Translations under genes and position numbers: made by a program
Origin: Pristiophorus japonicus
Lineage: Eukaryota
Assembly (NCBI RefSeq): GCF_044704955.1
Contig: NC_091999.1
Location: forward strand, 11,470,001 to 11,534,000
DNA: 64,000 nucleotides
Direction of reading: 5' to 3'
Notes under the pieces: generated by a model
The model's input: the letters and a program-made list of their open reading frames with translations, nothing else
Told to the model about the DNA's origin: nothing
Database searches by the model: none
Part shown: piece after piece, positions 1 to 64,000 of the stretch
Numbering within the stretch: the first letter of the stretch is position 1
How the letters are laid out: the number at the start of each line of letters is the position of its first letter

Positions 1-485
1 GATGGTAAATGAGGTTGGTGAGCTGCAGGTGCAAATAGCCACATGGGAATATGATGTCATGGGGATAAAGGAGACCTGGCTGACAAAAGCACAGGATTGG
101 TTATTAAAAATTCCTGGATATAAATTGTTCAGGAAGATAGTGATGGAAAGAAAGGTATTGCGCTGGCAGTATTGGTTCAGCAGAATGTTACAGTGATGAA
201 GAGAGAGGAACTTCTGGTTGGGTCAAGGATAGAATATATTTGTTTCGAGTTGATAACTAATAGCCGTGCCATTACATTGCTAGATGCATTCACTAGCTGC
301 TAATTAATGGGAAGCATATAGAGAGAGGCATTTTCAGGGAAAATAAAGAGAGGTGCAACAACTATAGAGAAGTGGTAATGGGGGCCTTGAATTATTCTAG
401 TTTAGATTGGCATGGTAATATTAAACAGCAGAGAAGAGGAAGAATTGCAAAATATTTTTAAGAGAACTTTCTTGATCAGATATAC
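1..485 (+). mobile_element. Degenerate CR1 LINE ORF2 endonuclease fragment
   Basis: Translation ...DVMGIKETWL...WLLKIPGYKLFRK and later VVMG.LNY match the APE endonuclease; multiple stops. Confidence 0.75.
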
Positions 486-489
486 CCTG

Positions 490-2455
490 TGTGGGGTATT
501 TCAATATCCACCACTGAGAGTGCCTCGGGAGCACCACGACTGACAGAGCTGATGAAGTCCTGAAACACATAGCTGCCAGATTGGTCTGCGACAGATAGTG
601 AGAAAACCAACTCGCGGAAAAAATCTACTTTGCCACGTCCTCACCAATCTATTTGTCGCAAATGCATCTGCACATGACAGCATTGATAGCATTGACCATG
701 ATACCTTGATTGTTTAGAAACTACGCTAAATGGCATAGATTCAGTACAGATCTTGCAGCTCAAAACTGGTCATCCATGAGGCGCTCTGGACCATCATCAG
801 CAGCAGATCCTGTCACCTCACGGCCCAGCATATCTCTCACACTACCAATATCATCAAGTCAGGTGACCAACCTTGGTTCAATGCTGAGAGTTAAAGAGAA
901 TGCTCAGAGCAACACCGGGCTTAGCTAAAATTAAGGTGTTCACCTGTGGAAACTGCAACACGGGACTGCATTCCTGCGAAAAAGCAGAAACAACATGTCA
1001 GACCAGAGCTAAGCGATCCAACAATCAACGGATCAGAAAAAAGCTCTGCAGTCCTGCCACATCCAGTAGTGAATAGTTGTGGAACATTAAACAAGTAACT
1101 GGAGCAGAAGGTTCCGTGAATATCCGCATCCTCAATGACCACAGAGCCCAGCACGTGAGTGCAACAGAAAAGGCTGAAGCGTTGCAACCACCTTCAGCCA
1201 TTAGTGCCGAGTGGATGATCCATATCGGCCTCCTGCTGAAGCCCCCACTTTCGCATAAGCCAATCGTCTCACTTCATGTGATATCAAGAAAAGACTGCGC
1301 GCACTGGATACAACAAAGGCTATGGGCCCCGACAACAATCCTGCTGTCGTACTGAAGACCTGTTCCAGAACGAACCACGCCTCTAGCCATGCTGTTCCGA
1401 GCATCTACCAATAATGTGGAAAAATGCCTAGTCGTGTCCACAAAACGCAGGAGGAATACAATCCAGCCAATTAACGCCCCACCAGTCTATTCTCAATCAT
1501 CAGTAAAGTGATGGAAAGTGTCGTCGACAGTGCTATCAAGCGACACTCTCCAATAACCTGTTCACCGATGCTCAGTTTGGGTTCCGCCAGGAACACTCCA
1601 TTCCAGACCTCATTACAGCCTTGAACCAAACATAGACAAAAGAGCTGAATGCCAGAGGTGAGATGAGATTGACTGCCCTGGAAATCAAGGCAGTATTTGA
1701 ACAAGCATAACTTCAAGGAGCCATAGTAAAACTGAAGTCAATGGAAATCAGCAGGGGGGTGGTAGGGGGTGGGCGCTCCACTCGCTGAAGGCATACCTCG
1801 TTCAAAGGAATATTGTTGTGGTAGTTGGAGGGCAATCATCACAGCTCCAAGACATCGTTGCAGGATTTCATCATGATGATGTTCTAGGCCCAATCATCTG
1901 CAGCTGCTACATGAAATATTTTCGCTCCATCGTAAGTTACCAAGTGTCGATGTTTACTGTTGACTGCACGGTATTCAATGCCATTCGAAACTCCTCAGAT
2001 AATGAAATGCCCTGGATAACATTCAGGCTTGGGCTGTGAAAATAGCAATTAATATTCGGGTCACAAAAGTGCCAGGTATTGATATCTCCAACACGTGAGA
2101 GTATAACCACCACCCTTGAAATTGAATGGCATTACCATCGCCGAATCAACCACCATCATAACCCTGGGGATCATTATTGACCAGAAACTTAATTGGACCT
2201 GCTACATAAATAATTTGGCAATAAGAGCTGGTGAGAGGTTGTGCATTCTGCGGCGAGTGCCTCACCTCTTCATAACCCAAAGCCTTCCCACCATCTACAA
2301 GGCACAAGTCAGGAGTGCGATGGAGTACTCTCCACTTGCCTGGATGAGTGCAGCTCCAACAACACTCAAGAAGCTCGACACCATCAAGGACAAAGCAACC
2401 TGCTTCATTGACACACCATCCACCACGTTGAACATGATTTCCCTCCACCACTAAC
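490..2455 (+). mobile_element. Decayed CR1/L2-superfamily LINE (second family), endonuclease to RT/C-terminus
   Basis: Frameshifted motifs such as GDVLGP-like VLGPIICSCY, LGIIIDQKLNW and MEYSPLAWMSAAPTTLKKLDTI. Confidence 0.8.
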
Positions 2456-2464
2456 AAACCTCCA

Positions 2465-2780
2465 ACAACACTCTGGGAGTGTTTCATGGGAATGTGCAGA
2501 AAAGCTTTACTCTGTATCTAACCCGCGCTGTATCTGCTCTGGGTGTGTTTGTTGGGAATGTATAGACAGAAATTTACTCTGTATTTAACTTGTGCTATAC
2601 TTAAATGATGAGTCATTTTGGCGACAGTATAGAAGATTTACACATTCTGAACTCAATGCTTGAGTGTCTACTGGAACGCAGTAAATATGAATTTACATTT
2701 CATTTAACCTATGCTATATCTGAGGGCAAAGCTTTTAGTGGGGCAGCATGAAAGGTGCTTTACTCTGCATCTGACCGGCG
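2465..2780. repeat. Degenerate ~60-bp minisatellite (core gctttactctgtatctaac)
   Basis: Recurring tttactctgtatctaacc...tgctata units, about 5 diverged copies. Confidence 0.65.
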
Positions 2781-2784
2781 TTAG

Positions 2785-4425
2785 ACACATAGAAACCTAG
2801 CAAATTGGAGCAGTAGTAGGCCATTCACCCTTTGGAGTCTGCACTGCCATTCAATATGATCATGTCTGAACCTCTATCTCAACACCATATTCCTGCTTTT
2901 CCCCCATACTCCTTGATATATTTTGTTTCTAGACAGCCTTCTGTGGTAGAGAATTCCACAGGCTCACCACACTCTGAGCGAAACAATTTCTCCTCATTTC
3001 GATCTTAAATTTTCTACACCATATTCTGAGATGTGACCCCTTATTCAAGACTTCCCAGCCAGGGGAAGCATCACCCCCTCCTCCCCCCCCCCCACCCCCG
3101 CATCCAATCTATCCATCCCAATCAGAATTTTATACGTTTCAATTAGATCTCCTCTCATTCTTCTAAACTCGAGTGAATACAAGCCGAGTCTACTCAATCT
3201 CTCCTCATACGACAGTCCTGCTATTCCAGGCATCAGACTGGTGAACCTTCGCTGCACTCTCTCTATAGCAAGTATATCCTTTCTTATGTAAGAAGACCCA
3301 AACTGCATACAGTACTACAGGTGTTGTCTCACCAAGGCCCTGCCTAATTGTAGTAAGACATCCTTGCTCCTGCACTCAAATCCTCTTGCAATGAAGGTCA
3401 ACATATGGTGTTCCTTCCTAACTGCTTGCTGCACCTGCATGCTTACTTTCACTGACTGGTGTACAAGGACATCAGGTCCCTCTGTACATCAACACGTCCC
3501 AGCCATTACCATTTAAATAATACTTTGTCCTTATGTTTTTCCTAACAAAGTGGATAAGTTCTCATTTTTACACGTTATATTGTACCAGCCATGTGTTTTC
3601 CCACTCACTCAACCTATCTAAATCGCCTCGCAGTATCTTTGCATCTCCCTCGCAACTCACAATCCCACCTAGTTTTGTGTCATCAGCAAACGTGGGAATG
3701 TTACATTTGGTTCCCGCATCCAAATCATTTATATATATTGTGAATAGATGGGGCCCAAGCAGTGATCCCTGTGGTACCCCACTAGTCCCTGCCCGCCACC
3801 CCGAAAAAGACCCATTTATTCCTACTCTCTGTTTGCTGTCAGTTAACAAATTAACAATCCATGCCAATACATTACCTCAATCCTATGTGCTTTAATTTTG
3901 CACACTAACCTCTTACGCGGAATCCAAATACAGCACATCTACTGGTTCTCCCTTATCTATTCTATCAGTTACATCCTCAAAACACTCCAGTAGTTTTCCT
4001 TTCATAAATCCATGTCATGTTGACTTTGTTTAATCCTGTTGATATTTTCTAAGTGTGCCATTATCACATCCTTTAAAATAGACTCTAGCATATTCCCTAC
4101 TATTGATGTTAGGCTAACCGAGCTCTAGTTCTCGGTTTTCTCCCTCCCTCCTTTTTTAAATACCTTGGTTATATTTGCCACCCTTGAATCTGCGGGAACA
4201 TTTTCCATAATCTAAAGAATTTTGGAAGATGACAACCAATGCATCGACAATGTCCATGGTTACCACTTTTAGTACTCTGGGTGACAGATCATCAGACCCT
4301 GTGGATGTATTGGCTTTCAGTCCTATTAGTTTCTCCAGCACTATTTTGTTACTAATAATCATTTACTTTAATTACTCTTGCTCACTAGACCATTGGTTCC
4401 CTAGAATTTCTGGGACGTTGTTTGG
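2785..4425 (-). mobile_element. 5'-truncated CR1 LINE (RT to 3' tail)
   Basis: Minus-strand ORFs contain SGVPQGSLLGP, FADDTKL and RRMRGDLIETYKI; the tail lies near 2785. Confidence 0.9.
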
Positions 4426-4553
4426 GAACTTTGCATGGTTTGTGGGGCAGTATGCACAACGCCTTACACTTCCCTTTAGAAAGTGATAACTGACAAATAA
4501 TCGCTTGGACAAAAAGAATAAGATCAAAAGATAGAGAAAAATACACATTCACT

Positions 4554-4588
<35 letters not shown>

Positions 4589-4675
4589 GAATATAGAGCG
4601 AGAGACAGTGAGAGCGGACAGACAGAAACAGAGGAAAAGAAAGTGTGAGACAGAGAAAGACAGAGAGAGAGAATG
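4554..4675. repeat. (GA)n microsatellite and purine-rich tract
   Basis: Directly visible. Confidence 0.9.
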
Positions 4676-4919
4676 GACACATTTAATATTCATCTATAAC
4701 CACCCCCACCCCTCGCTGCCCCAGCAAAATTGTTATTAACGCTTCAAACATTTTGATTTTCCACTTCCTTCGATTTCGTTTGACACTTCTCCTGATTGGC
4801 TGGATGGACTTTCAGAAACATGTCTCTCAGGGTGGTGCAATCACTAGAAAGCACATTTTGCTTGAAATGGAGGTCAGAGGCTGCCTGTGCAGGAACACAT
4901 CCAATGCCCCAAACACCGC

Positions 4920-6108
4920 ATAATAAATAAATAAAACACCTTACATATTTAAAACGAATTGAAGTTAAATGTCATTAAATATTTTAGAAAAAATAAAATA
5001 TTTTGGCGAATTTTTTTACTGGGTCTAAAATTGAGGTCAGAGGTATCCTATGTACGAATACCTGCGACCCGAACAAAATCTACGAATCTACTTGATGGTC
5101 CCGGAGAAACATAGGATTGCGTTCAGAGGGCCAGAGTCGCTGTGCATCGCTGGAGTCACGTGGGCCTGGACAACCAATAACGATGCAGTAATCTTATTGA
5201 TAATAGTGGGAACTCTGTGCGCGTTCCCAAAACTCTCAATGAGAAAAAACCTAAAACACACAAACACAACATGATAAATCAGTAAAAAACCTCACATATT
5301 TGAAATTAATTGAAATTAAAGTTACATAAATGTTTTAGAAAAAAAAGTATTTTTTGGAAATGTATTTTGTGTTTTAATACAGTTTAAATTAAACTTACCT
5401 TTATGGGCAGGATTTTTAACATCAATTGTGTTTTTAAATGTAATTTTTGTATGTTTTGGAACTATCACACTGAGAAAAGTAGGCTATGCACCTGCTTTCA
5501 CCAGGCATAACATTTTGAAGGACATTGGCTGGGCGTGAGATGGGTAATTAGCCCAATCTCGGCTATGCGAATGTGCTTCCTGTTTGGATGTATTCAGTCT
5601 GTCAAGACAAATCTTGCAGATTGGAAAAGCCAGTTTTCGGTGCATGCACATTGCACCCTTAAACTGGCATTTACTAGGCCTCGCTGGGTCCATGCACACT
5701 TCATACGGACCGAGTGAGGCTTGAAATTTAGCCCCGATTTTGTTTGAATAGGGTGAAAATTAAACTTACCTTAATGGACAGAGATTTTATTACAGGAACG
5801 TATATTTAAATTTAAGTTTTAGCTGTTTTAAAACTCTTACATTGGTAAAAGTAGGCAATGCACCTGCTTTCAACAGGAGTAAAAATTTCAAGCACATTCG
5901 CTGGGCATGAGTTGGGCAAATTGCCCAATCTTTCCCACACGCATGTCCTTCTCCCGGCAATGTGGAGGACTTGTCAGACAAAATCTTGACAGATCAGAAA
6001 ACCCAGCTTTCAGCACATGTGCATCGCACCCTGAAAACTGGAATTTTCAAGGCCATGCCAGGTCAGTGCGCATTTTGTATCGGCCCGGTGAGGCCAGAAT
6101 TTGGGCCT
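4920..6108. mobile_element. MITE-like/non-autonomous element fragments with a ~370-bp tandem duplication (5385-5735 vs 5757-6108)
   Basis: Both units start aaattaaacttacctt, share aaaagtaggc.atgcacctgctttca, and end aatttagcccc / aatttgggcc. Confidence 0.55.
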
Positions 6109-6189
6109 TGTGTTTCAACCTTTGTCACAAACACAAATCTCAGGCTGGTACAACCAGTAGAAAGCACATTGCATTTTAATCTTTGTCAT

Positions 6190-6582
6190 ATCTCATAGAA
6201 ACGTTTAAAATTCTAATGGGTTTGGACAGGTTAGATGCAGGAAGAATGTTCCCAACGTTGGGGAAGTCCGGAAGCAGGGGTCACAGTCTAAAGATAAGCG
6301 GTAAGCCATTTAGGACCGAGATGAGGAGAAACGTCACCAGAGAGTGTTGAACCTGTGGAATTCACTACCACAGAAAGTTGTGGAGGTCAATTTACTAAAT
6401 ATATTCAAAAAGGAGTTAGATGTAGTCCTTATTACTCGGGAGATCAAAGGGTATGGCGAGAAAGCAGGAATGGGGTACTGAAGTTGCATGTTCAGCCATG
6501 AACTCATTGAATGGTGGTGCAGGCTCGAAGGGCCGAATGGCCTACCCCTGCACCTATTTTCTATGTTTCTATGTTTCTATGA
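6190..6582 (+). mobile_element. CR1 LINE 3' end
   Basis: ctcatagaaacgtttaaaatt... ending in a (tatgtttc)n tail. Confidence 0.9.
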
Positions 6583-7228
6583 GTCTCAGGCTCTTACAAC
6601 AAACAGAAGGCTTTGGCCCATAAATCCCGGCCCTCTGGTTCCCGCAGGTGCTCGACAGAAAAAGGTAAAAAAATGAGCACCTACCTTTTCCTGCTGTGCC
6701 CACTGGCGATCTCGGTTCTGAGGCCTCCTCGCTCTGTGCATCGGAGCGTGTGTACGTCGGCACATCCGTCGGCTGCAGCTGGAGTCACATGGCACAGGGC
6801 AGCCAATCCAGATACAGTATTTTCTCAGTGATGAATCAGTACAGCTCCACATTGAACACCACTTGGAAGAAGAAACAAGACACATCGATAGCACTATGGC
6901 TGGCCGAGTTGGCCAAGTCTTGAAGAACATAGGAATTGCAGAATTATTAAATTAATCAATAGTTATCGTAATTTTCATCAGTGACGTGTGTTGAAACCAG
7001 CGACTGCAAATAGCGGTGGCAAATAGAACAAAACTACAACCAATCCGAATGTTCTGCAGGTACAAAGCTCAATTACACTTCATAAACCTGTGAAATTATT
7101 AAACTCTAAGCGATTAGATTAATAATCATAAATATGGGAAGAAACAACTTCACGCTAACTTATATTCAGAAAGTGTCAGTCACGATTGGTTGATGTAAGG
7201 GGACCAGCGGTGAGTATCCGCGCTCTGG

Positions 7229-7246
7229 CAGCGCCATCTGGTGGCC
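7229..7246 (-). promoter_or_regulatory. CTCF-binding-element-like motif ~40 bp downstream of a V RSS
   Basis: Minus strand reads GGCCACCAGATGGCGCTG, matching the CTCF core consensus CCASYAGRKGGCRS. Confidence 0.7.
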
Positions 7247-7286
7247 GGTTTTAACGTGTCCTCTTTCAGCTGATCTTGAAGAACAA

Positions 7287-7325
7287 GGTCTCTGTCCAAG
7301 GTTTTCCGAGGCACTTCTCACTGAG
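7287..7325 (-). other. 23-RSS with defective heptamer
   Basis: CTCAGTG-AGAAGTGCCTCGGAAAACCTTGG(23)-ACAGAGACC; the essential CAC is changed to CTC. Confidence 0.85.
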
Positions 7326-8110
7326 GGCCTCAGTGCACAGTAGTACATGGCGCTATCTGCCAGCTGCAGCTCAGTCAGGTGGAAAGCACTGATAGTTTTC
7401 GATTTTTCCAGAATAACAGAGAAACGGCCTTTAACGTCGCCCTTTACAAAAGAATGTGCCTGAATTACAAAAGTAGGTGCCGTGTTATAGCTCTGACGAT
7501 AAAGCTGCAGGCAATAGTTCAATTCTGAGGTTGAATAGTTACAATTAATGGTCATCGAGTTTACTTCCGGATATTGGACTTCTGTTGACCATTGTTTGAT
7601 GAAATCTCCAGAAATCAGTCCTGCAGAAAGCAATGAAACAGATGGAGGAACATATCAGGCATTTCTCTTTCTTTAAGAATATATCGTCGATTTCTCTGTG
7701 TATGGACAGGGCGAGAAAGGGAAGGAGAGAGAAAAACGCTCTAATTAATGGAATTATCTTGATAGATTGAGAGGTGGATCAATAGGGAGACAGAGAGAAA
7801 GGGAGATAAACAGACAGAGCGAGAGAGTTGGAGAGAGAGAAAAATACAGAGAGTGACACACAGAGAGACAGAGAGAAACAGGCCGATAGACAGGCAGAGA
7901 GACACGGAGAACTACAGAGAAACAGAGAGACGGAGAGATACAGACAGATAACAAAGAACGAGACAGAGAGGTTGATAGATCTCGAGATCGATTAATAGAA
8001 CGTAGTTGTGTTAATAGTGGAGTGGACAGACAGAGACAGATGTATAATTAAATAAACTAACCAAATAACAAAGGTGTTAGGCCCGCAATAACGAAACACC
8101 CAAGCTCCAT
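7326..8110 (-). CDS. TRAV: TCR alpha/delta V gene segment (leader exon 8110-8062, V exon 7620-7326); open frame, W41L, probably non-rearranging because of the heptamer
   Basis: Leader MELGCFVIAGLTPLLF-G|gttagt; acceptor tttctgcag; V reads GDFIKQ...INCNYST...LQLYRQ...GRFSV...DSAMYYCALRP; followed by a 23-RSS. Confidence 0.9.
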
Positions 8111-8224
8111 AATGGCCGCAGTCTCCGGACATTGGGACACCACACTTCACCCGGTGCCTCCTCTCAGCTGCAGCTTTCCGACTGAAGGGGAAAATTTGAA
8201 ATGTTTCTTTCAGCATACGGAGAC

Positions 8225-8237
8225 CGCGTCATTTCCT
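8225..8237 (-). promoter_or_regulatory. ETS/CRE-like composite element in a V promoter
   Basis: AGGAAATGACGCG ~115 bp upstream of the ATG; conserved as AGGAAATGACGAG in the paralog near 30652. Confidence 0.45.
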
Positions 8238-8689
8238 CAATCAAACCAAGGGCATGGTTGCAATGAGCTGCTAGTGATCATTGTCGCTGTCTGTGTTTAT
8301 CATCATTGTCCGCCGCCCCAGCACACAGGCTTCATGTGCTGTTCTGCTTCATCTGAATATCCGATCCCGGGAATTGGTGAGGATGCTGTCTGACTATTAT
8401 CGGTCTCACCCACAATTTCATGGACACATCATGGTCAGAAAGAGCGAAAAAACCTTCGATCAGGATTATTTTTTAATAGGATTCCAATTTGTCTGTTAAT
8501 GTTTCAAGGTTAACGTGGAATTGGTTGAATGGTTTCCTTGTGCAGAAGAAAAACTCAATTTGACACAAAAGAAAATCTGACATAATGCTGTCCCAATGTC
8601 TTCTATTTTCTTTCGATTTTTAAAACAGGCACCATGTGCTTCCCCCCCCCCCCCCACTCGCCCCCGCAAACTCACCCCCGCCCCCCGCC

Positions 8690-9125
8690 ATGTTCCTCAT
8701 TGATAATAACGGTCCTGCGTCCAGGTCAGTATATGTTCCAGGTGTTATATTTACTCCTAGACACATTCTGTATTGTTTTACAAGTCGAGTGTCAAAACTT
8801 CAGTGTCTCAGGATCTGTCTGAAATAATAGTTTAGGAAGGACAGACCATAATAATCAACTGTTTCCTCCACATCCGATAATTCTCCCTACCTCTTCTAGT
8901 ACATTAAGTATCGCGGGAAACTCCGTGATATGTATTGAATAGATACGGCAAGGGGCAGGAGTATCGGTCTCCAGATTTCCATGACCAGTTGTCTACTGTT
9001 TTGAAACAAGGGAAGAAGAAGGTTTCTTTAAGTATGGCCGGGGCTCTTACGTCTGACTCTGCCGTGTATCACTGTGCGCTACACCCGACACTGTTACAGG
9101 GGCATAGTCAATCCGTGCAAAAATC
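8690..9125 (+). pseudogene. TRAV/DV pseudogene with degenerate 23-RSS
   Basis: SVSQDLSEIIV*EGQTIIINC, SPYLF*Y and DSAVYHCALHP with frameshifts; RSS GACACTG-23-GCAAAAATC at 9087-9125. Confidence 0.85.
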
Positions 9126-9671
9126 AGTGAAGGACTCTAAACCCCTCTCAATGAATCAGATCTGGGACCTGAATTTTGATCTAATAGTAAAACGGCAACC
9201 AAACTATAAAGACCTGTTGGCCCGAATGGCCTTTTCTGTGCTGCACCTCCATGTCATTCTACCTAATATCTCCTATTATATTGGCTGTAGGTAGCTCTCA
9301 TGCTCTGGTAATTGGACGCTCCCGCACTGAACTACGTCTATTCACAGCCCTCACCTCAGAGACTGACTTACTAAATTGCCAACATTGCGTTCAACACCCG
9401 TCCAATTCTCTGTTTTGAGGAGAACAATTTCATTTTGTTCCCCTTTCCCTGCCCTGCCGTCATGAACTGGAGAACAAAGGACCTGTGAGCTTATTGGAAG
9501 AGTTGAAGAACAAAGGAAGTATGAGTTGATTGGATGCCACCTGTTGACTCTGATAGCAATGAACCAATCGGCAGAGAGATCGGATATTACTCGCTATCTT
9601 ACCAACACTTGACTAAAACAAATACAAGTTCGACCTGATCTGTTTGCATTCGGTATCAACTCTCGGCAAAC

Positions 9672-10161
9672 ATGTCTTTTGTTTCATTTTATTCATTTGT
9701 CACAGCTGCAGCTCTCTTAACTGGTAAGTTTACAAGTTACACACACTTCATTGTGCAGGTGTCACGAAAGTAGAGAATGTTCATTTCAACTGTGTTTTCT
9801 ATTTGTAATGTATTCCGTCACCGGATAAAGTTCTGTATTTCTAAATTTCTGCAGGTGTTAGTGATGCAGACTCGATCTCACAGAGGCCAAATAATGCGAT
9901 ACAGTTTGAAGGAGACTCGATGACAATTAATTACAGCTATTCGACCACTTCTACTTTCTATTCCTTACAACTGTACCGTCAGGACCGGGACAAAGGCCCC
10001 ACAATCTTAATCTTCATCCCATCTGTTGGGGATGTTTTCAGAGCAGAGGGCGTGGGGGTTCGAATTTCTGCTTCTCTCGACGCTGCTAAAAGTGAGGGAA
10101 ATTTCAACATCAGCGGCCTGCAGCTGCCTGACAGCGCGGTTTATTACTGTGGGCTGAGAGA
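9672..10161 (+). CDS. TRAV: TCR alpha/delta V gene segment (leader 9672-9723, V exon 9855-10161); open frame but Cys23>Tyr and Trp41>Leu
   Basis: Leader MSFVSFYSFVTAAALLT-G|gtaagt; acceptor tttctgcag; DSISQRP...MTINYSYST...LQLYRQ...DSAVYYCGLR. Confidence 0.9.
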
Positions 10162-10200
10162 CACAGTGACAAGAACCAAAGGTTGCCTCATACAAAAACA
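10162..10200 (+). other. Near-consensus 23-RSS
   Basis: CACAGTG-ACAAGAACCAAAGGTTGCCTCAT(23)-ACAAAAACA. Confidence 0.95.
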
Positions 10201-10769
10201 CTGCCAGTACGTGTCAAGTTCAATGGAATAGCAGTCAAAGTGGGGACTTACGGGGATTTTCTAAACTTGCCACCAGAAGATGTTGATTTACAATACATCC
10301 AAAGAGACAGCAAGACAAGAGCAACAGATGCAGCATTGGGGGAAATATATTCTTGTCCTCCTAGGTTGCATACATCAGGAACAAAGTTAAAAGAGGTGGT
10401 TCGAGAATTTATACCAGTACATAAATTATAGATAATGCAGCAAATCCAGTAGAAGCACTATCACGCTATTGGAATGCGCTGATTGGGTGAAGGAAATATG
10501 ATCAAAATCTTTGCATTTGCATAAAGCTTTAACCATTTCAGATTTCCCAAAACGCTTCTGGTGTGTCATCAAGTAAACATTGAGTTGCACTGATTTGTAT
10601 GTGAACAAATCGCCTATTGTGATTACTTGGATTCAATTACATTTTGAAACTTGTTTTATTTGTGTTACTTGCATCTCCTTTTATAGGAAGCACTGTTTAA
10701 TTCTTCTTTAAGTACTAATGATGAGGATACGGCGAAATTAACCTTTCTTGTATTTATATGGCGTTGCCT

Positions 10770-13700
10770 TGTGCAAAAACGGTCCGGTGCCAACGATTTA
10801 GGTAAAAAAAAACGGGATGAGGTCCTACAAGCTGAATTTAGGGAGCTACGAGTTAAATTAAAAAGTAGGACCTCAAAGGTAGTAATCTCAGGATTGCTAC
10901 CAGTGCCACGTGATGGTCAGAGTAGGAATCACAGGATCGATGATTACGTGGCCTGAGGAGTGGTGCAGAAGGGAGGGATTCAAATTCCTGGAAATTGAAA
11001 CCTGTTCTGGGGAAGGTGGAACCAATATAAACCGGACGGTCTGCACCTGGGCAGGACCCGAACCAAAGTGCTAGGGGGAGTGTTTGCTCGTACTGTTGGG
11101 GAGATGTTAAACTAATATGGCAGGGGGATGGGAACCTATGCAGGGAGGCAGAACTAAGTAAAATAGGGGGAGAAGCAAAAGACAGAAGGACGAAAAGTAA
11201 AAGTGGAGGGCAGAGAAACGCAAGGCACAAATCAAAAATGGCCACATTGCAGCAAAATTCTAAAAGGGCAAAGTGTTTTAAAAAGACAAGCCTGAAGGCT
11301 CTGTGCCTCAATGTGAGGAGTATCCGTAAAAAGGTGGATGAATTAACTGCCAAGGCAGCAATTAATGAATATGATATCACTGTCATCACGGAGACATGGC
11401 TCCAGGGTGACCAAGGCTGGAAACTCAACATGCAGGGATATTCAGCATTCAGGAAGGATAGACAGAAATGAAAAGGATCTGGGGTAGCGTTGCTGGTTAA
11501 GAGGAAATTAACGCAATAGTAAGGAAGGACATCAGCTTGGATGATATGGAATCTGTATGCGTGGAGTTGCGGAATAACAAAGGGCAGAAAACGCTAGTGG
11601 GAGTTGTGTACAGACCACCAAATAGTAGTAGTGAGGTTGGGGACAGCATCAAACAAGAAATGACGGATGCGTGCAATAAATGTACTGCCGTTATCATACC
11701 CGTCTTTAATCTACATATAGATTGGGCTAACCAAACTGGTAACAGTATGATGGAGGATCATTTCCTTGAATGTATTATGGATAGTTTTCTGGAACAATAT
11801 GTTGAGGAACGGACTAGACGGCTGGCCATCCTAGACTGGGTGATGCATAATGAGAAAGGCGTAATTAGCAATCTTGTTGTGCGAGGCCCCTTGGGGAAGA
11901 GTGACCATAATATGATAGAATTCCTTATTAAGATGGAGAATGACACAGTTCATTCAGAGACTAGGGTCCTGAACTTAAGGAAAGATAATTTCGATGGTAT
12001 GAGACGTAAATTGGCTAGAATAGACTGGAAAATGATACTTAGAGGTTTGACGGTGAATAGGCAATGGCAAATATTTAAAGGTGACATGAATGAACTTCAA
12101 CAACTGTACATCACTGTCTGGAGTAAAAATAAAACGGGGAAGGTGGCTCAACCGTGGCTAACAAGGGAAATGAATGATAGTGCTAAATCGAAGGAAGAGG
12201 CACATAAATTGCCAGAAAAAGAAGTAATTCTGAGGACTGGGAGAAATTTAGAATTCAGCAGAACGGTACAAAGGGTTTAATTAGGAGTTGGAAAAAAGAA
12301 TATGAGAGGAAACGTGCCGGGAACATAACAACTGACTGCAAATGCTTCTATAGATATGTGAAGAGAAAAAGATTAATGAAAACAAACGTAGGTCCCTGGC
12401 ATTCAGATTCAAGTGAATTTATAATGGGGCACAAAGAAATGGCAGACCAGTTGAAGAAATGCTTTGGTTCTGTCTTCACGAAGAAAGAACCAAATAACCT
12501 TTCGGAAGTACGAGGGGGCTGAGGGTCTTGAGCGAAGGAGGAACAGAAGGATATCGATATAAGGCGGAACATTTTGTTCGGGAAATTGATGAGATTGAAG
12601 GCCAATGAATCCGTGGGCCCGATAGTCTGCATCTTAGAGTACTTAAGGAAGCGGCCCTAGAAATAGTGGATGCATTGGTGATCATTTTCCAACATCTATC
12701 GACTCTGGATCAGTTCCTATGAACTGGAGGGTAGCTAATGTAACACCACTTTTTTAAAAGGAGGGTGAGAGAAAACGGGTAATTATCGACTGGTTAGCCT
12801 GACATCAGTAGTGGGGAAAATATTGAAATCAATAATTAATGATGAAATAACGGCGCATTTGGAAAGCAGTGACAGGATCAGTCCAATCAGCACGGATTTA
12901 TTAAAGGGAAATCATGCTTGACAAGTCTTCTGGAATTTTTTGAGGATGTAACTAGTAGAGTGGATAAGGGAGAACCAGTGGATATGGTGTATTTGGACAT
13001 TCAAAAGGCTTTTGACATGTTCCCACACAAGAGATTGTTTTGCAAAATTAAAGCACATGATATTGGGGTAATGTACTGCCGTGGATAGAGAACTGGTTGG
13101 CAGACAGGAAGCAGAGAGTCGGGATAAATGGGTCCTTTTCAGAATGGCAGGCAGTGACTAGTGAGGTGCCGCTGGGCTCAGTGCTGGGACCCTAGCTATT
13201 TAGAAAATACATTAATGGTTTCGATGAAGGAATTGAGTGTAATATATCCAAGTTTGCAGATGACACTAAACTGCGTGGCGTTGTGAGCTGTGAGGAATAA
13301 GCTAAGCGGCTGCAGAGTGACTTGCACATGTTAGGTTAGTGGGCAAATGCATGGCAGATGCGTTATAATGTGGTTAAATGTGAGGTTATCCACTTTGGGG
13401 GCAAAAACATGAAGGCAGAATATTATCTGAATGGCGCCAGATTAGGCAAAGGGGAGGTGCAACGAGACCTGCCTGTCATGATGCATCAGTCATTGAAAGA
13501 TTGCATGCAGGTACAGCAGGCGGTGAAGAATGCAAATCGTATGTTGGTCTTCACAGGTAGGTTTTTTTGAGTATAGGAGCAGGAATGTCTTACTGCAGTT
13601 GTACAGGGCCTTGGTGAGGCCTCACCTGGAATATTGTGTTCAGTTTGGTCTCCGAATCTGAGGAAGGACGTTCTGACTATTGAAGGAGTGCAGCGAAGGT

Positions 13701-14192
13701 TCACCAGACTGATTCGGGGGATGGCAGGACTGACATCTGAGGAGAGACTGGATCGACTGTGTCTTTATTCACTGGAGTTTAGAAGTATGAGAGGGGCTCT
13801 CATAGGAACATATACAATTCTGACTGGACAGGACAGGTTAGATGCAGGAAGAATGTTCCCGATGTTGGTGAAGTCCAGAACCAGAGGACACAGTCTAAGG
13901 ATAAGGCGTAAGCCATTTATAACTGAGATGAGGAGAAAGTTCTTCACTCAGAGAGTTGTTAACCTGTGGAATTCCCTACCGCAGAGATTTGTTGATGCCA
14001 GTTCGTTGGATATAATGAAAAGGAAGTAAGATGTGGCCCTTATGGCTAAATGGATCAAGGGGTATGGAGCGAAAGCAGGAAAGTGGTACTGAGACGAATG
14101 ATCAGCCATGATCTTATTGAATGGTGGTGCAGGCTCGAAAAGCCGTATGGCCTATTCCTGTAAATATTTTCTATGTTTCTATGTTTCTATGA
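10770..14192 (+). mobile_element. Near-full-length CR1 LINE (ORF1 SGNH/esterase C-terminus, ORF2 endonuclease + RT, 3' tail), inactivated
   Basis: GANDLGKK and DGLHL (ORF1); LNVRSI...ITETWL, VVYRPP and GKSDHN (EN); RT and C-terminal LEYCVQ-type segments; (tatgtttc)n tail; stops and frameshifts. Confidence 0.95.
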
Positions 14193-14216
14193 AACACCAC
14201 GTGCTGTTTTTGGGTC

Positions 14217-14234
14217 ACCCACCAGGGGGCGGCA
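14217..14234 (+). promoter_or_regulatory. CTCF-like motif
   Basis: ACCCACCAGGGGGCGGCA, a strong match to the consensus. Confidence 0.6.
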
Positions 14235-15059
14235 GGACGCCGCCCTTTCCCTTCAGTAAAGTCCCAGTACTTCATTCGGGCAGCACGTTTGTTTGTTGCA
14301 TTAAATCATTGAACTGAATATGGTGAACCAGTAGGCTGCTGGAAATTCATGCAATGGAAAGGAAGTATTTTGGAAGTCAAACTTCTGTTGGGAAGATCTA
14401 GATCACAGAAGACCCATCAATTCACGAAATTGGCAGAATAGTTACTGAAAAAGCAAATTATTGTACAGATAATTTGGTATAAATTTATTGACCAACAACT
14501 GACGGTGTAGGAAGGAGAGCAGATGCAATGATAAGTACGAGATGATGTCAGTCAGTTGCTGAACCTTTTATTAATCATTCTCTGGATGGGGGTGTCGCTG
14601 GCGAGTTTGGCATTTATTTCTGATCTCAAGTTGCCCTTTTAAAGTCTCTCCCTTGCTGTGCCACTTCAATAAGCAGCTAAGGGTCAGTCACATTGGTGTG
14701 GGACTGGATTCACCATCTCCGGACAACCGGGGACTGACAATATTCGCCAGCGCCACCTGTAACCTGCGAATGAATTAACATGCCACTTCTGCTCATCCAA
14801 CCACACTCGGTCTCTCCCTCATATGTCCAATCATCTCAAGGCCTGTTAGCGGTCCCCATTGGCTTAATAAATGATGGGATTTGTCATTGAAGAATATTCC
14901 CTTCAGCTGCTCAATGCAAAAACAGGATCAGCCTCCCAGCAAAGGCGTGAGTTTTGGAAATCAGCTATACCCGTGGAGGTCCGCATTGGCTGAGATTGTC
15001 AGAGCGGAAATTTCAAATTCACCCTTTTGTCTATCCTCACCTGCTTATGATTTGTTACG

Positions 15060-15328
15060 TATTTCAAGGATGATATTGTACAAAACTACGTAATACAACG
15101 CTTCATATTACGCCGACAATTAACCTTCAAACAATACTTTAATTGAGAGTCGGGGAAAAGCCAACACATATTTGGAATCGCTTCACTTCTGAATTAATTA
15201 CATCCTCAAAGTTGACTAATTTAACCATCACTGATCTCCAGCTGAGTGCCACGCGACTGTACGTCTGTGGTTCTGCCCTACCGCTCCAGCACAGTGATAT
15301 GACCTAGTTCTCCTCTCGTACAAAATCT
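15060..15328 (+). pseudogene. V pseudogene/relic with a well-preserved 23-RSS
   Basis: NRFTSELITSSKLTNLTITDLQLSATRLYVCG; RSS CACAGTG-23-ACAAAATCT at 15290-15328; 5' part degenerate. Confidence 0.8.
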
Positions 15329-15399
15329 GTCTGTGTTCTTTTTTGCCGGAGGATGTATTTAGTGCGGTCACATTGAGCTGCAGCACAGAATACAATTCA

Positions 15400-16020
15400 C
15401 GTGAGATGAATCATTGAATCATACAGCATTGTAGATGTCATTCGACCACGGTCCATTTGCAAGCTCTCCAATTTCTTCACTTTCCATTATTTTGCTCATA
15501 GCCCTGCAAATTTTTACATGACAGCTGAATATCGAATTTAGTCTTGAAAGTTATTATTGAATCTGATCCACCATCCTTTCAGGCAAATTTATCTTTCTCT
15601 CTGCTCTGATTCTTTTGCCAATTATCCTAAATCTCAGTCCTCCGGTTAATCGATCCTCCTGTCAGTACAAATATTTGCTACCTTTCTACTCTATCAACAA
15701 ACCTCATAATTTTTTAACATTTCAATTAAATCTCCTCTCAACTTTCTCTGCTCTACTGAGAATAAACCCAGTTTCAGTAATCCAGCCAAGCAGGTAACTG
15801 AAGTCTTTTATCCATGGCACCTTTCGAGCAAATCTCCTGTGCACCCTCTCGACTGCCTTAGCACATCATTGGATGCAATACTCCGCAAAGGCCTTAGTGG
15901 TAACTTAGAAAGCTCCAGTATAACGTCGTGGATATTGTACGCTGAACCTCTATTTATAAAGACCAGAATGCCATATGTTTGTTTTCAACAATCTCGTCAA
16001 TTTCACAGATTTGCAAATGA
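15400..16020 (-). mobile_element. Old CR1 LINE 3' fragment
   Basis: tgaatcattgaatcatacagc tail-type start followed by decayed RT C-terminal sequence. Confidence 0.6.
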
Positions 16021-17674
16021 AATAGTCAGAGTAGACCGCTAGGTGGCGGGTGTACATTTGTATACAAAATCTGCCCGGAAGGCAACTCAGCAAGCGCAGC
16101 TGGAGGTTTTGGAGAATAGGCAAAATAAATGATGAGCTCCGGGGAAGGTGGCTGACAGGTAGGACTTAAAACGAAAACATTGGGTTTCTGCTGCAAAATG
16201 TTAACGTACCTGCAGTTTACCACTCTGTCTACATGGAGGTAGAGATAAAACAGCGGCAAATCCGTGCCAACAGATACCCAGGCTCAAAGAAATCGTCTTC
16301 TGTCTTGTTGTGTTAAAGAGAACATAAAAAGAAATGGATCTTCCACTGACTGCAGCAGCAGCTCACCGACCACACCCGATAAAAAAAAAAATACTGAAGC
16401 GAAGTTAACCATTGGTAACTGTTTGTTTACTTGTGTCACTCGTCTTGTTGAAAAGTCTCACATCTTACCAACACAAAGTGTAAACAGAAATCTGGAATTT
16501 TGACCCTAAAATGCTTTGGATATTGGGGGTCAAATGGTGATTTCAAGACAGATAGATAGATTTTTGTTGGGTAAGGGTATTGAGTGTTATGGGGCAAAGG
16601 CAGGTAATTGGGGCTGAGGTACAGATCAGCCTTGATCAATTCAAAGGCGGGACAGGCTCAAGAAACTGAGTTGCCAACTCATATTCATGCCTATTGAAGG
16701 GTATGGATGAATCTGAAGCAAAGCGAATGGATGGAGTTGAGGTGGAGAATAACTATGAGCTAATTCAATGGCGTAACATGCTTCATGGGCGGAGTGGCCT
16801 CCTCCTGTACCTATCTGCCAGCTGTATCGGGGGATAAAATGAGTCCCAGGGTGGTGGTCGGATGTGGCACTCGCTCAGTGAGAACTGCTCATCTTTCAGC
16901 AGGGTTTCATTTTCAAAACTGAGACCAGGCGCTCCACAAGGAAAGAACTTCCATGTGTGACACTAATGGGAGCTAAAAGATAAAAGGTAAATTCTCAACA
17001 AACACTTAGAAAGGTGGTTTGATTTTATATATATATAAGCAAGTACGAACAGAGGAAATATTTCAAGATATTTTCAGATTCACTGCTCGAAAGGGCGGAT
17101 TTAACTGCTATACCACTCCGCACACAAATTGGGGGAACATATGAATCTGCCACTCCCAGGACCTGCCCTGGTCTTGCGTGGAGAAGCTCCCGATATTAAC
17201 TGGTTCGGCTTTGATGGAAATGTGTTCCTTAATGGCAGCGCAACCTTAAATATCCGCGCATTAAAGTAACATGTAAAAATTAAATCACACACACATGTAA
17301 CATATGGGAACGAGATCATGCCCTAATAACTCAGCGAACGGTAGAACGTTTCCGGCGCTGTCAACAACCCCATTCTCGGAACGGATCTGCACATCAATCC
17401 GTCACTTTAAGTAAAAGCATCTGATCAGAAGTAGGAAGCACTGTTTAACCCGTCGGTTCATTCTGGAATCGATCTTCTGGGATGATTGGAAACTGCAGTT
17501 TGTTTTCTCAGATGCTCCTTGGAAGCAGCTGTGCGACAGTTTGATCCGAGGTTAATTTGGTTTCCTCTTGGTCCGTGTTTGAGCGCCTGACAGCGCGCTG
17601 CTCATTGCGGTTGCATCTGCCCACGATTCCACACAACCTCAACAGGCAGGTGGTGTGACCTACAGTCCAATGCC

Positions 17675-17930
17675 AGTTTATGTACGGTGGGTGAGACTGC
17701 GCTCCATCATGTTGACTCTCAGGGTGCAGTAATGCATGGCAACCGAAGATGGTTCCACTGGTGACATTAATCGAGGTCTTGAGTTCAGGAGAGAAACGAA
17801 TTCTGATGCTTTCTCCTTTCAGTTCCCGTGTATCCTAAGACATTGAAATTGATCACATGGGAAGGGAAATATGATTACTTACACGGGAGAATCTCTTAAC
17901 CTGTGTTCGTCTCCTGTCTCTTTGAGCGTG
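17675..17930 (-). pseudogene. Highly degenerate V relic (same family as the 18.5 kb V)
   Basis: RFSPELKT...VAMHYCTLR followed by CAACATG-24-ACATAAACT; the spacer resembles that of the 18.5 kb V (ATGGAG...CGT). Confidence 0.65.
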
Positions 17931-18490
17931 TCATTCATTCCTGATTGTAATATTTCATACTTGATAGTGAGAGAATTGTAGGGCTATGGAGAGAGTGTGG
18001 GACTAATAGGATCGCTCTCTGAAAGAGCCAGCACAGGCACGATGTTGCGAGCTATCTCCTTCTGTGCTGTAACATTCCATGATTCTCGATCCGAGGCAAT
18101 ACCAGCGAATGTGTTCGCTCTGTTCCTCACAGCTAATCTGGAGCTGCTTTTTCTGAAATCACCCGGCTTGTGCCTCATGTAACTGACAGAGAAATTCAAC
18201 CTGGCCGATTGATTCATGGAAACATGAAACATAGAAAATTGGTGCAGTAGGAGGGCCATTCGGCCCTTCGAGTCCACACCGCCATTCAATATGATCATTG
18301 CTCATATTTCCCCCAGTCTCGCGAAATCAGTTACGTGACAGACTTTCACAAAAGGGGTTCCTCCCACCCCCCGCCCGTGTTCATCCCAGTCTAAGCCAGC
18401 TCAGGAGAGCAGCGCTCGGCAGCGGGACAGCATCTGATCGCCTTTATATCGGGTTTCATCAGGCAGAGCTGAGAACCATAATGCGACGGG

Positions 18491-18529
18491 AGTTTCTGTA
18501 CGAGGGTTTAACTGGTCTCCATCATCGTG
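18491..18529 (-). other. 23-RSS
   Basis: CACGATG-ATGGAGACCAGTTAAACCCTCGT(23)-ACAGAAACT. Confidence 0.9.
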
Positions 18530-18995
18530 CGTCTCAGAGCACAGTAATAAACTGCAGTGTCCGTCTGCCGAAGTCCCGAGATGGTTAAACTGGTGAATTT
18601 ATTATCGATTTGGAGCTCTGGAGAGAAACGGTTTGCAGCAAAATCAGCTTTATCTTCATAACCATTGGTGTATTTCAACAGAATAAACTCGGGCTGTCTG
18701 TCTGGATAATGGCGGTACCAGTATAAATAATTTAAGCTGCGCGTGCTATCATAGGTACAGTTTAAAATCACCACGTCTCCTTCTGTCTTAACTCCCGAGG
18801 ACAGCGGCTGAGTGACAGAATCTCCTTGAATTAGATCTGAAATATATTTTCAATTCGGGAAAGATTAGACCGACGTGTGTTTAAACTTCAGATCCAATCC
18901 ATGTTTACGAAATGAGAGAAACGATTAAAAGTGTTTGCTCCACAGTTACCTGAAATAAATATCCCCCACACAACCCAAATGCTGAGTGTTTGCAT
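18530..18995 (-). CDS. TRAV: Apparently functional TCR alpha/delta V gene segment (leader 18995-18950, V exon 18836-18530)
   Basis: MQTLSIWVVWGIFIS-D|gtaact...tcag|LIQGDSVTQP...LNCTY...YLYWYRH...NRFSPEL...DTAVYYCALR; C23, W41 and C104 intact; 23-RSS present. Confidence 0.95.
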
Positions 18996-19937
18996 TGTCG
19001 CTGTCCGCTCTGTAAAGGGTTGATATTTGAAGATACCCGTTCAAATCCCCACCTCAATAATCAGCTGTAGATATCAGCATGCTCTCAGCTCATGTCCTTT
19101 TGTCACCAGTGGTGCTGTGAGACCGCCAGGTGGTGAGCTGGCTGCCAGTGAATGGAAACACCACGAGCTGTGTTGCAGTCACTATGCTTATAGATGAATG
19201 GTTCCACTTTTAGAGATCGGAGCTGGGAGTAAAGCACTTGTTTGGTTATTATAAGCCGGAAGCCATGGGGCGCTTCATGGTGACAGCAAACATCCCAACA
19301 TTAAAGAGACATTCTGAAGACAATGGTCAATAAGGGGAACTTTGTGCTTGAGGCTTGTTTTAAATAGGACAGTCACTACCTTGTGAAATCTACTCATTGT
19401 GTATAAACAGCACCTGACCCAGCAACGTACTCTAATCAAATAAACTCGTTGTACAGGCCGCGATCAAAGGGCCCGGGAGATGTTTAGGGGAGATATATAA
19501 AGGGCTGCACAATATTGGAGGTAGGCGCCGAAAGGGCATCAAAAAACAACAGGAGAATTGAGAGCCCCAGGTGGATTTGTGAAGTTCGTTATCAGAGGGA
19601 ATGTGAGTTGAAGGCACAAACTAATAGAATTCCGCTAGTCGACCTCGTTTGTTCTTGCCGATCATTAACGCAGAAATCCTGGTAGTTTTGTTAATAGTGG
19701 AAGAGAATCGGTGATTGAAATCGGGGTTTTAGTTTACTGTCCTTGTAATAAAATAAAACACAACATGGCTGCCTGGGGTGCTAGTGCCAGTACATACAAT
19801 CACTACGATTTTATGTTTCGAAGGCGCAGGTTAATCTGACATTACGTTCTTCTTGAACCAGCATTGAACCAGCATTTCAGGAAAAGGCCCTTCCATTGAG
19901 TCTTAGCTGTTGTAGCATAAAATATAGGAATAGACCT

Positions 19938-20056
19938 CATCAGCAGCAGCATCCCCATCATGAGCACTATCATGATGATCATCACCATGATCATCAGCAC
20001 CATCGTCATGATCATAATTATCACAATCATCATCATCATAGCCACCGTCATCATCG
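19938..20056. repeat. (CAT)n-like trinucleotide microsatellite
   Basis: Directly visible; explains the poly-His and poly-Met ORFs. Confidence 0.9.
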
Positions 20057-20479
20057 GCAAACCGCTACCACAACCAACACTACACTATCAAAAATAACAT
20101 GAATATATTTTCAAGCAGGAGATTATGTTCGCGATATCACTGAAAATCGCGAAAAATGAGCTGTTCACGAAAGCAGACATGTGGCAACTACAGGAACGTT
20201 TTCCATCGGGATCACTGACAGTGAAATTCACTTATATCCATAATATTCCAAACATATTAGGCTGGCCGAGCGGTTCAGGCGTTGGACTTAAAAAACAATC
20301 TAACGAACGTTCGAGTCTCACTTCAGGTAAACTGCTTTACAGTGTTTGTTGCATTTCGGTTGGGTAACGGCATCAAGGAATATGTAGCCAAGGTGACTAA
20401 ATAAAACCGATGGACAAAGCCGCAATGATCTCATTGAATGGCGCTGGCTCGAGGTGATAAATGGTGTCCTTTTGTTCAA

Positions 20480-21090
20480 AGAGAAGAAGTTATCTTACAA
20501 ATACAGAAAAAGAGTGAGGAACAGAATGAGAAAGAGGTAGCGAGACAGATAGAAAGAGAGATGCATACAAACAGAGAGCGAGATAGACAAAGACAGAGAG
20601 AGAGAGAAGGAAAGTGAGATATATAGAAGCAGAGAGAGAGACAGCGGCAGAGACAGAGAGGTACAGACAGACAGAGAAACAGAGAGAGAGAGAGATGAAA
20701 AGTGAGATATATAGAAGCAGAGAGAGAGACAGCGGCAGATACAGAGAGGTACAGACAGACAGAGAAACAGAGAGAGAGAGAGAGATGGAAAGTGAGATAT
20801 ATAGAAGCAGAGAGAGAGACAGCGGCAGAGACAGGGAGGTACAGACAGACAGAGAAACAGAGAGAGAGAGATCGAAATAGATATACGCAGAAGGAGAGAC
20901 AGACAGCGAGATACACACAAACAAAGAGAGAAAGACAGACAGACAGAGAGGTACACACAAACAGCGACAGACACACAGAGAGACAGACTAACATGTACAT
21001 ATAAGAAGAAAGAGAGGCAGAGAGAGAATACACAAAAACAGGGAGAGAGAGTCAGACAGACAGAGAGCGCCACAGAGAGAGAGAGAGAGA
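20480..21090. repeat. GA-rich tract containing three ~87-bp tandem units (~20608-20870)
   Basis: aaagtgagatatatagaagcagagagagagacagcggcaga...acagagaaacagagagagag repeated three times. Confidence 0.9.
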
Positions 21091-21434
21091 TTGGCAGACA
21101 TGGAAATGGTGATCAATTCCCTAGTGTGAAAAGACAGGTACAGCACAGACGGCCACAATGGTAGATCAGTTGAGGAGTTTAAAAGGGGCACATTGAAAGT
21201 CGGGTATTGATGCATTGAAGAGAATTTGGATTAAAAATATTACAGCCTGTCGTGCTTAACAGTATAATGGCGTACAATGGATTGCTCCTATTTCTGTAAC
21301 GCATTCCTATCTTCTTACAGTTTTACAGCGATAACAGGTCAGTAACTGGGAGGTGACCCGGATTGCCCGAGACTGCCCACTTTCAAGAATCTCGCATTTT
21401 CCACTTTCTAAGCTCAATGTCTGAGACACGTGCT

Positions 21435-21685
21435 CCCTGTGTCTGTCAGTCTCCCGTCTCTGTCTTTCTGGCTCTATCTTTCTGTCACTGTCTCTCTCTC
21501 TCTGTCTCTTTGTCTGTCTATTTCTGTCTTTCTTGCCATTTGTGTGTTTCTCTCACTCTTTCTCACTCTGTTCCTCTGCCTCTCTATGTCTCTTTCTCTC
21601 AGTCTCTCGCTCTCTCTCCTCTTGCCGCATCAATCGTGAGCCCTGCTCTGTCTCTTTCTGTATCTGTAACGGTCTTTTACCCACC

Positions 21686-21721
<36 letters not shown>

Positions 21722-21787
21722 ATTTCTGTCTTTCTCACTATCTGTATCTCTCTCACGCTCTCTCTTCCCCGCCTCTATATATGTAAT

Positions 21788-21838
<51 letters not shown>

Positions 21839-22060
21839 ATCGATCTAACTATCTATCTATCTCTCTCTCTCCTCTCGCCGCCTCAATCGTTGTTCCCCCG
21901 TCCTGTCTCTTTCTGTATCTGTAACAGCCTTTTACCCCGCTCTCTGTCTCCCTCTATCTCGCTTTCACTCTTTCTATCCTTTTTTCCTGTCTTTCTTTCT
22001 CTATATCTCACTTTCTATCTAACTTTCAATAATATTATCTCTCTCTCTCTCTCTCTCTGA
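21435..22060. repeat. TC-rich polypyrimidine tract / (TC)n microsatellites
   Basis: Directly visible. Confidence 0.9.
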
Positions 22061-22284
22061 CGCGGTCTATCCTCATTTTCTGAAGGTAATGAGATGCATT
22101 TCCACATTTCTTAGTTCATATTCCAAAACATTCGCAAATATCATTTCATTTCAGTCAATCTTTTTTGCGGTTAGAAACCCACAGCCGGAAACTGTTGGTA
22201 TCTGATTCTGGTTCTGTCGGTGATGAAGTTCCGCTGTACACATATTGTACACCCAGACCACAGGCTATATTACAAGCCAGCCAT

Positions 22285-22628
22285 AGTTTCCATACGGGGC
22301 CTGTATCAGTTTAAAGCACTATGCTTTTCAGCACACAATAATACATCACACTGTCATCCAGCTGTAAACCTGCCAGGATTAAAGCGAAGAAACGGTCTGG
22401 TGCTCAGAGGTTAGAAGAGAATCGGCCTGCCACACGCTCTGTGTTTTGGCGTTCTCCCTCAGAATTCATTCTGACTAAAAGCACCGGCGCCTCCCCCGTT
22501 CTTTGCCAATCTCAGAGCAGATCATATGGGCTGCTGTCGGTGGAGTATGAACAGGGCAACACCATGCGTTCTTTCTCCACACACGGTACTGATTCTGACA
22601 GTTGCTTAATTGTATCCAAATAACAGTC
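22285..22628 (-). pseudogene. TRAV/DV pseudogene not visible in the ORF track
   Basis: tttgcag acceptor; DTIKQLSES...VLPCSYSTDSSPYDLL*...GEAPVLL, frameshift, GRFSSNL*...LQLDDSVMYYCVLK; RSS CATAGTG-23-ATGGAAACT at 22323-22285. Confidence 0.88.
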
Positions 22629-22719
22629 CTGCAAATAGTAAATGAACAGAAAACAAACAAGGGCTGAAATAGCGGCGACACCAATATCCACTCACTCCCT
22701 CCCTTTATCCTCGAGTCAG

Positions 22720-24360
22720 TGAATCATGAAAAGATTCAGCATATTATTTGGCCACTTAGGCGATCATAACTGTGAAGGCACTTTGATGAACCTATCCAAT
22801 TACTTCCCTAATATTTCCCATCGCCTTGTAAATGTTTTACTGTCAAATATTTGTTCAGTTCCCTTATAAAAGTTAACGGGTTAGATTTTTCTTTCATTTC
22901 TCAGCGATTTTCTCAGAGGTACAGCTGTTTTTCCGCCTGGCGAAAGTTTCCCCCTATGTTTTTTCATGGTTTCGCCCACATCTAAACACACCCGCCAGAA
23001 ACAAACCACGGACGTGCAACGCCTAGAAAAACTGCCAGGGCCTATGTTTGGCCTCAATCGCCGATCTCCAGACCGCCGAGAGAACCGCCCTGTAAAATCT
23101 GCTTAAACCGGGTGGTAGGTTATTACTCTGCAAAGAAAGGTAAGTTAAAGATTTTTTATTCATTTTTAAAACTTTAAAACGGCGATAATGTATAAAATTG
23201 TCTTCGGAATGCTTTATATGTTTTTATTTCATTTTTGTTGGCTTTTTAAAAAAAGTTTTCCCCCCGACCTAGGCCCAACCGCAGCCTCGGAATAAATTTT
23301 AAATACTTAGCGTCCATTCCGGAAAGTACCGCCCATTTGACGAAGTTTCCACTAAACCACCGAGAAAACAGCTGACACTGAAGGTGCACCGCCTATTTTC
23401 TCGATGGGTGATTAGTTTTAATTAGTTTAAAAATAAAAGTGGAAATTCTCGCCAGCATTTCTCATCAAACATTAGCGTTTCTTCTCAGCGGGCAATCGGG
23501 CATTGAGGCGTTCATAGGAACATTTAGCCCAAGATTACGTCTGTTTCCACTATCCGTTCAGGCAATGCTTTTCAGATCACAACAACACGCTGTGCAAAAA
23601 AATGTTTCTTCAGGTCGCCTCAGGTTCTTTTTCCAATCATCTTAAATTTTTCATCATTGATTACAAACCCTTCTGCCATTGGAAACAGTTTCTCCTTCGT
23701 GTCTCTATCAAAACGTCCATAAATTTGAACACCTCTAGCAAAACTCCCTTAACGTTCTCAGCTCCAAAGAGCCGAACGCCAGTGTCCCCAGTCCCTGCAC
23801 ATAGGTCAATTCCCCCGTCCCTGGTCCCATTCTATTACATCTCATCAGTACACTCTCCAAGGCCTTCTCATCATTCCGAAAGTGTGTTGTTCTTAATTGA
23901 ACACAATATACCAGATGAAGCCAAAGCAGTGTAAGTATATATTTTTTTGTTGTAGTACTCTGTGCCTCTATTAATGAACCCCAATATCCCATATGCTTTT
24001 TAACATGCGTCTCAACTTGTGCACCTTCAAAGATTTGTCTACATACATCCTCAGGTCACACTCTATCCCTGAGCACCATAAAAATTGTATCATTTACTGT
24101 CCATTTCCTCTGATCATTCTTCCGACCAAAAGTTATTACTTCACAACTCTCTGTGTTAAATTTAATCTGTGATGTGTCTGCCCCTTTCACCTTTCTATCT
24201 ACGTCCTCTTAAAGTCCGTTTCTATCCTCCTTAGTTTTGTACTAAATTTCAAAATGTTGTGTCGACTGCAAACTTTGAAATTTACCAATGTCAAGGTCAT
24301 TACATTATATCCAAAAAAGCACGGGTCCTAATATCGACCAGTGGGAACCACTACTCCTTA
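22720..24360 (-). mobile_element. Old CR1 LINE fragment interrupted by a MITE-like insert
   Basis: HLVYCVQL and KALESV-type C-terminal remnants and decayed FAVD/GP RT motifs on the minus strand. Confidence 0.65.
22878..23530. mobile_element. MITE-like non-autonomous DNA element with imperfect terminal inverted repeats
   Basis: Begins GGGTTAGATTTTTC and ends GAACATTTAGCCC (reverse complement GGGCTAAATGTTC); interrupts LINE sequence; no ORF. Confidence 0.55.
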
Positions 24361-25374
24361 CCTCGCTCCAGTCCAAGAGAATGATCAATCCAATCCAATC
24401 CATCCGTGTATCCGTCCGTCCCTGCCTCTCTCCCGCTTTCTAGCCAACCATTTGACAATCGATCATTTCCTACATGGCAGAAATTCCTCTCTACTTACAT
24501 CCATCCCTCCTTCCATAAGACAATTATTTATTTCCCAAACATGTATTTTAATGCCAGCGAAACGTTTCAGCGAGCTTCACAACAAGAATCACAATCAAAG
24601 CCCTGAAATCCTTTGATATTTTGGCAGCTTGTTCCCTCAGAAACTGATTCTGTCCCTGACTTTGAACTTCTCTAAAAGGTGAAATGGAAGCGAACTGTTG
24701 ACACTCCACTAAATAATCCGCTGTTTGAAAAGTAATATATGTGTGGTGGGTCCGTCCATTGAACCATATCGGCAGCTATCGCTCCTTCGTGGAAAAGGAG
24801 TGGTCACTGAATATGCTGTTCTGAATTAAACAGGAAGTGAAATGACCAAAAGGCGCTGTTGAGGAAAGTGCCCTGCGCACTGAGGCAAATACCTCAGTTA
24901 TCAGCCAGGGTGCAGAAGCTGCATGATGGGATTCTATTTTATGAGTTACTTACTGCAGTAGCTTCAGAGGGCTCTTTTAAATGTACCAGAAGTGATAAGC
25001 CAATTATAGGAAGCAATCTCACCCCTTCGCCGAGAGCGCAGAGAAAGAAATTATACACCCTTAATTGAAGCTTCGTTATTCAAGGCTCTCAATATGGTAA
25101 TTCTAAGGTCCTTGTTGTTGTACAGCTGAGACGACACAGCTCCTGGTGCCATGGTCACGGCAATGTGAAATTCCCCACCAGAGATGTGTTCAGTGCTTTT
25201 CTGCACTGGAGACAGACTCATGTCTCCGAAATACTGTAACCGGAAACAGGAGAGAGATTGCACCAACCGTCCAACGGCTGTCATTAAGAGAGTCGGGGAA
25301 AGGGAACAAGTCTGTAATGCACCAGCGATGTAGAACATCCTGACATGGATAATAATAAAATTATTAATAATTTA

Positions 25375-25812
25375 AGAAAGACCAGCATTTCTATAGCGCT
25401 TTTCGAGACCTCAGGACATCACAAGGATCCTTACATGAAATTAACAGTAGTCACTGTTGTAATTTAGGAAGCACTGCAACCACTTTGGGTACAGCAAGGT
25501 CCCACAAAGAGCAATGTGATAATGATCAGATTATCTGTTTTTTAATAATGTTGGGTGAGGAATAAATATTGTACAGGATACCGGGAAGAACACCTCTGCC
25601 CCTCTTCCAGATAATGCCGTGGGACCTTTTAGCTCCATCTGAGAGAGCAGACGGGGCCTCGGTTTAACGTGTTATCGGAAATGCGGCACCTCCGACAGTG
25701 CAGCGCTCCCTCAGTTATGGAGGCCTAGATTTTGAGTTGCAGTCTCCTGCAATCGGACTTGAATCCACAAAATTCTGAATCAGCAGTGCGAGTGCTGCCA
25801 CTGTGCCAATTG
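25375..25812 (-). mobile_element. tRNA-derived Deu-domain SINE (SacSINE1-like)
   Basis: Minus strand: A box TGGCACAGTGG, B box GGATTCAAGTCC, Deu core (aaacagataatctgatcattatcacattgctctttgtgggaccttgctgt) and an L2-type tail (aaaagcgctatagaaatgc). Confidence 0.8.
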
Positions 25813-25999
25813 GTTCAATAATAATAATGAAAATTTAATAAACCGCCACAATACGCACATGCCAACGGTGGTATAATTTGTACCAAAACACACACAACAT
25901 GGCTAAACAGAGATTCGCTGGCGAACAACTGTACACATTGCTAATTGACAGTAACATTTCTCATTGATATTGCTTTCATCCCGATCACATACAGTATTG

Positions 26000-26505
26000 A
26001 GCCATCGTGGAGCAGGTGCTACCAGAACTGACAGGTCATAATTATGCAGAAAGACTGAACATACTGTGGCTCTATACTCGAGGAAAGAAAAGGCCAAGGG
26101 GCAACATAATAGAGTTAAGTAAAATTATGAAGGAGTTCGATAGCGTAGGCATGGAGGATATGTGTCTGCTTGTGAGAGAGTCCAAAACTGGAGGCATTAA
26201 TATAAGATAGTCACTAATAAATACAATAAGGGCTTCAGGAGAAACTTTTTTCACGCTGAGAGTTTTTAGTGGATGAAACGTGATGCCACAGGAGTAGTTG
26301 AGCCAAATAGCATAGATATCTTTAGGAAGAAGCTCGATCAAGTTGTGATTAAGACGAAGGTAAATAATCACATCAGGGATAAATGAATAGATGGATCTAA
26401 TGATGCAGTGCAAAGATATCGGGTGGGAGGATTCTCGTGCGGTGAATAGACACCAGCATCGGACCACTTGGGCCGAATGGCCTCTGTCTGTGCTGTAAAT
26501 TGTAT
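26000..26505 (+). mobile_element. Old CR1 LINE 3' fragment
   Basis: LPELTGHNYAERL...RGNIIEL.KIM and a gccgaatggcct tail hairpin. Confidence 0.7.
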
Positions 26506-26622
26506 GTGCTACCAGGTGCAACGATACAGACAAATCCTTATTATCTAACCTCAGGGGCATGTATCTTGTATATAATAATGACAGGTGATCTTTGTAAAGC
26601 TGGGCAAGTCCCTCCTGATGCC

Positions 26623-26954
26623 AGAATTTGCAGCGTGGTGCTGGTCATTGCTTTCAGAGTGAGTTCCTGGATCACACAATAATAGACCACAGAATCCGGA
26701 GCCTCTGTCTTTCTGAAAGCGGAATTGCCTCGCTTTTTGATAGTTTCAAGCACAACCTCCAATCATCCGACCCATTCTTTGTCGCTCCATCTGCAAGTGA
26801 TGATTCGCAAAAGCTGTCCATTCGGGATCTGCTTGGACCAGTGGAAGCCGGATATCTCCGAGATGGTGCCGCTGCAATAGAACTGGGCCGGATCTCCTGA
26901 CTGCACTGTTAATGAAGACCGGCGACTGCTGTAAGTCATCTGCAAGACAGTCGT
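26623..26954 (-). pseudogene. V pseudogene (frameshift and stop) with 23-RSS
   Basis: DDLQQSP / LTVQSGDPAQFYCSG...FHWSKQ...G*LEV...DSVVYYCVIQE; RSS CACTCTG-23-GCAAATTCT at 26661-26623. Confidence 0.88.
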
Positions 26955-27017
26955 CTGACAAAAGATGGAAATTAAAGTCAATAATAGTCTAACGATTATC
27001 CATAGAGAGTAAAAACC

Positions 27018-27440
27018 AATAGAAACATAGAAACATAGAAAATAGGTGCAGCAGCAGGCCTTTCGGCCATTCGTGCCTGCACAGCCATTCATTATGATCC
27101 TGGCTGATCATGCAACTTCAGTACCCCACACCCGCTTTATCTCCAAACCCCCTGATCCCCTTAGCCGTATGGGCCACATCTAACTCCCTCTTGAATATAT
27201 CCAACGAACTGAACGCCACAACTTTCTGTGGAAGAGAATTCCATAGGTTCCCAATACTCTGGGTGAAAAGTTTCTCCTCTTCACGCTCCTCTATGGATCT
27301 CGCTCCTCTATGGCTTACCCCTTATCCTTAGACTGTGACCCCTGGTTTTGGACTTCCCTAACATCCGGAACATTCTTCCTGCATCTAACCTGTCCAGTCC
27401 CGTCATAATGTTTATATTTCTATGAGATCTCCTCTGAGAT
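27018..27440 (-). mobile_element. CR1 3' end inserted upstream of the 26.7 kb V exon (former leader intron)
   Basis: (gaaacata)n tail plus CR1 3' UTR. Confidence 0.85.
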
Positions 27441-28491
27441 AAGTCGGCCTTCAATCCATAAAAACAACTGAAAATCAACAGCAGTTAATATGCAGACAGA
27501 ACATGCATTGCACTGCACCGGAATCCACTTAGCGACTGATTGGTTGAGATGGAATTAGAACATTTTTCAACGTATCATATCAGCGCTGTCTCTCTGAAAG
27601 ACACACACTGGTCCCCTTCCCCTGCACCTGATTCAGTAGAACCATCAGCCCCTCATGGTCTCGCTGAAAAACCAACCACTTCGACTCAGCCCACGCCTTT
27701 TCAGCATACGCTGCTAGCTGTTTGTTCCTTTATACCTATAATTATACGCATTCATTTTTAGAAACTGTTATGAAAATAAAGAGAGAAAGAAAGGGAAAAC
27801 AGTGAGGGAAATAGGGAAAAGGAAGGAACGAACAAAAGAAAGACAAAAAACTCCTCTGAACAGATGATTAATGCATCTTTTAAAACAGCTGTACAATAAA
27901 ATTACTTTAGTCCTTTAATTTGCTTTGAGGTTAATCAAGGGTGATTCTTCTGCTCAAAAGAGTTAGTTAACGGCATGAAAATCACAGCAGAGAAATGATT
28001 CTGATCACGATGTCGAGCAGCGCCTTGCATATTTTATTTAGAATGTGTATTTTGCTAACAGAAGTAATCAATGTCAGAATTTACGCTGCTCTGCTACCGA
28101 TATCGCCGAGTCAAAGTCACAAGAGGAAATTTCCGCCCAACATTCCTCTATTTGATCCACGTGGGGACATTGCCTCCAAGCGCCCCGTAGAAAGGAAGAA
28201 CTGGTTTATAAGGGACGGCTGTGCAATTGATGACGTTTAGTCATATATAGTATAGAGATCACATTTCTTTGAACTTTTAAGCCGAGTCAGCAGGAAACTT
28301 TCGAAGTGTTGCATATTCTATGATGCCTAAACAGACATTTGGGGTCCGCGACATTATTTCTCCATTGCAATACCTCAAAAGTAGTTAATTGGCTACTAAA
28401 TGCTTTTGAACGCTCCATCTCTCTTTCCTGTGTTGTGTTTAGGCTAGTGGTTTAACTCTCACGCAATCTACCAAGACTTTGCTCAGAGAGG

Positions 28492-28775
28492 AGATATTGT
28501 ACGAGAGCGGGTCCTTTCTCCTACATTATGGTGCATGGATCAGCAATAGATTCCGGTACCGGCCAACTCTGCCTGGTTCATGCCGTGTGTGCTTTGACTT
28601 TGTTCACAGTCGGAGTGGCTCTGCTTTGAATCCACAATTAATGACTCCCGGGGCCTCGGTCATCAGTCGGCTTTAACAATAGATGTTGTCAGGCGTGTTG
28701 CAACCGCACCGGGGCCTGACGCGTTTTCCTTCTGCTACAAACTCTCGGGCAGCCTGAGAAATATGGGCCAAACTT
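28492..28775 (-). pseudogene. Degenerate V relic with 23-RSS
   Basis: HISQAAREFVAEGKRVRPRC...NIYC*...EAP...AELAGTGIYC*; RSS CATAATG-TAGGAGAAAGGACCCGCTCTCGT(23)-ACAATATCT. Confidence 0.7.
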
Positions 28776-29749
28776 ACATCATCTTTGGACACAATTTGAG
28801 AATTTTTATGTTCTGTCAGTTCTATAAAGCAGGGTGATTGGAATGAAAATTTGACTACTCACAGGACACTAACAGCAGAACCACTTGTAGTACATCTATG
28901 GCTGTGTCTCGTTTTACTGGTCGGTGACGACAGGTTATAATTCTCGATTTAAGTTGCATGTCGTTACTATGGAGCCTGCAACTCGCCGGTGCGCATGTGT
29001 GGATGCAGAGCAACGGCCAAGTGCACAGCGCAACCTACAGGAAGGAGGGGACAGAAACAGATCGAGGCACAAGTCAATTAATCAAGGTTTCTACGAATAA
29101 GGTATATTATGTTGAATAGTTCTTGGCGGCTACAGACAATCAACAATATTTTTCCACGATAGAGGAAGTACAGTTCCGCTCTATACTGCACTGCTGATAC
29201 AATCAATACTAAATAGGGAGCAGCGGCAACATCTATCTCATAAGACAGGGCAGGCAAGGCGAATCAGAGCATGAACAGCAAAGCAAAGCTGGATGTGGCG
29301 CTGCCGCAGGCGGTGTTGTCAAAAGTAGGGTCCGTCTCGGAGGAAATGAATTCAATAATAATTCCCTTTGGAAATTATACAACATTGTCTTTCTATAAGG
29401 GCTGTGTTACTTTGATTGCAAATTCGGAGCAAGCAGTCGAGAGACAAGAATTGCAGAATTATTCTAGTAATCAATAGTTATCGAAATGGTCATCAGGAAA
29501 ATGGTTTAAAGCCAGCGGCTGAATCTAGCAGAGGGCAATAGATCAAAACAGCAACTGATCCCAAGGTTCTGGAGGTGGCCAGGTCATTTACACTTAACTA
29601 ACCTGTAATATTATGAAACTGCAAGGGAATGTACAACATTAATGAGCATAAATATGAGATATAAATCAATTACACGTTCATTTTATTGAGAAAGTGTCAG
29701 TCAGTATTGATTGATGTAAGGTGACCGGCGGTGGGAATTCGCACTCTCT

Positions 29750-29767
29750 CAGCGCCACCTGCTGGCC
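29750..29767 (-). promoter_or_regulatory. CTCF-like motif ~40 bp downstream of a V RSS
   Basis: GGCCAGCAGGTGGCGCTG; paralog of 7229-7246. Confidence 0.7.
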
Positions 29768-29807
29768 GAGTTTAACGTATCTCCTTTGAGCTGATCTCAC
29801 AGAACAC

Positions 29808-29846
29808 GGTTACTGTACGAGGTGTCCCGAGGGCCTTCTCACTGTG
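29808..29846 (-). other. 23-RSS
   Basis: CACAGTG-AGAAGGCCCTCGGGACACCTCGT(23)-ACAGTAACC. Confidence 0.92.
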
Positions 29847-30537
29847 GAACTCAGTGCACAGTAGTACACGGCGCTGTCAGAGAGAAGCAGCTCAGTAATG
29901 GAGAAAACAGCGATATTTTTCGATTTTTCCAGAATGACAGAGAAACGGCCGTTAACTTCGTCCTTTCCAAAGGAATGTGCCTGAATTACGAAAGTCGGAG
30001 CCCTGCTCTGGCTCTGACGGTAAAGCTGCAGCGAATAGCTCGAATCTGTGGTTGAATAGCTACAATTAATGCTCATCGAGGTTCCCTCCAGATATTGGGC
30101 ATCTGTTGGCCACTGTTTCACGGAATCTCCAGAACTCAATCCTGCAGAAAATATTCCAGGTTACCCATGGAAACAGAATGAAAAAACAGCTAATAGCTAG
30201 ATATATTGATATGTAAAAACATAGAACTGATATTACTTTTTTATTTCTTTATGATATTATTTGACTGTGGTCGACTTATAGACAGACAGACGATGGGGCA
30301 GAAATATAAAGCTTCATATTAACGGCTGTACATTAACACATGAACAGCTTGATATAGACATACAGAGTAAAAGATAGACAAGCAGTTTGATGAATAATTG
30401 TACAGGCAGAGACATTGAGGAACGGAGGACTGTTGTATCAAGAGTGCAACGGACAGTTTGACACAAATGTATAAATAAATAAACCAACCAAATAACAACG
30501 TTGTAAGGAACCAAATAACGCAATACCCAAACTCCAT
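29847..30537 (-). CDS. TRAV: TCR alpha/delta V gene segment (leader 30537-30489, V exon 30141-29847); intact, LYRQ clade
   Basis: MEFGYCVIWFLTTLLF-G|gttggt; tttctgcag|LSSGDSVKQWP...INCSYST...LQLYRQ...DSAVYYCALS; canonical heptamer. Confidence 0.93.
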
Positions 30538-30779
30538 AATGGCCGCAGTCTCTCTACACTGTGTCTGCGCACTGCACCCGGTGCCTCCTGTCAGTTGCAG
30601 CTTTCGGACTGAATCGGCGAATTTGTGGTGTTTGCATCAGCACAAGGAGTCCTCGTCATTTCCTGCATCAAACCAAGATTCTGGTTTCAATGAGCTGCCG
30701 CTGATCATTGTGGCTGTCTGTGTTCATCATCTCTGCCCGCGGCCCCAGCACAGATGCTCCGTGTGATTTTCAGTTTTAT

Positions 30780-33030
30780 CATAAAATCATAGAAATTAAC
30801 ATCATGGACGGAGGGCATTTCGGCCCATCGTGTCCTTGCTGGCCAACACGAGGCTACTCACCCTAATCCCACTTTGGAGCTCTATGTGCGTTGCCTTCCA
30901 GGTTACAGCACTTTAAATGCACATCTAATTACTTTTTAAATGTAGTAAGGGCTTCTGCCTCGACCACTTTTTCAGGCAGTGAGTTGCAGACTCCCACAAC
31001 CGTCTGGGAGAAGAAACATCTCATGAAATCCTCTCTAAACCTTGTACCAATTACTTTAATGTTATTCCCCCTGGTTATTGACCGCTCGGTTAAGGGAAAT
31101 ACGCCTTTTATTTCCACGATATCTAGGCAGCTCGTAATTTTATACGTCACAATGAGATCTCGCCTCAGCCTTCTCTGCTCCACGGAAAACAAACACAGCC
31201 AATCCAATCTGTATCATAGCTAAGATGCTCCGCTCCCGGCAACATCCTCATAAATACTCTCTGTACCATCTCCAATGCAATCACTTCCTTCCTCTAACAC
31301 AGTGACCAGCACGCCAGCTGTGGATCAACTAGTGTTTTATACAGTTCACGCATAACCCCCTGCTCCTGTATTCTCATAATCATCATCATCATCTATGCCT
31401 CGGTTAATAAAGGCAAGAATTCCATGAGCATTCTTAACCACCTTATCTAGTTGGCCTGCTAACTTCAAGGATCTGTGGACGTGCACTCAAAGGTCCCTTT
31501 GCTCCTCTACACTTCTCAGAGTCCGACCAGTTAATGAGTATTCCCTTTCCTTATTAGCCCTCCACAAATTCATTAACTTACACTTTTTCAGATTAAATTC
31601 TATTTGCTACTGTTCTGCCCACCTGACCGGTTGACTGATGTCATTATGCAGTCTATAGCTTTCTTCTTCAGAATCAACCACACAGCCGATGTTCGTATCA
31701 TCTTCAAATTTCTTAATCATGCCCCCTATATTCAAGTCCAGATCATTGATGTAGACCCCATAAGCCAAGGCATGTAGAACTGAATCCTGCATAACCTCAC
31801 TGGAAACAACCTTCTGGAAACAGCCTTCCAGTCACAAAAACATCTATCAACCATTACTCTTTGCTTCCTGCCTTTGAGCAAATTTTTGATCCAAATTGCC
31901 ACTTTGCCCTGGATTCCATGGGCTTTTACTTTCGTGAACAGTCGTCCATGTGGAACCTTGTCAAAAGCCTTGCTGAAATCCATTTGACTACATCAAACGC
32001 ACTGCCCTCATCGACCCTCCTTTTTACCTCCTCAAAAAATTAAATCAAGTTAGTCAGACACGATGTTTCCTTAACAAATCCTTGCTTACTGTCCTTGATT
32101 AATGCGTGTCTTTCTAAATTAAGATTTATCCTGTCCTTCTGAATTTTTTCCAATAATTTTCCAACCACCGATATTACCATGAACTTGTCAGCCATGACCT
32201 CATTGAATGGCGGTGCAAGCTGGAAGGGCCTAATGGCCTACTCCTGCACCTATTTTCTATGTTTCTATGTCTATGTTTCTATGTTAGGTTGACTGGGATG
32301 TAATTACTCGGTCTATCCATTTCTCCCTTATTAAAAATGATACCACATTAGCTGTCCTCCAGTCCTCTGGCACGACACCTTAAGCCAGAGAGGTTTTTAA
32401 AATGATGGTCAAAGCCTCTGCTGCTACCTCTTTCGCTTCGATTAACAGCGTGGAATATATTTCATTCGGGGCTGGAGATATATCCTCTTTCAAAGCTGCC
32501 ACACCCCTTCATACCTCCTCTCACACTATGTTTTTTGATCTAATATATGACACTCCTCTTCCCCGAAAGCAGTGTCTGCATCGCCTCTCTCCTTTGTGAA
32601 AACAGACACAAAGTATTAATTAAGAACCATACCCACATCTCCCACCTCCACATACAGATTATCCTCATGGTCTTTAATAGGCCCTACACTATCTTCAGTT
32701 ATCCTCTTGATCCTAATATGTTTATAAAACATCTCTGGGTTTTCCTTGATTCTACTTGCCCAGAATTTTTCAGGCTCGCTCTTTGCCGACCTAATATCTT
32801 TTTTTAGTTTCACCCCTGCACTTTCGATACCGCTCCAGAGATTCTGCAGTATTTAGCCCTCGGTATATGTGATTCTTCTCTCTATCTTACCCTGTATGTC
32901 TCTCGACATCCAGGGAGCTCTAGACTTTTAGTCCCACCCTTTTTTTTAGGTCTACATATTTGGTCTGAAACCTCCGGATCTACTCCTTGAATGCCTCCCA
33001 CAGCTCTGACACTGATTTATCTTCTGCCCA
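30780..33030 (-). mobile_element. CR1 LINE (RT region to tail) with a nested + strand CR1 tail at ~32170-32283
   Basis: DFSKAFDKVPH, YINDLD...FEDDT and RRLRRDLI; the nested piece ends in (tatgtttc)n. Confidence 0.9.
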
Positions 33031-33747
33031 AACATCTGATCATTCGAAGGCAGGAATGTGTGAGGATTGTGCCCGACCGTTACTGGCCTCACACGCAATA
33101 TCGTGGAGACATCTCGGACTTGCTCCTAACTGCAACAACTACAACAAGAATAAAATCTTTTATTGATATTTTCTCAGTCGAAAATTACACTTCGATTGAA
33201 ATTTATTCTTCAAAAAATTTCCCATTTCTACCATGGTTTGAAATCAGTGGTTACGTTGAATAAGGAGTCGATTTCAGGGTTTACTTGCCACAATATCATT
33301 ACGTTAGAATGACCCATTAACGGAAGTTTACATTTAAACCCTTTTGGCTGCTTATCTGCTTATCTTTATCTCTCTGTGTTTGTGAGGTTGAATGCATGTG
33401 TCTGTGTGCATGTTGATCTGTCCGTCGTTTTTTATCTGTATGCAATTGTTTCGTTATTGGTTTGTGTTTGTGCCTGTGCATCGTTATATTTGTTCACTTT
33501 GCGTGTGTTTCCAATGCTGTATGTGAGCTTTGAAGAACGCACAATAGGGGACTCTCAGATCACATCTTCAAGTTCTTTCATCTTAAACAACTCAGCTGAA
33601 TTCACAAAAATAACCTCCACAACATATCCACCAGTGTGTACCAGTGATGTTGTGTGTGGGTGTGCGTATGTATGTGTGTGTGTGTGTGTGTGTGTCTGTC
33701 TGTCTGTCTGTCTCTGTATTTCCAATGCGCTCGGTCCAGTTTGTACT

Positions 33748-33765
33748 GTCCACAGGAGGGCGCTC
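33748..33765 (+). promoter_or_regulatory. CTCF-like motif ~270 bp upstream of a V leader
   Basis: GTCCACAGGAGGGCGCTC; a CAGGAAGTGACTC ETS/AP1-like site follows at ~33798. Confidence 0.5.
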
Positions 33766-34029
33766 TCTGAACAATTAATATCATTATTCCTTAACGACAG
33801 GAAGTGACTCTTTGGAGAGATACAAATGTGGGGACGGGGTCCGGAGAGAAAAATTGCCAGCACATTTGATAAGATCTTGCAGTGGCACAATTGCTCGCAT
33901 TTCAGGCCCGGTACAATCAATGATCACAGTCTCTTGTTTCTGAAGTTCCGACTGGCGAAATAGAGGTGAAACTGCCTGAATCTGGTTATTGCCCTGATCA
34001 CAGGTCGGAGATATTTGAACCTCCCAACA

Positions 34030-34478
34030 ATGTTTTGCGTCCTCAGACAATTTACTATCTCCATCTCTGGGTAACTATTCCCTTTCTGTTACTCTGTCCA
34101 ACCTGTTGTGTATCTGCTGTTTATATCAGAGATGAGTAACGGAGACTCTGTATACCAGTCAGAACAAGTTGTCGGATCTGAAGAGAATGCAGATCCAGCA
34201 ATAACCTGCAGTTACTCTGTGTCGGGTTCAGCGACAAGCTATGGCCTATTCTGCTATCGCCAGTACACCCAGCAGGCCCCGCAGTATCTGCTCACAGCCC
34301 ATGATTATTGGAATAACGAAACCGCTCTCGGCTTTGAACACATCCACGGGATTCGCAAACGGAAACAAAGCACATTTCCTTTATCTGTGAAAGGATTGAA
34401 GATCAAAGAGGGGGCCGTGTATTACTGTGCCCTGAGACACACAGCAAAGAAGGGACTCTCGTGCATGTTGCAAAAACA
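34030..34478 (+). pseudogene. TRAV/DV segment: open V exon (34130-34439) but Trp41>Cys and an apparently out-of-phase leader; 23-RSS at 34440-34478
   Basis: GDSVYQS...ITCSYS...LFCYRQ...AVYYCALRH; RSS CACAGCA-23-GCAAAAACA; leader 34030-34070 is 41 nt (phase 2) while the V exon needs phase 1. Confidence 0.85.
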
Positions 34479-35539
34479 GGGGAAAGAAGGTGCCGTGCGT
34501 GAGCTCCAGGAAAATAGCTGTGATTGAATCCCCGAAGGTTTGTACAGGAAACAAATTGGAAAATACAATTGGATCCGATCGGGTTTCTCCAGTTAAAATC
34601 TTTGCTTTCAGTTTTGGGATAAGTGAAGTATCACAACCATTTTAATCAAGCGTCAGATTTAGTGTTAGCACAGTCCTCCGGATCAATGGGAAGAATCTCT
34701 GAAAATAAAGTCCTGGATATGCTGCAGATCCGTCAGGTCACATTTTAAAAAGCTATTGAACTGGTGCAGAGAGCTGTGCACTTATCATGCCCCTTGTGAT
34801 ATTTACACTATGACCAGAAATGGAGCACATTGACTGTGTGGGAGCTAAATGGTACCGCGTATTGAGATTCATTGATCATATTTGCTGCTTTTGAACTTAA
34901 AGAAATCGAGCGAGAGAAAGTGAGTGAGAGAGGAGTGAGAATGCGACTGAGTAAAACAGAGTGAGTAACACCGAGACAGAAGAAAGAGACAGAGAGACTA
35001 ATATTTGAACCTCACGGATCAAATGCAAGTTATTCCATCGGGTACGAGGAATCATTTTTAAAATACACATGCCACCTGTAGTAGAGATTTATCAACACCA
35101 GTTAGCGCTGGTGATCGAATGACTGACTTTTTTTAAACCACATATCAGGATAGATGTCAAGATCTTGGAGAGGGTGCAGACGTGAGTTACTATGATTGGA
35201 TCATGGTTGAGGGACATCAGTTATGTGGAGTTACTAGAAAAGCTGGGTTACTTCTCTTTAGAGCAGAGATGGTTAAGAGGAGCATTGATATGGTTGTTCT
35301 AAATTATGAAGGCTTTTAATAGAGTTGATGTTTCGATACAGTTGTCACTGGAAGGACGGTCATTAACCAGTGGACACAAAATTCATATAATTAGCAAAGG
35401 AACCAGAGGGGGAATTATTATTATTATTATTATTATTCATTATTATTCAAGAATAAACATTATTCGTGCAGGGAGTTGCATTGACCGAAATTATGGTGAA
35501 AGCAGATTCATTATCAACTTTCAAAAGGGAATTGCCCTT

Positions 35540-35950
35540 TCCTGTTATTACTACATTAGTACATGTTTCTGTTTATATTACACTTGACCCTGTCTGAGTT
35601 ATTGCTGCACAAGTCACTGTCTATGTTTAATTTACAGTAAACCCTATCTCTGTTATTATTGCACTAGACCATGCCTCGGTTTATGTTACAATAATTCCAA
35701 TCTTTGTTATTACTGCACAGGCCATCTATTTGTTTATATTACATAAAGCCCTTTCTCCTTTATTACTGAACTATACCTTGTCTCTGTTTATATTACACCT
35801 GGCCATATCATAATTATTGCTGCAATTGACCATGTCTATGTCTATATTATGCCAGATGCAGTCTTATTTACTAAAACACTAGGCCATGCCTCTCTATACA
35901 TTATAATGGACGATTTCCAATTTAATACTGCGCAAAACCATGTTTCCCTT
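35540..35950. repeat. Degenerate ~30-bp minisatellite (tctctgtttatattacactagacc), continuing at 39070-39330 after the LTR element
   Basis: Repeated gtttatattacac / ttattactgcac units on both sides of the LTR element. Confidence 0.75.
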
Positions 35951-35951
35951 T

Positions 35952-38900
35952 TGATAAGTATGCATGCCGATGATGTACTGAATGTACTGTAACACTAGAC
36001 CTGCATATACCTTAACTGTACAACAGAGGGTGCTGCTGCTGGAGATCTAAGGGCAATTGTACACTGCAGGCAACCCTGTATAAAAGGGAGCTCACCTCTT
36101 AATGTCCTCACTCTAGGAGCTGCAATGAAGGACTATAGTCTGTACAGTTCAAGTGCTATGCCCCTGCCTCGTGGATCATTAACGGAGTGCCAACATACAC
36201 AATAACTGGCGACGAGGTTTTGAATTCGACGCACAACAGGTCTAATCTCAGCAACTTCCAACAATTCACCAATGGGGAAGATTGGGACGACTTCATGGAA
36301 GGGTTAGAACATTTCTTAATTGTGAACGATCTGGATGGTGACTCTCCGGCCACACTGGCGACCATGCGCAATGGTATCCTGCTTAGTAGTTGTGGGCCCA
36401 CCATCCACGGCCTCGTCTGGGATCTGCTAGACCTAGCAAAGGCAACAACTAAGAGCTATGGGGAGCTCGTAACATTAATACAAGTGCAACTGAAACCCAA
36501 AGAGGTCATCCTCACAGCCAGACATCGGTTCTACACTCACCGGCAACCCGAAGGCCAAGAAATTGCTAAGTATGCTGCAGATTTAATAAGGCTGGCTGCA
36601 CAGTGTGATTTTGGCGACCACATCACCGAAGCACTAAGGGACATATTTGTTATTGGAATCGGCTACGAGGGCTTCTTCCATGAACTGGTCTCGGCAGAAA
36701 TCACAGTCACTCTGCAGAAGGCAATCAAAGTGAGCCACGCCTTCGTGATTTCCGTCTGTGACTCCAAACGAATGATGACCCACACCCACGGCTCTAATCC
36801 GACAAACGCAGTGAACAGAATGGCGACTTACAAAGGCAGAAATGCTGCCCCGAGACTCACAAACCTGAGTCCACTACATGGGGCCAACCGGCGAGCCACG
36901 TGCTGGCACTGTGGTGGAAAACACAGGGCCCACCAGTGCCGCTACAAAGACTACAACTGCAAAGGCTGCAACGCAAAAGGTCACCTTCAGAGAATGTGCA
37001 TAAAAAGCTTTACTCACTGCGTCGCTGAAAAGTTGGCTGATCACCTGGGCTCTGACACTGATGAAGACGAAGCTGCTCAAACCCTGGAAGAAGAGTACGG
37101 AATTTATACCTGCTCCACCGAGAGTTCCCTAGGAAGATGGAAGTGGACATCAACGGAGTTTCAGATTCGATTGAGATCGACACTGGGGCGAGCCAGACTT
37201 TGATGAGCCAGATGACCTTCGTAAAACTTTGGAACAATCCAGCCAAACGACCAAAGCTGTCTCATATCCAGGCAAAGCTGCTCACCTAACCAAATGCACC
37301 ATCTCAGTCGTTGGCAACTTGGATGTACTGGTCTCCCAGGGCTGCACAATGAACAATCTCCCCTTGTGGATTGTTGCCGTCGATGGTCCAACGCTGCTGG
37401 GAGGAAGTTGGATAAAGCACTTCCAAAGCAGTCGAAGCAATGATGGCCTCTGGGACTCAGCGAACGTCATCCCATGCAGCCCCGAACTTGGATCCATCGT
37501 TGCACCTAGAAATCCTACCGTCCAGCTCGACTGCGCAGTGTGCACAACACCAAGCTGAGACCACCAAACCGAGCGTCCAGACCTCACCTTCCGGGCCGCG
37601 GCCAGACTCTGAGAGAAGAAGATTGTCGAAGAAAGTGGATTCCCGATGTCTGTGGCCAAACCTGAGAAGAAAAGGATCACCACTGCCTACCTCAAGGAGA
37701 GCGAGAAAATGGCGGCCGCACCACGAGACGAAGAACCTAGAAACTAAATGGCCGTGATCAGACCATGATGGTCAGCGTTGGAGGAGTGACACGTGGCACC
37801 AAGTGGCGAACCGGATTGGAAGGCCTCTATAAAGGAGACCAGTAACCCAAAGAAATAAAAGGGACAATTTCACTCTAGTTACAGCAATTCCAAGAACTTT
37901 AAAGTTAAGTGCAGAAAGCGAATGCAGGTATGCTAATGTAACGTTGAATTGTGATGCTGGATTAACTGATGAAAAACATGTGATGAATGCTTGTGAAAGT
38001 GCTGTTAGCAATAAGTTTGTACTGTTAATGATGATGTTAAAATGTTAATATGACAAATGTAACCATGTATGGAGAACTGATACAGAAGAGAGTGCTGTAA
38101 GTACTAAAAGTTATAATTTAAAGAGAGATAACAATGTAGAATCGAGTATTTTTGTTCGGAGCCAATGTTTCATGTATGCAGAAAGTAGACTGTTAAATGA
38201 CACCGGGTTCTACCGTTACAATGTAAATGCTAGAGGAATCCCCCAAGGGAGACGCCAGGTCCAGTGGGCTACCCAACCTTGTAGTCTGGGCGTTTGCGAA
38301 AAAATGTGATACCCCAGGAAGGGCTCACACACACCCACTGGGAGCAGACCCACTGCAAGGACAGCAGTCAAAGGGCAGCGCAGCCACCACCATTGGCAAC
38401 TTGCCCCTGTTCGGCCCTACACACCCTGGCACCAGGTCCAGCACCGGGAGCGAGAGGCCAGTAACCTGTAGCTTTCATGGCGGACCATGGGATGACCAGA
38501 TTTCCACCAAAACTGGAGGACAAGGCGCTCAGAGAGCACTGTGGACATGCCCACGACCAAACACCACACTTACACACTCTACACTGTATGTGCCTTACCC
38601 ATTGCACTGGCGTCACCACTGAGCATTCCTCACACACTGACACCCACATGGTCTGTGTATGTGTTGTGGGGGGGGGGGAATGAATGAGAGCAGCCTCAAG
38701 GACAGGGATCTCAACTGGAACCCACACAACCCTCAGCACAATCTTCCAGAGCCCACTACTGATCAGCAGCCCATGTCATGGCAATAAGGACTTGGTAAAC
38801 GCTTAGGGGGGAGTGTTGTTTTGTATGCATGCCAAAGATGTAATTATGTACTGTAACGCTAGACCTGTATATACCTTACCTGTACACCAGAGGGTGTGCA

Positions 38901-39068
38901 GCTTGAGGCCTAAGTGTCACCTCAACGCTGCAGCAACCCTGTATAAAAGGGAGCTCACGTCTTAGTGTCCTCACTCTAGGAGCTGCAATAAGGAACTACA
39001 ATCTGTACAGTTCAAGTGCCATATCTCTGCCTCGTGGAGTCATTAACAGAGTACCTACATACACAATA
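35952..39068 (+). mobile_element. Ty3/Gypsy (Mag-like) LTR retrotransposon, non-autonomous (gag plus protease remnant, no RT/RH/IN)
   Basis: LTRs at 35952-36204 and ~38817-39068; 5-bp TSD CCTTT on both sides; PBS-like TGGCGACGAGG at 36207; polypurine tract AGGGGGGAG before the 3' LTR. Confidence 0.92.
36187..37203 (+). CDS. Gypsy Gag-like ORF with two zinc knuckles; frameshifted aspartic protease (DTGAS) follows
   Basis: EDWDDFME.LEHF, ARHRF...Q.EGQ, CDFG, CWHCGGKH...C and CKGCNAKGHL...C. Confidence 0.85.
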   Translation: MPTYTITGDEVLNSTHNRSNLSNFQQFTNGEDWDDFMEGLEHFLIVNDLDGDSPATLATMRNGILLSSCGPTIHGLVWDLLDLAKATTKSYGELVTLIQVQLKPKEVILTARHRFYTHRQPEGQEIAKYAADLIRLAAQCDFGDHITEALRDIFVIGIGYEGFFHELVSAEITVTLQKAIKVSHAFVISVCDSKRMMTHTHGSNPTNAVNRMATYKGRNAAPRLTNLSPLHGANRRATCWHCGGKHRAHQCRYKDYNCKGCNAKGHLQRMCIKSFTHCVAEKLADHLGSDTDEDEAAQTLEEEYGIYTCSTESSLGRWKWTSTEFQIRLRSTLGRARL

Positions 39069-39369
39069 CCTTTACATTACACTGCCTCAGATATTACGAA
39101 AGACCCTGTCTCTATTTATATTACATTCGACGAAGTCCCAATTATTACTGTACCGAACCATGTCACTGTTTATATTACACTATCCTCTGTCTCAATTATT
39201 ACTGCACTATACCATGAATTAATATTACATAAGTTCATGCCTCTGTTTATATTACACTCATTCCTATCATGTTTATTACTGCACCCTAATTCATGTCAAT
39301 GTTTATATTACACCAGACTGCTGCAGTTATTTCACTGCAAAAGTACTTCATTGGATGTAACGCGCTTTG

Positions 39370-41012
39370 AGAATAGTCGGGAAATTGTGTTGTGGAAATT
39401 CATTGGATTGAAGGCAGATCAATCCCCAGGGCCTGATGGACTGCATCCCAGAGTATTTAAGGAGGTGGCCTTGGAAATAGCGGTTGCATTGACAGTTATT
39501 TTACAACATTCCATGGACTCTGGATCAGTTCCTTGGAGTGCAGGATAGACAATTTAACTCCACTTTTTAAAAAAGGAGGAAAAGAAAACAGGGAATTATA
39601 GACCGGTCAACCTGACATTGGTTGTCGGTAAAATGATGGAATCAATTAATAAGGATTTCATAGCAGCGCATTTTGAAAGAAGTGACATGATATGTCCAAG
39701 TCAGCTTGGATTTGTGAAAGGGAAATCATGCTTGACAAAGCTTCTGGAATGTTTTGAGGATGTTTCCAGTAGAGTGGACAAGGGGGAACCAGTTGATGAG
39801 GTGTATTTGGACTTTGAGAAGGCTTTCGACAAGGTCACACACAAGAGATTAATATACAAAGTTAAAGCACATGGGATTGGGGGGGGGGGATGGGTAGTGT
39901 GCTGACGTGGATTGCGCACTGGTTGGCAGACAGGAAGCAAAGAGTAGGGGTAAATGGGTATTTTACAGAATGGCAGGCAGTGACTAGCTGGGTACCGCAA
40001 CGTTCTGTTCTGGGGCCACAGCTGTTTACATTGTATATCAATACTTAGACGAGCGGATTAAATGTAGTATCTCCAAATTGGCAGAAGACACTAATTGGGT
40101 GGCAGTGTGAGCTGCGAGGAAGATGCTATGAGGCTGCAGAGTGACTTGGATAGGTTAGGTGAGTGAGCAAATGCATGGCAGATGAGGTATAATGTGGATA
40201 AATGTGAGGTTATCCACTTTGGTGGCAAAACAGAGACAGACTATTATCTGAATGGTGACAGATTCGGAAAAGGGGAGGTGCAACCAGACGTGGGTGTCAT
40301 GGTACATCAGTCATTGAATGTTGGCATGCAGGTACAGCAGGCGGTTAAGAAAGCAAATGGCATGTTGGCCTTCATAGCGAGGTGATTTGAGTACAGGGGC
40401 AGGGTGGTATTATTACACTTGTACAGGGCCTTGGTGAGGCCACACCTGGAGTATTGTGTACAGTTTTGTTCTCCTAACTTGAGGAAGGACATTCTTGCTA
40501 TTGAGGGAGTGCAGCGAATGTTCACGAGACTGATACCCGGGATGGCGGGACTGACATCTCATGATAGACTGGATCAACTGGGCTTGTATTCATTGGAGTT
40601 CAGAAGAATGAGAGGGGATCTCATAGAAACGTTTGCAATTCTGACGGGTTTAGAAAGGTTAGATGCAGGAAGAATGTTCCTAATGTTGGGAAGTCCAGAA
40701 CCAGGGGTCGCAGTCTAAGGATAAGTGGTAAGCCATTTGGGACCGAGATGAGGAGACACGTCTTCACCCAGAGAGTGATGAACCTGTGGAATTCTCTCCC
40801 ACAGAAAATTGTTGAGGCTAATTCACTAAATATATTCAAAAAGGAGTTAGAGATAGTCCTTACTACTAGGGGGTTCAAGAGGTATGGCGAGAAAGCAGGA
40901 ATGTGGTACTGAAGTTGCATGTTCAGCCATGAACTCATTGAATGGCGGTGCAGGCTCGAAGGGCCGAATGGCCTACTCCTGCACCTATTTTTTATGTTTC
41001 TATGTTTCTATG
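39370..41012 (+). mobile_element. 5'-truncated CR1 LINE
   Basis: SPGPDGLHPRV, YLDFEKAFDKV and RPHLEYCVQF; (tatgtttc)n tail. Confidence 0.92.
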
Positions 41013-41014
41013 TA

Positions 41015-42140
41015 ATACCACATATTAGGCTTGTTAGCAAAATTGAAGCGTTTGAGATATAAACGGCATTATCAGCATGGATACAAAATTGGCAAAGGGA
41101 CATAAATCAGGATGATGTCTGCTTGTCGGACTGGAGGGCGGAATACAGTGGTGTTCGCCAGGGTCCAGTACTTCGACCACAGCTGCCGTTGATATATATT
41201 AATGATTTGGACTTGTGGGTACAGGGCATAATTTCGAAATTTGCAAATGGCACGAAACTTGGCAGCGTCGTAAACAGTATTGAAGATAGTTATATACTAG
41301 AAGAGGAGATAGACAGACTAGTGAAGTGGGCGGTATCGTGGAAGATGAAATTCAATGCAGAAAATTGTGAGGTGACACATTTTTGTAGGAAGGATAAGGA
41401 GAGACAATGCAAGCTAAATTTAAAAAAAATTAAAGAAACTGCAAAAACAGAGAGGTCTGGGTGTATTTGTGCACAAACCCTTGTGGGTGGCAGGACAGGT
41501 TAATAAAGCAGTTAATGAAACGTATGGGATTCGGGGTTCTATAAAGAAAGGCATAGCGTATAAAAGCGAGGAAGTTATGCTAAACCAACGTAAAACGCTA
41601 GTTCGGACCCAAGAAAAAATATTAGTCCAATTCTGGGCACCACACATTAGGAAGCTGTGGAGAGGGTATGGAGAGATCTACTAGGATTGTGCCAGGATGT
41701 GGAGATACAGTCACGTGGATAGCCTGGCGATCTGGATTTGTTCTCCTCGGGGCAGAGAAGGCCAAGAGGAAATTTGATACATGTTTTTGAAAACATTAAG
41801 GGTTTAGAAAGAGAATATAATGACATACTACTATGAATAGCGGAATAGTCAATAACCAGACAACACATATTTAAGGGGATTGGGATAAGAACCAGAGGCG
41901 GCATTTGGAAAAACGTTTTAGTGCAACGAGTGGTTAGGATTTGGAATACACTGCCTGATAGAGTGATGGAAACAGCCTTCAAAGGGATACTGGACAAATA
42001 ATTAAAGGAAAAATAATCGGAGGGATGTAGGGAAGGAGCAGAGCATGGAGCTAACCGCTTTGCTCCTCGAAAAAGCCTGCATAGACAAGATGAGCTGAAT
42101 GGTCTAATTCGATGTTGCACTACTCTAAGATATTATGATG
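41015..42140 (+). mobile_element. Older CR1 LINE RT/3' fragment
   Basis: SGVRQGPVL, YINDLD, FANGTKL and VQFWAP. Confidence 0.85.
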
Positions 42141-42390
42141 ACCCCCGCTGCTTCAGCCTCAGTCCAGAACTTCACTCCCAGGGCCGCCGTGGTTACACTG
42201 CCGCCACCTCAGTCCAGATATCTCAGTCATAGGGCCGCCTAGATTGCACTGCTCCCCCCAAAGTTAATGAACTTCACTATCAGTACCACCTAGATGACAC
42301 ATCTCCCTCCATATTCCACGGATTTCACTCCCAGGGCCAATTAGATTACACTGCCTGCTCCTCAATCCAGCTATTTAACTACCAGGGTAT
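42140..42390. repeat. ~50-bp minisatellite, about 5 diverged copies
   Basis: cctcagtccaga..ttcactcccagggcc...gattacactgc units. Confidence 0.7.
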
Positions 42391-42649
42391 ATTTTATTGT
42401 GGCTAGTAGAACAAGAACATCATCAACTTGTTTCGACCCAGGTAGACATGTTCTGGTAATTTATAGAAGCGAAGAAAACTGAATGGAGAAAAGTGTTGAC
42501 ACAAAGGAATCAAAGGAAACTGCATAAAATATTCCCGAATCACACAAATATCCTTTAAACATCTACACTTTACATGAAACTCTTGGGAAGAATTCGAAGC
42601 CTCGCTTAAACAAAATCACAGAACCATGTCTATCAGTCAACATATCCCA

Positions 42650-43232
42650 TGCCTGCATCTATTCACAATCTATATCAATGGTTTAAATGAGGGGACCAAA
42701 TGTGATGTATCCAAGTTTGTTGATGATACAAAGCTATATAGGAATGTACTTTATGAGGAGGATGCAAAGAGGCTTGAAGTCGATACCGATAGGTTAAGTG
42801 TGCGAGCAAGATCTAAGCAAATTGAATGTAATTTCGAGAAGTGTGAAGATATCCACTTTGGCAGGAAATATGAAAGCAGAGTACTTCTAAATGGTGAGAG
42901 ATTGGGAAATAAGAAATAAGAAATAGAAGCAGGCGTAAGCCATACTGCCCCCCGAGCCTGCTCCACCATTTAATACGATCATGGCTGATCCGATCATGGA
43001 GTCATGTTGGTGCTCACCGTGACCTTCGTGCCCCTGTGCAGGAATCTTTGAAAGTTAACATGCAGGTGTAGCAAACGATTAAGAAAGACCATTGTATGCT
43101 GGCCTTTATTACGCAGGATTGGAGTATAAGAGTAAAGTATGTCTTAATGCAATTATATATGGCCTGGTGAGACCACACCTGGAATATTGTGAACAGTTTT
43201 TGTATCCTTACCTAAGGAAGGGTTTACTTGCC
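42650..43232 (+). mobile_element. CR1 RT fragments
   Basis: FTIYING, KFVDDTKL and VRPHLEYC. Confidence 0.8.
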
Positions 43233-43234
43233 AT

Positions 43235-43790
43235 CAGCATCATATGCAGTCTTTTGGAGACGAGAGTGACTTGCTTCCAACACTAGAAATTAGGCCTCAG
43301 GTAATTGAAGAGTCCAATACGGAGCCTACAGTCTCTGATATAGGTGGCGCAAACGGTGGGTGAAGGAACAGGTGGGTGGCGTGCCTGGGTTGCCACGCGC
43401 TCCATCTGTTGTCGATGCTTGGTTTCAGCTTGCTTGGTGAAGAGACTCGAGAAGTTCAGCCTCTTCCCGGATCCTTTTCCTCCACTTTGGGCGGACTCAG
43501 GCCAGGGATTCCCAGGTGTCAATGGGGATTACATTTTTCAATGAGGCCTTGAGACTGTTCTTGAAGTGTTTCCTCTGCCCACCTGGGGCTCACTTGGTGT
43601 CGGCGCTCCGAGTAGAGCGCTTGCTTTGGCAGTCTCGTGACAGGCATGCGGGCAATGTGGCCTGTCCAGCGGAGCTGATCGAGCGTGGTTAGTGCTTCGA
43701 TGTTGTGGATATTGGCCTGAGCGAGGACACTGACATTGGTGTGCCTATCCTGCCAATGGATTTTCAGGATCTTGCGGAGGCAGTATTGGT
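43235..43790 (-). mobile_element. RTE-clade LINE 3' fragment
   Basis: Minus strand LRWTGHIARMPVTRLPKQALYS...APGGQRKHFK, typical of the RTE C-terminus. Confidence 0.8.
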
Positions 43791-45336
43791 GGGGATCAAG
43801 GGGTATGGAGAGAAAGCAGAAAAGTGGTACTGAGGGAATGATCAGCCATGATCTTATCTAATGATGGTTCAGACTCGAAGGGCCGAATGGCCTACTCCTA
43901 CACCTATTTTCTATGTTTCTTTGTTTCTATGTTTCTATGTGCTGATCAGCAAGGGTCAAATCTCCCAGCGGAAACAGTGAATTTTTAAGCTCATCTTCAT
44001 TTAATTGTTTTTTTTTTCTCACTGTAAGTGATCATGTACAAGGCTCGGCATTCATCATCAGTGTCACCGTAATATACCTCCCAATAAATGGACACTGGGA
44101 ACTGTTCCATACACAGGCTTATTGTCTGTTTTCACCCAGTATCTGAACAATATAAAAGGTCTCATCGGATCCGTTAGAGGGCGCCGTGGTCACAGATTCC
44201 TCGCCGCTCCCTGGGGACGTGAACCGTTAAACTTTCTGATTTGTATAAACACATTGTAATTTCAAAGCTTACTTTTATCTGTTTTTGTTTTCATGGGATT
44301 CAGCAAATTTCTCCCATCCCTTTTACTTCATCAGCTATTCATCATCACTATCGCTACCACACTTATGAATTAATCCTTATGCTGCAATTCTTAAAGCTAC
44401 AGCAAGTGACATTTTTATTAGCTGTCGTTTAGAACAATACACCTTATATATTAATATATGGAATGGACGAAATACTCCGAGAGACAAGACTGTAACCCGG
44501 GTGAGGAGTTTCTCCCGTATCACTAACCACCATTTGCCTTTGCATGTGATTAATTTCAGCACAGTGTAATGGCATCTGCTGTTCGTTTCAGGCTGACATT
44601 AATCTAATACTTTCGGCAGAAATTTGGCGAAGGGACTCATAACCCCGTCGAGAAATTAACGACACAGTCGGATGATGGTGGTAAGATATTATCTCGGTGA
44701 AAATACAACGGTTTCAATATAGATGAAGATGTTCAGCTTCCTTCACTCACGCTCACCAATCAGACAGGGATGGAGTTTGATTACCCTTCTGCTGGGGAAA
44801 CACAAGGGGAAGATTTCCACTGGTCTCTGTGGAAATCTCATCTGAAAGTTGTTTTGGCGGAATCACAATGTAATTCTTTTAGAATGCATTCAGTACTTTG
44901 TCAGAAATAGCGACAAGAGCAAATCGACCGCACAGAGTGGACAGATCCCTGTAAACACTAATGTTACAGGAGAAAGACATTAATGCCCTTGTTGAATCAT
45001 TGCACACCAGCAAAAAATAAACAGACAGTCAGTAAAGTGACTGATTCCGGCCTGGTGAATATAATCGCACAATGACGCAATGCTAAAGCTTTCCTCGCCC
45101 CAAAGACTGCACACAGCGAGTGACTGACTCTACAGGCCGATATTTTATGCTGCGACCGTCAGTATCGATGATCAAACCTGCTATCATTAGAACTTATAGA
45201 GACAATCCTTGCAGTAACATTGCCTGAGGCAGCCCCTTCCACAGCTTCCGTTCGCTGCTCTTGTTCTCACCCGCCTTGCCTGCCCTGTGTCATTGGAGAG
45301 ATTGCTGCAGCTGTTACGAAACTGTAAACAGGTGGA

Positions 45337-45470
45337 AGGTTTTGTATAGTAACTGCCGCGTTTCCTCTCAGTGTGTGGTCTAATGCACAGTAATACACCA
45401 CGGTATCCGTGCTCTCCGTTCTCTCAATGACCAGTTGACAGCATTTGTCCGCAGTGAAAACATCCAATTC
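45337..45470 (-). pseudogene. 5'-truncated V remnant (FR3 only) with an intact 23-RSS
   Basis: ADKCCQLVIERTESTDTVVYYCALD; RSS CACACTG-AGAGGAAACGCGGCAGTTACTAT(23)-ACAAAACCT at 45375-45337. Confidence 0.85.
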
Positions 45471-45673
45471 ATGGATGGCAGGCATGGAAAGGACATCGAG
45501 TGGCAAAAAGGTGTGTTCTGGCACTATAGATGGATTTGTGAAGTTCATTTTTATCATTTTGAAATTACCAACTAATGCAAGTCCCCCAGAGGACTTTACC
45601 TTTTCTTGTTCCGTGTAATGTTTTGTCGAACTTTTAAGAAGGACCATGTGACACTCAATGTTTACCAGTGTGA

Positions 45674-45690
45674 GAGTGCCCTCTGGTGAG
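45674..45690 (-). promoter_or_regulatory. CTCF-like motif ~23 bp downstream of a V RSS
   Basis: CTCACCAGAGGGCACTC. Confidence 0.6.
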
Positions 45691-45713
45691 CACCAGCTGG
45701 AACTCTCAGTGTG

Positions 45714-45753
45714 GGTTTTTGTAAGGCATCGGCTATATCTCTGCAGCAGTGTG
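45714..45753 (-). other. 23-type RSS (24-bp spacer)
   Basis: CACACTG-CTGCAGAGATATAGCCGATGCCTT(24)-ACAAAAACC. Confidence 0.9.
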
Positions 45754-46246
45754 GGCTTCATGGCACAGAAATACACGGCGGTGTCGGAGATCAGGGCGTT
45801 GCTGATTGTTAGCTCAGTAATCTTGCTGTTTTTATTAAACGTAGTAGATAATCTGGCAGTGACATCAGGATTTCTGTTTACTTTCCCTGCATAGAGATAA
45901 AACACGAACTGTGGAGGTTGCCAGGGGTGTTGCTTGTACCAGTACACATAAGGGTTAGGAGCACTTGTTTTCAAGGTGGCAGTTAGAGTGACATTACTTT
46001 CCTCTTCAACCATCATTTCAGGAACAGGCTGATCCACTGTGTCTTGTTGGCTCCATTCTAACATAAAATAAAATTAATAGTCATCATCATCATCATCATC
46101 TAAAGCAACATAATCATCGTTAGGATCATGTCATCAATTAGCACATCTGGGTTGTAACATTCGGGGGAGAATTGAATTTTACTGGAAAGGAATTACTTAC
46201 TGAGAAGTGATATAATGATGAGGAGCGGTGTGAGACAGTTGCACAT
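45754..46246 (-). CDS. TRAV: TCR alpha/delta V gene segment (leader 46246-46201, V exon 46057-45754); open frame, Cys23 missing
   Basis: MCNCLTPLLIIISLL-|gtaagt...ttag|WSQQDTVDQP...VTLTATL...YVYWYKQ...DTAVYFCAMKP. Confidence 0.9.
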
Positions 46247-47013
46247 GATGCTCCCGAAGTCTGTAACTCTGCACTCCTGGAAATCCTCTGTCGGAGCAGA
46301 AATACAGATCTCCGCCCCACTGTATTTCTGGTCCAACCAATGCCAAACAGGAAACCGTGGTAGCATTCACTCCAATAACACAGTGCAGGCAAAACAGGTC
46401 AGAGCGACTGCAGCAAATAGAAGCTGTGGGCGGCGCTGCCTTGGGCAGAGTTTTCACAAGCAGGATGCATTTGTAATGGATGTCGTGTTGTCCGCACTTT
46501 CTCTCATAATGATCCCTTCCTTGATTCAAAGGGCACTGTCTTCAGTGTCAGGACGAGTTACAGCCTGAAACAATTGTTCAGTCATTTCTTTGAAGAAGAC
46601 GAAATAAAAAACAGATTCTGAAATAGGGGCGTTACTTTGATATTAATGTATATGTTTTTATGATTTATCATCAATTTTTATGGTGATTTTTCAATGTTAC
46701 TCTTACTGTGCATATGTTGTTAATATCACAACATTTTCAAACTCCATGCTCTGGGGAAGGACACGGGTTCAACCTATAAACGGCGACTTCACGACTGATA
46801 TCAGGATATTCCTCTTCACCCAGAGAGAGTGATCAATATGTGGAATATATTTCAGTTAGAATGGGGAGTAAAATGTACTGGAATCGTTGGATGCTACAAG
46901 GAAACGCGAGAGCTAAGATGTCTCTGGGTGACGGAGATCACCTCTCATTACCTTGTAAACTGCAACGTTTTGGCAATTGGCGCCAATAATTTCACCTCGC
47001 ATATACTAGTACG

Positions 47014-47031
47014 TGCCACCAGAGGGCGGTG
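47014..47031 (+). promoter_or_regulatory. CTCF-like motif between head-to-head V genes
   Basis: TGCCACCAGAGGGCGGTG; paralogs at 63057 and 53863. Confidence 0.7.
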
Positions 47032-47249
47032 CGAAACAGTGAGAAAAACTGAGTGTGGGCAGCCCGGTGTGTGCTCAAAGACATTGTGAGCTGGTGTCAG
47101 TGAGAAACACTAATTGTGGGGGCCCAGGTTGGGTAAGCTCCAAGAAGCCGCTGAGCGGGACTTTGTCTCAATGATAATTCTGCTGATTATAATATCTGTG
47201 ACCTCGTTCTAACAAGAACTCTGTGTACAATCATTCTGCCTCATTTTCA

Positions 47250-47345
47250 GCTGATGAGATAATCCTCCGGGTTTTTAGACTTTCGCTGCTGATTTACACT
47301 ATGATCAGTGCAATTATTGACGCCAATTCCTGATAAGTTGCAGTT
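47250..47345 (+). pseudogene. Truncated remnant of the 63.3 kb leader-V family
   Basis: ataatcctccgggtttttagactttcgctgctgatttacact aligns with ataatgctccggatttacagagttgccctgctgatttacact; the ATG is lost and the rest of the V is missing. Confidence 0.6.
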
Positions 47346-48319
47346 CATAAGGAAATGAAAACTAGTTGGGCTACTCACTCGTTCTCGTGTTGGCTTCAGC
47401 ATCTACAGAGATCCGAGCTCTCGCCTTGCCTTGTCATCCACGATTCAAGTGTATTGTACTCCCTATGTTAACTGAAATCTATTCTGCACATTGATCACTC
47501 TCTGTGCGTGAAGAGGAATTTCCTGATACGATTCTTAAATTCTCCATTAATAGTTTGAACAGCTGTCATTCCGCAAATAAATGCTAATATTTTCAACATC
47601 TCAACATTACTATTAACATTGAATACTCACAATAAGAATTCATAATAATCCTTAAAAACACACATATTAATTTCAAAGCAACGTATCTATTTCCAAATCT
47701 GCTTCTTTCATCACTTTTCTTCATGTAAGTTGCTGAACGATGTTTTCAGTCTGTAACTCACCCCGACACTGAAATCATCGGCGAACACATGTTCCCACTG
47801 TCATCTGGTGGCGACTGCAGTTAATGGTACAACTAGTGCCTTCTCCCAGTTCACAGGATCATTCGAAATGAGCGAAGCCATTCGGCCCTTATTGTCCCAG
47901 CCACCCAGAGAGATACTATCTTCCATATCGACTGGGCCTCAAAATTTTCCTTAAACGATTCCAGGATATATTCTTCGACCACCCTATTCAGAAATGTATT
48001 TCATACATTCACAAATTTCCAAGTGTGAGGAAGATATCGTCCTATAATTACCATTTAAATTTTGAACTCCTTCTCCTCTATTCTACTTCAAACAGTTCAA
48101 TTTAATCTAATATCTTTTAAGCATCAACTATGTGATACTAGTCGAGATATATTTGTAGTCCCGCACTGGGATATGCTGCTGATTATGTCTGAATCCTAAT
48201 TTATTAAAGATGAAGGAACATAGCAGTAGGCCATGCAACCATTCTAGCTTCATCAGCAAATCTAGTAGATCATAACTGATCTGTATTATAACTCCATCTG
48301 CCACATCTGGTTCTGCATT

Positions 48320-51120
48320 CAAAAGAACATAAGAACATGAGAACTAGGATCAGTAGTGGGCCATCTAGCCCCTCGAGCCTGCTCCGCCATTCAACAAGAT
48401 CATGGCTGATCTGGCCGTGGACTCAGCTCCACTTACCCGCCCGCTCCCCATAACTCAAAATTCCCTTATTGGTAAAAAAAACAATCTATCTATCTGTGAT
48501 TTGAATACATTAAATGAGCTCGCATCAACTGCTTCCTTGGGCAGAGAATTCCACATATTCACAACCCTCTGGGAGAAGAAATTACTTCTCAACTCGGTTT
48601 TAAATTAGCTCCCCCGTATTTTGAGGCTGTGCCCCCTAGTTCTAATCTCCCCGACCAGTGGAAACAACCTCTCTGCCTTTCTCTTGTCTATCCCTTTCAT
48701 TATTTAAAATGTTTCTATAAATTCACCATTCATCGTTCTGAACTCCAACGAGTAAAGACCCAGTCTACTCAATCTATCATCATCTCCGGAATCAGCCTAG
48801 TTAATCGTATCTGTACCCCACTCCGAAGCTAGTATATCATTCCTTAAGTAAGGTGACCAAAACTGCACGCAGTACTACAGGTGCGGCCTCACAATACCCT
48901 GTACAGTTGCAGCAGGACATCCCTGCTTTTGTACTCAATCCCTCTTGCAATGAAGTCCAGCATTCCATTCGCCTTCCTGATTACCTGCTGCACCTGCAAA
49001 CTAACTTTTTGGAATTCATGCACAAGGACCCCCAGGTCTCTCTGCACCGCAGCATGTTGTAATTTCTCCCCATTCATATAATATTCCCTTTTACTGTTTT
49101 TTTTTCCAAGGTGGATGACCTCACATTTTCCGACATTGTATTCCATCTGCCAAACTTTAGCCCATTCGCTTAACCTATCTACATCTCTTTGTAGCCTCTC
49201 TGTGTCCTCGACACAACCTGCTTTCCCACGAATCTTTGTGTCATCTGCAAATTTTGTTACACTACACTCTGTTCCCTCTTCCACGTCATCTATGTATATT
49301 GTAAACAGTTCTGGTCCCAGCACCGATCCCTGTGGCACACCACTAACCACTGATTTCCAACCCGAAAAGGACCCATTTATTCCGACTCTCTGCTTTCTGT
49401 TAGCCAGCCAATTCTCGATCCATGCTAATACATTTCCTCTGACTCCGCGTACCTTTATCTTCTGCAGTAACCTTTTGTGTGGCACCTTATCGAATGCCTT
49501 TTGGAAATCTAAATACACCACATCCAACGGTACACCTCTATCAACCTTGCTTGTTATATCCTCAAAGAATTCCAGACAATTAGTTCAACATGATTTTCCC
49601 TTCATGAATCCATGTTGCGTCTGCTTGATTGCACTATTCTTATCTAGATATTCCGCTATTTCTTCCTTAATGATAGCTTCAAGCATTTTCCCCACTACAG
49701 ATGATAAACTAACCTGCCAATAGTTATCTGCCTTTTGTCTGCCCCCTTTTTTAAACAGAGGCATCACATTAGCTGCTTTCAAATCCGAAGGTACTTCCCC
49801 AGATTCCAGCGAATTTTGATAGATTATAACGAATGCATCTGCTATAACTTCCGCCATCTCTTTTAATACCCTAGGATGCATTTCATCAGGACCAGGGGAC
49901 TTGTCTACCTTGAGTCCAATTAGCCTGTCCAACACTACCTCCCTAGTGATAGTGATTATTTCAAGGTCATCCCTTCCCACATTCCCGTGACCAGCGATTT
50001 TTGGCATGTTTTTTGTATCTTGCACTGTGAAGAGCGAAGCAAAATAATTGTTTAATGTCTCAGCCATTTCCACATTTCCCATTATTAAATCCCCCTTCTC
50101 ATCTTCTAAGGGACCAACAATTACTTTAGTCAGTCTTTTCCGTTTTATATATCGGTGAAAGCTGTTACTATCTGTTTTTATGTTTGTGCAAGTTTACTTT
50201 CATAATCTATCTCTCCTTTCTTTTTTCCTTTCTGAGTCATTGTTTGATGTCGTTGAAAATGTTCCCAATCTTCTAGTTTCCCACTAACCTTGGCCACCTT
50301 ATACGCATTTGTTTTTAATTTGATACTCTCCTTTTTTTCCTTGGTTATCCACGGCTAGTTATCCCTTCTCTTACCACCCTTCTTTTTCACTGGAATATAT
50401 TTTTGTTGAGCACTATGAAAGAGCTCCTTAAAAGTCCTCCACTGTTCCTCAGTTGTGCCACCGTTTAGTCTGTGCTCCCAGTCTACTTTAGCCAACTCGG
50501 GCCTCATCCCACTGTAGTCCCCTTTGTTTAAGCATAGTACGTTCGTTTGAGACACTACTTCCTGACCCTCCATCTGTATTACAAATTCAACCATACTGTG
50601 ATCACTCATTCCGAGAGGATCTTTTACTAGGAGATCGTTTATTATTCCTGTCTCATTACACAGGACCAGATCTAAGATAGCTTGCTCCCTTGTACGTTCT
50701 GTAACATACTGTTCTAAGAAACGATCCCGTATGCATTCTATGAATTCCTCCTCAAGATCCCCCGTGCGATTTGATTTGACCAATCGACATGTCGATTAAA
50801 ATTCCCCATGATTACTGACGTTTTTTTTCACATGCCTCCATTATTCCCTGATTATTGTCCGCCCCACCGTGAGGTTATTATTTGGGGGCCTATAAACTAC
50901 GCCCACCAGTGACTTTTTCCCCTTATTATCTCTAATGTCCAGCCACAATTCTTCAACATTTTGTTCATTAGAGCCAATATCGTCTCTCACAACTGCCCTG
51001 ATATCATGCTTTATTAACAGAGCTAGCCCACCTCCTTTCCCTTCTTGTCTATCTTTCCGAATTGTCAGATCCCCCTGTATGTTTAATTCCCAGTCTTGGC
51101 CACCCTGCAACCACGTTTCC
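48320..51120 (-). mobile_element. CR1 LINE ORF2 (endonuclease to tail), relatively young, 5'-truncated
   Basis: ETWLQG, VVYRPP, GMSDH, SPGPD, YLDFQKAFDKVPH, GVPQGSVLGP and FADDTK in long ORF pieces. Confidence 0.95.
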
Positions 51121-53094
51121 TCATTATCATTTATTAATAGGAAACAATTAACCAATCTCAACAACAACTTTCATATATATAGCACTTTTAAAGCACTCAA
51201 CTGTCTCAAAGTGCTTCACAGTAACGTTATCGGAAAACAATTTGTTGCCGAGCTACATAATGAGATACTGGGACAGGTGTTTATGGAGTGAATTCCAGAG
51301 CTTCAGCCTGGGCAGTTGAAGGCTAGACCGCGAAAGGTGGCGCGATTTAAAGCGGAAATGCACAAGATGCCACGAGAGCAGAGATATCTCAGAGGTTTGT
51401 CGGATAAGTAATATGAAGTTTGGTCAATTGCATCTTAAACCTTTCTCTGTGTTACTAATTCTAAGGATGTGGAATCCACTGGCAAGGCTGGAATGATTGC
51501 CCACCCCATGGTTGCCTCTTGAGAAGTTGGTGGTGCTGTGCCTTCATCACGAACCATTGCAGTTCTGCTCCGTTCAATGTTTTGGTGGGCTTGCAAAGCC
51601 ACTTCAAAAGACAGCTAAAGCACTTTGGGTATGGGATTGGAGTCACATATGGCTGGAACGGGTAAAGACTACAGGTTTCCTTCTCTGAAGTGATATTAGT
51701 GTACCAGTTGTGTGTGACAATGAGCCGCTAATTTCGTGGTCACTTTTACTGACAGCATACTCTTATTTATTTATTTGAAAATCTGAATTCAAATTCCAAA
51801 ACTATCCTGGTACAACTTGAAGTCTGGAAATCAAATTATTATTGCAGGCATCTAGATTAAATATCTTGTAACATAACGACAACACCGCTGCAACTCTTAT
51901 AAGATATAATGTTGCCTGCTGCAAACAAGCTAACTGGAAAAGTATCACACGCTCAAATAAGTCCCCCTCGCGCCCATATAGATATGTCCCTAACTTCTGT
52001 CACTCTCTTGATAGCATGTTTAATTTGATAACGTTTCCTTACTTACTCCACAAGCAATTATTTCCATCTTCCCCCCCAGTAAAGCCAGTTTACAATAAAC
52101 AAATCGATTAGATCGCTTAGCCTTGTTAGAGTCAATGGAAATCTCAAGTCTCCCACCCTAAATGTATTCATCATTCCTAGGGTGGACGTGTTCAATCCAA
52201 GATGTTGATTCTTGTACAAGTTAACGCTATTCCGATAGTGAGACGTGTTCCACTGCAGACATCACTCTTACAGGGAACGAAGCAGCCGAGCAGGTAGGGT
52301 ACGAGACCAGTGACTCACTGTTCAAAAGTTGAATTGCGCAGTGTCATGAAACTGAATTCAATTAAGGCTGATGAAGGGTCATCGACCTCTGTTTTCCTGC
52401 ACAGATGTTATCTCACCCGCTATGATTTCCAGCATTTTCTGCTTTTATTATTAAAGCTGATCATTTGGTAGCTGAAACGAGGAAATAAAGATGAAAGCTT
52501 ACGGATTATTGTTAAAAACCAAATTGGTTGAATAATGTCCATTACTGTATGGAATCAATACCACACTTAATCTGCTTGACTCCGAAAACCATCAGGGCAC
52601 CTTGGGATGCGAAAATAAAACCTTGCTTTAGTCACTCACATCCCAGGAATAACGGAAATGTTGAGCCCTAGAGATTTAGGTGTCCGAGTACAGAAATCAC
52701 TAAAAGCTAGTGGACTGGACATGTACACAAATTAGTTAAAAGCATAATGTCATGATGGCCTTTATCTCTAGGGGGCTGTAATATAAAAGGGTAGGAGTTA
52801 TGTTAAACTGAGATACATTTCCACTGCAGGACCCCATTTAGAGTATTGCTTTTACTACCGGGCTCCGAATCTCAGGAAAATATATTGACCTCGGATAGTA
52901 TGCATAGAATAGGTTTGTATTCCTTTGAATGTAAACGATTATGCGGTGAAATAATTGAGGTGTTTAAGATGATGCAATGATTTGAAAGGGTGGCTAGAGT
53001 GATTAACGCGAGAAAATGTGTTGCAGTTATCATTAAGACATGATCTCCTGTAACATAAATAGGGGCAGATATAATTTAATATAAACAGACACAT

Positions 53095-53670
53095 TATCTT
53101 TTTTTGTTCATTCGGGGATGTGGGCGTCCCGGCATTTTTACCCATCGCTAATTGCCCTTGCGAAGGTAGCCATGATCCTCTTTTTTAAGGCGCTGCAGTC
53201 TTTGTGGTGAAGGTGCTCCCACAGTGCTGTTAGTGGGGCATGGGGGCGGTGTTCCAGGATTTTGATCCAGCGACTATGAAGGAACGGGGATATATTTCCA
53301 AGTCAGAATGCTGTGTAACTTGGATGGTAACTTGCAGGTGATGGTGCTCCCATGCGCCCGCCTCCTTTCTCCTTCTAGGGCGTAGAGGTCGCAGGTTTGG
53401 GAGGTGCTGCCGAAGAAGTCGTGGCGAGTTGCTGCAGTGCATCTGATAGTTGGTACACACTGCAGCAACAGTGCGTCAGTTGTGCAGGGAATGAATATTG
53501 AAATTGCTGGAGGGGGGTGCCAATCAAGCGGGCTGCTTTGTCCTGGATGGTGTCGAACTTCTTGAGTTTTTTTGGAGCTTCACTCATCCAGTCAAGTGGA
53601 GTGAATTCAATCACACTCATGACTTGTGCTTTGCAAATAGTGGAAACGCCTTACAGAGACTGAGGAAGGC
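53095..53670 (-). mobile_element. 3' end of the second CR1/L2-type LINE family (same as 490-2455)
   Basis: WMSEAPKKLKKFDTIQDKAARLIGTP followed by a 3' UTR. Confidence 0.8.
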
Positions 53671-54357
53671 CTCATGCAATAAAAATAGAGGCACGGTCGA
53701 GTTCAGTAATAACTGAGACGGGGCCTAGTTTAATATAAACAGAAGCATGGTCTAGTGCAGAAATAACTGAGACAGGGTCTGAAGTAAAATGAACAGAGGT
53801 CTCCTGACAGGCAAATACAAGATACGTTGATTGCATGAAAGTTTAAAGTTGAATCAGACAAAGGCCACAAGAGTGCGGTGTGAACCAACACTGCAGTAGA
53901 ATAATTTGGCAGATTTTATTTAAGAAAGTTACTGAATACTATTTATAAAATTAGGCTCACAATTAACGTGAGGATTTGCAATCAGACTGCAGCTCAGTGT
54001 CAGTGTGATCTGGTATCAGTAAGAAACACTGAGTGTGGATAGCCCTGTGAGAGCACAGAAACAGTGTAAGCTGGTGACAGTGAGAAAGTGAGAAACACTC
54101 AGTGTGGCCCGGTGTGAGCTCATAGAATCATAGAATAATAAAAATTTACAGCACGGAAGGAGGCCATCATTTCAGTGCTGGCAAATAACGAGCTATCCAG
54201 CTTAATCCTACTTTCCAGATGTTGGTCAATATACTTGTAGGATAAGGCATTTCAAGTGCATATCCAATTAGTTTTAAATGCAATGAGAGATTCTGCCTCT
54301 TCCACCCTTTTCAGAGAGTGAGTTCCAGACCCCCACCGCCTTCTGTGTGAAATATTT

Positions 54358-54705
54358 CGCATGCCAGACACGAGACTTCCAAAGCAAATGCTCTAAGTGG
54401 AACTCCTTCACGGCAAACGAGCCAAAGGTGAACAGCGGAAATGCTACAAGGAGACCTTCAAAGCCTCCCTGATAAAGTGCAATATGCCCACTGACACCTG
54501 GGGGTCCCTGACCCATGACGGCCCTATGTGGAGGAAGAGAATGCGGGAAGGCGCTGAGCACCGCAAGTCTCAACGCCGAGAGCATGCAGAAATCAAGCGC
54601 AGGCAGCAGAAAGAGTGTGTAGCAAAACAGTCCCACACACCCCTTCCCTTAACGACTATCTGTCCCATCTGTGTCAGGGCTCTGGTTCCTGTATTGTCCT
54701 GTTCA
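54358..54705 (+). mobile_element. RTE-clade LINE 3' fragment
   Basis: MPDTRLPKQ...HGKRAKGEQRKCYKETFKASL...CPIC. Confidence 0.8.
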
Positions 54706-55759
54706 GCCACCAGAAGGTGGTTCACGATCACATTTTCAAGGGCAATTGGGGATGCGAAATAAATGCTGGTCTTATCAGCGACAACCACTACCAAAGAATG
54801 AATATAAAAAAATCCATAGAAACAAATTGCCCACTCATGGCTACAGTCAAAGAGGCCAGGCACATCCCAGACTCCAATAGAGCAGCCCTGAGATGGCACT
54901 CCAACATTTGGAATTCAATTACTGAACGACTACAGCAACTTGAAGGACATTACCTAAACAATATACGACCTCGAGATCGGACTGGCGTTGAAAGGAACAA
55001 TACCATTGGTGGGAGAACACAGCCTCCAATATTCAGAAGTTAATTAATGTGATGAGAATTGTCCTGCTTTGGCGGTTTAGAATTTCCATCTTAGGACTAA
55101 ATATAGTCTGTCACAACAGGGACTTAACTCGGTGTGGAAATTCATTTTGTTTAAATATTTTTTATAAAATATTTTGAAAAATGTTGCAAACTCAATGGCC
55201 CCATATGCTCTGTGAATGCTTCGTCTCAGGGTTTAATTTGGAGAGTTTGCCTGCGGCACGAAGGGACCAATCGCTTCAGATAGAAAATGCTTCAATCATT
55301 TTACAGTATTAGCAATATATACTACTTGATTCTTGTCACAGTCGGTATTCCGGGTATTGTCTATAATAATCTTCGTTGTGTATATGTGTTTGTGCGCTGG
55401 TGTCTGTTACTACTCTGTGACTGAAAAAGATACATCCTGATCTTGTCGGCTCCGTTATACAAACACTCGCTCAGTGATGTCATTTCCTGTAGTTAAATAT
55501 CCTGAATTATCTCTGCGCTTTCATTCCATTACATCCAATGAAAATAAACCACTGCTTGTAGCTCTCTGCTCGCAGAATTTCCAAGTTATAGCCTTTCGTG
55601 GAAGACCGTGAACTCTTACATCACACTCCAAGAAAATTCTCTGAGGGAGGTATTAGTGGGATTAATGTCACTGTATCATTGTATTCAGTGCGGGTAACAA
55701 ACCGGAGTGGCATACCCGACCAGAGTAGTCATGTATTACTGGGAGAATCACTCTTACCT

Positions 55760-58700
55760 ATCACATTTGCTGATGATACAAAGATAGGTGGGAAGCAAGA
55801 TGTGAGGAGGACCCAGATAGTTTGTAACTGGATATAGATAGGTTAAAGGTGTTGGTAAAAAATTGGCAGATGGATTATAAGGAGGAAAAATGTGACGTTA
55901 TCCACTTTGGTAGGAAGAATAGAAAAACAAAATATTATTTAAATGAAGCAAGAGAGACTACAGAATTTTCTGGTACGGAAAGATAGAGAAATATAGAAAC
56001 ATAGAACATAGGTGCAGGAGTCGGCCATGCACCACCATTGAATATGATCATGGCTGCTCAAGCAACTTCAGTACTCATTTCCTGCTTTCTCTCCATACCC
56101 CTTGATCCCTTCAGCCGCAAGGGGCTCATCTAACTCGCTTTTGAATATATGTAACAAACTGGCTTCAACAATTTTCTGTGGTAGAGAATGCCACATGTTC
56201 ACAATTCTCTGAGTGAAGAAGTTTCTCCTCATTTCGGTCCGAAATGGTTTACGCATTATTCTTAGACTGTTACCTCTGGTTCTGGACTTCCCCAACATCG
56301 GGAAAATTCTTCCTGCATCGAACCTGCCCAATCCCGTCAGAATTTTACATGTTTCAATGATATCCCCTCTCACTCCTCTAAACTAGTGAATATAAGCCTA
56401 GTCGATTCAGTCTTTCTTCGTGTGTCAGTCCTGCAATGTCAGGAATCAGTCTGGTGAACCTTCGCTGCACTCCCTCAATAGCAAGAACGTCCTTCCTCAG
56501 ATTAGGAGACCAACACTGTGAACAATATTCAAGGTGTGGCCTCACCAAGGCGCTGTACAACTGCAGTAAAAGTTCCCTGTTCCTATACTCAAATCCTCTC
56601 GCTATGAAAGTCAACATGCCATTTGCCTTCTTCACTGCCTGCTCTACCTGCATGCCAACTTTCAGGTCTAGTTGCAACTCCCCTTTTCCGAATCTGTCAC
56701 CATTCAGATAATATTCTGCCTTCCTGTTTTTGCCACCAAACTGGATAACCTCACATGTATCTACATTATACTGCATCTGCCATGCATTTGCCCACTCACC
56801 TAACTTGTCCACTTCACACTGCAGCCGCTTCGTATCCTCCTCACAGCTCACACTGTCACCCAGCTTAGTGTCATCAGCAAACTTGGAGATATTACATAAA
56901 ATTCCTTCGTCCAATTCATTAATGTATATTGTAAATAGCTGGGGTCCGAGCACTGAATCTTGCATTACCCCACTAGTCACTGCCTTCCATTCAGAAAAGG
57001 ACCCGTTTATTCCCACGCTTTGCTTCCTCTCTGCCAACCAGTTCGCTATCCACGTCAATACATTAACCCCAATATCATGTGTTTTAATTTTGCATACAAA
57101 TCTCTTGTGTGGGACCTTGTCAAAATACCTTTTGAAAGTCCAAATACACCACTACCACTGATTCTCCATTGTCCACTCGATTAGTTACATCCTCAAAAAA
57201 TGCTAGAGCATTTATCGAGCATGATTTCCCTTTCATAAATCCATGCTGACTTGGATCGATCCTGTCACTGCTTTCCAAATACGCTGCTATTATATCATTA
57301 GTATTTGATTTCAACATTTTCCTCACTACCGATGTCAGGCTAACCAGTCTATAATTCCCTGTTTTCTCTCTCCCTCATTTCTTAAAAAGTGGGTTAACAT
57401 TAGTTACCCTCCAATCCATAGTACTGATCCAGAGTCTATAGAATGTTGGAAAATGAGCACCAATGCCTCCACTATTTCTAGAGCCACTACCTTAGTAATC
57501 TGGGCTGTGGACTCTCGGGCTCTGTGGATTTATTGGCCTTCAATCCCATCAATTTCCCTAACACAATTTCCTGACAAATAAGAATTTCCTCCAGTTCCTC
57601 CTTCTCACTAGACCCTAGGTCCCCCAGTAAAACTGGAAGGTTATTTGTGTATTCCTTCGTGAAAACAGAACCAAATTATTTGTTCAATTGGTCTGCCATT
57701 TACTTGTTCCCCATTATCAATTCACCTGATTCTGACTGCAAGGGCCAACATTTGTCTTCACTAATCTTTTTCTCTTCACACATCCATAGAAGCTTTTGCA
57801 GTCAGATTTTATGTTCCCTGCAAGCTTACTCTCATACTCTATTCTCCCCCTCGTAATGAAACCTTTGTCTTCTGCTGCTGAATTCTAAATTTCTCCCTGT
57901 CCTCAGGTGTGCTGCTTTTTCTAGCCTAGTTTTATGCCTCTTCCTTGGATTCAACACTGTTCCTGATTTCCCTTGTTAGCCATGGTTGAGCCACCTTCAC
58001 CGTTTTATTTTGACGCCAGACAGGGATGTACAATTTTTAAAGTTCATCCATGTGATCTTTAAATGTTTTTCATTGCCTATCCACCGTTAGCACTTTAAGT
58101 ATTATTCGCCACTCTATCCTAGCCAATTCACGTCTCATTCCATCGAAGGTGCCTTTCGTTAAGTTCAGACCCCTAGTCTCTGAATTAACTGTGTCATTCT
58201 CCACCTTAATGAAGAATTTTACCATATTAAGGTCACGCTTACCCAAGGGGCCTCGCACAACAAGATTGCTAATTAATCCTCTCTCATTACACAAAACTCG
58301 GATGGCCAGCACTCTGTGGGTTTCCTCATACACGAAGCACAAAACGTTAGCATGCAGGCGCAGCAAATAATTTGGAAGGCAAATGGAATGTTGGCCTTTA
58401 TTTCAAGGGGAATGGAGTATAAACATCGGAAGTCTTGCTGCAACTATACAGGGCGTTGGTGAGACTACAACTAGCGTATGCCTACAGTTTTTGTCTCCTC
58501 ATTTAAGGAGGGATATACTTGCATTTGAGGCAGTTCAGAGAATGTACACTAGTTTCATTCCTGAGATGAGTCAGTTGTCTTATGTGGGAAGAATGAGCAG
58601 GGTGCGCCTCTATTCATTGGAATTTAGACGAATGAAATCTGACCTTATTGAAGCATATAAGATTCTGAGGGAGCTTGACAGTGTGGATTCTGAAAGGATG

Positions 58701-58990
58701 TTTCACCTAGTAGATTAATCTATAACAAGGTGCATAGTTTCAGAATAAGGGGTCGCCCATTTAAGACGGAGATGAGGAACAATATCTTCTCTCAGAAGGT
58801 CGTGAATCTTTTGACATCTCTAGCCCGGAGAGACAGTCAGATTTTTGAACAGCAGGGGAGTCAAGGTTTATGGGGAACAGGCAGGAAAGTGAAGTTGATA
58901 CCACGATCACATAAGCCATGATCTTATTAAAGAGCGGAGCAGGCTCGAGGGGCCAAATGGCCTAATGCTCCTCCTATTTCTTATGTTCTT
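55760..58990. mobile_element. Nested CR1 LINEs: a + strand element (55760-55980, resuming ~58310-58990) interrupted by a - strand CR1 (55985-58310)
   Basis: FADDTKIGG on +; on -, GKRDLNM, GFMKGKSC, FADDTKL and RPHLEYC; the + strand resumes with C-terminal RT sequence and a tail. Confidence 0.88.
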
Positions 58991-59404
58991 TGTGCTCAAG
59001 TATATGAAGGTAAGTTTCCCATTGCAATCCTTTCCAATATATTGATATTTACCACAGATATATTCAAAATAACTTAGCAGTTAACCATAGGAACACAGAC
59101 GATTTTACTTTAAATGCTGCATTTTAAAATGTCATTTTGTAATCCTTTAGTTAATTAAACTGAACAATGTTCTCAATCAGTAGCCCATCCCGACATTCAA
59201 ACCATCAATGAACCAATTTCCTACAGCCCTCTGACGATGAGTTCATGTAAACGTTTTCAAAGCATGTTGAGAAAAAGCGCGAGGATCAGGATAATGTTGA
59301 TCGCTTAAAGCCAGATGCGGGTGATACTGTAATTCAAATAAGAAAGTGACAGAATTACGGAATAATTATTTAGTGCATGTCTTCACATCTGCCCATCATT
59401 ATAT

Positions 59405-61215
59405 CATAGAAACATAGAAACATAGAACATATGTGCTGAAGTAGTCTATTCAGCGCTTTAGCCTGCACCATCATTCAATAAGATCATGGCTGATCATTCA
59501 CTCAATATCCCTTTCCTGCTTTCTCTCCATGCCCCTTGATCCCTTGAGCCATAAGGGCCATATCTAACTTCCTCTTGAATATATCCAATGAACTGACATC
59601 AACAACTCTCTGCGGTAGAGAATTCCACAGTCTCACAACTCACTGAGTGAAGAAGTTTCGCCTCATCTCAGTCCTAAATGGCCTACCCCTTATCCTAAGA
59701 CTGTGTCCCCTGAATCTGGACTTCCCCATCATCGGGAATATTCATCCTGCATCTAACCTGTCAAGTCCCGTCAGAATCGTGTAAGATTCTATGAGATCCC
59801 CTCTAATCCTTCTAAACTCCAGAGTATTAAGTCCCAGTTGATCCAGTCTCTCCTCATATGACAGTCCCGCCATCCCGGGAATCAGTCTGGTGAACCTTCG
59901 CTGCACTCCCTCAATAGCACGAACGTCCTTCCTCAAATTAGGAGATCAAAACTAAACCCAATATTCACCAAGGCCCTGTACAACTGCAGTAAGACCTCCT
60001 ACTATTATATTCAAATCCCCTAGCTATGAAGGTCAACATATCATTTACCTTCTTCATTGCCTTCTGTGCCTGCATACCAATTTTCATTCACTCATGAACC
60101 ATGACGCCAGGTTACATTGCACCTCCCCCTATCCTAATCTGCCGCCATTCAGGTAATATTCTGCCTTCGTGTTTTTGCCCCCAAAGTGGATAACCTCACA
60201 TTTATCCACATTATACTGCATGTGCCATGCATTTGCCCACTCACCTAACCTGTCCAAGTCACCCTGCAGCCTTTTAGCGTCCTGTTCACAGCTCACACCA
60301 ACACTCAGTTTAGTGTCATTTGCAAAGTTGGAGATATTACTCTCAATTCCTTCTACAAATCATTAATGTATATTGTAAAGTGCTGGGTTCCCAGCACTGA
60401 GCACTGTGGCACTCCACTAGTCACAGCCTGCCATTCTGAAAACTACCTATTTATCCCGACACTCTGCTTCCTGTCTGCCAACCAGTTCTCTATCCTTGTC
60501 AGTACATTATCCCCAATACCATGTGCTTTGCTTTTGCACACCAATCTCTTGTGTGGGACATTGTCAAAAACCTTTTGAAAGTCCAACTATACCACATCCA
60601 CTTGTTCTCCCTTGTCCACTCTACTAGTTACATCCTCAGAAAATTCCAGAAGATTTGTCAAGCATGATTTCCCATTCATAAATTCATTCTGACTTGCACC
60701 GATGCTGCCACTGCTTTCCAAATACGGCGCTATTTCATCTTTAATAGTTGATTCCTACATTTTCCCCAATACTGAGGTCAGGCTAACCGATCTGTAATTA
60801 TTCGCTTTCTCTCTCCCTCCTTTTTTAAACAGTGGTGTTACATTAGCTACTCTCAGTCCACAGGAACTGATTCAGAGTCGATAGACTGCTGGAAACTGAT
60901 CATCAATCCATCCACTATTTCTATGGCCACTTCCTTAAGTACTCTGGATGCAGACTATCAAGCCCCGTGGATTTATCGGCGTTCAATCCCATCAATTTCC
61001 CTAATACAACTTCCCGCTTTATAAGGATATCTTTCAGTTCCTCCTTCTCACTAGACCCTCGGTCCCCTAGTATTCCTGGAAGGTTATTTATGTCTTCCTT
61101 TGTGAAAACAGATCCAAAGTATTTCTTTAACTGGTCCGCCATTTCTTTGTTCCCCATTATAAATTCACCTGAATCTGACTGCAAGGGACTACGTTTGTTT
61201 TCACTAATCTTAACT
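59405..61215 (-). mobile_element. 5'-truncated CR1 LINE
   Basis: IMGNKEMADQL.KYFGSVFT and IEGVQRRFTRLIPG; (gaaacata)n tail. Confidence 0.92.
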
Positions 61216-61270
61216 AATGTTCACTAATCATCCTCCAGCAGGTGATGCCTTTGATGTACAAAGCAGCCAG

Positions 61271-61584
61271 AGTTTATGTAGCAGGGTTTACCTGATATCA
61301 AACATCTGAGTCTCAGCGCAACGAGATGGTTAAACTGCAGAATTTATTGGATATCGTGAGCTCTGTAGAAAATCGCGTTTTCGCAAAATCTGCTTTATCT
61401 TCAGAACCACTTGCATCATTCATCAGAATCAACTCTGGTGGTGCTTCAGGATGTTGCCGCTACCAATATAAGTGATAGCCACCACTCCAGGTAGTATTAT
61501 AGGTGTACGTTAAAATCACTGTTTATTCTTCTATCTTAACTCCAGAGGAGAACGGCGAAATGACAGAATCTCCACGACTCAGAT
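61271..61584 (-). pseudogene. TRAV/DV pseudogene (18.5 kb family) with stops and an FR3 deletion
   Basis: GDSVISPFSSGVKIEE*TVILTY...LYW*RQHP...EDKADFA..RFSTEL...SLTIS, then DxAxYYC deleted, ALR; RSS TCAGATG-23-ACATAAACT. Confidence 0.9.
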
Positions 61585-63056
61585 CTGCAAACATGTTCAA
61601 ACTTGAAAAGATCAGACTGCCGGGATAATAAATTCAGATTTAATGCATGATGGAACTGAATGTATAGACAAAATGTGAGTTACTCACCATCATCGTCTTC
61701 ACCTTCATTTTACGAATGCTAACATTTGCGTTACAATAGCCAGGGGGAGTAGATTTTTCTTGGGAAGGAAATAGTTAATGAGGAGTGATAGATCTGCATG
61801 ATGCTCCCTAAATCTGTAACTGTCCCGTCCTGTAAATCCTCTGTCGGATCAGAAATACAGATCCCCGCCCAACTGCACTGCTGAACCAACCAATAGCAAA
61901 CATGGAACAGCGTCAGCAATCTCTCCAATTACAAAGGGCAGGCAATGCGGGTCACTGCAACTGCAGCAAGTGGAAGCTGTGGGCTGTGCAGACGCGTTCA
62001 GTGTTGTCACACACAGGATGCATTTGTGAGGGATTGGCGCGCTGTCCTCACTTTCTCTCACAATGATCCTTTCCTTCTTTGAAATAATCCATCCCAAGGA
62101 GACAGACCTGCTGCTCACGGATGTGACAGAGTTTTAAGCAGCATCATATCCCAGTGCCTGACTGCAATGACATCTGGAAGAGTATCGGAAAGTTCATGTG
62201 TTAAAACATATATGCAATAATACATAAAATTGAACTGTTCGATGTAGAACAGGGCAGCAAGGGTTCAAAGTATGAGGTAATTATAGGACAGTATCTTCTT
62301 CCCACTGGGTTGGTGAAGAATGTGTGGAATAAGTTGACGGATAGAGTGGTGGCAGAGCATTTCCTGGTACCGTATGAGGAAAATTTTGAGGCCACAGTGG
62401 GGCTGGGAGTTAGTATGTCTCTGGATGAAAGATACAGGATGGTCCAAATGGCCTCCTTCGTTCTGAATTATCATGTAAGCTGGAACAAGGAAGGCGATCA
62501 GCTTATAGTTACAAGTAGTGACCAGAACGTTTATTGGGAAGTTGTGTTCAGTCTGTTGTTTTCAGTGTCGGGCCTGTTACAGACAAAAAACATTTTTCAA
62601 TAACTTCATTGAACAAAAGGGGTTAATGAAATAGATTCGGTAATAGAGACGTTTCTTTGAAATTGATATCTGTTTTTTTATAGATAATTATCATTTTATG
62701 TTGCGGTTATTCAGTGTTATTTTACTGTTCATATGCTGTCAGGATGAGAATGAAAATTTCGCACTCGACCATTCTGGGGAAGGATGTAGGATCAAACTAT
62801 AAAAGGAGATTTTATGGCTGGTGTCACGAAATACATCTTCACAGACACAAAGTGATCAATGTGTGTAATATGTTTCAGTTACATTGGAGAGTAAAATACA
62901 CTGGAATATTTGGATGCTCGAATGGAAGGCGAGAACTAGGAACTCTCTTGATGGTGTGGCCGACCTGAGCAGGAGCAAGTAGAAAACCATAATGCATTAA
63001 CTCGTGAAAGTATCTGGAATGGGCATCAATAATTGCACCTCGCAAATACGAGTATG

Positions 63057-63074
63057 CACTGCTAGAGGGCGGTT
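63057..63074 (+). promoter_or_regulatory. CTCF-like motif ~280 bp upstream of a V ATG
   Basis: CACTGCTAGAGGGCGGTT; paralog of 47014. Confidence 0.55.
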
Positions 63075-63346
63075 TGAGGCAGTGAGAAAAACTGAGTGTG
63101 GGCGGCCCGGGGTGAGCTCAGACACAGTGCGAGCTGATGTGAATGATAAACACTGAGCGTCGGCGGCCCGGGGTAGATAAAAACTGAGATATGTTTCGTT
63201 TCGATAGTTCAAGAGGACAAGCCTCTGAATTGGACATGAGCGGGTCTTTGTATACTTGCTAACTCTCCTGAATACCTTATCCATACCCAGTTTCGAACAC
63301 GACCTCTGTGTACAATTTGACAGCCTCTTGTTCACTTTATCTGATA

Positions 63347-63681
63347 ATGCTCCGGATTTACAGAGTTGCCCTGCTGATTTACACTCTGCTCTGCATGGAT
63401 GTGAATGGCGAAGATGAGTTGCTGCAACACCCTTGGCGGATGGTTGTAAGTGAAGAGGGAACTGTATCCATCAACTGCTCTGCTATCAGTGTTTTTAACA
63501 TGCTGCGCTGGTACAGACAGCACCCAAATCAAACCCTTGAGCATCTGGTGATGGCCACAAGCGGGGCCGAGCAACACGGAAGGATCACTGCTTCAGTCGG
63601 GCAAGGCTATAAACTCAGTACACTAACTGTAAGAGATGCACAAGTGACAGACACCGCCACCTATCTCTGCACCGTGAAGCC
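63347..63681 (+). CDS. TRAV: Apparently functional TRAV segment with leader and V in a single exon
   Basis: Continuous MLRIYRVALLIYTLLCMDVNG-EDELLQHP...INCS...LRWYRQ...GRITAS...DTATYLCTVKP; C23, W41 and C104 intact. Confidence 0.92.
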
Positions 63682-63720
63682 CACAGTGTAACAAACAGAT
63701 GGAGAGTCTGCACATAAACC
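63682..63720 (+). other. Near-consensus 23-RSS
   Basis: CACAGTG-TAACAAACAGATGGAGAGTCTGC(23)-ACATAAACC. Confidence 0.95.
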
Positions 63721-64000
63721 CCTGCCAAATGGGTGCGCCGCTCTGCTGTGTTTGGAGTAACGTGATTTGGAGTGACCAGGTTAAAATAATAGGAGCGAAT
63801 GGATAATGAGCACAGAACACTTAGGAAATAGAGAAGATAACGATTTAAAGAAAGTGAAAAATGAAAAAGTTGGAAACATAGACAGGGGCAAAGAATGATC
63901 AAGAACTAAAGAATGAATGAGAGGGAGAGAAAGCGAAAAAGCAGTGTAATTTTATGTGTAAAGGACAGCAAATTAGGAAATACGGTAAAGAGAAATGAAA

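What the first reader, a model, noticed from the sequence alone, without database searches (positions are those of the whole stretch)
7229..45690. CTCF motifs just downstream of V RSSs in a shark TCR alpha/delta V array
Seen: strong CTCF-consensus motifs lie 23-40 bp 3' of the RSS nonamer of three V genes from two different families, each in the same orientation as the V. They are 7229-7246 (GGCCACCAGATGGCGCTG), 29750-29767 (GGCCAGCAGGTGGCGCTG) and 45674-45690 (CTCACCAGAGGGCACTC). The first two paralogs differ at positions the consensus tolerates. Known: in mouse Igh, RSS-proximal CBEs beside proximal VH genes promote their use during cohesin loop-extrusion RAG scanning. Inference: a similar V-CBE arrangement may operate in cartilaginous fish, making it ancestral to jawed vertebrates.
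Basis: partly seen in the sequence, partly recalled or inferred. Interest (0 to 1): 0.8.

Follow-up and report, generated by a model that had tools for sequence, protein, structure and literature searches.

The report
CTCF sites behind shark V-gene RSSs
Three T-cell-receptor-type V gene segments of a sawshark carry a strong CTCF-type DNA motif on their own strand just past their recombination signal, the layout that steers antibody heavy-chain V gene choice in mice, but here only the sequence motif supports it, not binding or usage data.

Summary
Observation confirmed. Their 14-nt cores start 42, 42 and 24 nt past the nonamers of V1 and V9 (paralogs) and V12 (another family). Two match the published consensus exactly and one has a single mismatch.

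Of 13 RSS-bearing V segments, 3 have a co-oriented motif of at least 17 bits within 100 bp past the nonamer. The window's own motif density predicts 0.06 (permutation P=3.5e-5, or 1.6e-3 with the paralogs counted once). There are none in the opposite orientation and none in the next 900 bp.

The layout matches the RSS-associated CTCF sites of mammalian Igh VH genes. It does not match the promoter-side sites of mouse TCR alpha/delta.

The evidence is motif-only:
- Paralog conservation is only suggestive (P about 0.04).
- V1 has a broken heptamer and V12 lacks Cys23.
- 10 of 13 RSSs lack the motif.
- No RNA, binding or cross-species data could be obtained.

"Ancestral to jawed vertebrates" remains untested. 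The scan had already noted the same module on other DNA of this genome (17 notes, one followed up). This window adds a second flank type, not a first sighting.

The parts
7328..7639 (-). V1, V exon of a TCR alpha/delta-type V segment (family A). The ORF is open and Cys23 is present.
   Evidence: tblastn and translation. Coordinates are the ends of the tblastn alignment, so approximate.
7287..7325 (-). V1 23-RSS: heptamer CTCAGTG (lacks the CAC start, so probably defective), 23-nt spacer, nonamer ACAGAGACC
   Evidence: RSS scan; coordinates
7229..7247 (-). CTCF-type motif behind V1: 25.5 bits, 14-nt core 7231-7244, an exact consensus match, 42 nt past the nonamer
29849..30160 (-). V9, V exon, paralog of V1 (67% aa identity). 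The ORF is open with Cys23 and Cys104. A leader candidate starts at 30415.
   Evidence: The best full-length single-domain PDB matches are TCR alpha chains.
29808..29846 (-). V9 23-RSS: CACAGTG / 23 / ACAGTAACC
29750..29768 (-). CTCF-type motif behind V9: 26.0 bits, core 29752-29765, an exact consensus match, 42 nt past the nonamer
45756..46067 (-). V12, V exon of a different family (27% aa identity to V9). The ORF is open but has Ala where Cys23 is expected. A leader candidate starts at 46246.
   Evidence: The best full-length single-domain PDB matches are TCR alpha chains.
45714..45753 (-). V12 RSS: CACACTG / 24 / ACAAAAACC (a 23-nt spacer if the nonamer is read one base earlier)
45674..45692 (-). 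CTCF-type motif behind V12: 17.35 bits, core 45676-45689, 1 mismatch to the consensus, 24 nt past the nonamer
10162..10200 (+). Comparator: near-perfect 23-RSS of V3 with no strong motif behind it. There is only a 9.5-bit match 66 nt on, and it is not at the position homologous to the V1/V9 site.
18491..18529 (-). Comparator: RSS of the intact-looking V5 (family B), with no CTCF-type motif within 200 nt (best 0.5 bits)
63682..63720 (+). Comparator: near-perfect 23-RSS of the intact V14, with only a 7.2-bit match directly behind it

Best explanation
These are genuine, non-randomly placed CTCF-binding-type elements belonging to the cassettes of two V families in a sawshark TCR alpha/delta-type V array.

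Each lies on the V's sense strand, 24 nt (V12 type) or 42 nt (V1/V9 type) past the RSS nonamer. By the usual account of CTCF geometry (recalled), the cohesin-blocking face of bound CTCF would then point away from the V, towards whatever lies downstream of the RSS.

The most likely mechanism is the one shown for mouse Igh proximal VH genes. CTCF bound there stalls cohesin-driven loop extrusion coming from the recombination centre. This holds the adjacent RSS near RAG and raises use of that V. It also acts as a barrier to scanning further upstream.

Shown here: motif quality, position, orientation and enrichment at RSSs. Inferred: CTCF occupancy in thymocytes, any effect on V usage, and the deletional orientation of these V segments relative to J-C.
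For: Motif strength: 25.5, 26.0 and 17.35 bits out of a maximum of 28.2. Two are exact and one is a one-mismatch match to the published 14-nt consensus, against 0.00 and 0.59 expected in shuffles.

Placement: 3 of 13 RSS downstream zones hold a co-oriented motif of at least 17 bits, against 0.058 expected from the window's own density. Permutation gives P(>=3)=3.5e-5 and P(>=2)=1.6e-3. In a profile of 1 kb either side of the 13 nonamers, the first downstream 100-nt bin holds 3 such motifs. Only two other bins hold one each: V10's upstream site, and V12's own site counted again from the neighbouring V11 fragment. There are 0 opposite-orientation hits at that threshold in all 20 bins.

Two flank types that do not align with each other carry the motif in the same orientation.

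The V1 and V9 cores differ at 2 of 14 positions, both at tolerated positions. A simulation at the flank's 23.6% divergence keeps an exact match in only 4% of trials.

All 3 motif-bearing V segments have open reading frames: 3 of 7 ORF-intact V segments carry the motif, against 0 of 6 broken or fragmentary ones.

Literature: RSS-associated CTCF sites at a fixed 17-19 bp (mouse) or 19/48 bp (human), in one orientation (PMC6746451, sections 6-7). Deleting the VH5-2 CBE cuts its rearrangement 50-fold (PMC10293834, passage). A CTCF orientation code and loop extrusion exist in the little skate, found with the same matrix (PMC10115646, passages).

Unchecked scan notes report the same module in other windows of this genome.
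Against: There are no binding, accessibility, contact or usage data.

Only two occurrences in this window are independent, and 10 of 13 RSSs lack the motif. These include the intact-looking V5 and V14 and the near-perfect RSS of V3.

Conservation between V1 and V9 is not exceptional as raw identity. The core is 12/14 identical, against 74-76% in the neighbouring segments, and 80 of 348 14-column windows of the flank are equally conserved.

V1 keeps a perfect motif although its heptamer lacks CAC. V12 lacks Cys23. The link between motif and open reading frame is not significant (Fisher one-sided P=0.12).

V segments lie on both strands (5 of the 13 RSS-bearing V segments are on +, 8 on -). The strong motifs in the window are 4 on - and 3 on +, unlike the near-uniform orientation in mouse Igh. 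The position of J-C is unknown, so I cannot show that the motifs point at the recombination centre.
Confidence: 0.5

Rival explanations
1. Neutral passengers. A CTCF-like sequence arose by chance or was carried in once per V family, then spread because V cassettes duplicate together with their flanks. It has no role in recombination and may not be bound.
For: The V1 and V9 flanks are paralogous over about 400 nt past the RSS, at a uniform 74-79% identity. The core is no better conserved than 23% of flank windows (80 of 348). V1's RSS heptamer is broken yet its motif is perfect. Only 2 independent occurrences exist here, and 10 of 13 RSSs lack the motif. The window is rich in strong CTCF-type motifs elsewhere too (4 of 7 are not at an RSS).
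Against: Even with the window's own high motif density as background, and with the paralogs counted once, the permutation P is 1.6e-3. Both independent flank types have the motif on the V strand within 45 nt of the nonamer, and nothing comparable occurs in the next 900 nt. Both V1/V9 substitutions fall at tolerated positions (P about 0.04). Unchecked scan notes describe further V families with the same module.
Confidence: 0.25
2. Real CTCF sites with another job. They would insulate neighbouring V cassettes from each other's promoters or germline transcripts, or partition the array into small loops, without directly promoting RAG access to the adjacent RSS.
For: Other strong motifs in the window lie upstream of V exons or between genes: 33747(+) lies 370 nt before V10, 14216(+) about 860 nt before the V4 fragment, and 47796(-) and 47013(+) lie 1-1.7 kb upstream of V12. 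This recalls the 'upstream' and 'intergenic' classes that PMC6746451 (sections 7 and 18) suggests may insulate V segments.
Against: The tight, fixed proximity to the nonamer (24 and 42 nt) and the strict co-orientation are what the RSS-linked role predicts. An insulator has no need for them.
Confidence: 0.2
3. The functional unit is an E-box for E-proteins (E2A/HEB), not a CTCF site. CAGATG (V1) and CAGGTG (V9) lie inside the cores, and CAGCTG sits a few bases upstream of the V12 core.
For: The sequences themselves show it. That E-proteins act near V segments is recalled, not checked here.
Against: CAGRTG is part of the CTCF consensus whenever the K position is T. The matches span all 14 consensus positions, far beyond a 6-nt E-box. 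The V12 core itself has no E-box.
Confidence: 0.05

Closest known systems
RSS-associated CTCF-binding elements of mammalian Igh proximal VH genes (mouse 7183/Q52 and other families; human homologues)
   Same: A strong CTCF consensus just 3' of the V 23-RSS nonamer at a family-specific fixed distance, in the V's own orientation. It is present in some V families and absent in others. (PMC6746451 sections 5-7, 16 and 18 read; PMC7930373 and PMC10293834 passages.)
   Different: The locus type differs (TCR alpha/delta-type V segments, not VH). The offset is 24 and 42 nt rather than 17-19 (mouse) or 19/48 (human). The lineage is a cartilaginous fish. V segments lie on both strands here. Nothing about binding or function has been tested.
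CTCF sites of the mouse Tcra/Tcrd V region
   Same: The same type of antigen-receptor locus. Most sites are oriented towards J-C (129 of 144; PMC5859386 passage).
   Different: [quoted passage not shown] The shark sites studied here are RSS-proximal.
CTCF orientation code at TAD boundaries in the little skate
   Same: It shows that the mammalian-type CTCF matrix marks oriented loop anchors in a cartilaginous fish (PMC10115646 passages).
   Different: It is a genome-wide architectural feature measured in fin tissue. Nothing in it concerns antigen-receptor loci or RSSs.

Membership tests
RSS-associated CTCF-binding element (mammalian Igh type) | Sequence matches the CTCF core consensus | tested here: met
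   Two exact matches and one 1-mismatch match to CCASYAGRKGGCRS. They score 25.5, 26.0 and 17.35 bits with a recalled MA0139.1 matrix.
RSS-associated CTCF-binding element (mammalian Igh type) | Lies a short, fixed distance downstream of the V RSS nonamer | tested here: met
   The core starts 42, 42 and 24 nt past the nonamer. That is fixed within the one paralog pair, but the values differ from mouse (17-19) and human (19 or 48).
RSS-associated CTCF-binding element (mammalian Igh type) | Same orientation relative to V transcription at all sites | tested here: met
   3 of 3 RSS-proximal motifs are on the V strand, and 0 opposite-orientation hits of at least 17 bits occur within 1 kb of 13 RSSs. 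One 11.9-bit opposite-strand match lies behind the pseudogene V13.
RSS-associated CTCF-binding element (mammalian Igh type) | Near-uniform orientation of CTCF sites across the V domain, convergent with sites at the D/J/C end | tested here: inconclusive
   Strong motifs in the window are 4 on - and 3 on +, but V segments also lie on both strands. The J-C end is outside the window and was not located.
RSS-associated CTCF-binding element (mammalian Igh type) | Motif conserved like the RSS and better than the spacer between RSS and motif | tested here: inconclusive
   For V1 against V9, the core is 12/14 identical, the 42-nt spacer 32/42, the heptamer 6/7 and the nonamer 7/9. P is about 0.04 that an exact match survives neutrally, but 80 of 348 windows are equally conserved. 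Only one paralog pair was available.
RSS-associated CTCF-binding element (mammalian Igh type) | Associated with functional V segments rather than pseudogenes | tested here: inconclusive
   3 of 7 ORF-intact V segments against 0 of 6 broken ones, Fisher one-sided P=0.12. V1 has a CTC heptamer start and V12 lacks Cys23.
RSS-associated CTCF-binding element (mammalian Igh type) | Bound by CTCF and cohesin in recombining lymphocyte precursors | not testable with these tools
   No ChIP or ATAC run was found. The only holders of the stretch are 4 DNA contig sets from one study.
RSS-associated CTCF-binding element (mammalian Igh type) | Promotes use of the adjacent V and impedes scanning further upstream | not testable with these tools
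   No RNA or repertoire data. The three other runs of the species cover only a high-copy repeat.
TCR alpha/delta-type V gene segment | V-set domain closest to TCR alpha/delta V segments, followed by a 23-RSS | tested here: met
   The best full-length single-domain PDB matches are TCR alpha chains (E about 1e-12 to 1e-14). Higher-ranked rows are multi-domain scFv chains. RSS spacers are 23 or 24 nt. Linkage to a TCR alpha/delta constant gene was not testable in this window.

The most novel reading that the evidence does not exclude
RSS-proximal, V-co-oriented CTCF elements are a locus-wide design feature of the elasmobranch TCR alpha/delta V array, gained or kept separately in several V families. 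If so, CTCF/cohesin-guided presentation of V RSSs to RAG already operated in the common ancestor of jawed vertebrates. Mammals would then have kept the RSS-linked form only at Igh and moved to promoter-side sites at Tcra/Tcrd.
Probability: 0.2. Interest if true: 0.8.

Novelty: new member of a known kind. Interest (0 to 1): 0.58.

Why it matters
RSS-associated CTCF sites are a key part of the loop-extrusion and RAG-scanning model. In the papers I could read, they are described only for mammalian Igh (mouse, human, chimpanzee, rabbit).

Four full-text searches found no paper describing them in any non-mammal or in a TCR alpha/delta locus.

If they are real in a shark, this would give a concrete, testable handle on how old architectural control of V choice is, and on whether it arose once or repeatedly. 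It would also name specific sites for ChIP, 3C and repertoire work in shark thymus.

Tried and rejected
(1) V3's weak motif as a decayed homologue of the V1/V9 site. Rejected: in the three-way alignment it falls opposite a different flank segment, and the V1/V9 motif region is a gap in V3.

(2) A transposon-borne motif. Self-BLAST of the window shows the two flank types only at V1/V9 and at V12, not in the LINE-like or other repeats. DNA contigs of the source sample include two further pieces lying over the V9 flank, with 44 of 353 and 37 of 313 letters different (table 8). These are probably more paralogs elsewhere in the genome. Their letters at the motif were not among the rows shown.

(3) Expression or usage evidence. 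One search listed no RNA holder. Runs X5-X7 of the same species gave zero depth over V9 and V10 and covered only the high-copy repeat at about 30.7-33.0 kb. Nothing was learned.

(4) Cross-species loci through protein search. The V12 and V9 exons found no relatives in the word-indexed collection. Only 1 and 2 candidates shared words, so that collection seems to hold hardly any vertebrate V domains. I therefore did not spend the large profile search, and no orthologous loci could be fetched.

(5) Direction of the J-C end, from scan notes. Not found.

(6) The E-box reading. See the rival explanations.

(7) Strand bias. All 3 motif-bearing V segments are on the minus strand, but 8 of the 13 RSS zones are too, so chance is about 0.23. 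I dropped it as evidence.

Supplementary tables of PMC6746451 (site lists and densities for other loci and species) were closed. They may bear on whether any mammalian TCR alpha/delta V has an RSS-associated site.

Jain et al. 2018, the original VH81X-CBE work, is recalled and was not read. I rely on passages of PMC10293834, PMC7930373 and bioRxiv 10.1101/2020.01.01.891473 that describe it.

Full report
**What is in the window.**
The window has no gaps. It holds at least 14 V-like segments on both strands, found by a pattern for V-gene ends and by tblastn with six of the window's own V exons. Thirteen of them have a recognisable RSS.
- Open reading frames: V1 (7328-7639, -), V3 (9845-10159, +), V5 (18532-18843, -), V9 (29849-30160, -), V10 (34117-34437, +), V12 (45756-46067, -) and V14 (63368-63679, +).
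- Stops or fragments: V2, V4, V7, V8, V11 and V13. V6 has no RSS and was left out of all RSS counts.
- For V9 and V12, the best full-length single-domain matches among solved structures are TCR alpha chains. Higher-ranked rows are multi-domain scFv chains.
- A scan note calls the genome a sawshark. I did not verify the species.

**The observation.**
The three quoted strings are the exact reverse complements of 7229-7246, 29750-29767 and 45674-45690. They lie on the minus strand, as do V1, V9 and V12.
- The RSSs are 7287-7325, 29808-29846 and 45714-45753.
- The 14-nt cores start 42, 42 and 24 nt past the nonamer.
- With the consensus printed in PMC6746451, the window holds 4 exact matches (0.00 expected from 100 shuffles). 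They include the V1 and V9 sites.
- With up to 1 mismatch it holds 7 matches (0.59 expected), which adds the V12 site.
- A recalled JASPAR matrix gives 25.5, 26.0 and 17.35 bits. It finds 7 sites of at least 17 bits, and 30 at p<1e-4 against 12.8 expected.

**Is the placement more than chance?**
- I took the 100 nt past each of the 13 nonamers. Three zones hold a co-oriented site of at least 17 bits, against 0.058 expected from the window's own (high) density.
- Moving the 13 zones at random 200,000 times gives P(>=3)=3.5e-5 and P(>=2)=1.6e-3. The second figure is the fair one, because V1 and V9 are paralogs whose flanks align at 78.8% over 704 nt.
- In 100-nt bins from -1 kb to +1 kb, only the first downstream bin is enriched. 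The two other hits are V10's upstream site and V12's own site seen from the neighbouring V11 fragment. No opposite-strand site of at least 17 bits occurs in any bin.
- Against this, 10 of 13 RSSs have nothing comparable. They include V5 and V14, which look intact, and V3 with a near-perfect RSS. The best co-oriented scores behind them are 0.5, 7.2 and 9.5 bits. The pseudogene V13 has an 11.9-bit match on the opposite strand.

**Selection or hitch-hiking?**
- Between V1 and V9 the core is 12/14 identical. The 42-nt spacer is 32/42 identical, and the next 100 columns are 76/100.
- Both core changes keep an exact consensus match. Mutating one copy at the flank's 23.6% divergence keeps an exact match in about 4% of 200,000 trials.
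- Yet 80 of 348 14-column windows of the flank are as well conserved. This is suggestive only.
- The V12 flank does not align with the V1/V9 flank, and the offsets differ. The motif is therefore either old with a remodelled spacer or was gained twice.
- V3, a distant relative of V1 and V9, has no homologous site.
- Function of the bearers is mixed. V9 looks fully intact, V1 has a heptamer starting CTC, and V12 has Ala at the Cys23 position.
- Motif presence is 3 of 7 ORF-intact against 0 of 6 broken V segments (Fisher one-sided P=0.12).

**Comparison with what is known.**
- PMC6746451 (abstract and sections 5, 6, 7, 16 and 18 read) describes RSS-associated CTCF sites 17-19 bp past the nonamer in mouse VH and 19 or 48 bp in human. 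They occur in some families only and mostly at functional members. More than 98% of VH-domain sites share one orientation. Its species comparison covers mammals only.
- PMC7930373 and bioRxiv 10.1101/2020.01.01.891473 (passages) state that proximal VH CBEs lie just 3' of the RSS and promote V use during RAG scanning.
- PMC10293834 (passages) reports a 50-fold fall in VH5-2 rearrangement when its CBE is deleted.
- PMC5859386 (passages, including Table 2) places mouse TCR alpha/delta V-region CTCF sites mostly upstream of V promoters, with 129 of 144 pointing to J-C.
- PMC10115646 and bioRxiv 10.64898/2026.10.19.759930 (passages) show a CTCF orientation code in the little skate and in lamprey. 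A mammalian-type matrix is therefore meaningful in a shark.
- Searches for shark, cartilaginous, teleost or 'RSS-associated' together with CTCF found no paper reporting such sites outside mammals. In PMC9911811 the single CTCF passage concerns mouse.

**Mechanism.**
The forward motif on the V strand, downstream of the RSS, places the site between the RSS and whatever lies downstream. By the usual account (recalled), cohesin arriving from that side meets CTCF's blocking face. This is the geometry of mouse proximal VH CBEs. For V segments in deletional orientation, it would hold the RSS next to a J-based recombination centre.

Not shown here: that these V segments face J-C, that CTCF binds, or that usage is affected. 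V segments on both strands (5 of 13 on +) mean that part of the array must rearrange by inversion, or not at all. None of the plus-strand V segments has a strong RSS-proximal site, but the numbers are too small to count as evidence.

**What could not be done.**
- Reads: only DNA contig sets of one study hold the stretch, and three other runs of the species cover just a high-copy repeat.
- Protein word searches with V12 and V9 found nothing, so no loci from other species could be compared.
- The position of J-C was not found in scan notes.

**Earlier notes of this scan.**
Seventeen notes mention CTCF with RSS in this genome. They come from windows up to about 1.2 Mb before this one and 78 kb beyond it. 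Most describe a 24-25 nt offset, and one was followed up with the same motif-only verdict. I treat them as leads. They fit V12's 24-nt type being widespread, and they make the 42-nt V1/V9 type the new element here.

**Verdict.**
The analogy with mammalian Igh RSS-associated CBEs is well founded at sequence level. Function is plausible but untested, and 'ancestral to jawed vertebrates' is speculation for now.

Noticed in passing
window 14216-14234 (+), 33747-33765 (+), 47013-47031 (+), 47796-47814 (-): Four further strong CTCF-type motifs (17-22 bits) lie away from any RSS. One is 370 nt upstream of the V10 exon, one about 860 nt upstream of the V4 fragment, and two are 1-1.7 kb upstream of V12, facing each other. 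They recall the 'upstream' class of mouse VH CTCF sites. Another note of the scan (s1-874875) covers them.
   Followed up: partly
window 7328-7639, 9845-10159, 29849-30160: All three family-A V segments (V1, V3, V9) read L-Y-R-Q where V domains normally have W-Y-R-Q. The near-invariant Trp41 is Leu across paralogs that are 42-67% identical. V3 also has Tyr at Cys23, and V10 has Cys at the Trp41 position.
   Followed up: no
window 45337-45449 (-): Only about 225 nt downstream of V12's CTCF-type site lies the 3' end of another V (FR3 with YYC). It has an intact-looking 23-RSS (CACACTG / ACAAAACCT) but no CTCF-type motif behind it.
   Followed up: partly
window 30679-33042: A very high-copy repeat. 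Summed contig depth there is thousands to millions, against about 5-45 over the neighbouring V genes, in all four runs laid.
   Followed up: no
window 2782-4424, 11848-14200, 39375-41021, 48326-50216, 55987-57847, 59404-61211: At least six copies, on both strands, of a 1.5-2.3 kb interspersed repeat (65-84% identity). It looks LINE-like by size and spread, but its ORFs were not examined. The strong CTCF-type motif at 14216 starts 16-24 nt past the end of one copy, and the other copies lack it.
   Followed up: no
whole window: V segments alternate in orientation in blocks: - + + + - - - - - + - - - +. Part of this array could therefore only rearrange by inversion. Whether this is true structure or an assembly effect was not tested.
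   Followed up: no
window 20497-22071: A cluster of internal direct and inverted repeats (units of about 90-260 nt, 66-77% identity) lies just upstream of the pseudogene V7.
   Followed up: no
window 46244-48185 and 61797-63391: The regions upstream of V12 and of V13 share 67-79% similar blocks, partly inverted, although the two V exons belong to different families. Only the V12 copy carries strong CTCF-type motifs.
   Followed up: no

What the first reader, a model, noticed from the sequence alone, without database searches (positions are those of the whole stretch)
63347..63720. Intact germline V gene whose leader is fused to the V exon (no leader intron) yet keeps its RSS
Seen: a hydrophobic signal peptide (MLRIYRVALLIYTLLCMDVNG) runs straight into FR1 with no GT-AG intron, whereas every other V here with an identifiable leader has a split one. 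The RSS is near-consensus, so this is not a retrocopy of a rearranged transcript. Its short CDR1 (NCSAISVFNMLRWYRQ) differs from the neighbouring families. Inference: precise intron loss, for example by gene conversion from a reverse-transcribed germline transcript in this LINE-rich region. The 47 kb paralog suggests a 5'UTR intron instead (gggtaagc donor ~47131, ttttcag acceptor ~47250).
Basis: partly seen in the sequence, partly recalled or inferred. Interest (0 to 1): 0.7.

Follow-up and report, generated by a model that had tools for sequence, protein, structure and literature searches.

The report
Shark TCR-alpha V family, unsplit leader
This intact T-cell receptor alpha variable gene, likely from a shark, encodes its predicted signal peptide and variable domain in one exon; the whole small gene family is built this way, likely through one old intron loss, and chickens are already known to have such genes.

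Summary
63347-63681 is one open frame, a 21-codon hydrophobic leader running into a V-set domain, followed by a 23-spacer RSS. The leader-intron acceptor, found at one fixed position in 56 of 61 open-frame V exons surveyed in this genome, is absent.

It is not a one-gene event. Ten family copies were found; 8 of the 9 aligned lack the acceptor, including a second intact gene 135 kb away. Gap-free orthologous leaders occur in a Chiloscyllium gene model and an unnamed contig. The closest relative family keeps a normal split leader, so the loss is likely old and happened once. Precise intron deletion is favoured over exonisation of the intron end, but only weakly; reverse-transcript conversion is untested.

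Two side claims fail: the 5-residue CDR1 is common here (22 of 71), and the proposed 5'UTR intron sites are not kept in this gene. Single-exon leaders on rearranging V genes are published for chicken TRAV1 and TRGV1; I found no report for sharks, but key shark papers were not available. Likely a convergent, modest-interest case.

The parts
63347..63409 (+). Predicted signal peptide, 21 codons, in the same exon as the V domain; usual leader-intron position is 63398/63399
   Evidence: peak 10-residue hydropathy 2.62; basic N-terminus; Val at -3 and Gly at -1. No signal-peptide predictor was available.
63410..63681 (+). TRAV-type V region with Cys23, Trp41, Cys104 and a 5-residue CDR1
   Evidence: (best TCR hits TRAV12-3)
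63682..63720 (+). 23-spacer RSS: heptamer 63682-63688, spacer 63689-63711, nonamer 63712-63720
63059..63071 (+). CTCF-like motif about 290 nt upstream of the ATG, likely in the promoter region; also at 47016 in the paralog
   Evidence: motif pattern recalled, binding not tested
63080..63174 (+). About 60-nt repeated units upstream of the gene, expanded to more copies in two paralogs
46975..47306 (+). Truncated pseudogene paralog: upstream flank and leader codons, start codon lost, no V domain
47308..48185 (-). Inverted copy of the family's upstream flank that abuts and truncates the 47 kb paralog
   Evidence: 69% identity to 62135-63038

Best explanation
This is an intact TCR-alpha V gene whose predicted signal peptide and V domain share one exon, a state held by its whole small family and likely caused by a single precise loss of the leader intron in the family's ancestor. 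Shown: open frame, RSS, no acceptor, family-wide state, and a J array with a constant exon on the opposite strand about 1.8-1.95 Mb away. Inferred: the gene would join a J segment by inversion, and the mRNA would need no leader splice to give a secretory-pathway alpha chain. The later copies arose by DNA duplication. For the loss itself I favour in-place conversion by a reverse transcript of a spliced germline transcript over exact deletion by end-joining, about 60:40; neither was tested.
For: Acceptor at codon -26 in 56 of 61 open-frame V exons; 2 of the 5 exceptions are this family, the other 3 are single damaged members of split families. No AG at the junction in 8 of 9 aligned copies. Second intact copy at G000:C23:11668893 (67%) has its ATG one codon earlier, so an in-exon start is kept in both. 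Orthologs P0005 (Chiloscyllium punctatum model, 50%) and P0003 (unnamed JGI contig, 57%) align over the leader without gaps and read on through the RSS. The four form a clade (100/96 and 97/94) next to a split-leader family whose intron is at the canonical site. Leader DNA matches that family's first exon better than its intron end (z 2.1 and 2.6 versus -0.3 and -1.8). Against a more distant family, ungapped identity peaks in exact register with the exon junction (0.43 versus 0.26-0.33 shifted; intron 0.20). 30 J-like hits and a C1 exon on the minus strand.
Against: The origin test is weak: mean z over 44 split genes is 0.84 for exons and 0.96 for intron ends, one family's intron ends score z up to 2.8, and the 85-nt test gives z 1.0 versus 0.8 for the sister family. 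One truncated copy (L037) has AG at the junction. Leader differences between the two intact copies show no third-position bias (5, 3, 3). The exon structure of P0005 and of the Callorhinchus relative P0018 was not seen at DNA level. The next outgroup (L007-L010) has an ambiguous leader, which blurs polarity. Expression was not shown.
Confidence: 0.65

Rival explanations
1. Exonisation: the acceptor decayed, and an in-frame ATG in the pyrimidine-rich 3' end of the old intron (or in an inserted LINE tail) became the new signal peptide while the old first exon was lost or became non-coding.
For: This route is visible in the locus: L101, L113 and L115 carry an in-frame ATG and hydrophobic stretch in their intron ends, and in L087 a LINE-like tail at the acceptor supplies one. 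One copy has CAG at the junction. A donor-like GT about 175 nt upstream is kept in 6 of 9 copies, and an AG 23 nt upstream of the ATG in 4 of 9, including both intact genes.
Against: The sister family's exon matches better than its intron end. No relic leader exon lies upstream. The candidate acceptors score 2.0 or lower, below the locus's own 39 acceptors (minimum 3.1, self-trained matrix). The donor is AT in the 63 kb gene.
Confidence: 0.22
2. The gene is in fact spliced: a distant upstream exon joins a cryptic acceptor, and the apparent leader is incidental.
For: A hydrophobic ATG-to-GTAAGT mini-frame lies at 58965; a weak AG lies 17 nt into the frame (score 3.1).
Against: The 58965 frame is phase 0, the 17-nt AG is phase 2, and the frame lies in what reads as a LINE 3' end. 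The leader is gap-free across three lineages and 67-87% identical across the 8 paralogs, against 62-66% for the upstream DNA in the 7 copies where it is homologous.
Confidence: 0.05
3. The unsplit leader is inherited from a jawed-vertebrate ancestor and is homologous to the single-exon leader of bird TRAV1.
For: The AU test does not reject joining the shark clade with a bird TRAV1-type V (p = 0.055).
Against: In both free trees the bird row (P0193, TRAV1-type by the QVQQ motif) falls far away, on a long branch, and a split-leader shark family is closer. The exon structure of that bird gene was not seen.
Confidence: 0.08

Closest known systems
Chicken TRAV1 (V-alpha-1) family and most chicken TRGV1 genes
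   Same: Unrearranged V genes with an RSS whose leader is in the same exon as the V (PMC10972964, passages: all TRAV1 members but three).
   Different: The chicken family is large (48 genes); this one has 2 intact copies of 9 aligned. Trees place it apart from the bird TRAV1-type row, so the origin is likely independent.
Marsupial TCR-mu Vj (TRMVj)
   Same: Leader intron missing; retrotransposition with homologous recombination proposed (PMC2275272 and PMC6170632, passages).
   Different: TRMVj is already joined to D and J in the germline; this gene is unjoined and keeps its RSS.
Mammalian TRAV12/17/20-like V genes
   Same: Best sequence hits; weakly supported shared branch; 5-residue CDR1 in a TRAV17-named protein (P0208, output).
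   Different: About 30-35% identity; these genes have split leaders (recalled, not tested here).
Leaderless supporting V of shark NAR-TCR (recalled)
   Same: Shark TCR V without a separate leader exon.
   Different: Those depend on splicing from an upstream rearranged exon through an acceptor; this gene has its own ATG and no acceptor.

Membership tests
TRAV gene | V-set domain with Cys23, Trp41, Cys104 in an open frame | tested here: met
TRAV gene | 3' RSS with 23-nt spacer | tested here: met
TRAV gene | Lies in a V array linked to a long 12-RSS J array and an alpha-type constant exon | tested here: met
   PF09291 22.8 bits, just over cut-off, E 0.41; 30 J-like hits in 9 sampled 10-kb stretches
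TRAV gene | Found rearranged and expressed with C-alpha | not testable with these tools
   No RNA run was listed
Canonical split-leader V gene | Phase-1 intron 26 codons before Cys23 | tested here: not met
Single-exon-leader V gene (chicken TRAV1 type of architecture) | ATG, hydrophobic leader and V in one frame, RSS kept | tested here: met
Avian TRAV1 lineage | Forms one clade with bird TRAV1 | tested here: inconclusive
   Apart in both free trees; AU p = 0.055; one long-branch bird row
Processed retrocopy of a rearranged transcript (TRMVj type) | Joined to J, RSS gone, native flanks absent | tested here: not met

The most novel reading that the evidence does not exclude
A shark TCR-alpha V clade lost the canonical leader intron independently of birds, by germline reverse transcription of an unrearranged V transcript and conversion in place. 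The same wider clade may have fused its leader a second time in four dispersed copies (L007-L010). That would show that sterile V transcripts feed back into the germline.
Probability: 0.25. Interest if true: 0.55.

Novelty: new member of a known kind. Interest (0 to 1): 0.3.

Why it matters
The split leader is described as found in all antigen-receptor genes (PMC12227049, passage), and the chicken case as unique (PMC10972964). A likely independent shark case shows the intron is dispensable for a rearranging V gene. It weakens the use of 'no leader intron' as proof of retrotransposition of a rearranged mRNA. In practice, V-gene finders run with the single-exon option off (as in PMC12698447) could mis-annotate this family. 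No new receptor function follows from it.

Tried and rejected
Transcripts: no RNA holder was listed; this is no evidence either way. Word-indexed homolog searches with the single protein found nothing; the full HMMER search and the profile search found the two orthologs. The metagenome DNA scan returned 1 distant V (L050), not the orthologs' DNA; L050 was left out of all counts. Upstream leader-exon candidates at 58965 and 62063 were rejected (phase 0; the first lies in a LINE-like end). The 5'UTR intron was tested by conservation and site scores and is unsupported but not excluded. Earlier scan findings: none by place, sequence or words. Eight literature searches gave no description of an unsplit leader in a shark V gene. 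Five relevant papers were not held (PMC3402333, PMC521460, PMC7039070, PMC7909615, PMC3222143), so 'not in print' is not established. For the nurse shark paper PMC5931798 I read passages and part 1 of 2 of supplement 1 (junctions only); its figures and 3 other supplements were not seen, so a match to a named nurse shark V-alpha family is open. No structure prediction was run, since the fold was not in question.

Full report
Observation. The frame 63347-63682 (+) gives 112 residues without a stop: a 21-residue hydrophobic leader, then a V-set domain. A perfect heptamer, 23-nt spacer and near-consensus nonamer follow. PDB sequence hits are mostly TCR-alpha V domains, TRAV12-3 first among them.

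Locus. The window is G000:C23:11470001-11534000, inside a V array of about 9.77-11.67 Mb. Nine sampled 10-kb stretches between 9.50 and 9.77 Mb gave 30 J-like hits, all on the minus strand at 9.60-9.74 Mb, and a C1-type exon lies at 9.58 Mb on the same strand. This is the layout of a TCR-alpha locus. The gene is on the plus strand, so it would rearrange by inversion (inference). The closest named homologs come from Chiloscyllium and Callorhinchus, so the genome is likely a shark's.

Census. I fetched flanks for the V hits of two protein searches; this is a sample biased towards relatives of the query, not the whole locus. Of 78 raw rows, 69 passed the motif filter and 61 were stop-free. 56 of these 61 have an AG in phase 1 of the codon 26 upstream of Cys23. 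The five exceptions are this gene, its intact paralog L002, and L087, L090 and L108, single members of split families with a LINE-like insertion, a mutated acceptor and a 2-nt shifted acceptor.

Family. A DNA search gave 19 matches: 10 gene copies and 9 hits to the upstream repeat unit. I aligned 9 of the 10, leaving out C616, whose match equals that of C12:113 Mb. Two are intact (this gene and C23:11668893); the others have frameshifts, deletions or truncation. Eight of nine lack AG at the junction. Two paralogs share about 2 kb of 5' flank with this gene, so the copies are DNA duplicates that postdate the fused state. The two intact copies use ATGs one codon apart.

Other species. HMMER over 1.84 billion proteins returned two full-length relatives, P0003 (57%) and P0005 (50%). 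P0005 is a Chiloscyllium punctatum gene model; P0003 comes from an unnamed 1001-nt JGI contig. Both align over the leader without gaps. Both run on through the RSS in residues that match translations of this family's heptamer and spacer, so they are germline orthologs. P0003 is likely one contiguous frame, because such contigs are called without splicing (recalled). The exon structure of P0005 was not seen.

Tree. The four form a clade (100/96, 97/94). It groups with a family of split-leader pseudogenes (L004, L006, L011, L012; intron of 310-330 nt at the canonical site in six copies) and with Callorhinchus P0018. A bird TRAV1-type V falls elsewhere, but the AU test does not reject a joint clade (p = 0.055). 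Only about 98 columns were available and the bird row is a long branch. Since nearly all other families are split, loss in this family is the simplest reading.

Mechanism. Precise loss predicts that the leader resembles a first exon; exonisation predicts that it resembles an intron end. Against two sister-family genes the exon scores z 2.1 and 2.6, the intron end -0.3 and -1.8. Against the L021/L078 family ungapped identity peaks in exact register with the junction (0.43). Against this, the mean over 44 split genes shows no preference, one family's intron ends score up to z 2.8, and the longer test is flat. The locus also shows that intron ends and LINE tails can supply in-frame hydrophobic starts. 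Precise loss is therefore favoured, not shown. Reverse-transcript conversion versus end-joining cannot be separated from sequence.

CDR1 of 5 residues occurs in 22 of 71 V rows, including a large split-leader family. RT or endonuclease domains were found in 3 of 16 window frames scanned, but present-day LINEs say nothing about an event older than the family's duplications. The 47 kb donor GT is kept in 6 of 9 copies and reads AT in the 63 kb gene; the 47 kb acceptor is unique to that copy. Another AG, 23 nt before the ATG, is kept in both intact genes but scores low. A 5'UTR intron is thus possible but unsupported.

What is known. PMC10972964 (passages) states that chicken TRAV1 genes, all but three, and most TRGV1 genes encode the leader in one exon with the V. 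PMC2275272 and PMC6170632 (passages) describe the intronless but germline-joined TRMVj. PMC12227049 (passages) calls the split leader canonical for all antigen-receptor genes. PMC5278385, PMC12698447 and PMC12529555 (passages) report no such family in duck, newt or axolotl in the passages seen. Eight searches found no shark report, but five key papers were not held.

Verdict. A real feature and the ordinary state of a small, old shark TRAV family; a new and likely convergent member of a known kind. Interest 0.3.

Noticed in passing
L007-L010 (G000:C23 at 20.2, 52.4, 51.2, 65.1 Mb): Four dispersed TRAV-like genes with RSS, far from the main array. All keep an in-frame ATG 25 codons before the mature start and an AG three codons later than the canonical acceptor. 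For L007 no convincing leader exon or J was found in the 5.8 kb up to the next V. Possibly a second fused-leader family, or leaderless orphons.
   Followed up: partly
L087 (G000:C23:9862548-9863827): A LINE-like 3' tail sits at the acceptor of a V gene and supplies an in-frame ATG and a hydrophobic stretch, making a chance fused leader.
   Followed up: partly
L004, L006, L011, L012, L015, L017: Sister family with an AT-rich repetitive leader intron; all six copies seen are broken, five by a shared TGA in FR3.
   Followed up: partly
L036, L038, L039 (G000:C12 and C616): Orphon pseudogene copies of the family on another contig, with internal deletions shared by the two aligned.
   Followed up: partly
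window 45267-46073 (-): An intact V ending at 45753 is followed 380 nt later by a second V-end fragment with its own RSS at 45375.
   Followed up: no
window 7169-7654 (-): A further V exon with an acceptor whose heptamer starts with CTC rather than CAC, missed by the RSS scan.
   Followed up: partly
window 7232, 14219, 16036, 29753, 47016, 63059: CTCF-like motifs, several close to V promoters or just downstream of an RSS (pattern recalled).
   Followed up: no
window and G000:C23 9.77-11.67 Mb: V genes lie on both strands throughout the array, so many would rearrange by inversion.
   Followed up: partly
L160 and L177 (G000:C645) versus L161: Contig C645 carries the same V pair as C23 11.67 Mb (an L078-type V upstream of a fused-leader V), both frameshifted; a second block outside the main array.
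   Followed up: no
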